Virus record (IMG/VR): IMGVR_UViG_3300045988_163663 | Length of the DNA: 49,064 bases | Source of the DNA: a virus | Reading direction: 5' to 3' (one strand) | In this document: one piece after another, positions 1 through 49,064 of the stretch | Numbering within the stretch: position 1 is the stretch's first letter | Layout of the letters: every line of letters starts with the position of its first letter | The notes under the pieces: generated by a model | Database searches by the model: none | What the model was told of the DNA's origin: nothing | The model's input: the letters and a program-made list of their open reading frames with translations, nothing else | Program-made: the position numbers and the translations under genes

Positions 1-2
1 GC

Positions 3-257
3 GAACAAAATCAATTACTTACTCTACTTCTTATTAATACAATAAAAGAAAAACTTCCTGATACTAAAATTTATATTTGGACTGGGTATTACTATGAAGA
101 TTTAATTAAGCAAATTACTAATGGTAAGCTTCAAGAAATTCTTAAAAAAGCTGATGTATTAATTGACGGTCCATATATTCAGTCTCAAAGAGATATTACA
201 CTATCAATGAGAGGTAGTAAAAATCAAAATATTATAAACTTAAAGGAGATGAATTAA
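3..257 (+). CDS. nrdG: Anaerobic ribonucleotide reductase activating protein (NrdG-like radical SAM activase), C-terminal fragment; truncated by the window start
   Basis: Frame 3 is open from base 3 to TAA at 255-257. The C-terminal motif ...ADVLIDGPYIQSQRDITLSMRGSKNQNIIN matches NrdG C-termini (DGPF/Y ... RGSSNQRII). Confidence 0.5.
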   Translation, partial: EQNQLLTLLLINTIKEKLPDTKIYIWTGYYYEDLIKQITNGKLQEILKKADVLIDGPYIQSQRDITLSMRGSKNQNIINLKEMN

Positions 258-772
258 TGAGATACAGAGGAAAGATTGCCAATTTAGAAGAAGCAATATA
301 GAAAGAACCAAAAGTAGGAGATGTATTCTATAACACAACTGATACCCACAACTATGTCTGGTCCGGCACTGAATGGGGTGTATTAGCAGATGGTGTCGAT
401 TTTAAAATGAGCAATTATGAATTAAATAAATGTGTAATTGGCCAAATGAAAGAACTAACTCCAGAAGAAATAGATAAAAAATTAGAAGTTATTGATACCT
501 ATGTTCAAGAAAGTTTTAATAAGTATTTTATGCTTTTATGTAATGAATTAAATTATTATACAGTATTTGAAACTAATAGCTTGAGCAATGATAATCCTTA
601 TCTTAATATGACTTCTGCCGTTTATGATATTATTAAAGATTTAGGACAGATTAAAGACATTAATGATAGTGGTTCTGGGGCAGTTGAAATTTGGATTACA
701 AATAACGATGAAACTCATTGTTATCATTTATTCGATTATGATGCTGGCATTGTTCCAGTGATAGGGAGATAA
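257..772 (+). CDS. Hypothetical protein, 171 aa, with an in-frame TAG at 299-301
   Basis: ATG at 257 overlaps the nrdG stop (TAATG). Reading through TAG at 299 joins in frame to track ORF 407-772. Stop is TAA. Confidence 0.4.
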
Positions 773-774
773 TT

Positions 775-1035
775 ATGTTATTTACTTATTTTGATTTATT
801 TAATACAACACAAATTATTTATTACCAAGGTCCAAATGATAAAAAGCCTATTATGGTTTGCACTTGCCGTCTTGATAATCTTAGTGATACTTTAACTAAG
901 CTATCAGAACAATATAAAGATAGTGATATTCATCTTTATGGTAATCAAACTTATGGCGAAGGTCTTAAAGAAACTATTGAAAATTCTTTAATTACTAAGT
1001 ATAGTAATAATAATATTAAAGTTTATGTAAATTAA
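775..1035 (+). CDS. Hypothetical protein, 86 aa
   Basis: Intact ORF. GGGAG ribosome-binding site 7 nt upstream of the ATG. Stop is TAA. Confidence 0.4.
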   Translation: MLFTYFDLFNTTQIIYYQGPNDKKPIMVCTCRLDNLSDTLTKLSEQYKDSDIHLYGNQTYGEGLKETIENSLITKYSNNNIKVYVN

Positions 1036-1046
1036 TAGGAGAAAAT

Positions 1047-1322
1047 ATGTTTGAATATTTAATTAATACTACTGAAGTATATAGAGTAGACACAGAAAAA
1101 GAAGCAGCTGAGCTTATTAATAATGCTAAGTAGGATAGAGAATATGATTTAGCTAAATATTCTTCTACAAAGAAAGAACGTAAATAGAAGGGCGAGATTA
1201 TTGATGAATGGTATCAAGTAACCCTTGTAAAAAAATTTAATGATGAAAAAGAACCGACAGATCATATTTCACTTTGTTATACAACCAGAACTAATTTTGA
1301 CGGGGAGACTATAATTAACTAA
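1047..1322 (+). CDS. Hypothetical protein, ~91 aa, with two in-frame TAG codons (1131, 1185)
   Basis: AGGAG ribosome-binding site then ATG at 1047. The frame stays open through two TAGs until TAA at 1320-1322, which overlaps the dut ATG (TAATG). Confidence 0.4.
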
Positions 1323-1870
1323 TGAGTATTTATTTTGAAAAGGTAAGTAAATATAATAATTGGGATTTACCAATGCCAGAACGTAAGACTAAATATAGTG
1401 CTGGTTATGATTTTGCATCTGCTGAAGATGTTGTAATTCCTTCATATACCCATATTGTAGAAGTTTTTAAAAATGGGGCAGCTACTAACGATATTATTTC
1501 TTTGAATGATATGGCTAAAATTACTAAGGGACTTAATTTAAAACCTACTCTTATCCCTACTGGAATGAAGTGCCATATGGAAGATGGACAATTCCTTGAA
1601 CTATCTGTTCGTTCTTCTTTACCCTTAAAGCATTGGATTATTATGGCTAATAGTGTTGGCATCATTGATGCTGATTATTATAACAATCCTGATAATGAGG
1701 GTCATATTTATTTTCAATTAATTAATCTCTCACCTTTTGATATTGAAATTGCCAAGGGCGATATTATTGGTCAAGGGATTATTCGTAATTATCTTATTAC
1801 AGATGATGATAAAGCTAAAGGTACAAGAATTGGCGGATTTGGTTCAACCAGTAAGGACGTTAATAATTAA
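1322..1870 (+). CDS. dut: dUTP diphosphatase (dUTPase)
   Basis: 182-aa ORF with the conserved dUTPase motifs AGYDF, RSSLP, GIIDADY and C-terminal RIGGFGSTSK. No in-frame TAG. Stop is TAA. Confidence 0.85.
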   Translation: MSIYFEKVSKYNNWDLPMPERKTKYSAGYDFASAEDVVIPSYTHIVEVFKNGAATNDIISLNDMAKITKGLNLKPTLIPTGMKCHMEDGQFLELSVRSSLPLKHWIIMANSVGIIDADYYNNPDNEGHIYFQLINLSPFDIEIAKGDIIGQGIIRNYLITDDDKAKGTRIGGFGSTSKDVNN

Positions 1871-1912
1871 TCAATAAATAATAATCTCCTTCTATAATAG
1901 GAGGAGATTTAT

Positions 1913-2395
1913 ATGAATTTTTTATTTTTAGACTTATCCACAAAATCTACTGGATACGCTATATCAGATGACAAAGGTAAATTAATTACTTATGGATTAA
2001 TTACTGCATCTTCTTCTAATAATGTAAGCCGTATCCAAAAGATACAAAGTGGAATTATTGAATTAGTAAAATAGTATAATATAGAAAAATTAATAGCTGA
2101 AGATGTTCATCCAGAAGCTTATGGCTACTCAGATACAGCTCGTTTACTTATGTGGCTTCAAGGCTCTATAGTCCTTGGTGCTCATAGTGTAAATGATAAT
2201 ATAAATTCCAAAAGCATAGAATTTATGCAAGCTAGTGAATGGCGAAAAAATTTAGGAATTAAAACAGGTCGCGGTATTAAACGTGAAAACCTCAAGCCTC
2301 TTGATATAAAATATGTAAAAGATACATACGGTATTGAGGCCAATGATGATGTCTGCGATGCTATATGTTTATATACTGCATATTTTAAATCATAG
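1913..2395 (+). CDS. RuvC-family Holliday junction resolvase (phage type) with an in-frame TAG at 2072-2074
   Basis: AGGAGG ribosome-binding site and ATG at 1913. N-terminus MNFLFLDLSTKSTGYAI and C-terminus ...DDVCDAICLYTAYFKS are RuvC-like. The ORF is only complete if TAG at 2072 is translated. It ends at tandem TAG-TAG (2393-2398); if these are also read, it continues 6 codons to TGA at 2417-2419. Confidence 0.65.
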
Positions 2396-2505
2396 TAGGA
2401 TGAATTAAATTGGGAATGACGGGCAATTTTATACAATTATATAATTCTTTCTTTCATTTATAATATGAGAAAGAGCGACAAATTCATGTCGGGAGGATTA
2501 TATAA

Positions 2506-2937
2506 ATGTTAGAATTTATCACAACACATCTGCTTGAAATTATTTTTGGATTAATTTCTGCGGGCGCCCTAGCTTTTTGCAAACATCTTCATAGCAAAAT
2601 GAAAACTTATAAAAAACTAACTGAAGAAAAAGAGAATAGTACTTTAGATAATACAATTGAAACTCATATTGAGCCAATTCGTCAAGAAATTGAAGAACTA
2701 CGAAAGTATGTACTAGAAAGCAATAAAATTGCAAATAATCATATGGATGTAATTTTAGCTTCTTATCGTTTTAGATTGACTCAATTATGTAAAGCCTATA
2801 TCCAGCAAGGATTTATGACAAATGGTGAGTACGAACAATTAGTAGAATTTTATAAAGTTTATACTAGCTTGGGCGGAAATGGTCAAGCAAAGACTTATTA
2901 TGAACGGGCAATCCAATTACCTGTCCATGACGTATAA
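2506..2937 (+). CDS. Membrane protein with an N-terminal transmembrane helix and a coiled coil (holin-like or XhlA-like?)
   Basis: GGGAGG ribosome-binding site. 143 aa with the hydrophobic N-terminus LLEIIFGLISAGALAF. TAA stop is followed by a terminator hairpin. Confidence 0.45.
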   Translation: MLEFITTHLLEIIFGLISAGALAFCKHLHSKMKTYKKLTEEKENSTLDNTIETHIEPIRQEIEELRKYVLESNKIANNHMDVILASYRFRLTQLCKAYIQQGFMTNGEYEQLVEFYKVYTSLGGNGQAKTYYERAIQLPVHDV

Positions 2938-2947
2938 GAATAAAAAT

Positions 2948-2978
2948 AAGGGGAAGTAATTACTTCCCCTTATTTTTA
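2948..2978. terminator. Bidirectional rho-independent terminator
   Basis: Perfect hairpin aaggggaagt/acttcccctt (2948-2971) with a 4-nt loop. It is flanked by an A-run upstream and a T-run downstream, and lies between convergent genes. Confidence 0.7.
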
Positions 2979-3476
2979 TTCTTATACAATTTTTGTAGCT
3001 AATGTGGCTATCTTTCTTTGTAATAATTGTTTTTCTTCAGGAGTAGCATCCTGAATCATTTCTAAAAGATCAGAAGTTAGAACTTGGGCATAATCTTCTA
3101 ACTCTCTCATCTATTGGGCCTAGTCCATATGGTGTTCCTTACTTTCAATATAGGATTTACGCTTCATTGGGCTATGGCCCATTTTTTTACTATCATCATT
3201 CATTCCGCCTGTGCCTGTATAACTATAACCATTATATCCGCCATCATAATCCTTATTATAATGTTTATCTCCATAATAATCATTATTTACATAATAAGGA
3301 TATGGATTTTTGCGTTTACGAGGATCTTTCATCATACCGATGCCATAAATTTCTTCTTCCTTGTTCTCTAACATAGCATCTACGATTGATCCATAATAAC
3401 AAGCTTCGGCCAAATCTTTAATCATATCAATGACTTCTCCCATTTCATGGGTATCTGCTTGTTGAGGATTAGCCAT
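2976..3476 (-). CDS. Tyr/Gly/Asn-rich protein (spore-coat-like composition), ~166 aa, with TAG read-through
   Basis: Track ORF 3120-3476 ends at TAG. Reading through TAG 3120 and TAG 3111 yields a coherent helical tail ...MRELEDYAQVLTSDLLEMIQDATPEEKQLLQEKIATLATKI. This ends at TAA 2976-2978, right at the terminator. Confidence 0.45.
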
Positions 3477-3535
3477 TTGCTATTCAACTAAAGTTATTAA
3501 ACTATTTTTAATCTAACATAATTTTTCCATCATAG

Positions 3536-3955
3536 TTAAGCCACCCTTTCTATAATAAGACTGGCATTTTCAACACTAACGGCAGAAACACTGGTATTCT
3601 CAACACTTATCTATTGGCAACATCCACGTGGAACATTTAAAAATAAAGCACGAGAAATACTATTAAACTATTCTACTGCGGTTGGAGTTGAAATCATTGT
3701 AGTTTCTGCAACAGGCTCCCCATTAATAGCTATTGCCAAAGAAATAGGAGCTACAGTTGCACCAGTTGGAAGAGCTACATTAGCTCCAAAAGTAACCTTA
3801 AATCTGGCTCTACATTGATTAGTTATACCTCGTAAAGTTACTAATCCGCTACCTTCACGATGAACCATGGCGCAACTGCCTGGAACAGCGGTATTAGTAA
3901 ACACTACATTACCATTGGCATTTACCGTTTGTAAAGCATTAGCTGTTATTTCCAT
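3536..3955 (-). CDS. Beta-sandwich protein resembling BclA C-terminal / C1q-TNF-like domains, ~139 aa
   Basis: Track ORF 3668-3955 continues through TAG (3668, 3611) to TAA 3536-3538. The Gly/Ala/Thr/Val-rich sequence ...GLVTLRGITNQCRARFKVTFGANVALPTGATV... is reminiscent of exosporium BclA C-terminal-domain-type folds. Confidence 0.35.
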
Positions 3956-3975
3956 TTTTTAACCTCTTTTCTTTA

Positions 3976-4827
3976 TTAAGCAGTATACTAGCATCCACAT
4001 CCAGTATAATTAGTTCCTGCATAAGGATTTTGAACAACATAAGCTGGGATAGGAGCTTTGCTGCTTAATTGGTCTATTAAATAAGCATTCTGTAAGTTTT
4101 GAGAAATTTGACCTTTAAGAGTAGCATTTTCAGCAGTAAGAGTTTCAATCTTATCTTGAACAAGGAAATCAAGGATAGAACGCATACTAGCATTAGTATT
4201 GTCAATAATATCTCTTACTCCTTCATTAACTACTTGACGGTTTTGACAAGCTTGACTTGCTAAATTATAATTTAAATCAGCGAAGCTTGATGTAATAAGA
4301 TTCTTATTCTCGCAGCAGCAATGAGCATTTGTTGCTGCCATATTATTTAATTGCTGAGAAAGAGCGTTTGTGTTCTACATATTAGCAATAGTATCAGCAT
4401 TAATAGCTTGAGTAATACCAAAAGTATTCTACATAGCATTCATGCCTAAATTACTAATATCAGATTGCAAAGTACGAGCATTTCCATTTAAAGTTTCAGT
4501 AACGCCTGCAAAGCCAGTTAATAAATTATTATTAACGCCAGCAAAACCATTACATAAACCTGTCTGTAAAGAATTAATGCCAGACTTAATGTCGCTTACA
4601 TCAAAGCCATAAGTTAATTCTTCTCTTGTTGTAGTTCCCTGATATCCAGAACCATTGGCGCCATTACCCCAGCCATTTCCGCCCCAGCCATTGAAGCAGA
4701 AAAGGAAGAGAATAATTATCCACCATGCACCATTACCCCACATACCATCATCACCATTACGGTATCCATTACCGCTTGTGGCTGCGGCAATATCAGCTAA
4801 ACTATAACCATTACTTGTGTTGAACAT
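3976..4827 (-). CDS. Membrane protein with a YjcZ-like Gly/Asn/Trp-rich N-terminus and a Cys-rich C-terminus, ~283 aa
   Basis: AAAGGAGG ribosome-binding site and ATG at 4827. Track ORFs 4429-4827 and 3988-4341 are in one frame, joined by TAG codons at 4429, 4375 and 3988. TAA stop at 3976. It has the hydrophobic stretch WWIIILFLFCF and C-terminal CCC / CGC motifs. Confidence 0.45.
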
Positions 4828-4853
4828 AAAAATGTCCTCCTTTAATAAATATA

Positions 4854-5090
4854 TTATTTAATTCCAAGCTATTGCTTAAAGGAACTAAATTCTTTATCAA
4901 AGTCTAATCCTTTCTATGCACACATGTTACGTGCTATTTGCTCTATTCCACTAATATTTCCATTCTATGCCATCTATAACAAATTATTCGCCATTGGATT
5001 ATTCTGTTGCTATAAAAATGACATCATTAGCTATTGAGGATTAGACCCACTTCTTATCATTTGAATAATCTACATAGGATTCATCTGCAT
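4854..5090 (-). CDS. Small Gln-rich protein, ~78 aa, with 7 in-frame TAG codons
   Basis: AAGGAG ribosome-binding site 9 nt before ATG at 5090. Translation with TAG=Q gives MQMNPMQIIQMIRSGSNPQQLMMSFLQQQNNPMANNLLQMAQNG... TAA stop at 4854-4856. Confidence 0.35.
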
Positions 5091-5103
5091 AATTCATTAC
5101 TCC

Positions 5104-5535
5104 TTAAAAATTAATCTGTGGTTTAGACTGTTCTTCTACTTTTGGCTATTGTTTTTGCTGCTAAGTCTACTAAGCTATCATATTTAATGCACCTTTAATA
5201 TCATTTAATGTTTCATCAAATTCCTAACGAGTAACAAAATTAGATGAATTAAAAGCTTCAGTAGGAACTTCTTTATACTCATACATATTCATAGATGCTG
5301 TTCCATCTAAATTAATTTGCTTAGTATAAATCCTTTTATTAGCCAAATCAGGAAAGAAAAATACAGAACCATCAAAATCAATAGCAGCAGCTCTTGCCTC
5401 CTCTAATGAAGAAACTGGCCGACCTTTTAACCCAATAAAAGCTGGCTATTGCTACTAACTTGAAGGTATTATTGTATTTGCTCTTTGTGGTTGATAATAA
5501 CTTTGATTATTTCCAAAACCTTGATATAAATTCAT
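5104..5535 (-). CDS. Hypothetical Gln-rich protein, ~143 aa
   Basis: AAGAAAGGA ribosome-binding site then ATG at 5535. In-frame TAG codons fall within Gln runs (SSQQQQP, IAQQTQQQKQQPK). TAA stop at 5104-5106. Confidence 0.4.
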
Positions 5536-5667
5536 AACTAAAATCCTTTCTTATTTATTCTTTCCATAGGTATATAAAAATTATTGTCAAATAATTTCCC
5601 AATTTTGTCAAAATTTTTGGGAAAAAATTTAGGGCATTTTAATATAATAAATAAGCATAAAAAAAAA

Positions 5668-5698
5668 TGGGAGAACCGCATTGGTTCTCCCATTTTAT
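5668..5698. terminator. Bidirectional rho-independent terminator
   Basis: Hairpin gggagaacc-gcat-tggttctccc flanked by an A9 run and a T-rich run. It directly follows the stop of the holin-like gene (5698). Confidence 0.7.
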
Positions 5699-6105
5699 TA
5701 TTTTGTTTCTGTTGGAGTAATTTTATTTGAATTAACTTCTTTCTCAATTTTAGAAGAAATATATTCATTGAGATCTCCAACAGCAGAATTCAAATATTCA
5801 ATAGCATCTTGACCTAAAATAGCAATTACTTTATTATAAACATCAGTAAATGCTTTTTTCTAAGCTTCACCATCAAATTTTCCTTGCTATTTTAATGAAT
5901 TAACATAAGTCTAATTCATTGCAATAACACAATCAGTAATTGTATTATCAAGCATGTCTAAATATTTTTTAGCTAATTCACTATCTGTTTGTTGCTTTAA
6001 AGCGTCCTTTTTAGATTTAATCCAAGTAACTAAGAATGTCGTTAAAATTCCAAGTAAAGGAATAATACAAATTTGAAATATTTGCGCAACTAATTGAGCA
6101 TCCAT
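5698..6105 (-). CDS. Putative holin (BhlA/UviB-like: N-terminal transmembrane helix plus coiled coil), ~135 aa
   Basis: AAGGAGG ribosome-binding site then ATG at 6105. N-terminus MDAQLVAQIFQICIIPLLGILTTFLVTWIKSKKD is a transmembrane helix followed by a charged coiled coil. Read-through at TAG 5911, 5887 and 5860. TAA stop at 5698. Confidence 0.4.
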
Positions 6106-6118
6106 TTAAAATTCCTCC

Positions 6119-9016
6119 TTAATCTAAATAATCTGTAATATAAACATTTTGCCCAAAAACATAAGGAGAAGAATCTGGATATTTTTCACTTATGACTTCA
6201 ATAGATATATCATTCTTTAAGTTAAATTCATAAGTTACTTCAGCATATCCCCATAATCCTTCTGACGGAGCAACCTAACATTTAGCAGATTCTTTCATCA
6301 ACGTATTATTATAAAAAATTTTACTAGTTATTTCTCCTATTTCCGTTGTAGATTTATTTCTACTAAGTGTATGAATTGTTATTTTATCTCCTTCTTTAGC
6401 TGTAAATTTTGGAATATTTGTTTTTGAGATTCCATCAATAGATATTGAAGTATCTACAAGATTTTTTGTAGTAATTCCAATCCATTTATTCCAAACTAAA
6501 TTATTGTTTAAATATTGAGTATCTAAATACCAACTAGAATAAGCAGTTTTTTTACTAATTTCTTGCTAAGGATTCTATTGTATTGAAATAATAGAATCCT
6601 GGCTGTTACCTGAAACAGATATTAAATCCCAATTATTTTGAATATAAAGTCCCCAATAACTGCTAGTTAATGTAGGATTATAAAAATTAATAAGAATTAC
6701 TTCTCCACTGTCAGAATTAATTGTTAAATCAGGCAAATTAGCCCCAGCATTATCTCCAAAATTAATTATTAACTATGGAGTGCTACTACCTGCATTTTTT
6801 ATTGCTTCTTGATTTAATTTAGTTCCATTTAATATTTGTTTGATAATAAATTCTAATCCATCATTAACATGATCTACATAATATGTTTTTAAAATATTGT
6901 AATTAAAAATATAATCATTATTACCATTGCCCTCAGAACCTTCATAAACAATATTATTTGATAAATGTTCTACAGCAGTTATATTAATAATTTTTTTAGC
7001 TAATGGGATTCCAGGCAAACCAGTTAAAGTACCAATTTTTTCCCAATTATCAAATAAAAACTCCTAATCTTCTAATGATTGGACTGGATCTTTTTTATAC
7101 TAAAAAATATGTCCACGTGTAGAATCACTTAAATTATCTGTAATATTAATAAATAAATCATTTTTAGAAAGAATAGGACCAATATAACTCTCTTTATTAC
7201 CTATTACTTTTTCAATATTATTATTAATTGTATCTATAGAAACAGTTAATCCAGAATTTTTAGGAGTAAGGATATGAATAGGCAAAGGAGTTTCTAAATC
7301 GATTTGTTCCATATTTTTACTTATAGGTTTTATATTAGATACTTTATAAGTCTATTCATTTTTAACATTTATAGTTTTTATTGATATATCAGGATATTTA
7401 GGAATGGAAAAATTAAAAATTTCCTAATAAGTACCAATATTATCTTCTTCTAAAATACTACTTTCAACTACAATCTAATTTTTAATATAACTATTATCTT
7501 TATCTTTAATAAAAGAATCAACTAATTCTGTTTTAGCTAATGGAGCCGGTGCTGTAATAGCCCCTAAATAAATGCCAGTAATCTAAGAAGAAGTTATCTC
7601 ATATAAGCTATAAATTTTCCCAGTTGGCTCATTTATATAGAAATCAGCTTTATAGCCATTATTAGTTATATCATAAAAATGATCTCCTAATGTAGCATAT
7701 TCAGCTAATATTGATAAACAATAATTAGCTATACTACTATTTTCAAAATAATATACAGAACTAATGTCATCTTTTTTATTATTATTTATTAACTTTAATA
7801 AAATATTAAATAAAGAATATATTATTTGATCAACCTAAACCAAAGATCTAGGATACATATCATTAAATAAATAAAATAAATTCTATTGGCTACTTGGATT
7901 ATATTCTGAATCTATCCAGTACCATTCATATTCTAACTCATTTTTAATTTGCTATAATTTAAAATTATCAACTAAATAAGTATATAATTGCTAAGATAAT
8001 TTAGTTATTTTTAAATTATTTTGAGGATTAAATAAAACTCTTTCATCAGGCTAAGCATATATTGCATTTAAATTATTATTGAAAAAATGTTTATTATCAA
8101 TAATATTCCCATTTTCATTATATATTACTTTATCTTCTTTTAGGATATGTAATAAATAATACGAAATTCGTGATAGTATAGAAACCTAATTTTTCCGAAT
8201 TGTATATTTATAATCATAATTTTGATATCCATAAATTTTATAATTACCCATATTATGAAAATAAGATAATGGTCCTAATCCAAATAAAGAACCAGAAAAA
8301 AATGTTGGAGCTTTAGGCAAATCAAAAGTTAATTGAGGCCTAGTTAATGTTGCTGTCTTAATATTTCCATTTTTATCAAAATAAGTTCCTTCAGTTTTAA
8401 AATAAACATTTGGATCTTCCTAAGAGCCAACTATATTTTTATATACTTCTTCAATACGCTATCCACGTTGTAAATAAAATTTAATTTTAGGAGTATCAGG
8501 ATTGGTTAAATCTAAAGTAACATAAGGATCTCCATCTTCAATATCTATAGTCTAATGAAATACTTGAATACGAGGAGTAACGCCAGTTACGCAAGCAATT
8601 AAACGATATCCAAAACCAAAACATTCTTCACTTTCTAAATCAGATACTTCATGAAGAGATTCTCCATATTCTTCTTTATTATCTTCTTCTAAATTTAAGA
8701 AAATATAAATATTATTATCATTCTAAGGAAAATCTGGAGAAACTGTTAAATTTCTATCTACATAGATTTTCTACCACAATGAATTAGTATATGATTTTCC
8801 GCTATCTTTTAAATCTATCTAAAGATTAGTATTATAGTTGGAGGTTTCTTCATTCATATAAGATGGATCACCATAATTAATAAAAACATAATCTCCAACA
8901 TTCACAGGAGAAGTCCATCTTGCTTTTAAATCTCCAACCATGTCAATAGCACGATTGGCAAATATTCGTGTTATTTTAAAGTCTTGCCCTTTTTGTCCAC
9001 CATAAAAGCTATACAT
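6119..9016 (-). CDS. Tail fibre / receptor-binding-like protein, ~965 aa
   Basis: ATG at 9016 with an AAGGGGGAG ribosome-binding site. Track fragments 8819-9016, 7100-7312 and 6773-7018 share one frame and every fragment end is TAG. True stop is TAA at 6119-6121. Composition is Asn/Ser/Thr-rich and beta-rich. Confidence 0.5.
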
Positions 9017-9019
9017 TTA

Positions 9020-9721
9020 TTACTCTCCCCCTTTATATGTTTCATAAGTAAAGTCTATAATTATATTATATAAATCTACAATAGTTGGATCAGGTATATA
9101 TACTCCTGCTTTACCTTTTAAATAAATTCCTAAACCGCTTTTATACTAAGTTATATAATTTTGATGAGCATTATTATATTCAGTCCAATATTCTGAACCA
9201 GCTTCAGTGCGATCAGGAGCCAAACCTAATGTTTTTTCTAAATCATTAATTTTCTATAAAAATGTATCTCTTGCTACTTTCATTATTCCAGTTCCAGTAG
9301 CCTATAACTATTGACTCAATTCTTTATTTATAATATAATTCTAAGGACGTTGAAATCTTAAATAATTAATTACAATATCATCATTAAGTTCATAAATACC
9401 AGTACGTCCAACCATAATCCATTCCCCAGTATCTTGCGTAGTTGCTTTATTAAAAGTGAATTTAGTACCAGGGGGTGCCTAAATGCCTATTTTTTTTACA
9501 TTATTGAAGCCTTTTAAAATATTAGCCCCAAAAATATCTATTTTTTTATTTTCATAATCTGTTTCATCATTTGTAGTAGTTTCAGTAGAATCATTTAAAT
9601 TATTCTAATATACAGCACTATATACTAATTCAGATAAATCTCCCTATTTAGTAGAAACTAATCCACCAGAACCACCATAGTCCTCTAAATTATAAACAAT
9701 TTGTTTAAATTGAATTCCCAT
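9020..9721 (-). CDS. Tail-associated protein, ~233 aa
   Basis: AGGAGG ribosome-binding site and ATG at 9721, immediately after the TAA of the upstream gene. Several in-frame TAGs. Tandem TAA-TAA stop at 9017-9022. Confidence 0.45.
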
Positions 9722-9732
9722 TATTTACCTCC

Positions 9733-12700
9733 TTATACTCTTGTTAAAGCTTCATTTGTTGTAATCGACATATTTCCATTATAAGTTAAAGGAAGAGTAT
9801 ATTGAGTTATAACAAATTCCCCTTGTATATTACTTTTTCTATCATTTATATAGATTAAATTATTAGGTTCTAAATAATATCTTGGCGCACAGTTAATAGT
9901 AACAGTTAAATTATAAATTAAATACTAATATAACATTTCTCTTATATAATCAAATGCCGTACTTCCTGTTCCGCTAGAACTAAATAATTTCATTTGCCCC
10001 GGTTTTAAAGCACAATAAGCCTAACCTTTTAATGTATAATCTTCTATCTTTTGAATTAAATCTGCTTCCCCAGTATTTTCAAAAAATATGATATCAGGCA
10101 CTTCTAATTTATATAAAAGACTCATATTAGTTTTAGTCAATGCTTTAGTACGCCGGCCTATTTTATTAACTGAATATCTAGATACTAACTAATCTACATC
10201 AATAAAATCTAACCAATATGTTATTAAGCTAGGATCAAGATAAATAGCAGGATTCCATCCAATCCAAGTATCAGGTATGATTTCTTCATTTTGATTTTCT
10301 TCAGAAGAATTTTTTGATTCAATCTAATCAATTTGATTCCGCCATTCTTCATGCCAAGTTTCATTCTAAGGATTAAATATTTGTTTACGCCACAAGTATT
10401 CACCATCTATTTTAGCTAATAATTCATCATCATAGTCTCCTTTTTGAGAACCATTTTCATTATTTAATAAAGCTTGTCTAAATAATTCTTCACGCCATTC
10501 ATTGCAAGGAGTACCAATTAAAGTAAAATAAAAATTATCTTCATAATCAAAAGGTGGTTCTTCAGGAGTATATGTAATAATTTTAATTTTATTATTATCA
10601 TTAATAGTAGAAAAATCAAGAATGTTAGAATTATAAGCTTTAGTAATTTCTTCAATAATTTCATTTAATGAATAATTACCATCATCACGTAAAATAAAAA
10701 TTTTCTTTATTATATCTTCCTAATCACCTAAAATTTTTAACTAATTTTTTTTACCATCTACTGGATCTAAAAATGGTAATAATAAATTACTTCCTCCTGA
10801 TGTATTTCCATTTGATGTATTGTTTTTATTGTTATTCTCTTCATTGGGCTTTAACGTAAAACCTGGATCTAAAACATCTAAGGGCATAATTCCATAATTT
10901 GGATCTCTAGGAGTAGGACCAGGTATATTATTATCTTCTGAATTGCCAGGTTTATTTGGTTTAGATGGATCATCTTTAGGAATTTCTTCTATATTTTTAT
11001 AACTATAAATTAATTCAATATCTGAAGTTAAATCATCTTTATTTGTTTTATAGTATTCTAATAATTTTTTAATTAAATCGTTATGTTCTTCTTCAGTAAT
11101 AACAATTTCATCATTCTTATTTTTTATTGCCGGATAATTATTAGGAAATACATAATTATATTCCGTTTTCTTTTTAGATTCATTATAACTAATTAATTTA
11201 TAACTAGCAACAATAGTATTATTTATGGAAATTAAATTATTAGAATCAATAAAATTAAAATCATAATCCTTATTTTCTTCATCAAAATTTATATCTTTAA
11301 TAATCTTAATATAATAATTAATTTTAATTGTATTTAAAAAATTTTCTATGTTTCTTAATGAAAGTTCTTCGGTTAATTCACAAATCTAAATCCACTAACC
11401 TTCACTATCATAATAACCTAAAATATTTTTATTATCTATATTTTTTATTATAGTTAAATAATATTCTTTAGATTCATTAATCGTTGTATTATTATTATTA
11501 TTATCAGACTTATCATTAGAAGAATTATTATTTTTATTTGCATTATTTTCTTGGTCTGCTGGTAACATAAAATCAGGATCTAATACTGTGGAACCTGGAT
11601 TTGGTACCATAAAACCTGGATCTAACTCTTTTGTATTAGATATTAGCATAATACCATAATTTTCTGAATCTCCAGTTCCTTGGCCTTTACGCCACCAAGA
11701 GGTAGGAATACCAAAACCCGGATCTAATGTATTATCATCTTTATAGCTATCATTTTTATTATTATTATTTTTATTAGAAGAATTATTATTACTTGGCCAA
11801 CTATCAGTAGCATCTTTTTTAGGATAAACACCAAGAGCTAAATGAGTAAAGTCAATAATATCAGTTAAATCTTCAAGATATTGAAATCCTATAATTTCTC
11901 CATCTAATAAAGTAATTTTATAATATCTTATCTAATTTAAAAATATTATTTTATAATATAAAATAAACTAATCACCAGTGTAAAAAGAATAATTCTTTAA
12001 AATATTTTCAATTATATCTTCTTTAATGTTAGATTCAATTACTTCATCCACCATTTCTTCATGATTAACAGAATAAATAATTTCTAAAGCTTTTTTATCA
12101 GGTGTCTAATTATAATTACTTTTTTTATACTCAAATAAATAAAAAGCATGGTCACCATTACCTCGAACTACATCCCACATATATTGATTAGCTAAATCAA
12201 TTTGAGGTTTTTCATCTATGGCTAAATGATACTATATAGTTTTAGTAACTCCATTACTATTAGTTTTATCGCCCCATACAATAAAATCATTTTTTATATT
12301 TTCATATTTAGGACTATTATAATAAGATAATGCATCTTTAGCATTTGCAAAAGTATAATAATATTTACTATCTGAAAAAGCTTTTATATAATAAGTATCA
12401 TTTATTTCTGTAATAGGAGTATAATAATAGTTTAAATAATTCTTTTTCTACTAAAATACAAAATGACCATCTAAATCATAAAAATATTCATAATTTCCTA
12501 AAGATTCAATAATTTTATCAAGGACAGAAGTTACTGTGTCTCCCGCAGAAAATACTAATTCTCCTGGATAAGTAAAATCTGTTTCTTGATATCCTACGTC
12601 TTGTCCATAAATAAATTTGTGCTATAAAAAATTTTCATCTTCAGGAGCGTTTTCACTAATTACAAAACTTTTATAATCTTTAGAAAACCATATAGGATTT

Positions 12701-13332
12701 TGGCCCATATATTTTGTACTAAGTTTAGCTGTTATATCTACGTCATTAATTATAACATTCTATTCTGGTTCTTTACCAAAATGTGTTACACATTCTTTAA
12801 TAATCGTAAATATAGGCACTTGCTCAATTGTAATATCTCCATTTTCATCTTCATATTGTGTTTCATGAAAGGTAACTGCTGAAGATAATGTACCTCCGCA
12901 AGTACCATCAAGCATACACATTTTATCTTTACCTGAGATAGAAATATTTGCTGAAGAAGCTGTAGTAGAAGAAGTAGCTTGATTAATTACAAATGTTCCA
13001 AGAGGAAACCAAATAATATCTCCATAGTTTTTATAATCTGCAAATGGATTTTCAAGCCCTACCTCTACTTTTACTTTTTTATTAATTGAAATAATATTTT
13101 CAATATTATTAATGTCATTCTCATTTTCTATACCGCTAATTGTTAGACTAATCGTGCGGCGCAAGGCGGCAGACCCATTAACTGTAATAGAGCCTGCCGT
13201 TGCTATACCCTATACCTCTCGTATAGGTTTTTCATCAACAAAAGATAAAATGGTAAGTTTGATATAATGTTTTTTTATACGCATTTCATCTAATGCAGTT
13301 AAAAACTCACTATCTTTTAGATATTCTCTCAT
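9733..13332 (-). CDS. Giant tail/baseplate protein, ~1199 aa
   Basis: ATG at 13332 with an AGGAGA ribosome-binding site, overlapping the upstream TGA (ATGA). Every codon of this frame from 9736 to 12760 was checked. There is no TAA/TGA, about 17 TAGs, and a TAA stop at 9733-9735. Track ORFs 12760-13164 and 11395-11649 are fragments of it. Confidence 0.55.
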
Positions 13333-16300
13333 TCCGTTTTCTCCTATGATTCATCTTTTTCTTTCTGCTTACCTTTTTTAACTTCTAAAGACGAAACAGA
13401 TTTATAATTAATTATTGCATAAGTAGGTCTAACAAATTCTACTTTAACAATCTCATCTTTCAAAGGATTTAAAACTAATTTATTAGTAGGTCCAATACGT
13501 ACATGAGTGCCAGGAGAACTAATATGATAATTACCAGTAGTTGCATCAAAATCATAGTCTCTATAAAAAACTAAATCTGTATTAGCATCTGCTTCAATTT
13601 CAATACTATCAATACCAGTAAAATTATATATAATTAATTGATCTGAACCATTCATCCAAGCGTCAGTCTATTTATTTAAAGCTAATCCAGATAAAGGTCT
13701 ATAATTTTCTAATAACTATGTACCAATTATTAATAATTCTTCGATGGATTCTGTGGCATCTTTAACTTTATCTAAAAATTCATTTATACCATTATATAAT
13801 AAATCAAAAGTAGATTCAAGTTTTTGATCACTATAATTATTTAAAATAGAAGTATGTACTTTTTCTTTTATTATATCCATTAAATTTAATGTGGAATATA
13901 ATCCATAATTGTATTTTTCATTAACTATATAAGTATCATCATTTCTAAAGAACTAATGGTTATCAAGAATATCTTGAGTATCAGTAAATACTCCACCAAG
14001 CTATCCCCATTGTGCAAATTCACGTTTAACAACAGTCACCATTTCTAAGAAATCTTCTTCCTCTAAATCAACTATATAATTAATTAAAATAGGGCGAGTA
14101 AATTTTAAATACATACTATCAATAATGGCATCATCCAAATGATAAATACGACTGGGCATCATAGAAATTTCTTTACCATTTATTATCATAGTAATAATAT
14201 TAGTCTAATTTTTTTCATATTCCTATAAAAGCTATTCACATCTTAATAATTCAACTGCATTAGTTAACTGACCTATCATAGTTGAACTAGTTTTATTTTT
14301 TAAATATTCTATTTTATTTTTAAGATTTAGTTTAGGATACTATTCTACCCAAATCGCTTTTATTCTTCTTACTCGATATTTTCTATCTTCACTTATTTCT
14401 TGTTCTTCTTGAAGTTTTATTGCGTTACAAATGTTATCATAAGTAAGATTAAATTTATTATTATCAACTATAGATAATTTATTATTAGTAATTTCCTGTG
14501 CATATTTTCCATTAAATGTTCGAGCTACTTGCCCAATAACTGTTTTAGTTTTTGTACTAGCATTCTAAATTGCTAATTTAGAATTATTAGACAAAGTAGT
14601 TAATGGATTTATCTAATATAAAATAATATTTTCTGGGGTACAATCAGCCACTTCATAAGCTGTTGAGTTAAAATCATAAATCATACGATATAAAGAAGCT
14701 TGAGGAGTCCAAGTAACATTAGTTAAAGTAACTATATGATTTCCTTCAGTTGGCGACTTAAATAATTTATAACCACCATCATTTAAAAATTCTTCTACCC
14801 AATGTCTATATATACGTTCCATATATATATTATCATTGGTTGGATTAGTATTAAATGTAGAAGCATTTTGAATATTGTATTGTCTTATATTATAATCATT
14901 GTTATATGGATTCTATAAATCACGCTCAAAAGTTTTAATATATTTATCTTTTGAAATAACTATATCTCCATACCAACTATGATAATAACCACCTTTAGCA
15001 TCATTACGCATTAAAAAAGAAGAATCAATATCACTTAATAAAGAAATTTTTGCACCCAACTAAAATTCTGCATAATGTGCCAATCCATTACGCAAAATAA
15101 TCGGATATTTAGAATTCAAGCTATCTTGCTTTTGGAATAAAGTAGTATGCTTATAACTATTCATTTTGCAATCAAAATCTAAACGAACTTGAATACCATT
15201 ATTATAAATATAACTATACTAAAAATTAGACCAATGTGCTGGTGATGAATCAATATCATCACTTTCATATTTAGGGGCACTTCTTAATCCTACAGCATTC
15301 TATTTCTATAAAGCATATTTATATTTAACTCCGCTTTCAACTGTAAAATCTTCATATAATAAAGTTAATTTATCATCATAATTAGTTTCATTATACCAAT
15401 CAAATTGAGCTATATCTTTCCATTGAGTATAATTATCAGTTTCACAAGCTCTTGATAAAATAAAAGTACCATCAAGAGATTGATATTTTTCTACATCTAT
15501 TTCACGTTCTACTTTTTCACCAGTAATAGTAGTAATGGTTATTTTTTCTTTTACTTCATAAGGATTATTTTTAATATAAATTTCTAAGCTGCCATTTTCA
15601 TCAGCTCGCAAATTATGACTAAAATCTTCAATTGCTTTTATTCTAGTAATTTTACTTAATACATGAGTTTCTATATTATCTTCATTAATATTACCAGTTT
15701 GATAAATTATATCTCCCGCATTATACCCATCTGCGTCATCATAATAACCTTTAATAAATTTAGGAGCCTATCCTTTTAATCCAAAATATTCCTTATACAT
15801 CTAAAAAGCAACTTGATTTGCTCCGGCTATTTTATTTAATAATATGGTAGATTCAGTATTATCTTTTACTGTGAATACTAAAGTCTATAACTATTTTAAA
15901 TAATTTTCAGTAATAGTAAAATTATAATACTCAGAAGATTTTTGATAATTATTCATTGTAATAACATCAAAAATCAATGAATACATTTTTGTTCCAGTCT
16001 AATCTAATTGTCTATTAAAACTATAGGAGACTAAAGCACTATATTTATCTTTCCCTCCACCATTATACTATAGCCAATCACTCTATAAATATGGCTCAGA
16101 ACTTGGAGGATTCTTTGAATTAAAACTGCCTTCATATAATCTAAAACGATATTTATCCAATGGTTCAGTATCGCTTTGATATCCTCCCTCAAATTTAGGG
16201 AAACGGCTAACTTCTATATTATTACTTGATATTAAAATAAATCCTACGTCTAATGAAGAAGTATCTTTATTATTTAATATTTCTACAATTGGATCATCAA

Positions 16301-16757
16301 TTGCTTTAGTAATTATAACATTGGACCATTCTGAAAAAGCTTCAGCTACAGTCTAAGATTTTTTCCATTTAAAAAATGAAATTTTATCTGTATAATCTAT
16401 TTTCCCATAGCCAAAACGTATCTAAATTTTATAATAAGTATTAGAAACCCAACCTATTGTATCTCCTAATTTAATATCTGAACTATTTACAGTAACTGTA
16501 TATATTCCATTATCAGTAGAGGTAGTTGGCTTTTCCATATAAATAATACCATCCCAATATTTATCAGTATTAATTATACTTTTATTATTGGATTGCTATA
16601 CAAATTTAATTGAAATATTCTTTACATCCTCATAATTTAATGATTTAGGTAAAGAAAAATTTATATTAATAGAGGCCGCAGTTGCTAAAAATGCTGGTAT
16701 TGAACTATCTACAATAGGCGGATATACTCTATTTATATTTATTGTGGACGCTGCCAT
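13329..16757 (-). CDS. Giant tail protein, ~1142 aa
   Basis: AGGAGG ribosome-binding site then ATG at 16757. Four track fragments (15306-15611, 14613-14822, 14001-14189, 13344-13655) share the frame and all end in TAG. TGA stop at 13329-13331. Confidence 0.5.
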
Positions 16758-16837
16758 TTATTGACCTCCTTTAACTCTTATTTCTATTTATTTTTAAAAA
16801 TTATATATTGTAAACATACTATTTTGGTCCAAATAAA

Positions 16838-16868
16838 AAAAAAGAATGATGGATAAAAATCCATCATT
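16838..16868 (-). terminator. Rho-independent terminator (minus-strand orientation)
   Basis: Hairpin gaatgatgga-taaaaa-tccatcattc, followed on the minus strand by a U9 run. It overlaps the TGA stop (16864-16866) of the upstream gene. Confidence 0.65.
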
Positions 16869-19800
16869 CTTCAATATACCAATCACGTAATTTTATATTT
16901 TTAGGAGCAATATAATCAGATAACTATTGTTTTAAATCAGCATTTGTAGCTATCTCATTTAGCAATTTAGCTACTGTTAAAATATTAGTCACACTTTCTT
17001 CTTTTAACTAAATAGAACCATCAACATTAAAGCATAAAGCATCTCCTGCTAATTTTACAACTCCATCAGAACGCAAAATATTAGTAGGAATACCATCCAT
17101 ATCATATTGATATAATCCTGAAACAAATCCTGAACTATCTGATTCTTCTATTGGTGTTTCTTCAGCTTCTAAACTCAATGTCTAAATTTCTAAATCTTTT
17201 CCCGGATCTTCGATAGGCAAAGTATATTTTCTACGCTTGTTTTCCCATAAAGAACCTACATAAGTTTTGCCTTCATCTCGTGCCCAAGGTCTACCATGAG
17301 AAAATCCTGGGTCAAGAGGTTTTTCAGATTCTACAGTATCTTCATCAAGCACAGGTATATTAGTACCATCATTATCTTCATCTGTTATAATAGTAATATC
17401 TTTATTATTAAGCATTACTATTGGATAAAATAAACTGCCCTTATTATCTGGTAAAAAAATCTATAACGCACCCATAGGAACAGTCTTTACTTGGTCAGTA
17501 GATTTAGCAAAATAAGCACCTGGATAATTTTCTTGTGGTCTAAGGTATTGCTATTTTACATTATCAGAATTAGTAGAATTAACTATAATTATATAATCAG
17601 TAAGAGACACTGGATTAGTAACCTATAATAAATCAATAAATTTTTTACCATCATATTTATACATAAAAGAAATCTATTTATTTATTAAAGAAGGAGTTCC
17701 CTTCTCATTATAAGTAATTTTAGAAGGTATATTAATATTACCAATGCTATTAACTACAAAATTAGTACTAACCATTATAGGCTTATAATAATATAAAGTC
17801 TAATTTGTAATAGCTTTATTTTCTAACCCTATAGTTACTTTAAATTTTATAAAATACTAACCCTTACAATCTTCAACTGGATTTGAAATTTTAAATACAT
17901 TTTTTTCTTTATTTACTTTTTCACAATCTAAATTAATAGGGTCTGCTTCAACAGTTATTTTATATTTATCTGTGGTGTTACCAACGGCATCCTAATAAGC
18001 AGAACCATTTATTATTTTATTACCATTATATCTTACTTCTGGCATGAGATAAATTGGTTCATAATCAGACCCACTTTTTTTATTAATAGGTTTAGTGTCA
18101 AGTTCACTGCCATCAGCATTGCAATCTTTAATAATTAATTGATAATCTAAACCACTAACTGTTGAGTCACCTGGTTTAATAAAAACAATACTTTTATTAA
18201 ACTTAAATTCTTTATCAGCTAATGTTATTACTTTTAATGATAAGGTATTATTAGTATAAGTATCTACATATTTAGGTTTAATATAATAATGTAAAGCATT
18301 ATTAGTTTTATCTATCCAAAGCTTTGAAAGCATTGAATTAGTAATTTTAGTAGTAGGGTATTCTAAAAGTTCTCCTCCATCGGGTGAATACCAAGTAACA
18401 CTTTTAACTCCTATATTTTCTTTATCTACGCTAATAGTTGGAGTAATAATTATTTCTTTATTAGCCTAATCTAAAGAAATACTACCATTATCATCATACT
18501 AAAAAGTATCTGTTCCACTAAATACTACTCGTACAGGCGATTCTTGTTTATAAGTAATTAATTTATATTCGCAAGGTACATAATCACCAGTATCTAATTT
18601 ACTAACACTATAAAATATTACATTACCATATTCTAAAAACTAACTTACATCAATCTAACTAACTCCAGTAGATAAAGGTAAATATGATCCATCCATCAAA
18701 TCAACATACCAATCAGCTTCATTAATAGTTTCTAATGAATCTACAATAGATAATTTAACTTCATTTTCACTAATAAATTGCGGAATTATAGTAAATCGTT
18801 CATTATAATATTTAACTACTCTAACATCTTTATATAAAGTAACATTAGAATTATATACTACCACTAATTTATATCGCATCTATTGATATACATCTTTGCC
18901 CGAAATAGTTAGTTCATTAAATCTTACATTAGAACTATCATTAATACATTCCCACCCAGGGCCGCCTATCTAATCATATTTTTCACTACCAGATAGAACT
19001 GCCGGATTCTATTTATACCAATAACATTTGCAAGTTTTTTCTTCTAATATATTCTTATTAGCATAATAAAAAACACCTATTAATTTTATTTTATCGGTAT
19101 CTTGAATTAATGATAAACCCTATGGCGCACTAATACCTACATAATATAAATCTTTAGTAGAATCTTGGACATCAACAAAACTAAGTTTTATATTTTTAAC
19201 AAAAAGATTAGGCTCTTTATCATAAACCGCAGTTATCTCACCTTTGCCGTTAAAAACAGTATCATATCTTAAAAATCTTTCTTGAAAAAATGTAATTTTT
19301 TTTATGCCAATTAAATTAATTCCAGTTAAATCATAAATTACATACTATGGTGAAAATACTTCATAATCGTAAATACTACCAGAGAAATTTATAATATCTA
19401 ATCTACGACTAAAAACAATACCTGTATCTTTTTCTACAAAATCAATTTTTAATCCATAATTACCAGCCATCATTGTTCCATAAAACTATGTTCTAAAATC
19501 GGCCTAAATCATAATACGAGGATAAGTAGTTAATAAACTAGTAAAAATTACATCTTCAGTGAGATTATCATTTTCATAAATTACCTATTCATAATATTTA
19601 CTTTTATCTTCTTCCTCTTCTATCGGTTCTTTACTATCTTCAGCCTAAGTATCAGTTGCAGTACCTTCTTCTGTATCATTTGATGAATTATTTTTATCAT
19701 CTTTTGGAGTTTCTTCTTCTTCCTTTTTAGGTTCTGGTGCATAAGCTAAGATACCATATTCATTACCATTACTATATATTTCACTTATTTCGACTACTTG

Positions 19801-20160
19801 CTAAGATAAATCACTATATTCTTCTTCTGTATAAGAAGTAGCAGATGCTTTGCCTTCAATAGTTTTTTTTTGAGTAAAATCACCGCCTGGTACTTTTACA
19901 TATACATTAGTTCCTTTAGAATATACATAAGTTAATGTAGTTGGGGCATAAGCACGAAATTTCCCTTTTTGATATTCAACAAAATATTCTCCAGTACTGG
20001 CATCGTTTAGACTTATAACTTCAGCAATTATAGTTTTATCAAATGATAATTCAGCATCACGTGCCCGTGCTATATAATCTATAGTCTCTAATAAGGCATC
20101 TGTTATTTCTTTTGGCTTTTTTATAGTAGCTAAATATTCTTCTTTTCTATTATAAGCCAT
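16864..20160 (-). CDS. Large distal tail protein (Dit/Tal-like position, directly after the tape measure), ~1098 aa
   Basis: AAAGGAG ribosome-binding site then ATG at 20160. Frame checked codon by codon from 16921 to 19801: no TAA/TGA, many TAGs. Track ORFs 19801-20160, 18655-18879, 17992-18333 and 17182-17415 are its fragments. TGA stop at 16864-16866. Confidence 0.55.
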
Positions 20161-20182
20161 ATTAACTCCTTTCTCTCCTCAA

Positions 20183-20213
20183 AAATGAGGAGGAAATTAA
20201 TCCTCCTCATTTA
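20183..20213. other. Perfect 12-bp hairpin between tape measure and next gene
   Basis: aaatgaggagga-ttaatt-tcctcctcattt. It overlaps the tape-measure stop (TGA 20207-20209) and precedes the ribosome-binding site of the next gene. Confidence 0.5.
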
Positions 20214-23200
20214 GATTTATTTGCACTTATATATTGAGCCGCATTATTACTAAGATTAGACAATGCTTCTTCAATTTCATAATGATCAGTAACTCCTGGG
20301 AAGTCTGCTTGAATAGTAACTTCTTGCTTAATTGGCTAAGTTTCATAAACAGGTGGAGTAGTTTTATCAATCAAATTACCTAATTTTATCTATCCAAAAT
20401 TAATCATTGATTGTACTTGTTTATCAACCCAATCATTCATATTACGAACAATATCAACTGCACGAAGTATATTAGAAGTATCTTTTTGGTTAAGAATTAA
20501 TTCTTTAGGATGGACTTTAATAATTCTACCATTATCAGGTCCGAAACCTTGTCCTTTAGCCCAATTGCCTGTATAGGCACCAGAAGCTGCACCATTTCCT
20601 AAAACTTTATCTAACCATTCTGCATTTTTATTAGTTGTAATTTCTTTCTTTTCTTCTTCAGACCAATAATCAGTAGAAGAACCATTCTTTAAAATCTATG
20701 AACCTTCCTATTCCATATCAGATAATTTTAAATTACGGATATCTTTCAAAGTTTTGATGTCATCAGTAGTCCAAGTACGGCCACTTTCATCTGTATAAGT
20801 ACCACCATTTTTACTTAAAGAAATTATAGCAGCACTATAATCAACACCAATATCATAAGTTAATCCGCCGCTACCACTACTACCAAAGTTACCATCAATA
20901 TACTATTCATTTTTAGCTAATTCTTCATCAGTTCGCTTAGAATATTTCTATTCCCAATCAAGAACCATTCCAATAGACTAAGAAATATAGCCCATTAATA
21001 CATTAACAAGTTCTTCAATTTCATCACATAATTTTTGAATATGTTCTTCAAGACTATCAAGAGTGCCGCCCATATCAGAACCGAAAGTTTCCCAAGATGT
21101 ACCAGCAACGTTCATTGCTGCTTCAACAACTTTTTGCCAATCTTTATAATTGGTTTGTAATTCACTAATTGTAGTATTAGAATTATTAACAAATAACATA
21201 TAAGCATCATTATAATCATACAAATCAGTCATTTGGCCGTAGAGAGTATCATGGAATGTTAATCCACTATTTACAACACCTTTATTTAATTCATCAAGTA
21301 AATATCTTTGTCTTTCAACATAATACTCTTGCAATGATAATAGCTGATTTGAATAATCCGCAGAGTTTTTATCAAGATCTTGTAAGGCTTCTTTAAAATC
21401 AATTTGATTCTAAATTAACTATTCACTTACATCATTAATATAATCCTTACTTAACTTACCTAATTCATGAACCGCATCTTCATATTTCTATGTGGCGTCT
21501 TCAATTTTTTCTTCATCTGCATCATAAGCATAAGTCCAGTTACCCGCGGCATCACGCACTAAACGCATTGAAGTTTTAGAATTTTGTTGCTCCATAAGAG
21601 CTATTTCAGCAAGTTGTAAGTCATATTTCTTCTATAAATACTCAAGGTCATATTGGCTCATCTAGACGCCATCGGCCTGGAGATCGTGAATCTCTTGCTA
21701 AATGTCTCTAAGTTTTTGTTTAGCTAAAAGGTCATTAGTATCAGCCAGCTATAAATTTAGCTAACGATTTAATTTATTTAATTCATATAAGCGTTCGGCA
21801 TCATCAAGATATTCTTCATTGATAGTCTTTGCTTTTTCATATTTATCTTGGAAATCTTCAAGAGTTTCAAACGGCGATAACGCATTACTTAATACATTAA
21901 CAGCCATCTCAACACGCATTTCAAATAAATCTTGAGCAGCTTCAAGGGTTTCTTCCCAAGAAGCTAAAAATTCATCAGAAGCTTTTTCAGTTTCTTGTTT
22001 TAATACTTCAACTTGATTCTCCCAGAATTTTACAGAAGATGTGTCACCATCAGCCTAACGATCAGCAAGGGCAGCCTATGCTTCTTTAGTTGCTTTAGCC
22101 AAACCATCCATTTGCGCTTTTAAAGATTTCATTTTACCTAACATTGTTTCTACTTTAGTAGCACCAATCTAAGTTTTTAATCCCATATCAAGCATTGAAC
22201 GACCAGACAAATCAATAATATTATTAAGATGGTCAAGCATTGATGTATAAGTATCAAGACGTTCTATCTACTTATCAATTTCATCAAGAGCCAAGTCTAG
22301 AACATTCTAAACCAAATCTTCAATATCATTACGTAAATCTAGAATAGCCTCATTAACGTCAATCAAATCACTTTGGTATTCAAGTATTTGTTCATCGAAC
22401 ATCTACTCATAACCTGGGTGTCTAGCTTTTGCAGCATTTAACTCATCAATACCCTAACGTAATGTAGCACCTTTATCAAAAAGCTATAACATCTCTTGTT
22501 CTTGATAAGCAAATCCTTCAAGCATTGCTTCAATAGTTTGTTTATTACCATGAGCCTATTTAAGAAGTTTTTCTTGATAATAATTAAGACGTTTAATCTA
22601 AAAATCAATCTACTTAACTTTCCAATCAATTTGCTTTGTAATAGCTTCTAGTTCAAGTTCAGCAGCTTCTTTCTCTTTTTGAGCAATAAGAGCGACATTT
22701 TCATCAATACGCTCTTGAATACCCATAGGGCCGTCAAGACCATCTTTAATTTTAGTAAACCATTCATTTAGGTCTTCTTCGCTCATACCATCTTCAAGAT
22801 TTTTTTGATATTGTGCCCAAACTTTGCCCCATAATTCAGAAGCATTAGCAATTTCACCATCATCAGTAAGTTTTATTTCAAACTCTGGATGGTCTTTATT
22901 AAATTCTTCTACTTTAAGTTTTAATAATTTTTTCCAAGATTTAATCTAATCTTCAAGAATGTCCTGCTCTTCTTCTAATAATTTTATTTCTTCTTGAATA
23001 TATTTAGCTGAGTCTTCTGGATTAGCTCCCTCACGTAAAGCTTCAAGACGATCACGTTTCTTTTCTTTAGTTTTTAACAATTCATCTTGAATTTCTTTAC
23101 CAATATCATTAGCGGATTTAGATTCAGAACCTCCTCCTCCACCGCCACCTTTATTATTGCCATTTTCGGTAGTTAAATATTTCCCACCATCACCTTTAGT

Positions 23201-26200
23201 GACTAAAGAACCTTCAGAAGCTACACTTATAGTATCTCCGATAGTTCTTTTAAGTTCAGCAATTCTAGCTGGATCAGCATTAGTTGGGTCTTTCATAATT
23301 TCTGCTATTTCCTAAAAAGCATTAAATAAAATCTATAATTGAGAAGTATTAAAATGGATACCAACTTGTCCCATAGCATTAATATAGCCGCACATCTCTT
23401 CAATAGTTCCGCCAAGAGGAGCAAGAGCAGCTAATGCCTAAGAAGCATCTGCAGTAATTCTACCATCAACTACAAATCCATCATTCTAAGATAAAAGATT
23501 AGTTATTTCATTTAATTTTGCCTAAGCAGCAGTCTATAAAGCTGAAAAATCTAATTTCCCAGCAGATTCATTTATTTGCTAAACTAACTAATCATCTAAT
23601 TTACCAAATAATTCAAGGAATTGTCCGGCTAAAGCAGCTTCATCATCATTACCCCATAAAAATTTTTCTACTAAAGGCTAGTTAACTTCATAATCTGATT
23701 CAGATAAATTAAATAAATCTTTAACACTTTGTTTTAAATCATTTTCAACTTCAGTGGTGTCTTCGCCTTCTTCACGGAGTTCTTTATACTATGTTTTTAA
23801 TTCACTTATACCTTTAACAGCTTCTCTAATTTCATTATCTCGTAAAGTATTATAGAATTTTTCTGTCGCTTTTTCTACAGCATTAGTGTCTTCACCAGCT
23901 AATTCTAATTCACGATTATATTGATTTAAAGCCTCAGTATTTCCTTCAATATCTTGATTATTAGTAGCCCAAGTGTGTAATCCATTTTGACTAGCTTCAT
24001 CTGCATAATCAAAACCAGTCATTTCACTCATTTCTTTTACTGAATTAGCATTAGTATAAGCATTAGTTCTTAATAAATCAGCATTGTATGCTCCATCAAT
24101 ATTAGCCATATAAGCATCTATTATTCCTTGAATAATATTTGCTTGATCAGAAGAACTTAAATTTTTATAATAATCTAAATCATAGTTACCTACTTCATCA
24201 GTACCAACTAATTTCGCAATTTCTTCAGGGCTACCAAAAATATCTAACATTTGTTGCATATAACGGCCTCGAACATCTGTAAAATTCCCAGCTGCCATAG
24301 CTGCTAAATTATTATCATAATCCTATCCATTAATGCGTATTCTAGTGCCTAAATTAAACTAATCATTCCAATTATCCTAAGCAGTTTCGGCAACATTATG
24401 CTATTCTTCCGCTCTGTCTATTCCGGCCTAAATTAAAGCATTTTTATCTTTAGTATCAAAATCCTTAACTTTTATATATTCATCTGGACCAGTCTAAACA
24501 TAATAATCTTCAGAATTTAATCCAGCTGCTTTAAGTCCTTTAGTAATTTCATCATACTTTTCTTTAGTAATAGAACTGCCAACATCTTGACCCATTAAAT
24601 CAAAAATTTCGATTAATAAATCTCTAAAAGTAGTAAAATCTTCTATAGGCAATTTATTAGCAGTTTCTTGCATCATATCATAGAAGCCTTTCCAAGCTCC
24701 TTCATCATCTGATACAACAATGCCTAAATCTTCTAGGGTATCAATAAATTCTTCCCAAGTTCCAGAAGACCAATCAAAATCAGCTATTTTATTTAACTAA
24801 TCAAAAGTTAAATCTTTTCCTACTGTATTAATTGCTTCGGTAAACGCAACAACCCCATTTTTTCCTGCCACTTTAAATATGTCTTCTGCAATCTAAGAAA
24901 TACGAGATTTTAATGAAACACTATATCCTTCAAATTCATCAATTGCTTTTGATATATCATCTTCATCTTCAAGCCCTAATATATATTTAAATGCTTTATT
25001 ATTACTTATATCTTCAATATTAGCAATCTAATGCGATGCTTCTTCTACTATAGCTTCGCCTAATTCTTTACCGCTAGTTACGCCTAATTCTTTCATCATA
25101 TTAGACATATATGATTTTACGGTTTCTTGCTATTCAGGTTTTAATAAATTAAAATCTTCGCCAAATAAACTCTATCCAATTAAGTTCTGTAAATCTTCAT
25201 CTTCAAAACCTTTTTCTATATCTATTTTTAACTATTTAAGCTAATCTTGAGTAAAATTGCTTAAATCGCCATCATTACCAAAAAATTCTAAAATACCTTG
25301 GCCTATAGTTCCTTGATTACTCATACCAGTCTAGAATTTTTGAGCCATAGCATAAGTAGTCTAAAGTTCTTCTCCCATAGCCTACATAGTAGCTATTGTA
25401 GTAGCAACTTCTGAGAATAATATAGTTTTTCCATTCTCTAATTGGAATGATCTATTCTAACCTTCACCAATTACAGAATTTTTCTAATTTAATTTATATT
25501 CGCTATCATTTTTATCAATTTTAGCCGCTGCTAAATAAGCATCCCATAAATTACGTAAAGCTTGATCTCCTTTACCAGCTCCACCAGCATTTTCATCGTG
25601 AGTTCCTATTTCTCGGTCCTTATCAGTTCCGTCATCCCAACTAATAGTTCCATTGTCATTATAAAAGCTATCTTTAATAGCTTCAATATTAGCATCTACC
25701 AAAGCCGTAGTTATTTTAGCATCTTCAGTAGACATAGTATCTAATCCAAGAGCCTATTGAACTGAAGCTTCTTTCGTAGCCTATAATGTAGCATCAGTAT
25801 TATTTTGTATTACTTTTGAAACATTAGATATAGCAGCTTGAACATCATCAGTACTAAATTTATCTGCTAAGGACTAAGCATAAAGATTTAATAATTCTTC
25901 ATCAGTTTTTTCATTACTTCCATTAGTTACAGAATAATTATTATCAATAAGTAATTGTTTAATTGCTTCAGTTAAATCTTGGCCTGTTCTATTATTTAAT
26001 TCATTCTAATTATTCAAAAGTAAATTAAGAGTATCTGCATAAGAGGCACCAGTTCCATCATTTTTTAATAAGGTACCTTTAGTAGTAACTGAAGAAGAAG
26101 CTGTTAAAAAATTACTAGTTAAATTCTACTTAGCTTTTTCAATATTTAAGTCTTCTAAATTACTTTGTTCATTAGCTAAAGCATATTGCTATTGAAGAAT

Positions 26201-29200
26201 CTATTTATCATAAATAGACTACAATTTATCAACTGCATTTTTATCTATCCAAATTTCACCAGTATCTTTCTTACCCCAAGCCCCTTCCATATCTTTTAAC
26301 TCAGGATAAGTATTTAAAATATTAAGAGCTTCTTCATTAGCTTTAGCTAACTATTCACGCCATTCTTTAGTACCAACAGTACATTCATCTAAAGCGGATT
26401 TAACAGAACTATAATTATTAAATACTGATTTTAGCTATTCAGCTTTATTTTTTGTTTCTTCTAACTATGATTTAAAACTTTCAATAGCTTTTTCTGACCG
26501 TTCAATTTGAGCATCTAATGAATAACTTTCAGCAGCTTTATAAGCTTTAACTAAAAGCCATACAACAGCTACTACTGCCGCAATCGCTGCTGCATATTTT
26601 GCAAATATAAGAACTGATTTACCTAACATAGCACTTAATGCGGCACCACTACCCTAAGCGTCAACTTGTGCTTTTGCTTGATTTCTAAGCTAAGCATAAA
26701 CTTCATTAGATATATTTTTAACACCAGTAGTATTTTTATAATCAGCTTTTAATTTATTTAGTTGTGCTTTAATAAGTTTATTATACTCTTCTTCAAAATT
26801 TTGAGTATCTTTAATTCCTAAATTAGCAGAAAAAGCATTAAATCCACTCTAAAGAATTCTTCCCTTTTTTGTATTACTAAAGCCTGAACCGCCAGATTTT
26901 ATTTTTTCCTAAAATGCTTCTCCTAACTAAGTACCATCCATACCAGTAGCAATAGAAATAATATTAGTCCCTAAGCCACCAGCATTTTTAACTATAGCCT
27001 AAATTCCAGAATTTAAAGATTTAAAACCATTAACTAAAGAAGGTAAAGCTATACTCGCAGACATTATTCCTGAACTTAATTTTTCACCAAAATTTAAATC
27101 ATCATTAGATAATGTTTCAAGCAATCCTTTAAAACTGGTTACTCCTATACTAAATTGGCTTATACCCTAAACTGTAGTAACTAATCCGTTAGAAAAATTA
27201 CTAATAGCTCCTTGGCTTTTTGCCAAAGTTTTCTAAAAATCATTTATTGAATCTGTGTATTTTTTATTAGCATTATTACTTTGTATTAAAGCTTCTTTTT
27301 CTTTTACATAGCCATTTAAACATTGCCGTAATGCTTCAATCTATTTTTTAGTAGCTCCATCAGCACTAACTTTACCATTTACATATTTATCTAAAACAAC
27401 ATTAACATCTTTTAAATTATTTATTTCTTCTATAATCTAATTTCTATATCGAGACTAAAGGCTACTATTAGAGCCATTAGCCGCTTTTTTTGCATTATTT
27501 ATTAACTAATTTAATGTATTAAATCTCTAATCAGTGTCCAACCCTTTAATATTATTAAATTTAGCTAAAAAATTCTAATAAGAATCGCTCTTATCAAATT
27601 TCTAAGAATTTAACTATTTTAAAACTTTATTACTATAAAATTGATCAATTAATTTTTGTCCAGCTTTATAACTTTTATTAAAATACTTTACTCCCGCATC
27701 TCCACCAAAATTTTCATTAGTAGTAAGAAAAATCTAATTTCTTGCATCTCGTAAACTATCCTAAGTCTATTGTTGCTAAACTTCAATACTTTTCTTAGCC
27801 TATATAGCAATATCTCCATAAGCCTAAGAAATTTTTAACAAAGTCTAAAGTCTTAATTTATCTGTTTCATTTAATTGGCTATTAGCTATCTATAAATCAT
27901 ATGAAGCCTAAGCCGCATTAATCATTGTAGTAGTTTCTAAAGTAACAGAACCCTAATCACTTAATGCTAATTTAGATTCAGGAGAAAAAGATTGTAAAGT
28001 CTGAATCATTGTTTTTTTCATAATTGCAGCCTAATTTTCAGCAGCTCCGCTATCAATAAACAAATTGGAAGCCATACGCTGCATATTATTTACAATATCA
28101 GGACCGAAGCTCTTTAACATTAAAGTAGAAATAACACTTAATACGCCAGGTAATCCGCCTAATGAATCAATTAATTTACTTGTAATATTTAATGTATCAC
28201 TTAATGTATCATTTAATCCAATAAAGAATTTATCATTAACTAATTGTTTATAAATTTCTTCAAGAGAAGCTTGTACTCGCTTTTTAGAAGCTTCCCAACT
28301 CTCAGCAAAAATATCAGCTTGTTCTTGTAAAGTACCTTTAGAATTTTTAGCTACTCCAACTAACTCTTTAAAATAATCTTTATTTTCCATAAGATTAACT
28401 AATTGAGTATATTGACGGACACCACCAACAGTCTATGCAAGGGCAACCTATTCAGCACGACTTAAACTATCCCACTTATTCATCATTTCATCAAGGATAG
28501 TATTCATATCTTTTAACTCGCCCTATTGGTCTTTAATACTAATACCAACTTTTTCAAGGGCTTTAGAATATTTATTTAAATCAGTACCATCTTCAAGAGT
28601 CTCTCCAAGAGTCAGACCCTAAATACGAGCGAATAAGGTTTTAAGGCTATTACCTACTGTATTCGCACTTTCACGTGTTTTGGCAGTTAATGTAGCCAAT
28701 GCAGATGTAGCATATTCATAACTAAGACCAATAGTATTAGCAACAGACGCGAATTTCTATATACCTTCTGAAATTTCATCAGTACTAGAAGCAGTATAAG
28801 CACCTAGTTTAGTCATTACATCAGCATAATATTCCAGAGATTTGCTGCCATCATAGAAATTATTCCAAACAGCAGTTAACTAATCAGATACTTTAGATGC
28901 ACTTTCACCCGCGGCGTTAGCCATTTTAATAGTAACTTCAGTGCGATCAGCAACTTCTTTGTCACTTAAACCCTATTGATAATAAATTAAAGAAGCATTA
29001 GTATAATTAGTAGTAGTTGTACTTAATGCTTGAGCAGCCTTATTCGCCTTTTCAGCAAACTCAGCCATCTAATCATTGCTCTATCCAGTAACTATACGGA
29101 TATCATTTAATGATCTATTTAAATCTTCTGCATAGTAATAAGCTTTCTATAGAGACCCCTATACCCCATGCATTAAATTAGATGAAATTTGCCATTTGGC

Positions 29201-29638
29201 TGTATTAGCTAATGTCTTTTTAAAATTATCTAATATAGCGTTAGTTCTTTTTAAAGGAACTTCAGCATTAATAACAGACTATGCTAATGCAACAAATGCT
29301 TTATCGCCTGTCGGGCCTAGATTCTCTAAATGTGTAGCAAAATCCTAAAGAGTATAACCGCTCTGGCTTAAACTCTTTGAAAATTTTGATAAATCTAAAC
29401 GTCCAGTATTAACATTAGTCGCCTAATCTAAAGCAATTTTTAACTCCTAAACTGCTGCCGAGGCTTCATCTATTTCTTTTTTAGTGGCATTAACATCAAA
29501 AAATTTAATATTTTTTGTTGCTATCTAATTCATTAAAGTATCTAATGAACTTTGTAAATCACGTAATTGCTATTTAGCTTGGCCTGTATCAGCCGTAAAT
29601 CGCATATTAACATTATAATTAGCACTGTTATTAGCCAT
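20207..29638 (-). CDS. Tail tape measure protein, ~3143 aa
   Basis: AAAGGAG ribosome-binding site then ATG at 29638. Six track fragments spanning 9.4 kb (28031-28390, 25484-25735, 24494-24676, 23789-24298, 22946-23296, 20978-21334) all fall in the same frame. It is Ala/Gln/Leu-rich and coiled-coil, with a Gly-rich segment GGGGGGGSESKS and a transmembrane-like stretch GKSVLIFAKYAAAIAAVVAVVWLLV. TGA stop at 20207-20209. Confidence 0.6.
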
Positions 29639-29685
29639 AAAATAGCTCCTTTCTCTCATTATAAATTTCTATATACAAAGAAAAA

Positions 29686-29712
29686 GCGAGAGGAACAAAG
29701 CCTCTCGCCTTT
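29686..29712 (-). terminator. Rho-independent terminator/attenuator between the chaperone-like gene and the tape measure
   Basis: Hairpin gcgagagg-aacaaag-cctctcgc. A U-rich tract follows on the minus strand (ttttctttg), and a T-rich tract follows on the plus strand as well. Confidence 0.55.
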
Positions 29713-29750
29713 TAATATTCCTATCTAAATTAGAAATCAATTATGATATT

Positions 29751-30164
29751 TTAACCCATCTTGGTTAAAATATCTTTTACTAAAGATAGACTTTCAGGAT
29801 TAGAAATCTTATCTTGTAATTCATTAACATCTAAATTTAAATTAGAATAATTCTGATTCATAGTATCCATAATCCCATAAACACTATTATGATATTTATA
29901 ATATCCATTAAGCATTTCATAAGTATAGACTTCTAAATCATCAGTTTGATTACAATTTACTTGTTTCTTTAACTCTTTTATAAACCTTGAACCAACAAGT
30001 AAATCATAAAGTTTATACAAATCTTCTTTCTGTTTATCAGTAAAAGATAAATTTGTATAATTAAATACTATTGCTAAATCCATATACATATGGAAAGCAA
30101 ATTCATTCAAAAATTCATTATTAAAATCAATGACTTGTTGAATGACCGACTAAGCAATATCCAT
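29751..30164 (-). CDS. Tail assembly chaperone-like protein (by position upstream of the tape measure); start is ATG 30164 or GTG 30278
   Basis: Track ORF 29751-30110 extends upstream through TAG 30150. A GGAAGTGAG ribosome-binding site sits before GTG 30278. TAA stop at 29751. Function is assigned by synteny only. Confidence 0.4.
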
Positions 30165-30331
30165 TCTCTCTTTTATTGGAAGATACTATTTTACTTCAAT
30201 AACTTGATCATTATATTGCCAATTTCTTATTTCTGAATTTTTCTGGAGAGAGAGTTTTGTAAAAGCTATTTTCGCCACATTCTCACTTCCTTTAACTTTA
30301 TATTTTAAAAATTTTGTCAGAAACAAATTTT

Positions 30332-31714
30332 TTAATTTTTATCCTTTATAAATATATTATAACAAAAAAAATTTCCAAAGTCAAAAAATTTTTTTTACTA
30401 ATCTTCAAAAATTTTACTGAAATTCATACTAATAGGACCATATAGAGCTTGCTCCATAGACATTCTTCTTTCATCATTTTCTAAAATACTTCTAGAACCT
30501 TGTTTTTTATTAAAATATAAATTCATTTCTATATCTTCTGCTAATTTAGCTGTTGATAAAACTTTTAAAAAACCTTGCTTTTTAGGATTATTAATAACTA
30601 AAAATTTAGTACGACCAATATCATTAATAAAATTAGCCATTACACTCTAATAAGCATACTTAGTATTTCCAACTTGTTGTTTAGCACCAGTCAATTCATA
30701 AATAGCTCTAATTCTAAAAAACATTTTAGGCACATCATTATGTTCTGCTAATTTAGAATGCTTTGCCATACAATTTAACATACGAGCATATCTATATAAT
30801 TTATAACCTGTATCTCCATCAGCCACAGTTAAAAAAACACGATAAGGATTAGTTTTACCTAAACCTATAAAATCTGTTGATAAATAATTTTTATCGCTGA
30901 ATGTAGCCATCGATAAGGCATTAACTACTTGATTTAACAGTGTCGCTGTAGCAGTAATTGAAATACTATAATTTAAACCAGTGTTATCAGCTTTTATCTA
31001 TTTGCCCTAAATAGCTCCAACTCGACCATTTTTTTTAACTTGAGTATAAATAGTAGTAGCTTCTAAATTATTTTTTCGACGTTCAGTTGTAGTATTACCT
31101 GAATCTTTTTTTTCCTATCCAACTTTATAAATAAACCGAGACAAATTATTTATTGCAGTTTTTGTAGTGCTATCTATAAACTCTCCACCAATATTAGTAA
31201 TTAAATTTTTCATATTAATATTATCAACTAATTGGCCAGACCGATGAGTCTACGGTAAAGGACCATAAGGCATTTCCATATTCTAAAAAGTATAGTCAAT
31301 AGTAGTAATAAATTCATTCATAAAATTCTCTAATAAGGCACCACGTTCATAGCTATTTGCTCCTTTTTTAATTAAACCTCCTCCAATAAATAATCCAGGA
31401 TTTACCGTATATAACTAATTAAGTAATTCAGCTAAAGCCTAATCCTAAACAATCTCTATTAAAGATTCAGCAGAAAAAGACATTTTTTTAGTATAATTAT
31501 TTTGAATCTACTTTATTCCATTTAAAACTTTTTCTAATAATTTAGCATCCTAAACTTCTTTATTAGCAATTGTATCATTTGGTCGAGCAGCAGCTCTATA
31601 TACTTCTAAAAGACTACTTAAATAAGTAGGAGTATTTACTTCATTTTTATAAGAAACTCCTTTTTGTTTATAATAAACTAACTAATTTTTCTAGGCATTT
31701 GTTAATTTTGCCAT
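30332..31714 (-). CDS. Tail structural protein, ~440 aa (ends at TAG 30398 or, if read through, at TAA 30332)
   Basis: AAAAAGGAGAT ribosome-binding site then ATG at 31714. Track ORFs 30647-30910 and 30398-30640 are in one frame, joined by TAG 30647. Many in-frame TAGs lie upstream. The 22-codon extension beyond TAG 30398 is low-complexity, so termination may occur at that TAG. Confidence 0.45.
30356..30384 (-). promoter_or_regulatory. Consensus sigma-A-type promoter driving the tail operon
   Basis: Minus strand reads TTGACT-17 bp-TATAAT with a TGn extended -10 (TTGACTTTGGAAATTTTTTTTGTTATAAT). It is 27/29 identical to the promoter at 46781-46809. Confidence 0.6.
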
Positions 31715-31924
31715 ATATTATATCTCCTTTTTCACATAATAAAAAAAAGGAGAGGGATTAACCCTCTCCTTTAATAATCTTATCAATAAGTTCATCCTCT
31801 GTAAGAGGAATTTTATTCTCTTTTTCTTGAGAATTTTTATTTTCTTTTTTTGATTTTTTAACTATAACTTTTTCTACTTCAGATGCTTTAACAGGTCGTG
31901 GAGCATTAGAGCTAATAATCATAA

Positions 31925-33016
31925 TTAAATATCAAAATAGCTGTCATGCATCGGATCATGGATAGTTTGAGTACGATAGACACTATCATTATCAATATCT
32001 TCAATGACCTGAACAGCAGCCAATACTTTCTTAGTAGGATTGAAACGAGTAGTTCCTGGGAAAGCATCAAGTGTGAAAGTGAAAGTTGCAGGATCGCCAG
32101 TAGCAGCCATACTGAAAGTAAAGTTAGACTGAATCTTGCAGTTAGGAATTATAAATTCGGCAGGAAGATCAACACCATCCTGAGTACGGAATAAGGTAGA
32201 AGCTTCAAGATAGAAGTTGCCACCAAAAGATTCAGCGGTAATTTCAATTTGACGAGCATTGCTAGCCTTCTCAATATAATAATCAAGAAGAACAACAGAA
32301 TCTTTAAATAATTCTAATTTATGTACTGCATTAGCTTCAGCTTCATCAACAATCTTATAAGCAGAAGTAATTTCCTTAATCTAAAGACCATAATAAATCT
32401 AAGTACCAGCTTTAGCCTTAGTATCAGCTTCTGCATCAGTACAAGTCTTATACTTCATTTCAGTTTCATCAAAATAGAACTTTTGAGGTTTCGCAACTGC
32501 CCCCGCCTCAGTTTGACGAATAACTGTAGGAAGATAAGGCTCAGTTACTGGTTCATCATTGTCAACACGCATAGCATAAATATAATATTCACCTTTATGA
32601 GCACCCGTGGTAGTATCAATTTGTTCATATGGTAAATTTTTAATAAAAATTTGTACACTATCCTTATCTTCAGAGAGAGCCACAGCAGTAGTCTTTTCAG
32701 TTACATGTTGCTTAATTGTATTCTGTTTAGAAGCATCAATAAGGCCAGCTCCAGCAAGAATCATGAAACCTTCTGCAGAAATAAGAGCATCTTCCATAGT
32801 GAATGTTAAAGTACGGTCACCGTCCCAAGCTACTAAACGAGCATTGCCGCGTCCGCCTTGTGCATATACGGTCGTAGAAGCACCTTCAAGGCTAGAAGTT
32901 TTTAATGTATCGAAATAAAGAACTGGTTCGTTCGCATAGAAAACTTTATTACCAACCTTCATAGGAGCACGAGCTTTTAATACGACATCGCATATTTCAC
33001 GAACACCAAATTTCAT
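31925..33016 (-). CDS. Major tail protein-like, ~363 aa
   Basis: AGGAGG ribosome-binding site then ATG at 33016. Track ORF 32399-33016 continues through TAG 32399 and TAG 32381 into ORF 31925-32110 in the same frame. TAA stop at 31925. The product is beta-rich. Confidence 0.5.
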
Positions 33017-33095
33017 AGGTTATTTCCTCCTTAATAAAATTTAAATTTTATTTATATAACTCGCTACAAAAATTAGTAAAGCGATTTATACAAAG

Positions 33096-33830
33096 TTAAT
33101 GAATGTTTTTCATCCAATTGTCAGGTTTTTTATCTGACTTAGCTCCTGCTAATCTACTCTTTACATCAATATCCCAATTAGTATAAAGAGAAAATCTTTC
33201 TATTAAATCGTATAACTAATACAATGTTAAATTCATACAATCTTCTAACGACATTGAATCTAATCCAATAGTCAATGTAGAAACGTATTGGCTCAAAATG
33301 CTTGAATCGGTAACCCCTTTAAGTTCAGCGACCCTTTGACGCCCTTTCATTAATTTATTAGCTATTTCTTGAGCTTTCTTATTAGCAGGATTATAATTAT
33401 CTTGCCCATTTTTATTAGTATCAAAACAAAAAATTTGTCTTGCTACCGACTAAAATAATTCAAAGTTATCATCATCAATATTAATCTAAATGTCACTCTC
33501 ATTATACTAAATAACAATAGATCTAGGAGTAAATGTAGACTTTGAATTTGGGAATAGTAATGATAGAACCTATTGCGCAGCTTTACGCCGTTCATTATTA
33601 TCTTTCTATAGCATTACCATCATAAATATCTAAAAATTGGTAGTAGTATCCAAATCATTCTTGTCCTGATTTGTTATACTATTTTTATTAATACAAAGAC
33701 ACTAAGCACCAGTAAAAAATTCTTTTTCGCCAATTAATGCTATTTCCTTTATCTTAGGCTAATGGAGGGTTAATGGAATTTCTGGAACAGGTAAATCTGT
33801 TCCGCACATTAAACTAAGTTTATAATCCAT
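33096..33830 (-). CDS. Tail/neck protein, ~245 aa
   Basis: ATG at 33830 overlaps the upstream stop (TAATG). Several in-frame TAGs. TAA stop at 33096-33098. Confidence 0.4.
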
Positions 33831-34420
33831 TAATTCATCTTAGGCATTTTAAAATAATCCTCGATAAACATTTGTTCATCAGCAGGATTTGGCATATATT
33901 TTTTATCTTCTCCTCCGTGTATTGTATCATATAATAAACAAAGTCCAGCAAATTCATCAGTTAATATAATTTGCTATGCTCCGATGAAATTAAGTTGCCC
34001 AATTCCAGTTAAATGTTTTTTATCTAACATACTATCAAGTTCGGCAGCGATTCTATAAGGTCTTAACTAAAATGAATCAGCTAATTGCCACTAATCATAA
34101 TGACAAACAATATCAAATTCAATAGTATTATCCCTAAATTCAGGATTGTCTCCATTAGGAGCAAAGTTATCAAAACTAATAACAATATAATTTAAAACAT
34201 CTTTATCTATATATAATTTTGGTAAATTCCTTATATTTTTACCGAACATTTTTACAAAATTCTAATCACTTACTTCTGGCAATCTTAATGCATCAGGAGT
34301 AGTATAATAAAGTAATTTACGCAAACGTTGATTCGCGGCCATACGATCAACTATGATTCTCATATCTTTTTCTTGGGCTAAAAATGCTGACTCTGGATTT
34401 TTTACATTATCAATTTTCAT
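33830..34420 (-). CDS. Tail/neck protein, ~196 aa
   Basis: AAGGAG ribosome-binding site then ATG at 34420. Four in-frame TAGs. TAA stop at 33830-33832. Confidence 0.4.
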
Positions 34421-34441
34421 TCTCCATTTTCTCCTTCATCT

Positions 34442-35437
34442 TTAAAATAAAGATTCAACTACAATGGTTTTACATTCTGGCCCATAGAATAAATCAAACT
34501 ACCCACAGTAGGTAGTTTCCCATCGTAATTTTAAAGTATTTGTTTCTTCATTTACTTTAACTGTTAATGGTAATTTTTTATCCCAAGTCCATTTACCAGA
34601 TTTAATTCCATCATATTTATATTCATATACTACTTTTGGTTTAATAAAAGTATCACCAATAATGCCATTTTCTTTACCTGAATTAGGATCTTGAACCGGC
34701 TATATTAAACCGTTGACAATGCCATTATCAATATCATCAGCAGTTTCATTAGAATAATACTCGACAGCATTAATTTCAATTATTCCAGGAGTAGAATACA
34801 AATCAGTAGCTTCAATACGCCAACATGTTTTATTAGGGTCATTCTACAAATAAAATTTATTATAACGCTAACATAATTTTACATTATCATCATTATAAGG
34901 TAATAATATATTTAAAGAATGATTAGGTGTATCTATACTAATTTCATGCTTTTGGATATAATTAATTTTAGTTTCAACAGGACCACGCAAAGCAACATAA
35001 GTTTTATGATAATTTTTATTTTCATCTTCCCAGGCAATTTCATAAGAACAACGTCTTATATTACCACGAAAATAAGCTAATTCAGTTAAATCTTGTAAAT
35101 AAATTAACCAATAAGTATTTGTACCTAACCACTAAAAAATATCCCCAGTTTTAAAATTACTTTCAAAACCAATTGAAATAATTTTTTCATCATAATCCTA
35201 TTTTATTTTGTCAGGATTAATTAATGCACGACGTTCAATAGTATCTTTGTCATCATATAATTTTTTTACCAAGGCAGCTTGATAAGAATAAAGTAAAGCT
35301 CTACTTAATGTTTTACGTTTATCTCTTATCATTCGTTCTTGTTGTCCTGTTACTCCATCGCCATATAAATATCTTGTAAGCATATTGGCTTTTGGAATAC
35401 GGTTATACATTACATCTAAATATTCATTTTTATTCAA
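34442..35437 (-). CDS. Tail/neck structural protein, ~331 aa
   Basis: AAGGGGG ribosome-binding site with a TTG start at 35437. Track ORF 35198-35437 continues through TAG to TAA at 34442-34444. Confidence 0.4.
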
Positions 35438-35725
35438 TGTGAAGCCCCCTTAATAAAGTAATAGCTTCAAACACTGTCTTTCTATAAATAGGAAATTCAA
35501 TTTCAATATTTTTTAGTCCTTCTAATTTACTTAAAAGAATTAAATACTAACTATCATTAAAAATTTCCCCAAGACCAGTTAATTCAATAATTACAGTATT
35601 TAACTAAGATAACCAATCTTCTTCATTTTCACGCATAGGAATTAATTTCCATATCTAATTAGTTAATCTATTAATATTAGTATTAATTAAATCATTATCT
35701 ATATTAAAATTATATTTAGTCATCA
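35430..35725 (-). CDS. Head-tail joining protein, ~98 aa
   Basis: GGGAGG ribosome-binding site with ATG at 35725. Three in-frame TAGs. TAA stop at 35430-35432. Confidence 0.35.
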
Positions 35726-35742
35726 AGGGCGCTTACCTCCCT

Positions 35743-36327
35743 TAGAACAGACCAGTTAGATTTAATATATCCATTATCATCAGTTTTACGACGCTTATAT
35801 AATCTCTGCATATGAAAGGCCTAACGTCTTACTTCTGTTCTCAATGATAACAATTTCTACATATGATTTGCCTATGAAGTAAATTTAAAATCTGTACCAG
35901 AATATTTCATTCTTGTTACTTCAATAGATGCCAATTGACGTTCTACCCAAGCTTCAACCATAATTAAAGCCAAGATATTAATTTCTTCATCATCCAAATC
36001 GGCATTAAAATAGGAGGTATTTTCTTCAGAAAATATCTCCTAAAAAGCATTATCTATATCAATGTTACTGCCAGCTACTTCTTCAGATAAATCTCCGCCT
36101 AATGGTATATCAATATTTCCGCCATCAATTTCCCCTTTTATAAAATCAGGAGCATCTTCATCAACTAAAACATAATCTAATTTTTTACGCGGAAATTCAA
36201 ATCCAGGGATACTATCAACAAGCAATTGACGTAAATCTAAAAATGTATCATGAGGAGTAAGTTCTAAATACATATCATCTGTTACTTTGCCTAAAAAGCG
36301 TTCATAAATCTTATAAAAATATGTCAT
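35743..36327 (-). CDS. Head-tail connector/adaptor-like protein, ~194 aa
   Basis: AAGGAGG ribosome-binding site then ATG at 36327. Track ORF 36040-36327 continues through TAG 36040 and three more TAGs to TAA at 35743. Confidence 0.4.
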
Positions 36328-36349
36328 ATAAAACCCTCCTTATTTATAA

Positions 36350-36916
36350 TTAACCTTCTTTTACAACGTTATAACGAGGAGCAGTTCTACGACCAGGAGG
36401 CGTTGTAGGCTTAGTTTCAGTCTTCACTCTACGTTCAGGAGCTTTTGGAGTAATCTGTTCATCCTCCGCAGCTTCAGCTTCCTTATTAGCTAATGCTCTA
36501 TCAAGGTCAAATCCAGTCTTATCCTTAAGAGCTTTACGCTTATTATAATCACTCATAGGAAGAGATACAGCATAGCTCTTAATCATATCAATAACTCCAA
36601 TAGGAGCAAAATCAAGACAATCAAGGAATTCATCAAGAGTTCCCTCAGTAAGAAGTTTAATAACTCCAGCATCATCTAAATAATATTCAGGTTCTGTATG
36701 AATACCTAATTCTTCTGTAGTTTTAGTATCTACAATTTTTAAGAAATTTTCCATCAAGGTGCGGCCTCCGCTAAGGTAAGCAAGCTTTTCTAATTCTTCA
36801 AAAGGAATTTTTTTAGTTTCACCAGGTGTAAATTCTCTACGGATGCCTTCTTCAGGAATAGTATAAACAACCATTCCAGCACTTCTATTAGTAACTAATA
36901 AAACTTTTTTATTCAT
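36350..36916 (-). CDS. Head-associated protein with an Ala/Glu/Pro-rich C-terminus, 188 aa
   Basis: AAAGGAG ribosome-binding site then ATG at 36916 (internal Met of the track ORF). No in-frame TAG. TAA stop. Confidence 0.45.
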   Translation of the reverse strand: MNKKVLLVTNRSAGMVVYTIPEEGIRREFTPGETKKIPFEELEKLAYLSGGRTLMENFLKIVDTKTTEELGIHTEPEYYLDDAGVIKLLTEGTLDEFLDCLDFAPIGVIDMIKSYAVSLPMSDYNKRKALKDKTGFDLDRALANKEAEAAEDEQITPKAPERRVKTETKPTTPPGRRTAPRYNVVKEG

Positions 36917-36950
36917 TTTTTTTATTCTCCTTTTACTCATAAAACAAAAT

Positions 36951-36985
36951 AGGGGAGAAGGGGATTTCCCCATTCTCCCCTAAAA
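36951..36985 (-). terminator. Strong rho-independent terminator after the capsid gene
   Basis: Nested GC-rich hairpin aggggagaa-ggggatttcccc-attctcccct, followed on the minus strand by a U-rich run. Confidence 0.7.
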
Positions 36986-37016
36986 ATATTATATATTAAT
37001 TTTTAGTTAATATCAA

Positions 37017-38153
37017 TTACGGCTTATCTTCATTACCGCCATCAATAGTATCATGAGAACCAGTAATTTGACCAGCATAGTCACGGACCTTACCAGTTAC
37101 ACCATCAAGATGCCAGGTCTTCATATCACCAAGAAGTTCAGTATCACAATAGCAGCAGATATTATTAGCTAACATAGCAATAACGCCAACCTTCTTATAA
37201 ACTTGAATTTCACGGCTACGGTCATAATTGGTGTATTCATCAACAATGGTATTGCCTTCCATAGCAACCTTTACAGGCTTACTATCAGCACCAGTAGGAA
37301 TAATCCAAGCATAGCCTGGGTCAATGACTTTCTTTTCATTGGTAGCATCTTCAAAGCCCTGCTCAAGAATAACAACTTTATAGCCCTTATAGGAAGCAAG
37401 ACGGCCAGTATTCCAAAGCTCATTTTTCATAGCTTCAGTATAACGCCAAGCATCCTTCGGAATCATACGAACAGCAAATTCATAAGTGCAATAAATAGTA
37501 GGAGTACCATAAGCAGAAGCAATCATAAGTAACTTATCAAAACCGGGTTCATCAAAACCATTAGCAACTAAACGGTTAGCAGGAGGTAACTGGTTAACAG
37601 AAGCCTTTAAAGCACCGGCAATTTCTTTATAGATAAGTTCATCCATACCTTCCATGACGATCTGGGTAACAACACCAAAATCGACACGGCCATCAAGGAA
37701 TTCCTCAAAGCCAATTTGAGCAGCTCCGCCGATAGCGCTTGTACGGACTTCAAAGCTTTCTTCAGTCTTACCAAGCTTGAATACTTCATAGATACCAGCT
37801 AGGCCGACACGAGTGATGAATTGCTTTGCACGAGTATTGTTGCTGAACTTTCTACGGAAAATAGGCTTGTCACCCTGTTTAAACGTCTTAACTTCAGCAA
37901 ACTGATTATATTGCTCTTCAACTTTCTTAGGAAGAACTTCATCAATAGTTTCCTCAATCATTGAGAAAATAAGGTTCTTATTATCACGATATAAAGAATA
38001 AGTTCCAGCAAGTTCATTTAATTCTCTGCGGAGAGTTTCATTAAGAGCATCATAAGAAAGGCTTTCGCCATTAAAGCTGTAAGCAGTAGGAGTAGAAGGA
38101 TCAGCCTTAGCGACAGTCTTCATTAATTGAACAAGATTTTTTCTATCTAACAT
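37017..38153 (-). CDS. Major capsid protein (HK97-fold type), 378 aa
   Basis: AAAGGAGAG ribosome-binding site then ATG. Intact ORF with no TAG and a TAA stop. It lies downstream of the scaffold and upstream of a strong terminator. The product is globular and beta-rich. Confidence 0.6.
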   Translation of the reverse strand: MLDRKNLVQLMKTVAKADPSTPTAYSFNGESLSYDALNETLRRELNELAGTYSLYRDNKNLIFSMIEETIDEVLPKKVEEQYNQFAEVKTFKQGDKPIFRRKFSNNTRAKQFITRVGLAGIYEVFKLGKTEESFEVRTSAIGGAAQIGFEEFLDGRVDFGVVTQIVMEGMDELIYKEIAGALKASVNQLPPANRLVANGFDEPGFDKLLMIASAYGTPTIYCTYEFAVRMIPKDAWRYTEAMKNELWNTGRLASYKGYKVVILEQGFEDATNEKKVIDPGYAWIIPTGADSKPVKVAMEGNTIVDEYTNYDRSREIQVYKKVGVIAMLANNICCYCDTELLGDMKTWHLDGVTGKVRDYAGQITGSHDTIDGGNEDKP

Positions 38154-38170
38154 TTTTCTTCTCTCCTTTC

Positions 38171-38947
38171 TTACGCGATTCGCATAATCTTAACGCCCTT
38201 CTGATGATCAGGCATTTCATAAACCTTGACAACCTACCACTGGATAGAACCATCACCGGTCTTAGAAAGCATACCGTCAGCAGCACGAGGACTTAAAATA
38301 TCACCAACTACAAGAGTAGCTTCGGCAATAGTATTAGTCGTAAAAATATCACCAACATTGGTCTTGAAAACACGAGGAACCATATTAGTGCCAGCAGGCA
38401 TTCTACGGGCCTCATAAGGACCATCAAAATGTAAAGGATCTTCTTCATAGAAGAGTTCACGAATATCAGGACCAGCAGTAACATCATCATATTCATAAGT
38501 ATGTTGTACACCCTGACTATCTGTAATAGTCATAGAAGTATTACCTTCGGCATCCTTACCATTTAAATAGCGAGCCTGACGTGTACCAATTTCCTGCTTG
38601 CCATCATAGGGGCTGTAATAACGAGCTTGATAATCATCTTTGCGCATAGCAAATTCGCAATCAGCTTGTTCCTCACGATAAAGTTTAATTTCATTATAAA
38701 CTAACATCCATTCGCCCTTGCCAGTGAAATCAACTTCACCAAGCTCACCAGCAGCATAGTCATACTTAACAAACTGGCCATTTTCAAGAAGCTGGATATT
38801 TCTGTTAGCAGGTAATTGAGCATAAATCTGACCAGTGCGTTGAGCACTTAAATGATTAGGCTCAACCTGACCATAGCCATATTCAACGTAGCCGCCCTTA
38901 ACAGCAGATACGCCGCTTAGGTCTTTAAGCATATCTTTTAAAAGCAT
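38171..38947 (-). CDS. Head protein (decoration or second capsid component?), 237 aa plus a possible 19-aa read-through extension
   Basis: AAGGAGG ribosome-binding site and ATG at 38947. The ORF ends at TAG 38234. If that TAG is read, it continues to TAA at 38171. Confidence 0.4.
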
Positions 38948-38971
38948 TAGGTTTTCCTCCTTAAAAATTTA

Positions 38972-40537
38972 TTATTCCATAGTTTTCGCAACATCCTATA
39001 CTGCCTTAATCCAAGCAGGAATACTATCGTCATTTACATCATTATTAATATTATATGTAAGTGGGTCATTTTCTTTCTTTTCATTAGTATCGAAATTGAC
39101 CTTATTGCGAACACAGATAATAGAAAGCTTTGCTTCAATATCATCTAATGAATAAGTATCAATATTAGCAACAACATCTTTCTTATCATCATCAGATAAC
39201 ATATAGAAACTATTAATCATTTCTTGTTTCTTTTCTCTTTCAGCCTCAGTCTTAAACTGAGTTAAAGAAGCAAGTTCTTGTTCGAGTTGTGTTTGCTTTT
39301 CAACTAATTCATTATATTTAGTTTCAAGCGCGGTATACTCGTCTTTTAATAAACCATATTCAACTACATCTTCCAAAGAGTACTTAGCTTTCTTTTTCTT
39401 TTTTTTCTCTTCATCATCCTCAGTTGGTTCTTCTTCTTCATCAGAAGTATCAGTTGGTTTATTTTCGGGAGTGTCCTTCTTTTCATCATCTTTTGGCTGA
39501 TCTTTAGAAGGATCTTCCTTATTATTATCATTATTCTCTTTATTGTCTTTATCTTTTTCGTCCTTTTTTTTCTTTGCAAATTCTGCAACTTTTTCAGGAT
39601 CGAATTGAGGATTATCAGAAACAGAATAATCAGTTAATTCAGAAACTTCACCAGGAGTGAAAGTATCATTCTCCATAGAAAAATCTAAACGAACGAACTT
39701 ATCATCTTCCTTGACAATAGCAAATAAATTACCATTGTCTTCGCAAACTTCTTCAATCATTGCATTACCTGCTCCGAAACCCTTAATGTAAGAATAAAGA
39801 GAAGTCCAAATGGAATCACCAATCTCCACACTATATCTTGTGAACACTTTTGTTCCTCCTTTACCTTCTAATAATTCTTTTAAATCTTTCATCATAGAGA
39901 ATAATTGCTCATTAAATTTATCACTAAATGAGAAATGCATCGTAGGTGCAGTAATATTAGCTCCTTCGAAGCAAGGTTCACAATCTTCTCCAAGAATACA
40001 AAGTTTCTTAATTATTGCTTCATTTATAATAAAAAATTCGGGCATTCCATTCTTATCTTTCGACCAATACGCATTAATTTTTTCATCATCTAATTCCATA
40101 GATTGATTATTACCTTTTTCAATAATACGTTTACTTTCTGGATAGATATCTGTCCAGATATAGCCTTCAGTCATTAAATATTCATGCTCGTTTTTTCCAT
40201 CATCTAAAAATTTCTAAAACCATACTTTAGCTCCCAAGTCTACAAAACCATAAGGAACAGTAGTATCTTTAATATCAAATTTACCATTAGAAATATCAAT
40301 AACACGATTATGTTCTTCATAATCTCCATTGGCTTCATTAAAATAACCAACGATAGGACTACCTGGTAAACTTTGCGCTAAATCTTTAGCAACTTCTTTT
40401 GTTATAACACTTCTATTGCGATTTGGTTTATCACCAACATAACAAACTTTAATCTAACATTTAGAAATTAAAGGATTGATTTTAGTGATATTAATAAACT
40501 CAACAGGAGTATCTAACTTAACACTTGTATGTCTCAC
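38972..40537 (-). CDS. Scaffolding protein (acidic coiled coil) with an N-terminal extension, ~520 aa
   Basis: AGGAGG ribosome-binding site and a GTG start at 40537. In-frame TAGs at 40471-40473 and 40214-40216 join the upstream region to track ORF 38996-40174. The C-terminal half is highly acidic and lysine-rich. It ends at TAG 38996 or TAA 38972. Confidence 0.5.
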
Positions 40538-40550
40538 TATAAATCCTCCT

Positions 40551-42241
40551 TATTTACCAGCTGCTTGACGATTAGCGATTGTTTTTTCACTTTTTTCATC
40601 ATTAGCTTTTTCTGGTCGGCCACTCTCTTTTGTTTCTGTTTTTACTGTAGTAGTAGTATTTCCACTTGTTTTATTTTGAGAAGTGTTAGAACTATTCTAA
40701 TCTTTTTTACCCAAAATATCTTCACCATTTAATGTAGAACTCATAAGAGGCGGTATCATAACTTCGCTTAAATGTAGAACTTCATTTTCAAAATGAGCCG
40801 TATTAAGAATAAAACTCTATGATTGTCCAAGAGCAATCTAAGGTAACATTTTAGAGAAACCAATCTGAGTTTGTTCTTTATACATTTTAGATAAATCTTT
40901 ATAATTATATTGTGTAGTTTCTAACATATAGAACTTATAATTATATTTTTTCTAAACATTCAGGACTGATAATATTCTATCAAAAAATATGTTGAATTGC
41001 AAAATTAAATTGCGCATAGTAGATTCATCATCTAAAATAGATTTTTCCAACGCAATATTGCCGTCTGTATTAAACAAATTGCGCGAAACGCCAAATGCAT
41101 TATATACAGTTCGTTCAACACGCTCTAATTCATCTGTGGTAGCAGAAGTATTTTTATCAGAAGTATCAATAGCATCTACATCTGCAAAAGTAGTTAATAC
41201 ATCAACACCTACAGCTCTACGCAACATTTCAACAGCATTATTATGAATATCACGAGCTTCATCAATATCAAAAATCAAATCACCATTTTTATCAAGTGGT
41301 AATTTCTAAACTAAAATCTTTAATAATTTTTGCATCTGCTTGCGGCGGTCTAAATCTTGTGCGGCATCTAAATCCAAAATTGCTGGAATAGCATTTACAA
41401 ATAATGGAATATCATTAGTACCATTTAAAGCAAACTTAATAGTGCTTTGTGGATCTAACAAATACCAACTACCAGTATTATCACCAGCTACATCAGGTAA
41501 AAGTTTACCAGCCTTATAGAGACGATAACCTATTGTAAATTCATCAGGGAATAATTTTAATACTCTATTACGGTAATTAGTATCCACAAAAGTATCAAAG
41601 TATCTCATATCAAATTCAATAGCAGGTAAATTACCTACTGAATATCTTGAACGACAATACTCAATAGGAAGTTGCTATAAAATTAAGCCAGTACTTGAGG
41701 GAACAATATAGGCATAATAAGCTCCACATTTGATAACTTCAAGAGCCATATCGCCACAAATTTTCTTAATATAAGAATTATCTAAATAATTTAAAATTCG
41801 CCAGAAATCTTTTACTGCTTTTGTTTCATTAATATCTTTAACAGCAGAGCCGTCAGTATTATTAGACTAAATAGCAATAGCCCAATCATAACGATACATA
41901 TTCGCAAAATAATTACATACTCTTTGATAAATACCACTTACTCTAAAAAAGAAGCGTGATATTCTTCGCAATTCTTGAATATCATTACGAATTAAAGCAT
42001 CCATAACCATGGGCTTTGTATAAATACGTTCACGGCTATACTTTTCATTGCGGCGACCGTAAGTGTCCCATCTGAAAGATCCAAGATTTAAGACAGCATC
42101 GTCTAATGTCTTAACACCAACCTTAATCTTCTTATATTCATTTGGGCCAACTGCAGAATACTCACGTACTCCTCCAGTTATGTCAAAACCTTTTTTATGT
42201 ATCTATTCATTTCTGGTTAATTCTTCCTTTTCTAATTCCAT
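40551..42241 (-). CDS. Portal protein, ~563 aa
   Basis: GAAGGTGA ribosome-binding site then ATG at 42241. Track fragments 41306-41608 and 40952-41278 share the frame. About 9 in-frame TAGs. TAA stop at 40551-40553. It sits immediately downstream of the terminase. Confidence 0.55.
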
Positions 42242-42258
42242 ACTTCACCTTCTTTCAA

Positions 42259-42615
42259 TTAATATCCAGCTTTTCGCATTATATAATCATAAGAAATTAA
42301 ATTTTCTTCTGTATAAGGAATTTCTATTAAATGTAAATCATGTAAAGCACAGAATCTACGTTTTTGATTATCATTATATTGCTATTGATATAATCCACGT
42401 TTTCCACCAAATTTATTACTGGCTTCATAATGCTATTTCCCTTGATATTCAATTAAAAAATCAATATTATTATCATCATCAAATATAACAAAATCAAAAC
42501 GTAAAGGACGACCATTATGTGTTTTTAAATCTGGAAATATATATTCCATCTTAAAATTCAGGCCGGCTTCCTCTAAGATTTCTCTAATCTTAATCTCCGC
42601 ACGACTGGCATCCAT
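42259..42615 (-). CDS. PD-(D/E)XK / Vsr-like (DUF559-type) endonuclease; a homing-endonuclease-like gene between terminase and portal, ~118 aa
   Basis: AAAGGAG ribosome-binding site then ATG at 42615. Motif ...GRPLRFDFVIF...IDFLIEYQGKQH..., with TAG read-through at 42433 and 42382. TAA stop at 42259. Confidence 0.45.
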
Positions 42616-42643
42616 ATATTAAGTCTCCTTTCTTATCTACAAA

Positions 42644-42690
42644 TAAATTCCTCTTATTATTCTTTTAAAAATTAATTTAAAAGAATAATA
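42644..42690. other. Long perfect inverted repeat (19-bp stem)
   Basis: ctcttattattcttttaaa-aattaa-tttaaaagaataataagag. It lies between the terminase stop and the endonuclease gene start. Confidence 0.6.
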
Positions 42691-42703
42691 AGAGTTGCCC
42701 GGC

Positions 42704-44455
42704 TTAATTCATAAACATCCAATCAGCAGCCCGGAATTTTTTCTTCTTTTTATCTTCTTCTATTTTTTTTATATAATATAATCCATATTCTAATGCAGAA
42801 AATTTATCTTTTTTAATACTTTTATTAGCTTGTTTTAAAATAATATTTAAACCTTCATTCTCTTCGCGCAAATTCATAATCTCTTCGCGTAATGAGGTAG
42901 TTAAACTAAATGGTCTTAAATAATCAGATCGTGCTTCTGTGGTCATATTCTAGCCCACTTTAGTAGTTAATAGTTTCTATTTAGCAGTTCGTTCATCAAT
43001 TAAAAATTTAATCTTACCAGAATTTAATACTGACTAAGTAATACTATGTGCTTCAGTATTAATTGGTGCATTAGCTTTCATTAAGTATAAAACATCTAAT
43101 TCTGTACTATTGGTTTTATATTTTTTATATTCTTGAACTGCATCATCCTGAGTTCCACCATAAACTCCAAAATCAGGAATTACTTCAGAAGTTTCAGGAT
43201 TAATCTATGGCTTAACCATAAAATCTACTAAACCAACACCAAGTCCATTAGCATCTATTACAATTCTGCGAGCTTTATATTTATAATATAATTTTTTAAG
43301 TTTAATAGCCTAATCTTCAAAATGAGTATCATTCATAGTATAAATATTAACTAAACTTTTAATCGGTTCACCATGCGGTTGCGGCGTTACTTTAAATACG
43401 CAAACAACAGTATCGCATCCTTTACGGCCTACGTCAACACTTAATATATAATAAGATAATTTACTTGAACGGCCAGAAGCTTCATACTCAGGCTAATTCA
43501 GTATTCTATTCCTATTAAATATTTCTGCATTAAAAAAAGCATCTTCAACAGTACCAGACCAAATTGATTCATATTCACGTTCAAAAGAAGCCTCATTATA
43601 AGTTCCTTCATTTTTCTGGTCAGTAATAAATGTTTTCTGCTGTAATCCGACAGCAACAGGAGTTCGCCAAGTTCCGCCTAATACCATACATCTATCAGGC
43701 TATGTAATCATACGAACCAATAAACCAATTAATCTATCATAAGGATAAGTATTTTTATAACCAGCAGTAGTAATATAAATCTATGATTTATTTACCGCTT
43801 CTTCTTCATGAGTTGTACCATCCTTAGCTCTACGAGGAATAGCCATAACTGGTATAATAACTTCGCGCAAAATCTAATCATCAATACCTACACATTCTTC
43901 CATTAGACCACCATGACGACGCTGACCACGAGTGCTTTCTCTCGCAGCTAAATTATCAAGGACAGAACCATTCTTAAATACATAACGTACTTTATCTTTA
44001 CTCTCTTGGCTCTTACCTCGGCCCCAATCAATTTCACGTTTAAAACTTGGTATTAAATCACAAATTTCATTAACTTTATCATGTAGAATACTTGCGCCTT
44101 GTTCCTTACCACCAGAAGTAACAAATAAATGAACACCAGGATAAAGAATACATCTAACCATTAATGCCATAACTGATAAGAATGATTTAGAATAAGCACG
44201 AGGGAAAACTGCATAAACATATTGATAGCGCATTACACATCTTAAAAAAACACGCTAATAGAAGAAAAATTTAAATTCTCCTTCTTTCTATTCTGTACGT
44301 GTTCCTCGTACTAAAAAATCAACAAATAAATCTGGATATTCGCGCCAAAAGGCAGTATATTTACGAATGACTGGCATTACAGCATTAATACGTTCTTCAG
44401 AAAGACCTATCTTTTTTCGACTTGTAGATAGGTCAAGTAAATCTTGTAACGCCAT
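42704..44455 (-). CDS. terL: Terminase large subunit, ~583 aa
   Basis: ATG at 44455 overlaps the upstream stop (TAATG). Track fragments 43874-44233, 43493-43687 and 42704-42946 share one frame and are separated only by TAG. ATPase-type and nuclease-type motifs are present (SFEREYESIW; YYILSVDVGRKG...VIDANGLGVGLVD). TAA stop at 42704. Confidence 0.65.
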
Positions 44456-45669
44456 TAATCTTCCCTATCAGAGAAAGCATCTATATCTAACTCTGTTTCA
44501 TTATCTAAAAATTCACTAAAGTCTTCAATATCTTTATCTTCTAAAGTTTTTTCAATGTCTTCAATAGACATATCAACATCATCAACAATTGTATCTTCGA
44601 CGTTTTCTTTAGCCTATTCATCTTCTTTAGCGTTTTGTTTTAATGCCTAATCAATCATATTGCCAAGATTAGTTTCTCGTTCAATTAAAGTACGAGTGTA
44701 TTTTTGCATATCTTTAATTGTAAAATCTACTTTATCATTTGGAGTATCAATGTAATATCTTTCGATATAGCCTTGTTTCTCACACATTTCTATTAATTCA
44801 CCAACAGAATCAATGAAATCGCCAGACTCTTCTTTATTCTAGGCAGCAGTAAATTTGCCCGATTTCATTAAAGAATCATACATTTTAATCATCTTTTGGG
44901 CGCCGTCTACATCACCTATATCTAATAACTAATTAGATTTTAATGATGTCTTACAGGCAAGTTTTAATGTATCAATATGGCCTGCGGACTAAATATCGTA
45001 AGACTACATCATTTCATTAAATAATTGCTCTAAGCGCACCCATTCATCAGGACTATAACCTTTTCCCCATTTTAAATAAAGATATCGTTTATCTTCGTCT
45101 GTTAGCTCTGCACCTAAATCAGGAACATCAAAATCTAATTTATCTTTAAAATAATCTTCCCCAGAATTCCCAAAATCTAATGGAGGAGGTGCGGGAGGAG
45201 GCGGCTCTTTTAATTCTTCTGATGGCAAAGCAAATGAAGCACGTTGAATAGCTGTAGTAATATCTTGAATGTCATATCCCTATTGCTTCATTGTTTCTTC
45301 TATTTTTTTATTTTGTAAGTCTTGCAAGAATTGACTATCTTTCCATCTATAATCTTTCCATTGATTTAATTTCATTGCAGAGAGATAGCGACCTAATATT
45401 GTCATTCCAGTGACTTTTGTCCTATCCTTCGCAAATTTACCCATTAACTAATTCCACTATTCAGGAATGTAAGGAACATCACATTCTTGCAATATCCATA
45501 GATAAGTATCCGGATTCCAATTGTCTACATGCATTGTTATACATTTTTTACATTTTGGTAATTTACCATCATTAGGATATTTATCTAAATTATTAGATGT
45601 ATAAAACTAAGTTCCATCCATAGTTTTATTACATTTTTCACAGTAATATTGTTTACCTTCGCTGGACAA
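44456..45669 (-). CDS. Terminase small subunit-like protein with an N-terminal C4 zinc ribbon, ~404 aa
   Basis: AAAGGAG ribosome-binding site and a TTG start at 45669. N-terminal CEKC...CKKC motif. It includes track ORF 45004-45228 and a proline-rich linker. About 8 in-frame TAGs. TAA stop at 44456-44458. Confidence 0.4.
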
Positions 45670-45687
45670 TCAATATTTCTCCTTTCT

Positions 45688-46760
45688 TTAGGATTTCATT
45701 TTTTCTTTACGAGAACTATTTCGGCATTTTTTGCATATACTATAAAATCCATCTTTACTTGTTTTATTATAGGAAAAATATTTATTGTGAGCCAATTTAA
45801 TTTGTCCACATCTACTGCATTTTTTATACTTACCTTTTTCTTGAGTTGTATAATACCATTCTAAATATTTATCAACAGCTTTATCAGCAATAAGCTTTGG
45901 TATTTTATTGCGGAATAAACTTGATATATATTCTAAACTGTGGGTAATATTAAATTCTTCTTGTAAAATTTTTTGAATCTCTATATTTTGTAATCCATCA
46001 ATTTTACATTCTACAATACGCATTAACATAGGATAATCAGCTAAGGCTTCATCACAAATATTTTCAAAATCATAAATAAGATACCAAGTATCATCTTCAA
46101 AACGATCCCAACTATCTTCTTTTAATCGAGAATAGTTACATAAGATACAAGAGCAAATTTCAGGATTCATTAATGAAATTCCTTCTGGAATTGGATATCC
46201 ATCATCATCAAACATTTTTACATCTTCATCTAATTTAATTTTATATTTAGATCGTGTAAGCTTTACTGGTACTATTGGTTTTCGATAAGCATTTTTAATA
46301 ACATATTGGTCTTTGCGCATTTCTATTAATGCTTTTTTTATAGTAAAAGCATCTTTACCACTCACTACTTTCATTTTTGCTTCCCAAGTTGTAATAGCGT
46401 CTTTTAATTGTTTTAAGCTAGGAATTTCTTCTAAATCTTTTTTTGTAATTGTAACTTTTGGCTAAAATATCATATTTTTATCACTATTAATTAAATTATA
46501 TATACCATCTTCACCATTCTCTAACTGGGAAACAAGTCCTTCGAAAGAAGTTTCACGTTTATTAACTGTCATTAATCTATTATCAGTTAATATTTTCTTT
46601 TCTTTTTTTTCTTGTTTCTCCATACATAGAATTAGATAATCTGCGAGGATTTCTAAATACTTTTCATTAGGATTTGGATTTTCCTCTAAAATTTTTTTTA
46701 CTAATTCATTTCGTTCTTCAGGAGTTTCAAGAGTATAATCTAATTTTATCAAGATTAATA
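45688..46760 (-). CDS. Regulator-like protein with a C-terminal zinc ribbon, ~357 aa
   Basis: GGAGGT ribosome-binding site and a TTG start at ~46760. Track ORFs 46462-46809 and 45688-46374 are joined in frame through TAG 46462. C-terminal motif KCSRCGQ...CKKC. TAA stop at 45688. Confidence 0.4.
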
Positions 46761-46780
46761 CCTCCAATCCTTCTAAAAAA

Positions 46781-46809
46781 ATTATAACACAAAAAATTTG
46801 CAAAGTCAA
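46781..46809 (-). promoter_or_regulatory. Consensus sigma-A-type promoter driving the packaging/head operon
   Basis: Minus strand reads TTGACTTTGCAAATTTTTTGTGTTATAAT (TTGACT-17 bp-TATAAT, with TGn). Confidence 0.6.
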
Positions 46810-46864
46810 CCATGGCCAAAAATTTTTATGGTATTTAGTAAAAAAATTATGTAAAATGTAAAAT

Positions 46865-46893
46865 TGACAATTATAAAAATTTTTTATATAATA
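46865..46893 (+). promoter_or_regulatory. Consensus promoter, divergent from the one at 46781-46809
   Basis: TTGACA-17 bp-TATAAT on the plus strand, upstream of the 46922 gene. Confidence 0.55.
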
Positions 46894-46921
46894 TTTATAT
46901 AAAATTAAAGGAGATAATTTT

Positions 46922-47077
46922 ATGAGAAAACCTCGTGGTATTTTAGGTAGTATGGCTTCTAAAGCTAAACGTAGAGCAATTAATAGTGCAACTAGAGCTG
47001 TTTATCAACTTATGTGGGGCGAAAACCCTAAACAGCAGGGAGCCTATAATCCTATTAAGGAACGTAAGAAAAAGTAA
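46922..47077 (+). CDS. Small basic protein, 51 aa
   Basis: AAAGGAG ribosome-binding site then ATG. Product MRKPRGILGSMASKAKRRAINSATRAVYQLMWGENPKQQGAYNPIKERKKK. TAA stop. Confidence 0.35.
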   Translation: MRKPRGILGSMASKAKRRAINSATRAVYQLMWGENPKQQGAYNPIKERKKK

Positions 47078-47112
47078 ATATATTATATTTAAAAATTGAA
47101 GGAAGTGATTTA

Positions 47113-47550
47113 ATGAAGTTTGTCCATGGGCTTCTTTTAGGTACTGGGGCGGCATTCGGTTTAGGATGTGCGGCCAGATTTATTTATGATAAAATTATTG
47201 AAGCAAAGCTTTATAAAGATTATACTAAAGCCCTTGAAGATTTTATGAATTTTAAAAGTGATAAAAAATATATTGAATATAATAAAGGGCTGGAAGAAAA
47301 ATACATTGGACCTGGTGTAGTTCATGTTATTAAAAATAAAAAAGATTTAATGGCAATTGATTTATCTAAATATGAAGAAGAAGGAGATCCAATTGGTATT
47401 ACTCTTGGTTCTAAAATTGTAGATAAAGAAGACCAATATATTATACCTGAAGTAGAAGTTTATAAATTTAAAAATGGATATGTCAATTATCGCTTTCATC
47501 AAGAACGAGGAGTAATTGACCCTGATGAAGGTATTATTCCTTTTGATTAA
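47113..47550 (+). CDS. Secreted/membrane-anchored protein, 145 aa
   Basis: GAAGGAAG ribosome-binding site. Hydrophobic N-terminus LLLGTGAAFGLGCAARF. TAA stop. Confidence 0.45.
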   Translation: MKFVHGLLLGTGAAFGLGCAARFIYDKIIEAKLYKDYTKALEDFMNFKSDKKYIEYNKGLEEKYIGPGVVHVIKNKKDLMAIDLSKYEEEGDPIGITLGSKIVDKEDQYIIPEVEVYKFKNGYVNYRFHQERGVIDPDEGIIPFD

Positions 47551-47598
47551 TTCGTGTTAAGATTTTGTTAAGAAAAATTTTGACAAAGAACAAAAAAT

Positions 47599-47627
47599 TT
47601 TGTAAAATAAATTATAAAAAATTTATG
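47599..47627 (+). promoter_or_regulatory. Promoter upstream of the AbrB-like gene
   Basis: TTGACA-17 bp-TAAAAT. Confidence 0.4.
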
Positions 47628-47672
47628 GGATGGCTCATACTCTCCCAATTAAAAAGAAAGGAGTGAGTTAAA

Positions 47673-47873
47673 ATGCTGAAAACAGCTTATACAAGAAAAC
47701 TCGACACAGTTGGACGTTTAATGATTCCTTCTAAACTTCGTGAAGAATTGCATATGGTAAATGGTCATAATTATGAATTTTACATTGATGAAGTAGATGG
47801 TAAGACTTTTTTATGTATTGAATGTCCTGAAGCCAGTGATGCCGTAGCTCTTGCGAAAGAAACATTGGAATAG
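47673..47873 (+). CDS. AbrB/MazE/SpoVT-family (swapped-hairpin) DNA-binding protein
   Basis: AAAGGAG ribosome-binding site. Motif TRKLDTVGRLMIPSKLREEL...EFYIDE matches the AbrB N-terminal domain. It ends at TAG 47871. If that TAG is read, it continues 10 codons to TAA at 47901-47903, just before the terminator. Confidence 0.6.
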   Translation: MLKTAYTRKLDTVGRLMIPSKLREELHMVNGHNYEFYIDEVDGKTFLCIECPEASDAVALAKETLE

Positions 47874-47905
47874 AATGGATATCGAGTAATTAAGGAATAA
47901 AATTA

Positions 47906-47938
47906 AAGCGGGAAAATATTTTCCCGCTTATTTTTTTT
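47906..47938 (+). terminator. Rho-independent terminator
   Basis: Hairpin aagcgggaaaa-ta-ttttcccgctt followed by a T8 run. Confidence 0.75.
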
Positions 47939-48010
47939 ATAAATTTATTCCGTATTCTGAAATTAAAAATGAGTTTATAAATTTATTCCGATTTCTAAAA
48001 TTAAAAAAGG
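47936..48010. repeat. Tandem ~37-bp direct repeat (2 copies, ~89% identical)
   Basis: The two copies are tttataaatttattccgtattctgaaattaaaaatgag and tttataaatttattccgatttctaaaattaaaaaagg. Confidence 0.7.
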
Positions 48011-48193
48011 TTTTAGAAATTATTTTGCCAGGTAGGAAGATTTATCCATTTTTTCCATTTTTTTTACACGAAACCCTGCCCCCCCACTTCACTTGACTAA
48101 AATGTTAAAGTCTATTGTCTTGCTTTATTCAAATGAAGCAAGTTAGATACGACTAACCCCCTAAAAAAATATTTCGATTTTTGAAAAAAAGTA

Positions 48194-48228
48194 GTTGACA
48201 TTTTCGGGCATAGGTGCTATTCTATAAT
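48194..48228 (+). promoter_or_regulatory. Promoter-like element
   Basis: TTGACA followed by a TATTCT / TATAAT-like -10 region. Confidence 0.35.
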
Positions 48229-48302
48229 CAGAAATTGACCACGGGACAACGCAAAGCAAGCCGCAAGGCAAGCGAAAAAAAATCAAGAAATTTTGAAAAA
48301 AG

Positions 48303-48331
48303 TTCTTGACAAGCCGAAAATCCTATGGTAC
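48303..48331 (+). promoter_or_regulatory. Near-consensus extended -10 promoter
   Basis: TTGACA-17 bp-TGGTACAAT. Confidence 0.55.
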
Positions 48332-48332
48332 A

Positions 48333-48590
48333 ATGAGTACAACGAAGCAAGGGAAAAACAAACAACGCAAGCCCTTGCAAGTGTAGTAGAATGACCGGAA
48401 AGAGGCCGAAGCACCGAGCGGCGTTGAACATTGACAAGTGAATTTAAGCCGAACGTCTGCACCGCATAGCGGACGCAATGGTAGAACATGGAAAGTGCGG
48501 TGCAAGCGGTAGGGCAGTCCATCGCCTACGGCAGATAGCACCACGGACAGCTGACAACTAACAGTCAAATAATATGTAAAGGATTGGTAA
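48333..48590 (+). ncRNA. GC-rich structured leader / candidate regulatory RNA with GCAAG repeats
   Basis: Located downstream of the strong promoter. Complementary 8-bp segments gcaccgca (48458) and tgcggtgc (48503), plus ggtagg/cctac. GCAAG/CAAGG motifs recur at least 7 times. GC content is far above the neighbouring phage DNA. Confidence 0.25.
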
Positions 48591-48594
48591 AATC

Positions 48595-48999
48595 ATGGTA
48601 TATGCAATTAAAACAAGCGAACAGGACAAACAGAAAGCTATCAAAGCAGAGTTAGCAGAACAGGCACAAGACTTGATAGCATATGTCAAGCAATACCATA
48701 TGCTTGGCAATAGCTTCGACTATGATGGTATGCTGGACAAGTATCATGAATATGCGGCGAAGAATATCCCGCAGTGGGACAACCTGACTTGGGCTATTCA
48801 TAGTGCTGAATATGACTTGGAGCACACGGACTATAACATGGATATGGAAACTGGCAATCCATGTATCGCATATGAGGCCGCCTATGAGAAGCTGACAGAC
48901 TTGCAAGACGAGGCCGAGGAATGGGCGGATATCTTTGAACATATGCTCGAAGACTTCTTCTACAAACTGCACGACCTGCTATATGGTGAAGAAGCATAA
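48595..48999 (+). CDS. Acidic protein, 134 aa, of foreign (higher-GC) composition
   Basis: Intact ORF with GC-rich codon usage, Asp/Glu-rich. TAA stop. Confidence 0.45.
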   Translation: MVYAIKTSEQDKQKAIKAELAEQAQDLIAYVKQYHMLGNSFDYDGMLDKYHEYAAKNIPQWDNLTWAIHSAEYDLEHTDYNMDMETGNPCIAYEAAYEKLTDLQDEAEEWADIFEHMLEDFFYKLHDLLYGEEA

Positions 49000-49052
49000 G
49001 CTTCTTCACCCATTCACCTAACAACCAACTGACATTATATGGAGGTAAAACT

Positions 49053-49064
49053 ATGAACCGTATC
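49053..49064 (+). CDS. Start of the next gene (truncated by the window end)
   Basis: GGAGG ribosome-binding site then ATG AAC CGT ATC at the window edge. Confidence 0.3.

What the first reader, a model, noticed from the sequence alone, without database searches (positions are those of the whole stretch)
1..47903. Genome-wide amber (TAG) stop-codon reassignment in a phage
Conserved genes are contiguous only if TAG is translated: RuvC-like resolvase (TAG at 2072), large terminase (TAGs at 43874, 43493, 42950 and others), portal (~9 TAGs), scaffold (40214, 40471) and the 3143-aa tape measure. Their standard-code ORF fragments share a single frame and are separated exclusively by TAG. Codon-by-codon checks over more than 6 kb (gene at 9733-13332, gene at 16864-20160) found no TAA/TGA but about one TAG per 60 codons. 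True stops are TAA/TGA and coincide with ribosome-binding sites and terminators of the next genes. TAG occurs in early-type plus-strand genes as well as late genes, so recoding is not confined to late genes.
Basis: seen in the sequence. Interest (0 to 1): 0.9.

Follow-up and report, generated by a model that had tools for sequence, protein, structure and literature searches.

The report
Gut phage reads TAG as glutamine
This window is the structural-gene block of a very common ~189-kb human-gut phage that translates the stop codon TAG as glutamine. This kind of recoding is real here, but it is already well described in gut phages.

Summary
With TAG read as sense, the window resolves into about 38 credible genes (94% coding). 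They hold 319 in-frame TAG and no in-frame TAA or TGA, and every gene ends in TAA or TGA. Under the standard code the longest open frame is 405 aa.

PHROGs profiles confirm TerL, portal, tape measure, RuvC and dUTPase. Codon alignments show that TAG means glutamine: in 41 TerL columns holding TAG, CAA is the partner codon in 35.

The window is 100% identical to part of a 188,486-bp ENA contig. It belongs to a large SPβ-like clade related to phAss-1 ("Caudoviricetes code 15 clade"), and nearly all members are TAG-recoded.

The window has no tRNA. All seven 92–96%-identical relatives that cover the site carry a tRNA(CUA) in a second tRNA cluster. I could not fetch that region on the window's own contig.

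TAG use as a sense codon is stage-biased rather than uniform:
- 0 of 64 Gln codons in the first 10 kb of early genes;
- 11–26% in replication genes;
- 45% in late genes.

The major capsid gene stays TAG-free across the clade.

Verdict: a real feature, and a new member of a known kind (code 15 phages). Interest is modest.

The parts
1322..1870 (+). dUTPase gene, 182 aa, no TAG
   Evidence: Pfam PF00692 at 7.5e-12 and phrog_135 at 3e-29. TAG count.
1913..2419 (+). RuvC-like Holliday junction resolvase, 168 aa, 3 in-frame TAG (codons 54, 161 and 162; the first is at 2072-2074)
   Evidence: phrog_827 at 3.6e-15 over residues 3-162, spanning the TAG at codon 54. TAG positions.
6119..9016 (-). 965-aa late-operon gene of unknown function (position suggests a tail or baseplate protein), 22 TAG
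   Evidence: Single frame free of TAA/TGA. TAG makes up 51% of its Gln codons. No PHROG match.
9733..13332 (-). tail protein, 1,199 aa, 18 TAG
   Evidence: phrog_32343 at 4.5e-40 and phrog_1887 'tail protein' at 2e-11. No TAA/TGA in frame.
13329..16757 (-). 1,142-aa structural protein, 26 TAG
   Evidence: phrog_30026 at 1e-10. Codon counts.
16864..20160 (-). 1,098-aa late-operon gene of unknown function (position suggests a structural protein), 24 TAG
   Evidence: No PHROG match.
20207..29659 (-). tail tape measure protein, 3,150 aa, 110 TAG
   Evidence: 19 PHROG tape-measure families match the first 700 aa, the best at 2e-42. TAG is 52% of its Gln codons. The phAss-1 tape measure is 3,149 aa (PMC10607447).
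31925..33016 (-). virion structural protein, 363 aa (candidate major tail protein, by inference), only 2 TAG
   Evidence: phrog_2729 at 1.6e-53. TAG share 0.14.
37017..38153 (-). major capsid protein (YonB family), 378 aa, no TAG
   Evidence: phrog_4088 at 2.4e-58. Precomputed Pfam PF27364 YonB. 0-1 TAG in 16 clade members.
38972..40537 (-). scaffold-like protein (YonD_N), 521 aa from GTG 40537 with the ribosome-binding site AAGGAGG, 3 TAG (including 40454-40456 and 40214-40216)
   Evidence: Start and TAG positions. PF27290 YonD_N is precomputed for the identical gene on the source contig.
40550..42241 (-). portal protein, 563 aa, 8 TAG
   Evidence: phrog_2739 at 1.1e-74 over residues 83-560.
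42704..44455 (-). large terminase subunit, 583 aa, 11 TAG
   Evidence: phrog_2 at 1e-20 across residues 43-566. It also matches two 'half' families, phrog_15503 and phrog_24618. tblastn gives 47% identity to the Geobacillus E3 TerL and 45% to Enterococcus phages. The TAGs align with Q.
44455..45621 (-). YonG_N-like protein, 388 aa, 10 TAG
   Evidence: phrog_3314 at 2.3e-52. PF27269 YonG_N is precomputed.
45688..46623 (-). sigma-factor-like protein at the head of the late operon, 311 aa, 1 TAG
   Evidence: phrog_5767 'sigma factor' at 7e-47. TAG share 0.10.
47113..48999 (+). start of the + strand block of small genes that I infer to be early (g39; an AbrB/antitoxin-like g40; g42). There is 1 TAG in 354 codons, at codon 67 of 75 in g40, so g40 would still be functional if TAG were read as stop.
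   Evidence: phrog_4681 match for g40. The block continues on the same contig with 0 TAG in 19 genes.

Best explanation
The window is the late (virion) gene block, plus the ends of two + strand modules, of a ~189-kb SPβ-like siphovirus of the human gut. In this phage the amber codon TAG has been reassigned from stop to glutamine (genetic code 15), and TAA and TGA remain the stops.

Most likely mechanism:
1. The phage infects a standard-code host, probably a member of the Bacillota.
2. It first expresses a long block of small genes that contain no TAG.
3. It then supplies its own amber-suppressor tRNA (anticodon CUA, with Gln-like identity features) from a tRNA cluster elsewhere in the genome.
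4. That tRNA lets ribosomes read through the roughly 320 TAG codons in the replication and, above all, the structural genes.

Shown: TAG is sense. It stands for Gln. The early block on the same contig is TAG-free. Close relatives carry tRNA(CUA).

Inferred: the window's own genome carries that tRNA. The host uses the standard code. The gradient of TAG use acts as a timer or throttle on expression.
For: Coding evidence. There are 319 in-frame TAG and no TAA/TGA in 38 genes, against thousands of TAA/TGA in the off-frames.

Gene identities across the TAGs: (TerL, portal, tape measure, RuvC).

TAG means Gln.
- TerL TAG positions align with Q in the standard-code phages E3 and VRE9_4.
- In a 38-sequence codon alignment, 41 columns hold TAG. 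The partner codon is CAA in 35 and CAG in 21. The majority residue is Q in 18 of 41 columns, against a 3% background.
- In a same-species contig, MetK has TAG at the Q of the motif GHPDKxCDQxSD; that this Q is invariant in MetK is from my own knowledge.
- TAG supplies 43% of all Gln codons in the window.

Lineage.
- The window is 100% identical to ENA ERZ28621461 scaffold_6, 188,486 bp.
- 76 TerL loci in IMG/VR were found; of the 60 examined, nearly all have 1-14 in-frame TAG and none has TAA/TGA.
- The relative phAss-1 is filed by NCBI under 'Caudoviricetes code 15 clade' and has three tRNA-Sup-CTA genes (PMC10607447).

Suppressor. tRNA(CUA) is present in 7 of 7 relatives (92-96% nucleotide identity) that cover the site, next to tRNA-Gln(UUG). 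All have discriminator G73, and two of the three sequence types have a mismatched 1:72 pair.

Stage bias. The TAG share of Gln codons is 0/64 in the first early 10 kb, 11-26% in replication genes and 45% in late genes.

Published model and proteomic proof of code 15 in other gut phages: bioRxiv 10.1101/2021.08.26.457843 and PMC9523058.
Against: - No tRNA of any kind lies in the window or within 10 kb either side on the same contig.
- The tRNA(CUA) was seen only in close relatives. The corresponding part of the window's own contig could not be fetched.
- The first tRNA array of the same species has no CUA tRNA, but it has a tRNA with anticodon UUA.
- The host and its genetic code are not identified.
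- No release-factor gene was looked for.
- There are no proteomic or expression data for this phage.
- Some TAG-containing genes lie upstream of the suppressor cluster in the + strand gene order, so a simple 'tRNA first, TAG genes later' order is not established.
Confidence: 0.92

Rival explanations
1. The in-frame TAGs are sequencing or assembly errors, or the element is a decaying prophage full of nonsense mutations.
For: None found. Fragmented genes under the standard code are what such a case would look like superficially.
Against: - Only TAG interrupts the frames: 319 TAG against 0 TAA/TGA in about 15,000 codons, while the off-frames carry thousands of TAA/TGA.
- The sequence is identical in independent assemblies.
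- The TAGs are conserved and alternate with CAA/CAG across about 60 relatives.
- The capsid protein's exact sequence is indexed in 627 blocks of the assembly collection.
Confidence: 0.01
2. TAG is translated, but as another amino acid: pyrrolysine, or Lys, Glu, Tyr, Trp, Leu or Ser through a different suppressor.
For: - ARAGORN labels CUA tRNAs 'tRNA-Pyl' by default.
- Some TAG columns in TerL hold E, K or S as the majority residue.
- The tRNA(UUA) has A73 and G1-C72, which is not Gln-like.
Against: - Q is the majority residue in 18 of 41 TAG columns, against 2 for K and 5 for E, although K and E are 2.5-3 times commoner than Q in the background.
- The commonest partner codon is CAA, two mutations away from TAG, so mutational proximity does not explain the pattern.
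- TAG sits at the Q of the MetK motif GHPDKxCDQxSD.
- No pyl genes were seen in any Pfam-annotated gene list.
- About 2 TAG per 100 codons is far above any known use of pyrrolysine (my own knowledge).
Confidence: 0.03
3. The host bacterium itself reads TAG as glutamine. The phage simply matches its host, and there is no code switch during infection.
For: The host is unknown. The window and 10 kb either side encode no suppressor. TAG is never used as a stop, even in the early genes.
Against: - The first 10 kb of early genes avoid TAG completely (0 of 64 Gln codons), against 45% in late genes. A matched host code gives no reason for this.
- Close relatives carry their own tRNA(CUA).
- I know of no bacterium described with TAG = Gln (my own knowledge).
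Confidence: 0.04
4. In the window's own strain, TAG is decoded not by a CUA tRNA but by the phage's tRNA with the ochre-type anticodon UUA, reading UAG by U-G wobble.
For: A well-formed 74-nt tRNA with the loop A-U-UUA-A-U and an encoded CCA end is conserved in same-species contigs. It shows a compensatory change in the anticodon stem. The CUA tRNA has not been seen on the window's own contig.
Against: - A UUA anticodon pairs best with UAA, yet TAA ends 34 of 38 window genes and is never in frame.
- Every relative that covers the second tRNA cluster has a CUA tRNA.
- Standard ARAGORN settings do not call the UUA tRNA.
Confidence: 0.05

Closest known systems
Genetic code 15 (TAG to Gln) recoded gut Caudoviricetes: crAss-like, Lak and the 'gemstone' clades of Borges et al. 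(bioRxiv 10.1101/2021.08.26.457843). Code 15 use was confirmed by proteomics in Peters et al. 2022 (PMC9523058).
   Same: - In-frame TAG in structural, lysis and some replication genes.
- TAG aligns with Gln.
- Low G+C and a strong preference for TAA as stop.
- Early genes compatible with the standard code.
- A phage-encoded tRNA(CUA) in the lineage.
- Recoded modules spread over a large genome, as described for the Jade, Sapphire, Agate and Lak clades.
   Different: - The structural module is SPβ-like (YonB, YonD, YonG and a YonF-type TerL), not crAss or Lak.
- TAG supplies nearly half of all Gln codons in late genes.
- Membership of a named clade could not be tested.
phAss-1 and the proposed genus Phassvirus, with the wider monophyletic group of Babkin et al. 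2023 (PMC10607447; GenBank OQ749652)
   Same: - From the human gut, with siphovirus-type genes and TAG read as Gln.
- A tape measure of about 3,150 aa.
- TerL homologous at 41.7% identity.
- NrdD/NrdG, Pol III alpha and a large tRNA set that includes suppressor tRNAs.
- A Bacillota host is predicted.
   Different: - Genome of about 189 kb against 136 kb.
- No DNA-level match: megablast of window 30000-49064 against the phage collection found nothing.
- The suppressor tRNAs are not next to NrdD, as they are in phAss-1.
- It is therefore not a member of the genus Phassvirus. At most it belongs to the same broad group.
Standard-code relatives with the same packaging and head module: Bacillus phage SPβ (yon genes), Geobacillus virus E3 and Enterococcus phages EF1 and VRE9_4
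   Same: TerL is 45-47% identical. The Pfam families YonB, YonD_N and YonG_N match the capsid, scaffold-like and neighbouring proteins.
   Different: Their records annotate an uninterrupted TerL under the standard code. They served here as the reference for reading TAG as Q.
E. coli nonsense suppressors supE (tRNA-Gln with anticodon CUA) and supB (tRNA-Gln with anticodon UUA). This comparison is from my own knowledge.
   Same: A tRNA with a CUA or UUA anticodon inserts Gln at a stop codon in competition with a release factor.
   Different: Here the suppressor is a normal part of a viral gene set, and TAG is a major sense codon rather than a rare read-through event.

Membership tests
Code 15 (TAG to Gln) recoded phage | Conserved genes are intact only if TAG is read through, and the merged frames hold no TAA or TGA | tested here: met
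   Full-length PHROG matches span the TAGs.
Code 15 (TAG to Gln) recoded phage | TAG positions correspond to glutamine in homologs | tested here: met
   The MetK motif in a same-species contig.
Code 15 (TAG to Gln) recoded phage | A phage-encoded suppressor tRNA with anticodon CUA | tested here: inconclusive
   Absent from the window and from 10 kb either side. Present in 7 of 7 relatives at 92-96% identity that cover the site. That part of the window's own contig could not be fetched.
Code 15 (TAG to Gln) recoded phage | A subset of genes, the early ones, is free of in-frame TAG and can be translated under the host's standard code | tested here: met
   0 TAG in 19 genes (0 of 64 Gln codons) immediately right of the window on the same contig.
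Code 15 (TAG to Gln) recoded phage | Accessory factors that some members carry (RF2, aminoacyl-tRNA synthetase) | not tested
   None appears among the precomputed Pfam labels of the fetched loci. No dedicated search was made, and about 10% of the genome was seen only in relatives.
Code 15 (TAG to Gln) recoded phage | Peptides with Gln at TAG positions | not testable with these tools
   Needs metaproteomics, as in PMC9523058.
Proposed genus Phassvirus (phAss-1) | More than about 70% nucleotide similarity and shared gene order with phAss-1, genome of about 133-138 kb | tested here: not met
   No megablast match for the window stretch searched (30000-49064). TerL is only 41.7% identical. The genome is about 189 kb. 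The suppressor tRNAs sit elsewhere.
SPβ-like head and packaging module | Capsid, scaffold-like and adjacent proteins of the YonB, YonD and YonG families, with a YonF-type TerL | tested here: met
   Precomputed Pfam PF27364, PF27290 and PF27269 on identical genes. TerL tblastn hits include 'putative protein YonF'.
Pyrrolysine decoding of TAG | A pylTSBCD gene set, with rare and context-dependent TAG use | tested here: not met
   2.4 TAG per 100 codons in late genes, interchanging with CAA/CAG. No Pyl genes appear in the annotated loci.
'Sapphire' clade of Borges et al. | Placement in their terminase tree or vContact cluster | not testable with these tools
No sequences were available for comparison.

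The most novel reading that the evidence does not exclude
In this lineage TAG may work as a graded throttle on expression, not just an on/off late-gene switch. Selection keeps TAG out of the most abundantly made virion proteins across the whole clade: the capsid cluster has a 5% TAG share and the candidate major tail protein 14%. TAG fills about half of the Gln codons in low-copy tail, portal and terminase genes. The suppressor supply is itself in flux: three unrelated tRNA(CUA) genes occupy one site in near-identical genomes, and the phage also carries an ochre-type tRNA(UUA) although TAA is its main stop.
Probability: 0.25. Interest if true: 0.5.

Novelty: new member of a known kind. Interest (0 to 1): 0.3.

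Why it matters
Practical consequence. Annotated with the standard bacterial code, this window breaks into short meaningless ORFs (longest 405 aa). Terminase, portal, the tape measure and most tail genes are then missed or split. PHROGs already contains families that look like such halves: phrog_15503 and phrog_24618 match the two halves of TerL. With code 15 the window is 94% coding.

Prevalence. The phage is very widespread. The exact capsid protein sequence is indexed in 627 blocks of the public assembly collection. Correct decoding therefore matters for gut virome surveys.

Biology. The window adds a large, well-sampled SPβ-like clade in which genome position, gene class and TAG density can be compared across dozens of genomes. 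That makes it a good system for asking how a code switch is timed and how suppressor tRNAs turn over.

The phenomenon itself is already established and would not surprise a specialist.

Tried and rejected
- TGA-sense and TAA-sense codes. TGA gives no gain. TAA only inflates random frames.
- DNA-level relatives among GenBank phages. There are none at megablast level for window 30000-49064.
- tRNA and Rfam scans of the window plus about 80 kb of the same species. Nothing was found.
- Expecting the suppressor next to NrdD, as in phAss-1. It is not there.
- Walking along the genome with exact DNA patterns. The loci returned are too short. I walked instead with protein queries, including chimeric two-protein queries. 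This used all 8 viral-collection scans and the one metagenome scan.
- A search pattern built from the suppressor's anticodon arm. I dropped this because the three phAss-1 suppressors do not share an arm.
- Assigning the identity of the UUA tRNA by similarity to tRNA-Gln, tRNA-Lys or tRNA-Glu. All comparisons give 50-65% identity, which is uninformative.
- Reaching the window's own contig at the suppressor site through proteins P0003, P0121, P0137 and P0193. These landed on other samples of the same population.
- Passing TAG-containing DNA references to the protein tools.
- No PHROG match for the 965-aa, 1,098-aa and 439-aa late proteins.

Full report
**1. The observation**

The window is 49,064 bp with 29.9% G+C. 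Under the standard code, stop-to-stop frames of at least 100 aa total 6,916 aa, and the longest is 405 aa. If TAG is treated as sense they total 18,351 aa, and one frame reaches 3,177 aa. Making TGA sense gives almost no gain.

A simple TAG-sense gene call (first ATG to TAA/TGA, overlaps removed) gives 42 ORFs covering 94% of the window, with 322 in-frame TAG. Four of these ORFs are spurious overlaps. In the other 38 genes the coding frame holds 319 TAG and no TAA or TGA. The two off-frames of the same genes hold 738 and 2,351 TAA+TGA.

TAGs are spread evenly along the genes. True stops are TAA in 34 genes and TGA in 4. Thirty of 38 starts have a Shine-Dalgarno-like motif.

The one cited at 40471 is at 40454-40456.

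**2. What the genes are**

With Q at TAG positions, PHROG profiles match across the TAGs:
- large terminase (42704-44455);
- portal (40550-42241, 1e-74);
- tape measure (20207-29659, 19 tape-measure families);
- RuvC-type resolvase (1913-2419);
- dUTPase;
- a sigma-factor-like protein (45688-46623);
- a tail protein (9733-13332);
- a virion structural protein (31925-33016).

Pfam labels precomputed for the identical genes on the source contig name the capsid protein YonB, the scaffold-like protein YonD_N and its neighbour YonG_N. This is an SPβ-like head module.

The scaffold-like gene starts at GTG 40537, behind the ribosome-binding site AAGGAGG. It does not start at the first ATG.

**3. Which amino acid**

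In TerL, 7 of the window's 11 TAG positions align with Q in at least one of the standard-code phages Geobacillus E3 and Enterococcus VRE9_4.

I aligned TerL codons from 38 sequences (34 IMG/VR clade members, the window, a 12-kb GenBank relative and the two standard-code phages). Forty-one columns hold at least one TAG. Other sequences have CAA in 35 of those columns and CAG in 21. Q is the majority residue in 18 of 41 columns, against a background Q frequency of 3%. K and E are much commoner in the background but lead in only 2 and 5 columns. CAA differs from TAG at two positions, so mutational proximity does not explain the pattern.

In a same-species contig, MetK carries TAG at the Q of the motif GHPDKxCDQxSD. 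That this Q is invariant in MetK is from my own knowledge.

TAG supplies 322 of 743 Gln codons in the window, or 43%.

**4. Where the window comes from**

Looking up two TAG-free window proteins by exact sequence located them on ENA contigs of 188.5-189.5 kb from Peruvian gut metagenomes. The window is 100% identical to ERZ28621461 scaffold_6.

The contigs open at different points, which suggests a complete, circularly permuted or terminally redundant genome of about 189 kb. This is an inference.

That collection's gene caller already reports full-length products for these contigs. It has therefore already applied a TAG-sense code.

IMG/VR holds 76 TerL loci at 51-98% identity, on contigs of up to about 197 kb. 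Of the 60 I examined, nearly all have 1-14 in-frame TAG in TerL and none has TAA/TGA.

The exact capsid sequence is indexed in 627 blocks of the assembly collection.

Among GenBank phages, megablast of window 30000-49064 finds nothing. TerL is 62% identical to an unannotated 12-kb faecal contig. It is 45-47% identical to E3 and to Enterococcus phages, and 41.7% to phAss-1.

NCBI files phAss-1 under "Caudoviricetes code 15 clade". Babkin et al. (PMC10607447) describe it as a 136-kb TAG-to-Gln phage. It has a 3,149-aa tape measure and three tRNA-Sup-CTA genes, and it sits in a wider group in which only some members are recoded.

**5. The decoding machinery**

The window has no tRNA and no Rfam family. 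Neither do the 10 kb on either side.

In phAss-1, two CUA tRNAs sit just upstream of NrdD. The homologous spot in this phage is a 92-nt gap with no tRNA.

I walked along a same-species IMG/VR contig (96% identical to the window) with protein-anchored fetches. A first tRNA array lies about 55-60 kb to the right of the window. It has 9-12 ordinary tRNAs and no CUA anticodon. A relaxed ARAGORN run and Rfam add a tRNA with anticodon UUA there.

A second cluster lies upstream of an 863-aa gene. It reads Thr, Pro, Gln(UUG), Tyr, CUA, Leu(UAA), Gly. All seven relatives that cover the site contain a tRNA(CUA). Those compared are 92-95% identical in nucleotide sequence to the same-species contigs. One of them is a 189,138-bp contig.

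Three unrelated CUA sequences occupy that site. All fold as cloverleaves with G73 and CCA, and two have a mismatched 1:72 pair. From my own knowledge of GlnRS identity elements, these features fit a Gln identity.

I could not fetch this region on the window's own contig. For this exact strain the suppressor is therefore inferred.

**6. Distribution of TAG**

The share of Gln codons written as TAG varies along the genome:

| Region | TAG share of Gln codons |
|---|---|
| Window - strand late genes | 45% |
| Window left-hand + strand genes (dUTPase, RuvC and neighbours) | 21% |
| Window right-hand + strand genes | 10% |
| Next 10 kb of small + strand genes, same contig | 0 of 64 |
| Further into that block | 6-14% |
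| Replication genes | 11-26% |

The RecJ-like gene has 14 TAG, whereas Pol III alpha (1,315 aa) has none. TAG never appears as a terminator in these genes.

This is the pattern that Borges et al. describe for recoded gut phages: early genes compatible with the standard code, replication genes variable, and structural and lysis genes recoded (10.1101/2021.08.26.457843).

One feature I did not find mentioned in that paper (the word 'capsid' does not occur in its text) is that the capsid cluster (36350-40174) is nearly TAG-free. Its TAG share is 5% against 47% in the other late genes (Fisher p = 7e-8). The capsid gene has 0-1 TAG in 16 relatives, down to 62% identity, while TerL and portal keep 1-14.

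This cluster also has a higher G+C (36%). Selection against TAG in abundant proteins and a separate origin for the module both remain possible.

**7. Rivals**

- Sequencing error or pseudogenes: excluded by the TAG-only pattern and by conservation.
- Another amino acid, including pyrrolysine: excluded for practical purposes by the codon alignments.
- A host that itself reads TAG as Gln: unlikely, given the TAG-free early block and the phage-borne suppressor, but the host is unknown.
- Decoding by the UUA tRNA alone: unlikely, because TAA is the main stop.

**8. Verdict**

It is an instance of a well-documented phenomenon, genetic code 15 in gut Caudoviricetes, in a lineage whose relatives have been described.

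It is not a member of the genus Phassvirus. It may belong to the Sapphire clade of Borges et al., but that could not be tested.

Novelty: a new member of a known kind. Interest is modest. The side observations are listed separately.

Noticed in passing
L302 12111-12258 (same-species IMG/VR contig 3300045988_152007); also in L303, L191 and L314; intact allele at L313 2796-2870: A tRNA-Ile(UAU) gene is split between anticodon position 36 and position 37 by a 76-nt insert. The insert is itself a complete tRNA-shaped gene: ARAGORN calls it tRNA-Arg(GCG), and it has its own acceptor stem, discriminator and CCA. A closely related genome has the uninterrupted tRNA-Ile. So a nested tRNA is present in some genomes of this population and absent in another.
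   Followed up: partly
L302 15828-15901; identical copies in L303, L314, L316, L317 and L318; variants in L315, L319 and L325: A conserved 74-nt tRNA has the ochre-type anticodon UUA (loop A-U-UUA-A-U) and an encoded CCA end. Variants carry a compensatory A-U to G-C change in the anticodon stem. TAA is nevertheless the phage's main stop codon. ARAGORN's default settings miss this tRNA; Rfam scores it at 48.5 bits.
   Followed up: partly
L394 9270-9344, L386 5666-5739, L395 8295-8369: Three unrelated tRNA(CUA) sequences occupy the same site in genomes that are otherwise 92-96% identical. One sits beside a GIY-YIG endonuclease gene. This suggests that the suppressor tRNA has been replaced repeatedly.
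   Followed up: partly
L394 7798-8391 and 9543-9655: A full-length ROOL RNA (RF03087, 324.6 bits) and a RAGATH-33 RNA (132.8 bits) lie inside the second tRNA cluster, next to the suppressor tRNA.
   Followed up: no
window 36350-40174 (capsid cluster) and 31925-33016: The capsid, its neighbours and a virion structural protein (candidate major tail protein) almost avoid TAG (5% and 14% of Gln codons, against 47% in other late genes). The capsid gene stays TAG-free across 16 diverged relatives. The capsid cluster also has a higher G+C (about 36%) and uses more CAG.
   Followed up: partly
L097 16445-18263, - strand: A small opposite-strand cassette lies inside the early region. Its genes have 9-10 TAG each and no CAA or CAG at all, so every Gln codon there is TAG.
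   Followed up: no
window 38972-40537: The scaffold-like (YonD_N) gene starts at GTG 40537 with the ribosome-binding site AAGGAGG, 121 codons upstream of the ATG used by the public gene call (400 aa). The extra stretch holds two more TAGs.
   Followed up: yes
window 47673-47900: The AbrB/antitoxin-like early gene has its only TAG at codon 67 of 75, beyond the matched domain. It would give a functional protein whether TAG is read as stop or as Gln.
   Followed up: no
L012 4981-8110 (left flank, same contig as the window) compared with L011: In the window's strain the anaerobic ribonucleotide reductase gene nrdD is split by an HNH/NUMOD4 homing-endonuclease gene. In a 98.9%-identical strain it is intact at 754 aa.
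   Followed up: no
L313 9398-19205; L394 10001-14737; L309 5880-7651: The + strand part of the genome, outside the window, holds further groups of genes that carry TAG:
- a run of fibre-like proteins with Mtd_N-type N-termini;
- several radical-SAM/SPASM genes;
- an SLH-domain protein and a vault-shoulder-like protein;
- a candidate CHAP-type endolysin (my reading of its sequence, not a profile match) with a possible holin.
Virion and lysis functions are therefore not confined to the window's late operon.
   Followed up: no
L391 and L392 (contig ends): Two independent contigs of about 189 kb end within 0.6-5.3 kb upstream of the 863-aa gene, inside or beside the second tRNA cluster. This may mark a genome terminus or a spot where assemblies break.
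   Followed up: no

What the first reader, a model, noticed from the sequence alone, without database searches (positions are those of the whole stretch)
4854..5535. TAG clusters with CAA/CAG in Gln runs, suggesting TAG encodes Gln
In the small proteins at 4854-5090 and 5104-5535, TAG codons lie directly next to CAA/CAG codons in poly-Gln-like stretches (CCT CAA TAG; TTA TAG CAA CAG; TCA AGT TAG TAG CAA TAG CCA; GCT TAG TAG ACT TAG CAG CAA AAA CAA TAG). The tape measure has a similar run (GTT TAG CAA CAA TAG ACT TAG). This matches the TAG-to-Gln reassignment described for other recoded phages (code-15-like). The window alone cannot prove it.
Basis: partly seen in the sequence, partly recalled or inferred. 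Interest (0 to 1): 0.7.

Follow-up and report, generated by a model that had tools for sequence, protein, structure and literature searches.

The report
Phage reads TAG stop as glutamine
This gut-phage fragment uses the TAG stop codon as an ordinary glutamine codon; comparison with standard-code relatives shows this clearly, but it is one more example of an already described recoding (genetic code 15).

Summary
Every quoted codon string is present on the minus strand, in two Shine-Dalgarno-preceded genes (4854-5090 and 5104-5535) just downstream of a holin. TAG lies next to CAA/CAG about twice as often as chance across the window. Adjacency alone is weak evidence, because AGC, ATC and GAC sit next to Gln codons as often or more.

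The interpretation, TAG = Gln, holds on independent evidence.
- The window is a 30% GC phage structural module with 318 in-frame TAGs in 39 genes. All 39 end in TAA or TGA.
- Against four cultured standard-code phages, Gln is the commonest partner of TAG sites (51 of 212).
- Against sister phages with no in-frame TAG, 43 of 94 TAG sites are Gln (background 4.6%, p=4e-32). True Gln sites are conserved at 53%. Gln beats the next amino acid by about 78 log-likelihood units.
- Six of 11 terminase TAG sites are invariant Gln.
- CAA, two mutations from TAG, is the main partner, so mutational proximity does not explain the pattern.

I found no suppressor tRNA in the window or in about 138 kb of a roughly 188 kb sister genome. 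How TAG is decoded is therefore inferred, not shown. TAG-to-Gln phages are well known, and a related group (phAss-1) is published. This is a new member of a known kind, of low interest.

The parts
4854..5090 (-). 78-aa Gln-rich small protein of unknown function with 7 in-frame TAG
   Evidence: Translation and codons. Shine-Dalgarno plus ATG, ending in TAA. Relatives have CAA/CAG or TAG at sites 7, 20, 27 and 42. No Pfam, PHROG or PDB match.
5104..5535 (-). 143-aa small protein (PHROG 21718, unknown function) with 8 in-frame TAG in Gln-rich N- and C-terminal tails
   Evidence: The public protein P0001 is identical, with Q at every TAG position.
5698..6105 (-). Holin with 3 in-frame TAG, immediately upstream of the two small genes
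   Evidence: PHROG 13712 holin, E=1e-26. TAG count.
20207..29659 (-). Tape measure protein, 3150 aa, with 110 in-frame TAG. Includes the run at 27761-27781.
   Evidence: Homology to the tape measure proteins of VRE9_4, E3 and Sundance.
42704..44455 (-). Large terminase with 11 in-frame TAG, 6 of them at positions that are invariant Gln in standard-code relatives
   Evidence: PHROG 2. 44-45% identity to the Enterococcus VRE9_4 and Geobacillus E3 terminases. Site table.
40550..42241 (-). Portal protein with 8 in-frame TAG, 4 at invariant Gln positions
   Evidence: PHROG 2739, E=5e-74..
33096..33830 (-). Virion protein (PHROG 4051) with 9 in-frame TAG, 6 of them Gln in all five standard-code relatives aligned there
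6119..20160 (-). Five tail, baseplate or fibre genes in which TAG makes up 47-62% of all Gln-type codons
36350..40174 (-). Capsid block (major capsid protein at 37017-38153) almost free of TAG (0-1 per gene), with higher GC (0.31-0.41, three of the four genes at 0.36 or above)
   Evidence: The major capsid protein matches PHROG 4088.
1913..2419 (+). RuvC-like Holliday junction resolvase with 3 in-frame TAG, showing that recoding is not confined to late genes
   Evidence: PHROG 827 and Pfam RuvC. The NrdD gene just left of the window has a TAG at a site that is Gln in 65 of 84 homologues.
47113..48999 (+). TAG-free plus-strand genes at the right end, where a long TAG-poor presumed early region begins
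   Evidence: In sister contigs this region continues for more than 30 kb with almost no in-frame TAG and with TAA/TGA stops.

Best explanation
The window is the structural and lysis module, plus a few flanking genes, of a roughly 188 kb low-GC tailed phage from gut metagenomes. In this phage UAG is a sense codon for glutamine (genetic code 15), and only UAA and UGA terminate.

TAG supplies about 44% of all Gln-type codons here: 318 TAG against 350 CAA and 60 CAG. It occurs wherever Gln occurs, so it piles up in Gln-rich, low-complexity tails.

Shown: TAG sites behave like Gln sites in every comparison with standard-code homologues. TAG is not needed as a terminator. TAG and CAA/CAG replace one another between sister phages.

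Inferred: during infection, UAG is decoded by a CUA-anticodon tRNA charged with Gln. This would be phage-encoded in the roughly 27% of the genome I could not read, or non-canonical. Decoding may be helped by lowering release factor 1 activity.

The presumed early region to the right of the window is TAG-poor, while replication, tail and lysis genes are TAG-rich. This fits the published model in which recoded genes can be expressed only after the code switch is established. The most highly expressed capsid genes avoid TAG, probably because suppression is less efficient than normal decoding.
For: 1. Under the standard code only 42% of the window lies in ORFs of 100 aa or more. With TAG read as sense, 39 contiguous genes cover about 92% of it, including a 3150-aa tape measure protein with 110 TAGs.

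2. Cultured standard-code homologues: Q is the top partner of TAG sites (51 of 212). Gln has the best likelihood, by 58 log units.

3. The clade contains sister phages with 0 in-frame TAG in about 5400 aligned codons. In single such genomes, 44-60% of TAG sites are Q, against 50-56% conservation of real Q sites. Background Q is 4.1-4.6% and p ranges from 1e-30 to 2e-34. The likelihood gap to the next residue is about 34-89 log units depending on the genome (78 in L020).

4. The codon partner is mainly CAA (two substitutions from TAG). The CAA:CAG ratio at TAG sites matches the genome-wide ratio. The one-step neighbours AAG, GAG, TTG, TCG, TGG and TAT/TAC are rare.

5. Gln content is 2.7% without TAG and 4.8% with it. 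Standard-code relatives have 4.6%.

6. All 39 genes end in TAA (34) or TGA (5). Standard-code relatives do use TAG as a terminator.

7. Invariant-Q sites in the terminase, the portal and NrdD.

8. More distant relatives carry tRNA(CUA) genes. Two of these have an unpaired position 1:72, G73, and G2-C71/G3-C70, as tRNA-Gln does. The authors of phAss-1 report a Gln isotype call for its suppressor (PMC10607447).

9. Public gene calls already hold this exact protein with Q at each TAG.
Against: No tRNA of any kind was found by ARAGORN or Rfam in the window. None was found in about 138 kb (73%) of a roughly 188 kb sister genome tiled from closely related contigs. A motif scan found no release factor or GlnRS. 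The decoding machinery is therefore not demonstrated.

About half of TAG sites align to non-Gln residues (E, K, N, A and others). This is what variable Gln sites do too, but it means no single site proves the case.

A few sites conserved among the cultured phages are not Gln (terminase site 56 aligns to Pro in three cultured phages, next to an indel), although terminase site 474, which is L/L/F/I there, is Gln in all six closer standard-code relatives.

There is no protein-level evidence.
Confidence: 0.93

Rival explanations
1. TAG is reassigned, but to another amino acid: Lys, Glu, Tyr, Trp, Leu, Ser or pyrrolysine.
For: ARAGORN labels every CUA-anticodon tRNA of relatives as 'tRNA-Pyl'. One phAss-1 suppressor and the L096 suppressor have long variable arms like Ser/Leu/Tyr tRNAs. 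K and E are the second and third most frequent partners of TAG sites.
Against: The likelihood for Lys, Glu, Asn and all other residues is about 34-110 log units worse than for Gln in every standard-code comparison. Trp, Tyr, Leu and Phe rank at the bottom. K and E are simply the usual substitutes of Gln, since the profile of real Q sites shows the same pattern. 'Pyl' is only ARAGORN's default name for the CUA anticodon. The relatives' type-I suppressors have ordinary cloverleaves.
Confidence: 0.02
2. TAG is still a stop. The long 'ORFs' are then decayed pseudogenes, assembly errors, or genes expressed by rare read-through.
For: Under table 11 the genes are fragmented. GenBank annotations of the relative phAss-1 show such fragments.
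Against: Conservation continues across TAGs in every essential virion gene. TAG positions are shared or swapped with CAA/CAG among dozens of independent assemblies. A tape measure protein with 110 TAGs could never be made by leaky read-through. The lineage is abundant, with thousands of near-identical proteins in public assemblies.
Confidence: 0.01
3. TAG is Gln, but it is decoded without a phage-encoded canonical suppressor tRNA. One possibility is that the phage disables release factor 1 and host near-cognate tRNA-Gln(CUG) reads UAG. Others are a host-encoded suppressor, or a tRNA too unusual to detect.
For: No tRNA at all was found in 73% of a sister genome, even at permissive Rfam thresholds (and those listed above). 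Relatives carry tRNA arrays, including tRNA(CUA), at the two syntenic places that are empty here: downstream of NrdD and upstream of the nucleotidyltransferase gene. Borges et al. detected TAG suppressors in only 40% of TAG-recoded phage genomes (10.1101/2021.08.26.457843). From my own knowledge, RF1-deficient E. coli reads UAG largely as Gln through near-cognate decoding.
Against: About 50 kb of the genome remains unread and could hold one tRNA gene. No candidate RF1 inhibitor was identified. With TAG at 2.1% of codons, near-cognate decoding looks too inefficient for a protein with 110 TAGs.
Confidence: 0.25

Closest known systems
Genetic code 15 (TAG to Gln) phages: crAss-like and Lak phages and the 'gemstone' clades (Borges et al., bioRxiv 10.1101/2021.08.26.457843; Peters et al. 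2022, PMC9523058; Ivanova et al. 2014, from my own knowledge)
   Same: In-frame TAG in structural, lysis and some replication genes. TAG sites align with Gln. TAA/TGA act as terminators. A TAG-poor early region. Both recoded and standard-code members within one clade.
   Different: The capsid and terminase lineage is different, related to SPbeta, Enterococcus EF1 and Geobacillus E3. No suppressor tRNA or RF2 gene has been found so far. There is no proteomic confirmation for this lineage.
phAss-1 / proposed Phassvirus and its wider monophyletic group (Babkin et al. 2023, PMC10607447; NCBI 'Caudoviricetes code 15 clade')
   Same: Human-gut phages of 136 kb or more. The terminase is homologous (40% identity). 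Both have NrdD/NrdG. Both use TAG as Gln in the terminase, portal and tape measure genes. The group's relatives include Enterococcus phage EF1, which is also among the best cultured matches here.
   Different: Only distantly related. phAss-1 has 36 tRNAs including three tRNA(CUA), two of them next to NrdD. This lineage has none at that position. The genome here is larger, at about 188 kb.
Agate clade of Borges et al.
   Same: Large genome. Standard-code and recoded members are closely related. Structural and lysis modules are recoded.
   Different: Membership was not tested, because no Agate reference sequence was available to the tools. The comparison rests on the paper's description only.
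Classical amber suppressor supE (tRNA-Gln with CUA anticodon) of E. coli (from my own knowledge)
   Same: Gives UAG the meaning Gln through a tRNA-Gln derivative still recognised by the Gln charging system. The suppressors of relatives L254 and phAss-1 share the 1:72 mismatch, G73 and G2/G3.
   Different: supE is a weak, partial suppressor in a standard-code cell. Here the reassignment is complete at the genome level.

Membership tests
Code-15 (TAG to Gln) recoded phage | Essential conserved genes are interrupted by many in-frame TAGs and become contiguous when TAG is read as sense | tested here: met
   318 in-frame TAGs in 39 genes. ORF coverage is 42% under the standard code, against about 92% gene coverage with TAG as sense.
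Code-15 (TAG to Gln) recoded phage | TAG positions correspond to Gln in standard-code homologues | tested here: met
   Cultured phages: Q at 51 of 212 sites, with the best likelihood. Standard-code sister phages: 44-60% Q, p from 1e-30 to 2e-34. Invariant-Q sites in the terminase, portal and NrdD.
Code-15 (TAG to Gln) recoded phage | TAG is not used as a terminator | tested here: met
   Stops are TAA 34 and TGA 5. In the TAG-free early region of sister contigs, called under the standard code, only about 3 of 44 ORFs end in TAG. One possible exception in the window is at 47872.
Code-15 (TAG to Gln) recoded phage | Phage-encoded suppressor tRNA with anticodon CUA and Gln identity | tested here: inconclusive
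   None in the window. None in about 138 kb of a roughly 188 kb sister genome.
Code-15 (TAG to Gln) recoded phage | Gln found at UAG positions in the proteins themselves | not testable with these tools
   Needs proteomics. This has been done for crAss-like phages only (PMC9523058).
phAss-1-related phage group (Babkin et al. 2023) | Signature proteins (terminase, portal, major capsid) cluster with phAss-1, Enterococcus EF1 and related metagenomic genomes | tested here: inconclusive
   The terminase is 40% identical to phAss-1 and 44% to the EF1/VRE9_4/H1 phages. The structural module is collinear with VRE9_4. No phylogeny was made.
Pyrrolysine decoding of UAG | A pylT-type tRNA with pylS/pylBCD genes, and UAG at positions not explained by a standard amino acid | tested here: not met
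   No tRNA and no pyl genes were seen. TAG columns are explained by Gln. Relatives' CUA tRNAs have normal cloverleaves.

The most novel reading that the evidence does not exclude
This abundant roughly 188 kb gut-phage lineage may have fully reassigned UAG to Gln while carrying no tRNA gene at all. It appears to have lost the tRNA arrays, including tRNA(CUA), that its relatives keep at the syntenic sites. If so, it would have to switch the host's code by a tRNA-independent route. Candidates are inactivation of release factor 1 with near-cognate reading by host tRNA-Gln, a host-encoded suppressor, or a decoder RNA that current tRNA finders cannot recognise.
Probability: 0.25. Interest if true: 0.65.

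Novelty: new member of a known kind. Interest (0 to 1): 0.2.

Why it matters
Practically, any annotation of this sequence with the standard bacterial code will break the terminase, portal, tape measure, tail and lysis genes into fragments. It must be translated with code 15.

Biologically, it adds a well-supported TAG-to-Gln case in a large SPbeta/EF1-like phage lineage of low-GC gut bacteria. Recoded and standard-code members of this lineage are still about 60% identical in protein sequence, which makes it a convenient system for studying how a code change spreads.

The only open point with wider interest is how UAG is decoded, given that no tRNA was found in three quarters of the genome.

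Tried and rejected
- Pfam gave almost nothing for ten key proteins.
- Megablast of 19 kb against GenBank phages found no match.
- PDB sequence searches with the two small proteins found nothing, so their function stays unknown.
- Adjacency statistics proved non-specific as evidence for the amino acid.
- I walked outwards from the window to look for the suppressor tRNA, using all eight viral-contig scans, the metagenome scan, the genome scan and two protein-search/look-up pairs. This covered about 138 kb and found no tRNA.
- Permissive Rfam searches were also negative.
- A motif scan for release factors and GlnRS was negative, but this is a crude test.
- Assigning the identity of relatives' suppressor tRNAs by overall similarity to other phage tRNAs was uninformative: top hits were Ile, Leu, Gln, Trp and Cys at 59-69%.
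- Host inference failed. The genome-collection hits are phage contigs binned into MAGs labelled Mollicutes, Clostridium and Muribaculaceae, which is not reliable host evidence.
- Public protein hits for the small protein are not independent evidence, because they were themselves translated with TAG as Q.

Full report
**Observation**

The region 4854-5535 holds two small minus-strand genes. Both have a Shine-Dalgarno sequence, an ATG start and a TAA stop. The 78-codon gene (4854-5090) has 7 TAG and 7 CAA/CAG. The 143-codon gene (5104-5535) has 8 TAG and 11 CAA/CAG, concentrated in its N- and C-terminal tails. The tape-measure run is at 27761-27781 on the minus strand.

I shuffled codons within genes to test against chance.
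- Window-wide, TAG has a CAA/CAG neighbour 37 times against 18.4 expected (z=4.5).
- The 143-codon gene is significant alone: p=0.019 for adjacency, and p=0.0008 within 3 codons.
- The 78-codon gene is not (p=0.10).

AGC, ATC and GAC codons are next to Gln codons as often as TAG or more, and TAG-TAG pairs are not enriched. So the clustering is real, but by itself it is weak evidence for what TAG encodes.

**What the window is**

The window has 30% GC. Under the standard code only 42% of it lies in ORFs of 100 aa or more. With TAG read as sense it resolves into about 39 tightly packed genes. The minus-strand operon runs from about 47000 to about 2980 and contains, in order:
- a sigma-factor-like gene;
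- a gene of unknown function (PHROG 3314), in the position of SPbeta-like yonG;
- the large terminase (42704-44455);
- a small homing-endonuclease-like gene;
- the portal gene (40550-42241);
- a capsid block, with the major capsid protein at 37017-38153;
- tail genes, including a 3150-aa tape measure protein with 110 TAGs, and four tail/fibre genes of roughly 1000-1200 aa each;
- a holin (5698-6105);
- the two small genes of the finding, and three more genes of unknown function.

The plus-strand genes at the left end include a dUTPase-like gene (my reading of its sequence) and a RuvC-like resolvase. An anaerobic ribonucleotide reductase gene (my reading of the ORF sequences) lies just outside the window.

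In total there are 318 in-frame TAGs in 15,075 codons, against 350 CAA and 60 CAG. All 39 genes end in TAA (34) or TGA (5).

**Which amino acid: cultured standard-code phages**

I masked every TAG as X. BLAST scores X identically against all residues, so this cannot bias the result. I then aligned the window's proteins to cultured phages whose hosts use the standard code: Geobacillus virus E3, Enterococcus phage VRE9_4, Alicyclobacillus phage KKP_3916 and Brevibacillus phage Sundance.

Of 212 aligned TAG sites, 51 are Q, 25 K and 22 E. I estimated substitution profiles from the same alignments. Gln explains the TAG columns best, with log-likelihood -567.7. Lys is next at -625.5, and Trp, Tyr, Leu and Phe are far worse. 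Terminase sites 67 and 382 are Q in all four phages.

**Which amino acid: sister phages in IMG/VR**

IMG/VR holds 80 loci of sister phages. About a quarter of them have no in-frame TAG at all in some 5400 aligned codons, and they use TAG as a terminator. They are therefore standard-code members of the same clade, at about 60% protein identity.

In single such genomes, with each site counted once, 44-60% of the window's TAG sites are Gln. Genuine CAA/CAG sites are conserved at 50-56%. Background Gln frequency is 4.1-4.6%, and p ranges from 1e-30 to 2e-34. Gln beats the next residue by about 34-89 log-likelihood units depending on the genome, 78 in L020.

Six of 11 terminase TAG sites, and 4 of 8 portal TAG sites, are Q in all six standard-code relatives inspected.

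**Codon-level checks**

- The main partner of TAG is CAA, which is two substitutions away (24.9% over all relatives). The CAA:CAG ratio at TAG sites equals the genomic ratio. The one-step neighbours AAG, GAG, TTG, TCG, TGG, TAT and TAC are rare. Mutational proximity therefore does not explain the pattern.
- Counting TAG as Gln raises the Gln content from 2.7% to 4.8%. Standard-code relatives have 4.6%.
- In the two small proteins, close and distant relatives swap TAG with CAA/CAG at sites 7, 20, 27 and 42.
- In the NrdD gene left of the window, one TAG falls on a site that is Gln in 65 of 84 homologues.

**Distribution of TAG**

- In tail, baseplate, terminase and lysis-region genes, TAG makes up roughly 40-60% of Gln-type codons.
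- TAG is also present in the resolvase, NrdD, a DHH/RecJ-family gene upstream of the lysozyme-like gene (14 TAGs) and DnaB.
- It is nearly absent from the capsid block, which also has higher GC.
- It is nearly absent from the long plus-strand region of small genes to the right of the window.

This matches the published picture, in which a standard-code early region is followed by recoded middle and late genes (10.1101/2021.08.26.457843). The added detail here is that the most abundant virion proteins avoid the recoded codon.

**Decoding machinery**

No tRNA is present in the window by ARAGORN, Rfam gathering thresholds or permissive Rfam thresholds.

I tiled closely related contigs outwards in both directions until every collection scan and protein search was used. 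About 138 kb of a roughly 188 kb genome contains no tRNA at all.

More distant relatives do have tRNA arrays at two syntenic places, downstream of NrdD and upstream of a nucleotidyltransferase gene. Several of these arrays include a CUA-anticodon tRNA (phAss-1, L096, L230, L254, L267). Two of those tRNAs have the unpaired 1:72 position, G73 and G2-C71/G3-C70, which are typical of tRNA-Gln. The phAss-1 authors report a Gln isotype call.

For this lineage the suppressor is therefore inferred, not shown. Borges et al. likewise found TAG suppressors in only 40% of TAG-recoded genomes.

**Comparison with what is known**

- TAG-to-Gln recoding in phages is established bioinformatically, and for crAss-like phages by metaproteomics (PMC9523058).
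- NCBI has a 'Caudoviricetes code 15 clade'.
- A group of gut phages distantly related to this one (phAss-1; terminase 40% identical) has been described with the same recoding (PMC10607447).
- Public protein collections already hold the 143-aa protein of the finding, identical, with Q at each TAG.

**Verdict**

The finding is correct but not new in kind. It is a new, well-supported member of the code-15 phages.

The only part with wider interest is the apparent absence of any tRNA. If that holds in the complete genome, the lineage would be a good case for studying tRNA-independent code switching.

Noticed in passing
window 36350-40174 and 31925-33016: The capsid block and the major tail-type virion protein have clearly higher GC (mostly 0.36-0.41, against 0.25-0.32 elsewhere) and only 0-2 TAGs. 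Neighbouring genes use TAG for about half of their Gln codons. Either highly expressed genes avoid the recoded codon, or this block was exchanged with standard-code relatives.
   Followed up: partly
window 47674-47900 (+): A small AbrB/SpoVT-like ORF in the TAG-free right-hand region reaches an in-frame TAG at 47872-47874. A TAA follows 9 codons later, and then a strong hairpin with a T-run at about 47907-47945. This may be a rare case where TAG is the real stop of an early gene.
   Followed up: no
window 48190-48590: A roughly 400-bp GC-rich (about 50%) non-coding stretch sits in a 30% GC genome. It lies behind two near-consensus sigma-70 promoters (TTGACA-17-TATAAT near 48196-48230, and TTGACA...TACAAT near 48305-48335) and upstream of a 44% GC gene. 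It could be a leader or a non-coding RNA. There is no Rfam match.
   Followed up: partly
loci L014-L030, L076-L079, L082 versus L007-L013 and L031-L075: The clade mixes TAG-recoded and strictly standard-code members at about 60% protein identity. The standard-code members use TAG as a terminator, for example in the portal gene of L020. This is good material for reconstructing how the code change arose.
   Followed up: partly
L200 19057-19128 and L205 16863-16933: A conserved tRNA-like gene (Rfam tRNA, 45 bits) has a 6-nt 'anticodon loop' (GTTAGT and GTATAA). A compensatory change supports the stem. It is neither a normal decoder nor a CUA suppressor. It is absent from the window's own lineage.
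   Followed up: partly
L003 c44443-44533 (phAss-1) and L096 15128-15209: Two CUA-anticodon tRNAs of relatives have long variable arms (the type II shape of Ser/Leu/Tyr tRNAs), unlike tRNA-Gln. In these relatives, not every suppressor need insert Gln.
   Followed up: no
window 30395-31714 (-), 3' end: The gene ends ...GAT TAG TAA, so a TAG sits directly before the TAA stop. The protein either carries a C-terminal Gln or retains the trace of a former TAG terminator.
   Followed up: no
window 42259-42615 (-): A small homing-endonuclease-like gene is inserted between the terminase and the portal genes. It is 51% identical to the gene at the same position in Enterococcus phage VRE9_4. Sister contigs also carry GIY-YIG genes splitting the DNA polymerase, gyrase B and DnaB genes.
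   Followed up: no
L189-L193 (genome collection): Near-identical phage contigs are deposited inside MAGs labelled 'uncultured Mollicutes bacterium', 'Clostridium sp.' and 'Muribaculaceae'. These are probably binning artefacts and not host evidence.
   Followed up: no
L274-L279, left of the window by about 25-35 kb: The only recognisable endolysin of the lineage (CHAP plus Amidase_2, 430 aa, 2 TAGs) lies among replication genes. It is far from the holin at window 5698-6105.
   Followed up: no

Follow-up and report, generated by a model that had tools for sequence, protein, structure and literature searches.

A 3,143-residue tail tape measure protein from a large, probable siphovirus of the human gut that decodes TAG as glutamine

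We uncovered, in a 49-kb stretch of viral DNA (the whole of which is termed the window below), a 9.4-kb gene that very probably encodes the tape measure for the tail of a large human-gut siphovirus in which TAG is decoded as Gln. The gene runs on the minus strand from 29638 to 20207 as 3,143 sense codons followed by a terminal TGA, and 3,143 aa is also its length in public gene calls. The single frame from an RBS-preceded ATG to a TGA proposed in the initial annotation thus survives retranslation: the frame contains 110 TAG codons and not one TAA or TGA, whereas its two alternative frames contain 151 and 525 TAA plus TGA codons. If translated with the standard table, this DNA splits into ORFs of at most 169 aa. 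The recoding extends to the entire window, where ORFs of 100 aa or more cover 20.9 kb with the standard code versus 55.2 kb with TAG as sense. The gene and its RBS are placed as follows:

20207..29638, minus strand: tape measure gene, called from frame and stop counts, family profiles and an identical public protein, with TAG read as Gln
29646..29657, minus strand: RBS GAGAGAAAGGAG, 7 nt before the ATG at 29638, invariant in four relatives

The same RBS motif recurs at 20177-20166, ahead of the downstream gene that starts at 20160. An in-frame ATG is also present at 29659, upstream of the tape measure RBS. A TATAAT at 29664-29659 was considered as a promoter, but is unlikely to be functional because it has a poor -35 and stands only a few nt before the RBS.

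Two lines of comparison indicate that TAG is a Gln codon in the tape measure gene and in the window, as the initial annotation had read it. In codon-level alignments with four relatives of 74-90% identity, positions with TAG are most often occupied by TAG and then by CAA or CAG; conversely, a relative carries TAG at 17 of 28 CAG and 57 of 381 CAA positions, and at only 0-6% of the AAG, GAG, TAT, TAC, TTG, TCG and TGG positions. When TAG was masked as X in the terminase and compared with three non-recoded homologues, these had Gln in 14 of 33 cells at the masked positions, including three invariant-Gln motifs. Together, the substitution pattern and the terminase positions point to selection on TAG as a Gln codon, and the phage displays the hallmark of recoding, namely in-frame TAG in essential genes at positions with Gln in homologues (translation table 15). 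No suppressor tRNA with anticodon CUA was detected in the window and the 10-kb sister-contig flanks on each side (~69 kb of the ~189-kb genome); some recoded phages lacking such a tRNA have been reported in the literature. The 110 TAG codons would tie translation of the tape measure to a late, suppressor-competent state of the infected cell. In practical terms, recoded phage genomes need table 15, as the standard code reduces this 9.4-kb essential gene to the short fragments noted above.

The family assignment rests on concordant profile matches to the 3,143-aa protein: PF10145 scores 97.5 bits against a cut-off of 33.2, TIGR01760 scores 114.2 bits against a cut-off of 28.8, and all ten matching PHROG families are annotated as tape measure (best E 1.9e-42). 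The search for tape measure profiles suggested by the initial annotation is hence clearly positive. The match to known tape measures is limited to the first ~500-900 residues and the C-terminal end, and the architecture of the protein can be laid out in the following segments:

28148..29137, minus strand: tape measure signature domain (aa 168-497 by TIGR01760; aa 199-406 by PF10145)
26528..26638, minus strand: transmembrane-like segment, aa 1001-1037, LSAMLGKSVLIFAKYAAAIAAVVAVVWLLVKAYKAAE, with a Kyte-Doolittle peak of 2.27
23150..26101, minus strand: middle module, aa 1180-2163, clade-restricted, fast-evolving, helical, acidic and without a known domain
23129..23149, minus strand: poly-Gly run G7, aa 2164-2170, with 5-8 G in 119 of 120 relatives
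20894..23128, minus strand: long-helix block, aa 2171-2915, 96-99% conserved and 745 or 746 aa long in all relatives
20579..20893, minus strand: variable linker, aa 2916-3020, the site of an NlpC/P60 insertion (~145 aa) in some relatives; the insert is absent here
20210..20578, minus strand: conserved C-terminal end, aa 3021-3143, with the motif GAYTGxW...KVHPKELILN..DT

The signature domain sits inside an N-terminal module (aa 1-500) that is 98-100% conserved among 117 relatives, and shows 23-32% identity to its counterparts in Enterococcus phage VRE9_3, PhiL47, Thrax5 and phAss-1. A Gly-rich amphipathic stretch (~aa 800-1000) precedes the transmembrane-like segment, and similar hydrophobic segments are found in PhiL47 (~aa 980-1125), Thrax5 (~1055-1084) and phAss-1 (~912). 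Both this segment and the glycine-rich linker had been noticed in the initial annotation; the latter corresponds to the G7 run, which is likely a flexible hinge. The block following it is homologous to phAss-1 and partly to VRE9_3, and in the AF2 model consists of near-continuous helices of up to 78 residues by DSSP. The NlpC/P60 (PF00877) insert of the variable linker characterizes relatives' variants of 3,236-3,296 aa. At the C-terminal end, KVHPKE is kept in 120 of 120 relatives, and the motif as a whole recurs in tape measures of other Firmicutes siphoviruses, aligning with the C-termini of VRE9_3, PhiL47 and Thrax5.

In composition the protein is led by L (10.0%), followed by A (8.8%), E (8.0%), K (7.9%), D (7.7%), N (7.5%) and Q (6.8%), so that the earlier description of it as Ala/Gln-rich is not borne out. 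Pro makes up 0.8%, and heptad periodicity is significant in 19 of 73 windows. The secondary structure is almost all helix in both parts modelled with AF2, although these models are of low confidence (pLDDT 51 for the C-terminal one and 58 for the other). With helicity taken from these low-confidence models, the protein presents the expected tape measure profile of a mainly alpha-helical, proline-poor chain with a hydrophobic segment.

The gene neighborhood, for which the neighboring features below were used, likewise favors a tail tape measure:

31925..33016, minus strand: tail tube protein (363 aa) of the YomU_Tube family, encoded further upstream within this operon (PF27173 for the gene on the identical contig; phrog_2729, 1.6e-53)
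29751..30164, minus strand: 137-aa gene directly upstream of the tape measure, without a Pfam or PHROG match
16864..20160, minus strand: first distal tail gene, 1,098 aa, directly downstream of the tape measure, without a family match

The tape measure gene lies on the same strand as, and between, the tube gene and the large distal tail genes, which fits the placement typical of such genes. The YomU_Tube call rests on the database's precomputed Pfam assignment for an identical public contig and on phrog_2729; a separate Pfam scan, with a library copy containing models up to 2025, gave no match to this family. Between the tube and tape measure genes lie two small to medium genes (137 aa and 439 aa). 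A canonical G/GT frameshift chaperone pair was not found there, with no overlapping -1 frame extending from either ORF, and neither protein has a family match or similarity to the same-position genes of VRE9_3. The initial annotation had called the upstream gene chaperone-like; for the 137-aa gene this role is only a positional inference, and the missing frameshift pair and family match lower confidence in that label only. The distal genes encode proteins of 1,098, 1,142 and 1,199 aa; position suggests that the first of these is a Dit or hub-type protein, and the 1,199-aa protein matches phrog_1887 ("tail protein"). Terminase and portal genes were also identified, and the identical public contig carries the SPbeta-derived Pfam families YonD_N, YonB (capsid), YomW, YomV_2nd and YomU_Tube. 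These genes mark out what appears to be an SPbeta-type siphovirus structural module. The relatives listed for the terminase include Geobacillus phage E3, several Enterococcus phages, SPbeta-like and Tsamsa-like phages and phAss-1; Lactococcus relatives are also among the terminase matches, and PhiL47, AM4 and AM5 are named among the tape measure matches.

The gene is flanked on both sides by hairpins, each noted in the initial annotation and each real and conserved:

29681..29713, minus strand: terminator-type hairpin with a T-run, GGCGAGAGG-N7-CCTCTCGC, located after the 137-aa gene and ahead of the tape measure start
20183..20212, minus strand: perfect 12-bp terminator-type hairpin, AAATGAGGAGGA / TCCTCCTCATTT, conserved and overlapping the TGA stop (20209-20207)

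The upstream hairpin (13 pairs, 6 of them GC), which with its T-run occupies 29709-29681, folds at -18.0 kcal/mol (z -4.9), and in relative L007 it shows a compensatory change from a G-C to an A-T pair. The stop hairpin folds at -19.3 kcal/mol (z -5.6), is followed by Ts and likewise shows a compensatory change in L007. From the sequence, we infer that both have a terminator function, the upstream one as a partial terminator or attenuator. As partial terminators, the two would lower the expression of the large, low-copy tape measure relative to the tube protein.

By analogy with lambda gpH, TP901-1 and T5 pb2, a few copies of the tape measure would lie extended inside the lumen of the tube with the C-terminus anchored in the tail tip, and the tube subunits would polymerize around it until its end is reached. 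At infection, it would be ejected first, with the hydrophobic segment helping to form a conduit across the membrane. As polymerization to the end of the tape measure would make protein length set tail length, a tail of ~440-470 nm can reasonably be predicted here. Calibration on relatives, which gives 0.141 and 0.147 nm/aa (Tsamsa and PhiL47), yields ~443-461 nm; the ~470 nm offered earlier from 0.15 nm per residue is reasonable within a predicted ~450-470 nm, though the rule itself lies slightly above the two calibrations. As the middle module is modelled as shorter helices, the factor may be lower in that part. What does not stand is the description of the protein as exceptionally, and of the tail as unusually, long: in cultured relatives that share the terminase and structural module, tape measures span 3,123-3,275 aa, the phAss-1 group 3,149-3,209 aa, and P23-45 reaches 5,002 aa. 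Tape measures and tails of such size are already known in cultured and metagenomic relatives. In sum, of the interpretation first given to this DNA, the tape measure, the non-contractile tail, TAG as Gln, the intact frame and the hairpins stand, whereas the exceptional length, the Ala/Gln-rich composition and the chaperone-like neighbor lack support.

Several other readings of the gene have to be weighed against that of a siphovirus ruler. With 110 TAG codons under the standard code and a metagenomic source, one might see here a chimeric or repeat-expanded frame, or a pseudogene truly interrupted by amber stops. An assembly artefact or internal duplication, for which the initial annotation had recommended a check, is rejected: TRF and repeat searches for tandem or dispersed repeats within the gene returned only chance-level short matches, and many assemblies contain the protein. 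Two public clusters include it in identical form, at 3,143 aa, on 188-190 kb contigs (genome ~189 kb). Its diverged full-length relatives, which number more than 100 and come from many runs, are all open with TAG as sense and all end in TGA. The absence of TAA and TGA from 3,143 codons, set against their abundance in the other frames, and the signature of selection on TAG as a Gln codon also speak against such a reading, to which we give scarcely any credence. That the tape measure belongs to a tailocin or to a contractile tail as in myoviruses is only slightly less improbable: myovirus tape measures also carry PF10145 and TIGR01760, and some neighboring genes lack annotation, but the tube belongs to the YomU_Tube family, the head-tail module matches SPbeta-type families, no sheath family was matched in the 19 neighboring proteins scanned, and the relatives with documented morphology, Tsamsa and PhiL47, are siphoviruses. 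Moreover, the terminase, portal and capsid genes indicate a phage rather than a tailocin. The predicted morphotype is thus in line with the non-contractile tail assumed at the outset.

A more substantial alternative, though still quite unlikely in our estimate, is that the protein is composite, its middle third (~aa 1180-2163) being a cargo or effector delivered into the host, as with the RNA polymerase fused to the P23-45 tape measure, and the tail being shorter than the full length predicts. This module has no relatives outside the clade, its sole full-length match among 1.84 billion representatives being a same-clade protein; it evolves fast, down to 37% identity; and its AF2 model consists mostly of shorter helices with a few hairpins, not of a single unbroken coiled coil. 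P23-45 offers a precedent for a cryptic enzyme in a giant tape measure, and the NlpC/P60 domain of some relatives is a real enzyme insert. However, when the 2,600 residues beyond the signature were searched with Pfam, PHROGs, NCBIfam and PDB sequences for a hidden enzyme or any further domain, nothing credible emerged, and a Foldseek comparison of the middle-segment model with PDB and BFVD yielded no match at E <= 0.001. The 117 relatives fall into two tight classes of 3,094-3,108 and 3,130-3,147 aa, or the same plus the ~145-aa hydrolase insert; the middle 984 aa keep to a length of 970-994 aa even where identity is as low as 37%; and in the mosaic relative P0121 the middle module is only 39% identical, yet the total is still 3,145 aa. 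Such constancy under replacement of the sequence is what a spacer or ruler, not a catalytic domain, leads one to expect, and in those relatives whose tails have been measured, the whole protein corresponds to ~0.14-0.15 nm/aa. The most useful additional result of this analysis is that the middle third, despite divergence to 37% identity, keeps its length to within ~1.4%. It is conceivable, albeit unlikely for the pair of proposals jointly, that the middle ~1,000 aa are, rather than a passive spacer, a host-specific ejected module recombined between phage lineages at strictly kept length, or alternatively that discrete, functionally distinct tail variants in one species complex are set apart by the NlpC/P60 insert and by a 37-aa indel ahead of the transmembrane segment (23 or 60 aa). 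If the former were true, the tape measure would double as a swappable effector or membrane-conduit cassette.

We retain the reading as a full-length ruler, under which comparison with known systems places the protein among several giant tape measures without changing existing knowledge of recoding or of tape measures. The largest of these is that of the Thermus phage P23-45, with 5,002 aa, an 800 nm tail and an RNA polymerase in its N-terminal part; the two share a giant tape measure and a very long siphovirus tail (here predicted), but no RNA polymerase domain was detected here by Pfam, PDB-sequence or the fold search with the middle model. The capsid, neck and tube genes match SPbeta-derived Pfam families, and SPbeta YomI, which is presumably shorter at ~2,285 aa, matches the N-terminal tape measure domain at 24.8%. 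In GenBank, yomI is annotated as a putative transglycosylase/lytic transglycosylase, whereas no hydrolase domain was found in the tape measure described here. Among the Lactococcus phages, PhiL47 has a 3,275-aa tape measure and a measured non-contractile tail of 480 nm, and phage 949 a tail of 500 nm; this group shares the N-terminal domain and the C-terminal motif, but differs in its standard code, its genomes of 115-129 kb and its restriction to 23-40% identity in short blocks. The Bacillus phage vB_BanS-Tsamsa is a giant siphovirus whose flexible tail measures 440 nm and whose tape measure has 3,123 aa; that of Thrax5, at 3,149 aa, comes near the 3,143 aa here. Both phages have a related terminase, and their tape measures share the N-terminal domain, the C-terminal motif and, around residue 1,060, a hydrophobic segment. 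Unlike the present phage, they use the standard code, are ~24% identical in the terminal modules only and have a tyrosine-recombinase-like gene directly upstream of the tape measure (Thrax5 record).

Another close parallel is the phAss-1 group (proposed genus Phassvirus; Babkin et al. 2023, PMC10607447; GenBank OQ749652), which likewise comprises human-gut phages that decode TAG as Gln and has tape measures of 3,149, 3,150 and 3,209 aa. On re-translation, the phAss-1 tape measure is 3,150 aa with 110 TAG. The two are collinear, with 32% identity in the N-terminal domain, 34% in the transmembrane region and 25% in the C-terminal ~800-aa block, and Gly runs near residue 2,070 of phAss-1 (GGGG..GGGG at aa 2066-2074) are the counterpart of G7; both phages also have Pol III alpha, NrdD with its activase and dUTPase nearby. 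In contrast, the middle third shows no detectable similarity, and phAss-1 carries three suppressor tRNAs as against none seen here in the ~69 kb covered. Members of Phassvirus share 82-86% nucleotide identity, while megablast of the tape measure gene found no near-identical DNA in the collection of cultured and deposited phages. Given this, the tape measure identity of only 25-34%, a terminase that is related at 41.7% identity and a genome of ~189 kb versus 133-136 kb, the lineage is best placed, as judged by sequence comparison, as related to phAss-1 but outside the genus Phassvirus. Thus, it adds a ~189-kb gut phage lineage to the known very long-tailed Firmicutes-type siphoviruses, and since the middle third is replaced in sequence at a nearly fixed length, its more than 100 natural variants offer a ready-made test set for the ruler model.

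On the minus strand, positions 29638 to 20207 translate into 3,143 sense codons followed by a TGA, and retranslation with TAG as sense found no in-frame TAA or TGA, confirming the single frame from ribosome-binding site (RBS) and ATG to TGA described in the initial annotation. The stops that translation table 11 places in this frame number 110 and are all TAG; given that the other two frames of the same stretch contain 151 and 525 TAA plus TGA codons, its openness is not a matter of chance. Under the standard code the region yields no ORF longer than 169 aa. The recoding is a property of the whole window, not of the tape measure gene only: ORFs of at least 100 aa add up to 20.9 kb under the standard code versus 55.2 kb with TAG as sense, and reading TGA as sense brings little gain in ORF coverage. 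The start, too, is as originally given, with the RBS GAGAGAAAGGAG 7 nt ahead of the ATG at 29638; a copy of this motif also stands ahead of the next gene (start 20160). Another ATG in the same frame is found upstream of the RBS, at 29659; 29638 is also the start used in public gene calls.

The proposed identity is borne out by profile searches, with matches to PF10145 (97.5 bits; curated threshold 33.2), TIGR01760 (114.2 bits; curated threshold 28.8) and ten PHROG families, each annotated as tape measure. The gene is embedded in the following neighborhood:

42704-44455, minus strand: terminase
40550-42241, minus strand: portal
between portal and tube gene, minus strand: capsid-module genes
31925-33016, minus strand: tube protein
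between tube gene and tape measure, minus strand: two unannotated genes
20207-29638, minus strand: tape measure
after the tape measure, minus strand: three distal tail protein genes (about 1,100-1,200 aa)

A public contig of 188,486 bp has the identical gene set, for which the precomputed Pfam assignments are YonD_N, YonB, YomW, YomV_2nd and YomU_Tube, the set of the siphovirus head-tail module typified by the Bacillus phage SPbeta; none of the 19 neighboring proteins scanned matched a sheath family. The terminase relatives listed include Geobacillus E3, several Enterococcus phages, SPbeta-like and Tsamsa-like phages, and phAss-1, from a group of TAG-recoded human-gut phages (Babkin et al. 2023, PMC10607447; GenBank OQ749652). 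Lactococcus phages are also among the terminase matches, and PhiL47, AM4 and AM5 are named among those of the tape measure. The locus holds an authentic and intact tape measure gene, belonging to a large gut siphovirus in which TAG is read as glutamine, and the earlier interpretation was right as to both identity and mechanism.

Several further features of the locus deserve mention. Two large distal tail proteins (16864-20160 and 9733-13332, minus strand) have in common a short (L/V)DPGF motif, found once in the 1,098-aa protein (PLDPGFSHG) and in at least four copies in the 1,199-aa protein (TLDPGFG, ELDPGFM, VLDPDFM, VLDPGFT), the copies sitting in Asn-rich low-complexity linkers. Between the portal and terminase genes lies a 118-aa ORF (42259-42615, minus strand); since homing endonuclease genes adjoin or interrupt the terminase gene in Enterococcus relatives, it could by analogy be a candidate mobile endonuclease. 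Plus-strand genes at both window ends (257-2937 and 47113-48999) are mostly TAG-free and divergent from the late module. Upstream on a sister contig (ERZ5855809 scaffold_9) are genes for Pol III alpha (1,275 aa), NrdD and its activase, and guanylate kinase, and a weak dUTPase match; the phAss-1 genome, too, has genes for Pol III alpha, a ribonucleoside-triphosphate reductase activating protein and a dUTPase (PMC10607447). The public contigs with the window sequence, at 188-190 kb, would place this phage among the larger siphovirus-type genomes. Their record names (OBRE15-1_SAMN03283284; aot2015-SM40_SRR1761717_Peru) point to a probable origin in human gut metagenomes from a Peruvian cohort.

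A gene of this length might be a product of misassembly, such as expansion of an internal repeat. The check for duplication came out negative, with neither tandem nor dispersed repeats within the gene; moreover, two database clusters, from contigs of 188-190 kb, contain the exact 3,143-aa protein, and each of the best 120 homologues, which are 74-100% identical and come from many sequencing runs, is full length. On these grounds an assembly artifact was rejected.

The assignment of TAG to glutamine was examined by comparing codon columns with DNA from four relatives (tape measure identity 74-90%). At window TAG positions the relatives most often have TAG, followed by CAA and next by CAG or GAA; other codons are rare. 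Conversely, a relative has TAG at 17 of 28 CAG and 57 of 381 CAA positions, versus only 0-6% of positions for the other single-nucleotide neighbors of TAG. As a check free of the glutamine assumption, the terminase with TAG as X was aligned to those of the non-recoded phages Geobacillus E3, Enterococcus VRE9_4 and Alicyclobacillus KKP_3916: glutamine occupies 14 of the 33 cells facing TAG, and three TAG positions fall within the invariant-Gln motifs FFYQR, KSQIY and EDQxIK. By these comparisons, TAG encodes glutamine in this phage, accounting for about half of the tape measure's glutamine codons (110 TAG, 96 CAA, 7 CAG). All five DNA copies examined carry 109-120 TAG, are open with TAG as sense and end in TGA.

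TAG is also about half of the glutamine codons in most other late genes, but is scarce in four capsid-module genes (36350-40174, minus strand; 207, 378, 258 and 400 aa, with 0, 0, 1 and 1 TAG) and in the tube gene (31925-33016, minus strand; 2 TAG). These low-TAG genes have a G+C of 0.36-0.41 versus 0.25-0.31 elsewhere, the exception being the 400-aa gene (38972-40174, 0.31). As their products are probably the most abundant virion proteins, this suggests that suppression-dependent codons are selected against in highly expressed genes. All late genes rely on the decoding of TAG, yet a search of the window and of 10 kb flanking it on each side (from the sister contig) found no tRNA gene of any kind; any suppressor encoded by the phage itself must therefore be in the remaining ~120 kb of the genome.

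Both hairpins claimed for the gene proved to be real, stable folds. Each tail-module transcription unit ends in a terminator-type hairpin folding at -18 to -19 kcal/mol:

31772-31746: terminator-type hairpin, tail module
29713-29681: terminator-type hairpin, tail module
20212-20183: terminator-type hairpin, tail module
16872-16841: terminator-type hairpin, tail module

The one upstream of the tape measure (GGCGAGAGG-N7-CCTCTCGC plus a T-run, 29709-29681) folds at -18.0 kcal/mol (z -4.9), and the one at its stop (AAATGAGGAGGA / TCCTCCTCATTT, 20212-20183) forms a perfect 12-bp stem over the TGA (-19.3 kcal/mol, z -5.6). They are kept in all four relatives, the most diverged copy showing one compensatory pair change in each of the two stems. 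A scan for such sites returned 12 in 18 kb versus 5.3 expected. Judging from sequence and conservation, their likely role is partial termination, whereby the low-copy tape measure would be expressed at a lower level than the abundant tube protein. The best promoter-like site of the tail module (30356-30384, minus strand; TTGACT-17-TATAAT, extended -10 TG, 11/12) lies in the 230-nt gap between a 439-aa and a 137-aa gene; this candidate promoter could drive the latter and, via hairpin read-through, the tape measure. The description of the 137-aa product, encoded upstream of the tape measure, as chaperone-like was unsupported: a family match, a -1 frame extension and similarity to the Enterococcus counterpart were all sought and not found.

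Within the protein, the transmembrane-like segment (aa 1001-1037) and glycine-rich stretch (G7, aa 2164-2170) are present as described, but a composition count gave no notable Ala/Gln richness. Across 117 relatives conservation differs greatly along the protein: it reaches 96-100% at residues 1-500 and 2200-2900, and residues 600-1000, 1200-1300, 1700-2200 and 2900-3000 are variable. When the middle segment (aa 1040-2163) was queried against 1.84 billion representatives, the sole full-length match was P0121, a mosaic protein of 3,145 aa from the same clade, whose first ~1,100 aa are nearly identical and whose middle is 39% identical. The remaining strong matches are TAG-split pieces of the same gene, and weak ones are limited to the first ~150 residues past the transmembrane helix. 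The middle module (984 aa here) spans 970-994 aa across relatives at identities down to 37%, and the helical block (745 aa here) differs by at most one residue among them, at 745 or 746 aa. A molecular ruler would be expected to change in sequence while keeping its length, as these regions do. Whole-protein length classes arise from two discrete polymorphisms: the pre-transmembrane stretch (aa 941-1000), of 23 or 60 aa among relatives, and a linker near residue 2977, of ~104 aa here versus ~246-253 aa in carriers of NlpC/P60 (PF00877). The latter reflects a peptidoglycan hydrolase insert (~145 aa) at window 20579-20893 (aa 2916-3020) in a subset of relatives, which is absent from the window's tape measure. 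The last 123 residues bear the motif GAYTGxW...KVHPKELILN..DT, present in 120 of 120 relatives, with which the C-termini of Enterococcus, Lactococcus and Bacillus tape measures align.

Because the tape measure of the Thermus phage P23-45 conceals an RNA polymerase, we looked for cryptic domains here. Sequence searches of Pfam, NCBIfam, PHROGs and PDB returned no domain except the tape measure domain. The AF2 model of aa 2171-3143 (pLDDT 51) shows near-continuous helices, the longest of 78 residues, up to ~aa 2915, and that of aa 1180-2163 (pLDDT 58.5) many shorter helices with a few hairpins. Foldseek found no match to the latter in PDB or BFVD at E <= 0.001, its top viral matches, none of them significant, being other minor-tail or tape-measure models. 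Thus, nothing in the profile, sequence and fold searches speaks for a function other than that of a ruler, although the fold search, with a model of low confidence, may have missed one.

The initial annotation called this tape measure exceptionally long, which overstates its rarity, as is apparent from known counterparts:

Enterococcus VRE9_3: 2,673 aa; tail not given
vB_BanS-Thrax5 (Bacillus): 3,149 aa; tail not given
Tsamsa (Bacillus): 3,123 aa; measured tail 440 nm
Lactococcus PhiL47: 3,275 aa; measured tail 480 nm
phAss-1 group (TAG-recoded, human gut): 3,149, 3,150 and 3,209 aa; tail not given
Thermus P23-45: 5,002 aa; measured tail 800 nm

Calibrations from two relatives (0.141 and 0.147 nm/aa) predict a tail of 443-461 nm for 3,143 aa, and the 0.15 nm rule used earlier predicts 471 nm. 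A tape measure of this length is not unusual within the lineage; the phAss-1 authors regarded a long tape measure ORF as typical of siphovirus morphology (PMC10607447). The phAss-1 protein, re-translated here, has 3,150 aa with 110 TAG and is collinear with that of the window. The two are 32% identical across the N-terminal domain, 34% around the transmembrane segment and 25% along the final ~800 aa, and phAss-1 has Gly runs close to residue 2,070. What we have found is another tape measure of an already known type.

What the first reader, a model, noticed from the sequence alone, without database searches (positions are those of the whole stretch)
30356..46809. Two near-identical 29-bp consensus promoters head the tail operon and the packaging/head operon
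Minus-strand TTGACTTTGGAAATTTTTTTTGTTATAAT (30384-30356) and TTGACTTTGCAAATTTTTTGTGTTATAAT (46809-46781) are 27/29 identical. Both have a perfect -35, a 17-bp spacer, a TG extension and a perfect -10. This identity extends beyond the sigma-A consensus hexamers into the spacer, which suggests a shared phage-specific regulator site or a phage late promoter class. The second lies in a divergent promoter hub with a plus-strand TTGACA-17-TATAAT (46865-46893).
Basis: seen in the sequence. Interest (0 to 1): 0.55.

Follow-up and report, generated by a model that had tools for sequence, protein, structure and literature searches.

The report
Two near-identical strong phage promoters
Two almost identical promoters drive the virion genes of a roughly 100-kb gut phage that reads TAG as an amino acid; they look like ordinary, very strong host-type (sigma-A) promoters whose shared spacer reflects a family-wide A-run/T-run design plus a recent local copying event, not a special late-gene signal.

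Summary
The two 29-mers lie at 30384-30356 and 46809-46781 (minus strand) and are 27/29 identical. None is expected by chance.

They match the Bacillota sigma-A consensus closely: TTGACT, a 17-bp spacer, TG at -15/-14 and TATAAT. The -35 is 5/6, not perfect. The window is a TAG-recoded (code 15) siphovirus related to large Bacillota phages.

Both promoter positions are conserved across the family (38 and 31 distinct sequences). What is conserved family-wide is the two hexamers, the spacing, the TG, and an A-run then T-run block at about -23 to -17. That is where the RNA polymerase beta-prime zipper "Z-element" lies. Two plus-strand promoters nearby (46864, 47580) share this block.

The rest of the spacer is alike only in the window's own clade. 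There the current P1 seems to have replaced an older promoter, whose relic remains in the leader. Elsewhere, P1 and P2 of one genome are no more alike than those of different genomes (p = 0.78).

P2 is the only strong promoter ahead of about 15 kb of regulator, packaging, head and tail-tube genes. P1 drives a conserved promoter-gene-terminator cassette (a probable tail chaperone) just before the 3143-aa tape measure.

Verdict: real and functional-looking, but an ordinary kind of promoter. A late-specific class or a specific regulator site is not supported.

The parts
46781..46809 (-). P2: TTGACT-17-TATAAT promoter with TG at -15/-14 and an AAATTTTTT spacer block
   Evidence: A promoter of this type lies upstream of the orthologous gene in relatives (31 distinct sequences).
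30356..30384 (-). P1: TTGACT-17-TATAAT promoter with TG at -15/-14 and an AAATTTTTTTT spacer block
   Evidence: A single strong promoter sits at this position in relatives (38 distinct sequences).
30385..30396 (-). A8T4 tract directly upstream of the P1 -35 (UP-element-like). It overlaps the stop codon of the 439-aa gene.
   Evidence: A-rich tracts directly upstream of the -35 are common in relatives.
30279..30355 (-). P1 leader, unusually long (about 70 nt). It contains a degenerate promoter-like relic (...AAAATATAAAG, 30306-30296) at the ancestral promoter position.
   Evidence: leaders are 22-38 nt in distant relatives and 69-77 nt only in the window's clade..
29751..30278 (-). 175-aa gene driven by P1 (GTG start, 2 in-frame TAG). 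Probable tail assembly chaperone.
   Evidence: It lies directly upstream of the tape measure. phrog_30570, function unknown. Model pLDDT 87. Weak fold hits include annotated tail assembly chaperones.
29681..29713 (-). Intrinsic terminator (13-bp stem, 6 GC pairs, T-run) closing the P1 cassette
   Evidence: Conserved with unrelated stem sequences in 40 of 42 distinct relatives.
20207..29638 (-). Tape measure gene: 3150 aa from the upstream ATG at 29659 (110 in-frame TAG); about 3143 aa from the SD-backed ATG at 29638 used here
   Evidence: (phrog_34405/4211).
45688..46752 (-). First gene behind P2: 354-aa protein with a sigma-region-4-like HTH domain and a C-terminal CxxC...CxxC zinc ribbon (1 in-frame TAG)
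31925..45669 (-). Rest of the P2 unit: phrog_3314 protein, large terminase, HNH endonuclease, portal, capsid-like gene (37017-38153), connector genes and a 363-aa virion protein (tail-tube position). Gaps between genes are 12-43 nt except the 88-nt TerL|HNH gap.
31741..31772 (-). Strong intrinsic terminator (11-bp stem, T8) ending the P2 unit after the tube-like gene and a 55-aa ORF
36952..36980 (-). Hairpin plus T-rich tract directly after the capsid-like gene (terminator or attenuator)
46864..46892 (+). P3: divergent 12/12 promoter with an AAAAATTTTTT spacer. It heads a 51-aa basic protein and the plus-strand genes.
   Evidence: Conserved in relatives.
47580..47608 (+). P4: TTGACA-17-TAAAAT promoter with an AAAAAATTTT spacer. 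It heads an AbrB/MraZ/SpoVT-like gene (47673-47900).

Best explanation
P1 and P2 are strong promoters read by the host's housekeeping RNA polymerase (sigma-A type, Bacillota) without a phage factor. The phage is a large siphovirus of about 100 kb or more that uses genetic code 15.

Each promoter stacks every known basal element near its optimum:
- an A/T tract upstream of the -35;
- TTGACT at the -35;
- a 17-bp spacer;
- an A-run then T-run block at about -23 to -17, which I infer acts like the Z-element read by the beta-prime zipper, or as a bend or narrow-groove element;
- TG at -15/-14 (extended -10);
- TATAAT at the -10.

P2 fires a unit of about 15 kb. It starts with an HTH/zinc-ribbon protein and runs through the packaging, head and tail-tube genes to the terminator at 31772-31741. 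P1 restarts transcription downstream of that terminator. It drives a promoter-gene-terminator cassette for a probable tail assembly chaperone. Read-through of the cassette's terminator feeds the tape measure and distal tail genes. Terminators after the capsid-like, tube-like and chaperone-like genes would set stoichiometry (inferred).

The 27/29 identity has two layers. The first is the family-wide design, which fixes about 20 of the 29 positions. The second is a clade-specific event in which the present P1 arose upstream of the ancestral one with a P2-like spacer, by copying or conversion of the core or by convergence.

Shown: the sequences, their conservation, the positions, the terminators and the gene identities. 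Inferred: which polymerase reads them, their strength, their timing and the role of the A/T block.
For: Real and non-random:
- Two sites, none expected by chance.
- They are the only minus-strand intergenic sites scoring 11/12 with TG.

Host type:
- The nearest cultured relatives are Bacillota siphoviruses.
- The related phAss-1 group is predicted to infect Clostridia (PMC10607447).
- MAG bins carrying relatives are mostly low-GC Bacillota.

Conservation:
- P2 is present upstream of the orthologous gene in the sampled relatives.
- P1 is present 1.1-1.65 kb downstream of the tube-like gene in relatives down to 51% identity.
- Neighbouring coding sequence diverges freely.

Spacer block:
- A3+T3+ occurs in 22/38 P1 and 26/31 P2 spacers. 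Shuffles give means of 2.3 and 1.0. The reverse order (T-run then A-run) occurs 1 and 0 times.
- Positions 13-19 of the 29-mer hold almost no G or C, and TG is at -15/-14.
- Only 6 of 136 coding-region promoter look-alikes have the block.
- The Z-element lies at -24 to -18, works with B. subtilis holoenzyme, and AAATT is cited as Z-like (PMC3173786).

The same design on other genes:
- P3 and P4 in the window.
- AbrB-like and HTH genes in other phage contigs.
- Cultured Enterococcus phage EF1 has a perfect TTGACA-17-TGaTATAAT ahead of its homologue of the P2 gene.

Clade-specific identity:
- The pairing statistics.
- The long leader with a relic promoter.

Operon layout.
Against: - There are no expression or 5'-end data, so the polymerase, the strength and the timing are inferred from sequence alone.
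- The host is not identified, so its sigma-A preferences are assumed from the phylum.
- Consensus host-type promoters ahead of virion genes are unusual for phages with strict early/late programmes. Some extra control is therefore likely: a repressor, antitermination or the code switch.
- Another set of strong promoters in the same region (48195, 48306 and their orthologues) lacks the A/T block. The block is therefore not needed for a good consensus match, and it could mark a regulated subset.
- Several strong conserved terminators inside the block imply that long transcripts need read-through, which this explanation does not account for.
Confidence: 0.62

Rival explanations
1. The A-run/T-run spacer block is the operator of a phage (or host) DNA-binding protein. 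Candidates are the AbrB/SpoVT-like protein at 47673-47900 and the HTH/zinc-ribbon protein behind P2. Binding would switch P1, P2, P3 and P4 together. The promoters would then be host-type but form a jointly regulated set.
For: - The block sits at a fixed place in four promoters and is absent from another conserved promoter set nearby.
- AAAATTTT is self-complementary.
- The phage encodes at least two DNA-binding proteins directly behind such promoters.
Against: - The A-to-T junction drifts by about 3-4 nt, and the run lengths vary among orthologues. That fits a DNA-shape element better than base-specific contacts.
- There is no within-genome co-variation of P1 and P2 outside one clade.
- The block spans the position of a known core-polymerase contact.
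Confidence: 0.17
2. P1 and P2 are loading sites for a phage antiterminator, analogous to lambda Q acting at PR'. The HTH/zinc-ribbon protein encoded behind P2 would engage polymerase at these two promoters and make it resistant to the conserved terminators. Timing would come from antitermination rather than from initiation.
For: - The promoters are constitutive-looking and each is followed by terminators: 42694-42651 (weak), 36980-36952, 31772-31741, 29713-29681 and 16872-16836.
- The P1 cassette terminator is conserved in 40 of 42 relatives.
- Exactly two copies of this promoter variant occur per genome in the clade.
Against: - The Q hit scores no better than many generic helical or HTH hits.
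- No conserved specific site is shared by P1 and P2 across clades.
- Terminators after abundant structural genes are equally well explained as leaky stoichiometry controls.
- No pause element was tested.
Confidence: 0.1
3. The sites are late promoters read by a phage-encoded sigma factor (the phrog_5767 protein).
For: - The PHROG label 'sigma factor'.
- The promoters head virion genes.
Against: - The promoters are the host sigma-A consensus, not a distinct motif.
- The putative sigma gene itself lies behind P2, so it could not start its own expression.
- No sigma region 2 was detected by Pfam, NCBIfam or a PDB profile search.
- The same promoter type heads non-virion genes.
Confidence: 0.06

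Closest known systems
Gram-positive sigma-A promoters with an extended -10 / '-16 region' (TRTG-n-TATAAT), as compiled for Bacillus subtilis and clostridia (own knowledge: Helmann 1995; Voskuil and Chambliss 1998; Graves and Rabinowitz 1986)
   Same: TTGACa, a 17-bp spacer, TG at -15/-14, TATAAT and A-rich DNA upstream of the -35. P2 reads TGTG-T-TATAAT, which matches TRTG.
   Different: A position-specific A-run then T-run block at -23 to -17, conserved across dozens of phage genomes, is to my knowledge not part of those consensus descriptions.
Z-element / beta-prime zipper spacer contact (Yuzenkova et al. 2011, PMC3173786)
   Same: A spacer element at -24 to -18 that aids promoter use by core polymerase. 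It works with B. subtilis holoenzyme, and AAATT and AACAT are given as Z-like sequences. The family's A/T block covers the same positions.
   Different: The published Z-element has only a loose consensus and was defined on T7 A1/A2. No A-run/T-run rule was described, and function was not tested here.
Strong early promoters of lytic phages with homology beyond the hexamers (T5 P25/P26/N25, SPO1 early promoters; own knowledge)
   Same: Near-consensus host-type promoters with A/T-rich flanks and extended similarity among promoters of one phage.
   Different: Those drive early genes. Here two of them head the virion-gene block.
Lambda PR' / Q antitermination
   Same: A constitutive host-type promoter ahead of a long late operon that contains terminators. 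The regulator acts at the promoter.
   Different: There is no demonstrated Q-like protein, binding element or pause signal here. The resemblance is in layout only.
T7 T-phi terminator after the capsid gene (own knowledge)
   Same: Intrinsic terminators placed right after abundant structural genes (capsid-like, tube-like, chaperone-like). These plausibly set protein ratios by partial termination.
   Different: A different polymerase and a different phage family. Terminator efficiency was not measured.

Membership tests
Sigma-70/sigma-A housekeeping promoter | -35 hexamer close to TTGACA | tested here: met
   TTGACT, 5/6, at both sites. TTGAC was a selection criterion for the relatives' sets, so its constancy there is not evidence; position 6 is A or T in 64 of the 69 distinct sequences.
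Sigma-70/sigma-A housekeeping promoter | -10 hexamer close to TATAAT, 17 +/- 1 bp downstream of the -35 | tested here: met
   TATAAT, 6/6, with a 17-bp spacer at both sites.
Sigma-70/sigma-A housekeeping promoter | Placed in non-coding DNA upstream of a gene with a ribosome-binding site, in the right orientation | tested here: met
   P2 is followed by GGAGG and TTG 46752. P1 is followed by AAGGAAGTGA and GTG 30278. The same holds in relatives.
Sigma-70/sigma-A housekeeping promoter | Transcription starts about 7 nt downstream of the -10, dependent on host holoenzyme | not testable with these tools
   Needs 5'-end mapping or in vitro transcription.
Extended -10 (TGn) / Gram-positive -16 region promoter | TG at -15/-14, one base upstream of the -10 hexamer | tested here: met
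   TGTTATAAT at both sites. TG is at this position in 26/38 P1 and 21/31 P2 sequences.
Promoter with a Z-element-like spacer | A conserved, non-random spacer sequence at about -24 to -18 | tested here: met
   The A-run/T-run block lies at -23 to -17. It occurs in 22/38 and 26/31 spacers against shuffle means of 2.3 and 1.0, and in 4.4% of coding-region look-alikes.
Promoter with a Z-element-like spacer | Effect depends on the beta-prime zipper of RNA polymerase | not testable with these tools
   Needs mutant polymerase assays as in PMC3173786.
Phage-specific late promoter class | A motif distinct from the host housekeeping consensus, or lacking a -35 and needing an activator or phage sigma | tested here: not met
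   Both sites score 11/12 to the housekeeping consensus with optimal spacing.
Phage-specific late promoter class | The motif is restricted to late (virion/lysis) transcription units | tested here: not met
   The same design is found at the divergent plus-strand promoters 46864 and 47580. In other phages it lies ahead of AbrB-like and HTH genes.
Shared operator for a sequence-specific regulator | The two sites of one genome stay more alike than sites from different genomes | tested here: not met
   Outside the window's clade the within-genome mean is 9.2/18 and the cross-genome mean is 9.5/18, p = 0.78.
Sigma factor (for the 354-aa protein behind P2) | Sigma region 2 (core binding, -10 recognition) plus region 4 | tested here: inconclusive
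Tail assembly chaperone (for the 175-aa protein behind P1) | Gene lies immediately upstream of the tape measure gene | tested here: met
   The gene is at 29751-30278 and the tape measure starts at 29638. The order is conserved in relatives.
Tail assembly chaperone (for the 175-aa protein behind P1) | Programmed -1 frameshift giving a longer G-T type product | tested here: not met
   Only 91-112 nt (to ATG 29659 or 29638), holding a terminator, separates it from the tape measure, so there is no room for an extension ORF. Not all chaperones use a frameshift, so this lowers the assignment but does not exclude it.
Tail assembly chaperone (for the 175-aa protein behind P1) | Fold or sequence similarity to known chaperones | tested here: inconclusive
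   The significant fold hits are uncharacterised siphovirus proteins. Annotated chaperones appear only at E 0.2-0.8.

The most novel reading that the evidence does not exclude
The two promoters, exactly two per genome in this clade, are loading sites for a phage-encoded factor that modifies RNA polymerase. The factor would be the widespread, uncharacterised HTH/zinc-ribbon protein encoded directly behind P2 (more than 6000 homologues, no Pfam family). It would act at the A-run/T-run spacer and let polymerase read through the conserved intrinsic terminators of the 44-kb virion-gene block. That would be a Q-like antitermination switch in large Bacillota phages. It would work alongside, or in standard-code relatives instead of, the TAG code switch as the late-gene timer.
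Probability: 0.1. Interest if true: 0.7.

Novelty: new member of a known kind. Interest (0 to 1): 0.3.

Why it matters
How stop-codon-recoded gut phages control transcription has hardly been studied. The main survey of recoding does not mention promoters at all.

In this family the heavily recoded virion genes sit behind host-type consensus promoters. Standard-code relatives carry the same promoters. Transcription of these genes may therefore need no phage-specific initiation factor. Timing would then fall to translation (TAG suppression), to terminator read-through or to repression.

The conserved A-run/T-run block also provides a large natural data set, dozens of independent sequences, for the poorly defined spacer 'Z-element'. 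For annotators, the rule TTGACw-N6-(A-run/T-run)-N-TG-N-TATAAT plus hairpin terminators marks out transcription units in these abundant uncultured phages.

Tried and rejected
- Table 11 ORF calling gave fragmented genes and was replaced by TAG = Gln after a code test. TGA-sense gave no longer top ORFs (longest still 406 aa); TAA-sense inflates ORF number (180) without long genes (longest 441 aa, against 3178 for TAG-sense).
- tRNA search: none in the window.
- Nucleotide search of the P1 region against annotated phages found no match.
- Rfam on the whole window at gathering thresholds found nothing.
- A permissive Rfam search plus a fold z-score on the GC-rich non-coding stretch 47900-48620 gave only sub-threshold hits and z = -0.84. 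No structured RNA is claimed.
- PDB sequence and profile searches with the 354-aa protein gave nothing meaningful.
The 81%-identical homologue P0002 was used instead.
- Pfam and NCBIfam gave no family for either promoter-proximal protein. PF27287, listed for distant homologues of the 175-aa protein, is not in the local Pfam copy, so its name is unknown.
- I considered that both promoter-proximal genes might be TAG-free early genes. This was rejected for the P2 gene: it has 0-7 TAG in relatives, and 40 of 50 have at least one. For the P1 gene 31 of 50 relatives are TAG-free, but many of those come from standard-code genomes, so the test is uninformative.
- The promoter-like match at 37016-36988 was considered as a third minus-strand promoter. 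It was rejected because it is followed at once by the hairpin that ends the capsid-like gene's unit.
- MAG bin names were used only as a weak host hint, because several are clearly mis-binned, for example Methanosphaera and Treponema.


Full report
**1. The observation.** The two 29-mers are on the minus strand at 30384-30356 (P1) and 46809-46781 (P2). They are identical at 27 of 29 positions. A search allowing three mismatches finds only these two sites in the 49-kb window, and none in 100 shuffles. Each has TTGACT, a 17-bp spacer, TG at -15/-14 and TATAAT. The consensus scan scores both 11/12, so the -35 is one base short of 'perfect'. They are the only intergenic sites on the coding strand of the large minus-strand gene block that reach 11/12 with a TG. 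The gene behind P2 starts at TTG 46752, not 46760.

**2. What the window is.** Standard-code ORFs are badly fragmented. Reading TAG as sense raises the longest ORF from 406 to 3178 codons, while reading TGA as sense gains nothing. The element therefore uses code 15 (TAG = Gln). One gene has 110 in-frame TAGs, and no tRNA lies in the window.

The gene content is that of a siphovirus:
- large terminase, portal and a capsid-like protein;
- a 363-aa virion protein at the tail-tube position;
- a 3150-aa tape measure;
- large distal tail proteins and a holin.

By terminase, the nearest cultured relatives are 130-170-kb Bacillota phages: Geobacillus E3, Enterococcus EF1/H1/VRE9 and Brevibacillus Sundance. 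The human-gut phage phAss-1 is also related and is filed under a 'code 15 clade'. The phAss-1 paper predicts a Clostridia host and reports tape measures of 3149-3150 aa (PMC10607447). MAG bins that carry relatives are mostly low-GC Bacillota. A sigma-A type promoter consensus is therefore the appropriate yardstick.

**3. Transcription-unit layout.**
- From 46752 down to 31925 the genes are packed, with gaps of 12-43 nt (one of 88 nt between terminase and HNH) and no other strong promoter. P2 is thus the only consensus promoter ahead of about 15 kb.
- This stretch ends at a strong terminator, 31772-31741.
- Its first gene is not a packaging gene. It encodes a 354-aa protein with the PHROG label 'sigma factor'.
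- P1 lies directly after the stop codon of a 439-aa gene. It drives a 175-aa gene (GTG 30278), which is followed by a strong terminator at 29713-29681. The tape measure starts at 29638.
- Hairpins with T-runs also follow the capsid-like gene (36980-36952) and a 1098-aa tail gene (16872-16836).

**4. Conservation.**
- The exact motif occurs in three IMG/VR contigs.
- At least 149 viral loci encode the P2-proximal protein. In the sampled loci a TTGAC(A/T)-17-TATAAT promoter lies just upstream.
- Using the tube-like gene as an anchor, relatives down to 51% protein identity carry one strong promoter 1.1-1.65 kb downstream, ahead of the same 'MAK...' gene.
- Neighbouring coding DNA diverges completely while the promoter persists.
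- The terminator after the 175-aa gene is present in 40 of 42 distinct relatives and is built from unrelated stem sequences.
- P1-gene-terminator is therefore a conserved cassette.

**5. What is conserved in the spacer.** The comparison used 38 distinct P1 and 31 distinct P2 sequences. Positions 13-19 of the 29-mer (about -23 to -17) hold almost only A then T. T and G dominate -15 and -14.

| Measure | P1 | P2 |
|---|---|---|
| Spacers with an A3+T3+ run | 22 of 38 | 26 of 31 |
| Mean in shuffled spacers | 2.3 | 1.0 |
| Maximum in shuffled spacers | 8 | 7 |
| Spacers with the reverse order (T3+A3+) | 1 | 0 |

- In the window, only 6 of 136 promoter look-alikes inside coding DNA have such a run. 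The four intergenic sites that have it are the four best promoters: P1, P2, 46864+ and 47580+.
- A further set of conserved promoters, 1.4-2.4 kb upstream of the P2 gene, has TG but never the block.
- The block coincides with the 'Z-element' at -24 to -18, a spacer contact of the polymerase beta-prime zipper. That element works with B. subtilis holoenzyme, and AAATT has been noted as Z-like (PMC3173786).
- Spacer T-tracts are also known to tune promoter use in B. subtilis, probably through DNA bending (PMC5758882).

**6. Why P1 and P2 are 27/29 identical.** I compared P1 and P2 at the 18 positions not fixed by the hexamers.

| Comparison | Matches out of 18 |
|---|---|
| P1 vs P2, window | 16 |
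| P1 vs P2, same genome, window's clade | 13-16 (mean 14.8) |
| P1 vs P2, same genome, 13 genomes of other clades | 7-12 (mean 9.2) |
| P1 vs P2, different genomes | mean 9.5 |

The permutation test for the other clades gives p = 0.78. So there is no general co-variation, which argues against a sequence-specific site shared by the two promoters.

Only the window's clade has a long P1 leader (69-77 nt, against 22-38 nt elsewhere). That leader keeps a degenerate promoter-like relic at the ancestral position. The present P1 therefore looks like a newer, upstream replacement with a P2-like spacer.

In seven clade contigs of 103-188 kb, a pattern covering all variants occurs exactly twice, at P1 and P2. 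In other phage contigs the same core fronts other genes, including an AbrB-like gene and an HTH gene.

**7. The promoter-proximal proteins.**
- The 354-aa protein belongs to a family of more than 6397 sequences with no Pfam, NCBIfam or source name.
- A model of a close homologue has mean pLDDT 71.6, with a confident helical domain followed by a zinc ribbon.
- Annotated phage records call the homologues 'sigma factor', 'luxR family' or 'response regulator'.
- It is a DNA-binding protein. Whether it is a true sigma factor is not established.
- Enterococcus phage EF1 has a perfect extended -10 consensus promoter ahead of its homologue, without the A/T block.
- The 175-aa protein gives a confident model (pLDDT 87). 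Its significant fold matches are uncharacterised siphovirus proteins, and several annotated tail assembly chaperones appear among the weak hits. With its position before the tape measure, 'probable chaperone' is reasonable.

**8. Recoding and timing.** The P2 gene carries 0-7 TAGs in relatives, so it is not a standard-code early gene. Some relatives have tape measures with no TAG, yet they carry the same promoters. The promoter design is therefore independent of recoding. The main recoding survey does not discuss promoters.

**9. Conclusion.** The finding is real, and the elements are almost certainly functional promoters. They are best read as very strong host-type promoters of a family-wide design. 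One heads the regulator/packaging/head/tube unit. The other heads a chaperone-like cassette before the tape measure. Their near-identity reflects that shared design plus a clade-specific history. A late-specific promoter class or a shared specific operator is not supported. A role for the A/T block in regulation or antitermination cannot be excluded without experiments.

Noticed in passing
whole window (for example 20207-29659): The element reads TAG as sense (code 15). The tape measure has 110 in-frame TAGs, and nearly every gene on both strands has at least one. No suppressor tRNA lies in the window.
   Followed up: yes
37017-38153 and 36350-36973; also 38171-38947 and 31925-33016: The capsid-like gene and its neighbour have no TAG at all, and other presumably abundant structural genes have very few (0.4-0.6 per 100 codons). 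Most virion genes have 1.4-3.7. Highly expressed genes seem to avoid the recoded codon.
   Followed up: partly
loci L092-L171: The phage family mixes TAG-recoded and standard-code members. The first ~1000 codons of the tape measure hold 16-39 TAGs in most genomes (2 in one) and none in about 14 others.
   Followed up: partly
47901-48594: This is a 694-bp non-coding stretch. It holds two tandem 38-nt repeats (47936-48011) and two TG-type promoters without the A/T block (48195, 48306), each preceded by a 37-nt direct repeat. It ends in a GC-rich segment (48330-48590) that is unusual for this genome. There is no Rfam match and the fold z-score is -0.84.
   Followed up: partly
42259-42615: An HNH/homing endonuclease gene is inserted between the large terminase and the portal. 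It is preceded by a 19-bp AT-rich hairpin (42694-42651).
   Followed up: no
36980-36952, 31772-31741, 29713-29681, 16872-16836, 5696-5664: Intrinsic-terminator-like hairpins sit right after the capsid-like, tube-like, chaperone-like and 1098-aa tail genes, and before the last lysis-region genes. Long virion transcripts must therefore read through several terminators.
   Followed up: partly
31922-31755: There is an unannotated 55-aa ORF between the tube-like gene and the terminator. Its stop codon lies inside the terminator stem.
   Followed up: no
30296-30306 (P1 leader): A degenerate -10-like relic (AAAATATAAAG) lies at the place where distant relatives have their P1 -10. This suggests promoter turnover in this clade.
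   Followed up: partly
46922-47077 (+): A 51-aa, very basic protein (MRKPRGILGSMASKAKRR...) is the first gene behind the divergent 12/12 promoter. It has no family match.
   Followed up: no
44455-45669: The second gene of the P2 unit (404 aa, phrog_3314, function unknown) begins with its own CxxC...CxxC zinc ribbon and has an acidic tail. It lies directly before the large terminase and could be the small terminase.
   Followed up: no
homologues P0180-P0239 of the 175-aa protein: Distant homologues carry a precomputed Pfam hit, PF27287. That family is absent from the local Pfam copy, so its name could not be read.
   Followed up: partly

What the first reader, a model, noticed from the sequence alone, without database searches (positions are those of the whole stretch)
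48040..49064. Abrupt GC-rich island with consensus promoters, a structured GCAAG-repeat leader and an acidic protein
Composition switches from ~30% to ~45% GC at about 48040. Two strong sigma-A-type promoters (48194, 48303) precede a ~260-nt leader with stable complementary segments and recurring GCAAG/CAAGG motifs, then an Asp/Glu-rich 134-aa protein. This could be a horizontally acquired module, such as a DNA-mimic or anti-restriction-like acidic protein under riboregulation. It could also be an element boundary or host junction.
Basis: partly seen in the sequence, partly recalled or inferred. Interest (0 to 1): 0.55.

Follow-up and report, generated by a model that had tools for sequence, protein, structure and literature searches.

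The report
Pseudoknotted leader RNA, phage early operon
The GC-rich stretch is the start of the first early operon of a roughly 190-kb gut phage: two strong host-type promoters drive a previously undescribed leader RNA with three pseudoknots, followed by a small, very acidic orphan protein. It is not a host junction or a recent foreign insert.

Summary

- **Setting.** The window is a slice of a ~189-kb human-gut phage. Its late genes (minus strand, 4.8-47 kb) are open only if TAG is read as sense. The finding lies mid-genome, just right of the terminase/portal module, where rightward early genes begin.
- **Composition.** GC rises at ~48,190-48,240, at promoter P1, not at 48,040. The 43-48% GC block runs from P1/P2 to the first strong terminator ~2.5 kb downstream.
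- **Leader.** The 254-nt leader folds no better than shuffles on its own (z = -1.07). Across more than 30 related phages it shows extensive compensatory changes: hairpin H1 and three H-type pseudoknots.
- **Conservation.** Unpaired loops stay constant while stems are rewritten. The 3' domain is 90-97% identical where the adjacent coding sequence is 61-97% identical.
- **Known families.** No Rfam family matches. The motif occurs once per genome and only in this clade.
- **Protein.** It has pI 4.27, net charge -21 and four helices. It matches no Ocr, ArdA or other family.
- **Best reading.** A new cis-acting leader RNA heads an immediate-early host-takeover operon. Its exact function is unproven.

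The parts
47906..47929 (.). Bidirectional intrinsic terminator that closes the preceding small early unit (AbrB-like gene 47673-47873). It marks the left edge of the regulatory gap.
   Evidence: 10-bp stem, T runs on both strands; conserved in relatives
48195..48223 (+). Promoter P1: TTGACA, 17 nt, TG-extended TATTCT, preceded by an A-rich UP-like tract.
   Evidence: the -35 and the extended -10 (TGCTATAAT in most) are conserved in the loci that reach this region
48260..48269 (+). Small GNRA hairpin GCC-GCAA-GGC in the P1-specific 5' extension. In L009, L018 and L019 it is replaced by GGC-AAAAC-GCC.
   Evidence: alignment; coordinates checked
48306..48334 (+). Promoter P2: TTGACA, 17 nt, TG-extended TACAAT. 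Part of a diverged ~111-bp direct repeat of the P1 region.
   Evidence: (families D2 and D5, spacing 111)
48341..48443 (+). Leader RNA 5' domain, present in every relative.
- H1: 48347-53 / 48372-78, with an 18-nt CA-rich loop.
- Pseudoknot 1: CCGG 48395-98 pairs with loop CCGA 48414-17; H2 is GCCG 48405-08 / CGGC 48419-22.
- Conserved single strand: TTGAACnTTGAnAAGTGAAT, 48424-43.
   Evidence: at least 8 stem alleles each for H1 and H2; 11/16 pairs with double changes; PK1 CCAG/CTGG in L040
48448..48567 (+). Leader RNA 3' domain, type A.
- H4a: 48448-50 / 48480-82.
- Pseudoknot 2: H4 48454-58 / 48471-75 and H5 48459-67 / 48495-503, with the invariant loop CAATGGTAGAACATGGAAA at 48476-94.
- Pseudoknot 3: H6 48506-15 / 48524-32 and H8 48517-20 / 48545-48.
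- Weak H7: 48552-55 / 48564-67.
   Evidence: L052 rewrites H5, H6 and H8 completely, changes H4 on one strand, and keeps the loop sequences
48578..48597 (+). Shine-Dalgarno AAAGGA (48578-83) and the ATG (48595) of the acidic gene. There is no terminator between the leader and the gene.
48595..48999 (+). 134-aa acidic orphan protein (pI 4.27, net -21). Predicted four-helix fold, pLDDT 83.
48985..49010 (+). Perfect 11-bp hairpin across the stop codon, with no U tract. Possibly an mRNA 3'/processing structure inside the operon.
   Evidence: I18
49053..49064 (+). Start of the next operon gene, after GGAGG at 49041-45. It is 111 aa in full-length relatives and is cut by the window end.

Best explanation
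The region is the head of the first immediate-early ('host-takeover'-type) operon of a ~189-kb TAG-recoded gut phage that probably infects a Firmicutes-like host.

Proposed mechanism:
1. Host sigma-A RNA polymerase starts at two tandem strong promoters, P1 at 48195 and P2 at 48306.
2. The first ~250 nt of the P2 transcript fold into a compact non-coding leader. It consists of a hairpin displaying a CA-rich loop, then three H-type pseudoknots joined by A-rich linkers.
3. There is no terminator, so the same transcript continues into a ~2.5-kb, 43-48% GC operon free of TAG codons. The operon encodes small orphan proteins, and the first is a 134-aa very acidic helical protein.
4. I take the leader to act in cis as a recognised regulatory platform. 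Its 5'-proximal compact fold would protect the mRNA from 5'-end-dependent decay and organise ribosome entry. Its invariant unpaired loops would be the docking site for a factor, more likely a protein than a small molecule, that tunes or shuts off early expression.
5. The acidic protein is most likely a DNA-mimic-like inhibitor of a host DNA-binding protein (defence nuclease, nucleoid protein, RNA polymerase or an AbrB-type regulator).

Shown: phage context, promoters, RNA structure and its conservation, operon limits, protein properties.
Inferred: transcription from P1/P2, cis action, stabilising/translation role, factor binding, protein function.
For: Phage context:
- ORFs of at least 150 codons total 14,540 codons under code 15 against 3,419 under the standard code.
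- Portal and large terminase lie at 40.5-44.5 kb.
- The locus is internal in 185-193-kb contigs.

Early-module architecture:
- Many 11-12/12 sigma-A promoters and terminators lie on the + strand.
- 24 downstream early genes contain no TAG.
- The 43-48% GC block (L001 ~9,700-12,100) ends just before the + strand terminator at 12169-12191. GC3 is 0.42-0.53 there, against 0.15-0.24 just upstream.

RNA:
- Divergent alleles rewrite H1, H2, PK1, H5, H6 and H8, and change H4 on one strand, while keeping the loops.
- Invariant G-U pairs (for example column pair 23/36, UG in 23/23) fit the + strand only.
- The 3' domain is 90-97% identical where the CDS is 61-97% identical in nucleotides and 34-98% in amino acids.
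- There is exactly one covariance-model hit per locus, always on the + strand directly after P2.
- A pattern scan finds one copy per phage contig, including a 188-kb one.
- The leader is non-coding: its ATG at 48391 is absent in many relatives, and indels are 1-2 nt.

Protein: pI 4.27; a clade-restricted family with only 10 clusters among 1.8 billion representatives.

Precedents:
- The RBS-dependent 5' stabiliser of phage SP82 mRNA (Hue et al. 1995, as cited in PMC7509114).
- Acidic DNA-mimic proteins encoded by phage SPO1: Gp44, a host-takeover gene product (PMC8208478), and Gp46 (PMC8892312).
Against: - There are no expression data, so promoter use, the 5' end and processing are all inferred.
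- A mere stabiliser would not need 17-19-nt invariant loops, so the RNA probably does more than I can name.
- The whole 3' domain is replaced (type B) or missing (L046, L047) in some relatives. It is therefore accessory, and any single mechanism must rest on the 5' domain.
- In type A no convincing SD-sequestering helix or terminator (an expression platform) was found.
- The thermodynamic z-score is unremarkable.
- Variation among relatives is mosaic (recombined alleles), so the number of independent compensatory events is smaller than the cell counts suggest.
- The 5'-domain alignment (A7) was fitted to H1 and H2 by the covariance model.
- The protein has no detectable similarity to any known DNA mimic.
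Confidence: 0.6

Rival explanations
1. The leader is a riboswitch-like aptamer. It would bind a small molecule or ion that reports host state and gate translation of the immediate-early operon.
For: It has the classical aptamer signature: covarying helices, pseudoknots and invariant unpaired junctions and loops, in a 5' UTR directly upstream of an SD. In type-B variants the MFE fold pairs UUAAUCC with the SD region GGAUUGA.
Against: No Rfam family matches, even at E <= 10. Type A has no consistent expression platform, and there is no terminator. The 3' domain is dispensable in some lineages. The downstream genes are orphan early proteins with no metabolic link.
Confidence: 0.15
2. The RNA is a stable trans-acting non-coding RNA released from the 5' UTR. 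It would act as a decoy or sponge for a host RNA-binding defence or housekeeping factor. The acidic gene would simply follow it in the operon.
For: It is made first and probably abundantly, from two strong promoters. It is more conserved than the neighbouring protein. The 3' domains are modular and shuffled independently of the protein tree. The multi-pseudoknot fold could resist exonucleases.
Against: No terminator or obvious processing hairpin separates it from the gene. It always sits directly in front of the same gene family, including in the most distant relatives.
Confidence: 0.12
3. It is a processive antitermination RNA, like HK022 put or the Bacillus EAR element. It would modify the transcribing RNA polymerase so that it reads through downstream terminators.
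For: It lies immediately downstream of the early promoters, it is structured, and it would act in cis on the nascent transcript.
Against: The scan finds no + strand terminator-like site inside the operon until a weak 5-bp one at L001 12136, just before the strong terminator at 12169-12191 that ends the operon. The early region consists of many short units, each with its own consensus promoter and terminator, so read-through is not needed. The motif occurs once per genome, not at several operons.
Confidence: 0.06
4. The GC-rich block is a horizontally acquired cassette, prophage/host junction or assembly chimera.
For: The compositional step is about 15 GC points, and codon third-position GC doubles.
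Against: The same junction was assembled independently in many samples, inside 185-193-kb contigs. Synteny and the GC-rich leader are kept in relatives with ~35-45% protein identity. The promoters have the same type and UP-element style as the AT-rich neighbouring units. The boundary coincides with a transcription start, not with repeats or att-like sites. An ancient acquisition at the base of the clade cannot be excluded.
Confidence: 0.05

Closest known systems
Phage T7 early region: tandem host promoters A1-A3, an RNase III-processed leader (R0.3), and gene 0.3 (Ocr, an acidic DNA mimic). Comparison from my own knowledge.
   Same: Tandem strong host-type promoters, a structured untranslated leader, and a first gene encoding a ~120-130-aa, strongly acidic, all-helical protein at the head of the early genes.
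   Different: - There is no sequence or fold similarity to Ocr.
- The leader consists of pseudoknots with helices of 10 bp or less, not an RNase III duplex.
- The host is probably Gram-positive-like.
- The physical genome end is unknown here.
Bacillus phage SPO1 host-takeover module. It includes the acidic DNA-mimic Gp44 (PMC8208478). Gp46, an SPO1 inhibitor of the nucleoid protein HU, is described in PMC8892312.
   Same: A cluster of many short operons encoding small orphan proteins, transcribed by host sigma-A polymerase. By my own knowledge of SPO1, these also have very strong promoters and their own terminators. Several products are acidic inhibitors of host DNA-binding proteins.
   Different: - There is no homology to SPO1 proteins.
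- To my knowledge SPO1 has no pseudoknotted leader of this kind.
- This phage is TAG-recoded, and its first operon has a distinct 45% GC composition.
5' mRNA stabilisers of Firmicutes and their phages, such as the SP82 early RNA stabiliser (Hue et al. 1995, cited in PMC7509114).
   Same: A purine-rich (63% A+G), 5'-proximal element on a phage early transcript from a sigma-A promoter. It could plausibly block 5'-end-dependent decay.
   Different: By my own knowledge the SP82 element is a short SD-like polypurine tract that works by ribosome binding; PMC7509114 says only that its RBS is needed for mRNA stability. Here there is a ~230-nt RNA with three covarying pseudoknots and invariant loops, far more than stabilisation needs.
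Pseudoknotted aptamers and autoregulatory leader pseudoknots, such as SAM-II, preQ1-II, the T4 gene 32 leader and the rpsO leader (from my own knowledge).
   Same: H-type pseudoknots in a 5' UTR, with conserved unpaired nucleotides next to an SD.
   Different: There is no match to any of 4,227 Rfam models. There are three pseudoknots in series. No ligand or partner is known, and no clear expression platform was found.
Theta (minimal HDV-like) ribozymes of recoded gut phages (PMC10879173).
   Same: Pseudoknotted RNAs found in gut phages that use suppressor tRNAs and recoding.
   Different: According to that paper, theta ribozymes lie next to viral tRNA genes; by my own knowledge they have the nested HDV double pseudoknot. 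Here there is no tRNA, no HDV-family hit, and the pseudoknots are simple H-type, lying behind promoters.

Membership tests
Ocr (T7 gp0.3) / ArdA anti-restriction DNA mimics | Sequence membership in the family HMMs (Pfam ocr, ArdA) | tested here: not met
   Pfam scan at E <= 1 gives only DUF3719 and DUF5767 noise. PHROGs, NCBIfam and a PDB profile search give nothing relevant.
Ocr (T7 gp0.3) / ArdA anti-restriction DNA mimics | Fold resembling Ocr or ArdA | tested here: not met
Ocr (T7 gp0.3) / ArdA anti-restriction DNA mimics | High net negative charge in a small protein expressed first on infection | tested here: met
   pI 4.27, net -21; relatives have net -17 to -25. It is the first ORF after P1/P2. 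Expression timing is inferred.
Ocr (T7 gp0.3) / ArdA anti-restriction DNA mimics | Surface charge pattern that mimics B-DNA, and inhibition of type I restriction enzymes | not testable with these tools
   Needs a structure of the oligomer and biochemical assays.
Any described RNA family (Rfam 15) | Covariance-model score at or above the gathering threshold | tested here: not met
   The whole window gives 0 hits. For 47850-49064 at E <= 10, the only hits are chance matches upstream of P2 (47850-48207), mostly on the terminator, and none is in the P2 leader (48341-48594).
Conserved structured RNA (generic criterion) | Base pairs maintained by compensatory changes beyond controls | tested here: met
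   6 pairs with double changes, 95.2% paired against 22-34% slid, 0/500 shuffles; 11/16 pairs, 89.9% against 31-49%, 0/500. Divergent alleles L040, L047, L052 and type B are covered.
Riboswitch | Aptamer coupled to an expression platform (terminator/antiterminator or SD sequestration) | tested here: inconclusive
   No terminator lies in the leader. An SD-pairing hairpin is predicted only in type B. The ligand is unknown.
RNase III-processed phage early leader (T7 R0.3, SP82) | Long (about 20 bp) near-perfect duplex as the cleavage site | tested here: not met
   The longest supported helices are 9-10 bp: H5, H6 and H1 alleles.
Processive antitermination RNA (put, EAR) | Downstream terminators within the same unit that must be read through, and/or recurrence at several operons | tested here: not met
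   No + strand terminator-like site lies between the leader and the operon end, apart from a weak 5-bp site at L001 12136 just before the strong terminator at 12169. The motif is single copy per genome.
Type III toxin-antitoxin RNA (ToxI-like) | Tandem direct repeats of a ~36-nt pseudoknot unit upstream of an endoribonuclease toxin | tested here: not met
   There are no tandem repeats in the leader. The downstream protein is acidic and has no ToxN-like hit.
Prophage/host junction or recent genomic island | Flank on one side is host DNA, or the block is absent from close relatives | tested here: not met
   The locus is internal in 185-193-kb phage contigs, with phage genes on both sides. It is present in all relatives found, including distant ones.

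The most novel reading that the evidence does not exclude
The leader could be the founding member of a new class of phage-encoded functional RNA. It could be a ligand- or protein-sensing switch, a self-processing RNA, or an RNA decoy against a host defence or RNA-decay factor. It would decide whether the host-takeover programme of a genetic-code-switching phage is launched. Its 3' domains (type A, type B, none) would be interchangeable sensor modules swapped by recombination.
Probability: 0.2. Interest if true: 0.8.

Novelty: new member of a known kind. Interest (0 to 1): 0.6.

Why it matters
Large TAG-recoded gut phages have no cultured model, and almost nothing is known about how they start infection.

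This locus gives a concrete handle that can be tested experimentally. It is the very first transcription unit, written in code-neutral, host-like composition. It carries an RNA under stronger constraint than the protein it precedes.

A three-pseudoknot RNA with invariant loops is a good candidate for a new regulatory RNA class. It is also a compact marker for this phage clade in metagenomes.

The acidic orphan protein is a candidate new inhibitor of a host DNA-binding or defence protein.

The analysis also shows that a thermodynamic z-score alone would have wrongly dismissed the structure.

Tried and rejected
- **Rfam.** Searched at gathering thresholds over the whole window and at E <= 10 over the locus. 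Nothing matched.
- **tRNA/tmRNA scan.** None found in the window.
- **Annotated phages.** blastn of the locus against 50,697 records gave no match.
- **Single-sequence folding.** Neither strand folds significantly better than shuffles.
- **RNAalifold on a raw MAFFT alignment of all alleles.** Uninformative, because the H1 and H2 alleles and the type-B rows were misaligned. I replaced it with per-domain alignments and a covariance-model alignment.
- **Mistyped scan pattern.** It wasted one viral and one genome scan. The corrected pattern found only this clade, plus one contig binned in a 'Mollicutes' MAG.
- **Core-motif pattern scan.** It gave two extra loci, L048 and L050. Both lie inside coding regions, lack the H2 stem, and were rejected as chance.
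- **Leader peptide.** Rejected. The ATG at 48391 opens a 16-codon ORF with no SD, and the ATG is absent in many relatives.
- **Minus-strand ORFs across the leader (69-81 aa).** Rejected. They are open only because the + strand is T-poor, and 1-2-nt indels among relatives break the frames.
- **Third promoter at TTGACA in 48431-36.** Rejected. Most relatives have TTGAAA, and no -10 follows.
- **Pairing of the H1 loop with the conserved tail.** No covariation supports it.
- **HDV-like/theta ribozyme topology.** Does not fit.
- **Pairing of the H6 loop with the RBS spacer as a switch.** Suggestive in L052 but not consistent in L010 or L040.
- **Downstream operon proteins.** No family hits.
Full report
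**What the window is**

Under the standard code the window has almost no long ORFs between 4.8 and 36 kb. If TAG is read as sense, the minus strand fills with long ORFs. ORFs of at least 150 codons total 14,540 codons, against 3,419 under the standard code, and one ORF is 3,177 codons long.

Translated that way, 40550-42244(-) is a portal protein and 42704-44467(-) is a large terminase. The window starts inside an anaerobic ribonucleotide reductase small subunit/activase-type gene (phrog_626).

The exact 134-aa protein of the finding is encoded on 16 public contigs. Ten of them fall in the 50-200-kb size class, and the three largest shown are 188-189 kb. All come from human-gut assemblies. The gene sits at arbitrary internal positions, which fits circular or permuted assemblies. 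More relatives were found in JGI/ENA metagenomes and IMG/VR.

So the finding lies in the middle of a ~189-kb TAG-recoded phage genome. It sits where the leftward packaging/structural module meets the rightward early genes.

**Checking the observation**

- **GC content.** GC is 0.296 over 1-47873, 0.316 over 48040-48194, 0.39 over the promoter region, 0.492 over the leader and 0.44 over the CDS.
- **Promoters.** Both are real consensus matches: P1 TTGACA-17-TATTCT and P2 TTGACA-17-TACAAT, each with a TG extension. Both are conserved in every homologous locus that reaches this region. Most relatives have TGCTATAAT at P1. P1 and P2 lie in a diverged ~111-bp direct repeat.
- **GCAAG.** It occurs 7 times in 48224-48594, against 1.2 +/- 1.0 in dinucleotide shuffles. 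CAAGG is not enriched.
- **Protein.** It has 30 D+E against 9 K+R, and pI 4.27.
- **Leader folding.** The sequence alone folds no better than shuffles, with z = -1.07 on the + strand and -1.14 on the - strand. No Rfam family matches.

**The leader is nevertheless a real structured RNA**

I aligned the upstream regions of 27 distinct related loci. I then added more distant relatives, reached through a profile search of 1.8 billion protein representatives and look-ups of their contigs. Helices are maintained by compensatory substitutions, and G-U pairs fit only the + strand.

- **H1 (48347-53 / 48372-78).** It exists in at least eight different sequence versions. Examples are GCAAGGG/CCCTTGC, CAAGAGGAC/GTTCTCTTG, GAAACACG/CGTGTTTC and GAAAGCGC/GCGCTTTC. 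Each is a 7-10-bp stem closing a 17-19-nt CA-rich loop.
- **H2 (48405-08 / 48419-22).** It also has at least eight versions, including GCCG/CGGC, GCGG/CCGC, GCTGT/ACAGC, CGGCGT/ACGCCG and GTCTGC/GCAGAC.
- **Pseudoknot 1.** The H2 loop pairs with the upstream CCGG. In L040 this pairing changes from CCGG/CCGG to CCAG/CTGG.

On a covariance-model alignment of 31 distinct 5' domains, 89.9% of cells are paired, against 31-49% when partners are slid. Eleven of 16 pairs show changes on both sides, and 0 of 500 shuffles reach this. The caveat is that this alignment was fitted to H1 and H2. PK1 was not in the model.

**The 3' domain**

In the window type ('type A', 23 sequences aligned by MAFFT), 95.2% of cells are paired, against 22-34% slid. 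Six pairs have double changes, and 0 of 500 shuffles reach this. The domain consists of two further H-type pseudoknots:

- H4 (48454-58 / 48471-75) with H5 (48459-67 / 48495-503).
- H6 (48506-15 / 48524-32), whose loop GTCC pairs with GGAC at 48545-48 (H8).

The strongest single piece of evidence is L052. Its acidic protein is only distantly related to the window's (profile E-value 7.5e-11). It rewrites H5 to CCCTAT/ATAGGG, H6 to GCTATGGA/TCCATAGC and H8 to GTTCAA/TTGAAC. H4 keeps its 5' strand and changes only its 3' strand (CGTCT/GGATG). It still keeps the 17-nt core ATGGTAGAACATGGAAA of the loop at 48476-94 and the junction TGCAAGC unchanged.

A second version of the domain ('type B': L020-23, L041-44, L051) has unrelated sequence. 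It keeps the same H4/H5 pseudoknot architecture, for example ATAACGA/TCGTTAT and GATAGCGA/TCGCTAT.

Two relatives (L046, L047) lack the 3' domain altogether but keep the 5' domain.

Type A is 90-97% identical between loci whose coding sequence is 61-97% identical in nucleotides and 34-98% in amino acids. The variation is clearly mosaic. Independent events are therefore fewer than the counted cells, and recombination may contribute to the high identity.

**Distribution of the motif**

The covariance model finds exactly one hit per locus. It is always on the + strand directly after P2, and there is none elsewhere in the 49-kb window or in 20-kb neighbourhoods.

A gapped pattern for the core found one copy per phage contig in IMG/VR, including a 188-kb contig. 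It also found two chance matches inside genes.

In 185,579 species genomes the only hit is a phage-like contig binned in an 'uncultured Mollicutes' MAG.

The leader is non-coding. Its only ATG is not conserved, and indels among relatives are 1-2 nt.

**What the GC-rich island is**

In the full-length relative L001 the 43-48% GC block spans about 9,700-12,100. This runs from the P1/P2 transcription starts almost to the first strong + strand terminator at 12169-12191.

Its genes are 134, 111, 74, 99, 74, 80 and 103 aa (the second 74-aa ORF has a TTG start). Those measured have GC3 of 0.42-0.53, against 0.15-0.24 for the AT-rich genes just upstream. None has a family assignment.

The following 8 kb stays at 30-47% GC. 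It is organised in many short units with 11-12/12 sigma-A promoters and terminators.

None of 24 early genes contains TAG, either as stop or in frame. This fits the published model that recoded phages express standard-code-compatible genes first (bioRxiv 10.1101/2021.08.26.457843).

The same order of genes, the ~690-nt regulatory gap and the GC-rich leader are kept in the most divergent relatives. The block is therefore an old, integral part of this phage lineage. It is not a junction or a recent insert.

**The protein**

The family is confined to this clade: 171 clusters at 90% identity, but only 10 at 50% identity. All members are of similar length. All four distant members checked, and the window protein, are acidic.

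It therefore works 'like' an early acidic inhibitor only by analogy. Comparable cases are T7 Ocr and SPO1 Gp44/Gp46 (PMC8208478, PMC8892312). AbbA, a DNA mimic of AbrB cited in PMC8208478, is also notable, because an AbrB-like gene lies immediately upstream at 47673-47873.

**Mechanism**

The best-supported reading is a cis-acting leader of an immediate-early operon. The RNA starts within a few nucleotides of the P2 start. No terminator separates it from the SD. It always precedes the same gene family.

A 5'-proximal compact fold on a purine-rich leader has a precedent as an mRNA stabiliser in Bacillus phage early RNA (Hue et al. 1995, via PMC7509114). However, the invariant loops argue that something specific is bound.

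The rivals were weighed as follows:

- **Riboswitch.** There is no platform in type A and no ligand clue.
- **Trans-acting decoy RNA.** There is no processing signal.
- **Processive antitermination.** There is no internal terminator to bypass, and the motif is single copy.
- **Foreign island.** This is contradicted by the comparative data.

I place 0.6 on the cis-acting leader of an immediate-early operon. My confidence in the particular stabiliser/platform mechanism is much lower.

**Novelty**

The kind of module is familiar: strong early promoters, a structured leader and an acidic first protein. The RNA is a new family with no relative in Rfam 15, and the protein is an orphan.

The setting is also unusual. 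It is the code-neutral, compositionally distinct first operon of a TAG-recoded ~190-kb gut phage.

Noticed in passing
window 4,800-47,000 (minus strand): Late and structural genes are open only if TAG is read as sense (code 15). ORFs of at least 150 codons total 14,540 codons, against 3,419 under the standard code. One ORF is 3,177 codons (20207-29740). Portal is at 40550-42244 and large terminase at 42704-44467.
   Followed up: partly
L001 10001-20075 (continuation of the window to the right): None of 24 early genes contains TAG, as stop or in frame; they stop at TAA or TGA. The early region is code-neutral and consists of many short units with 11-12/12 sigma-A promoters and their own terminators, an organisation I recall for the SPO1 host-takeover module.
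   Followed up: partly
window 47936-48011: A 38-nt tandem repeat (TTTATAAATTTATTCCGTATTCTGAAATTAAAAATGAG) has two copies here and up to four in relatives such as L015. It lies between the terminator and P1 and looks like an iteron or operator array. Its function is unknown.
   Followed up: no
window 48079-48118: A poly-C tract varies between 6 and 8 C among relatives. It is followed by a dyad-symmetric box (ACTTCAyTTGACTAAAGtG) that is duplicated in some relatives. It may be an operator for a repressor upstream of P1.
   Followed up: no
window 47673-47873: A 66-aa AbrB/MazE/MraZ-like gene (Pfam MraZ, E = 1.9e-5) ends in TAG. Gene callers using code 15 extend it to 75 aa. Its C-terminus would therefore change when the phage switches code. 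A second MazE-fold gene lies 8 kb downstream (L001 17291-17740).
   Followed up: no
window 48985-49010: A perfect 11-bp hairpin (GGTGAAGAAGC/GCTTCTTCACC) straddles the stop codon of the acidic gene. It has no U tract, so it is not a terminator. It may be a processing or stability element within the operon.
   Followed up: no
L020-L023, L041-L044, L051 (type B); L046, L047 (none): The 3' domain of the leader is modular. Two unrelated sequence types share the same pseudoknot architecture, and some lineages have none. The types are distributed mosaically relative to the protein tree, which implies recombination within the leader.
   Followed up: partly
L036 (CAMELE010000019.1, 37.8 kb): A fragment of this phage is binned in a MAG labelled 'uncultured Mollicutes bacterium'. 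This is a weak host hint or a binning artefact. The promoters and SD sequences point to a Firmicutes-like host.
   Followed up: no
window 46781-46892: A divergent pair of consensus promoters lies at the late/early boundary: - strand TTGACT-17-TATAAT and + strand TTGACA-17-TATAAT (12/12).
   Followed up: no
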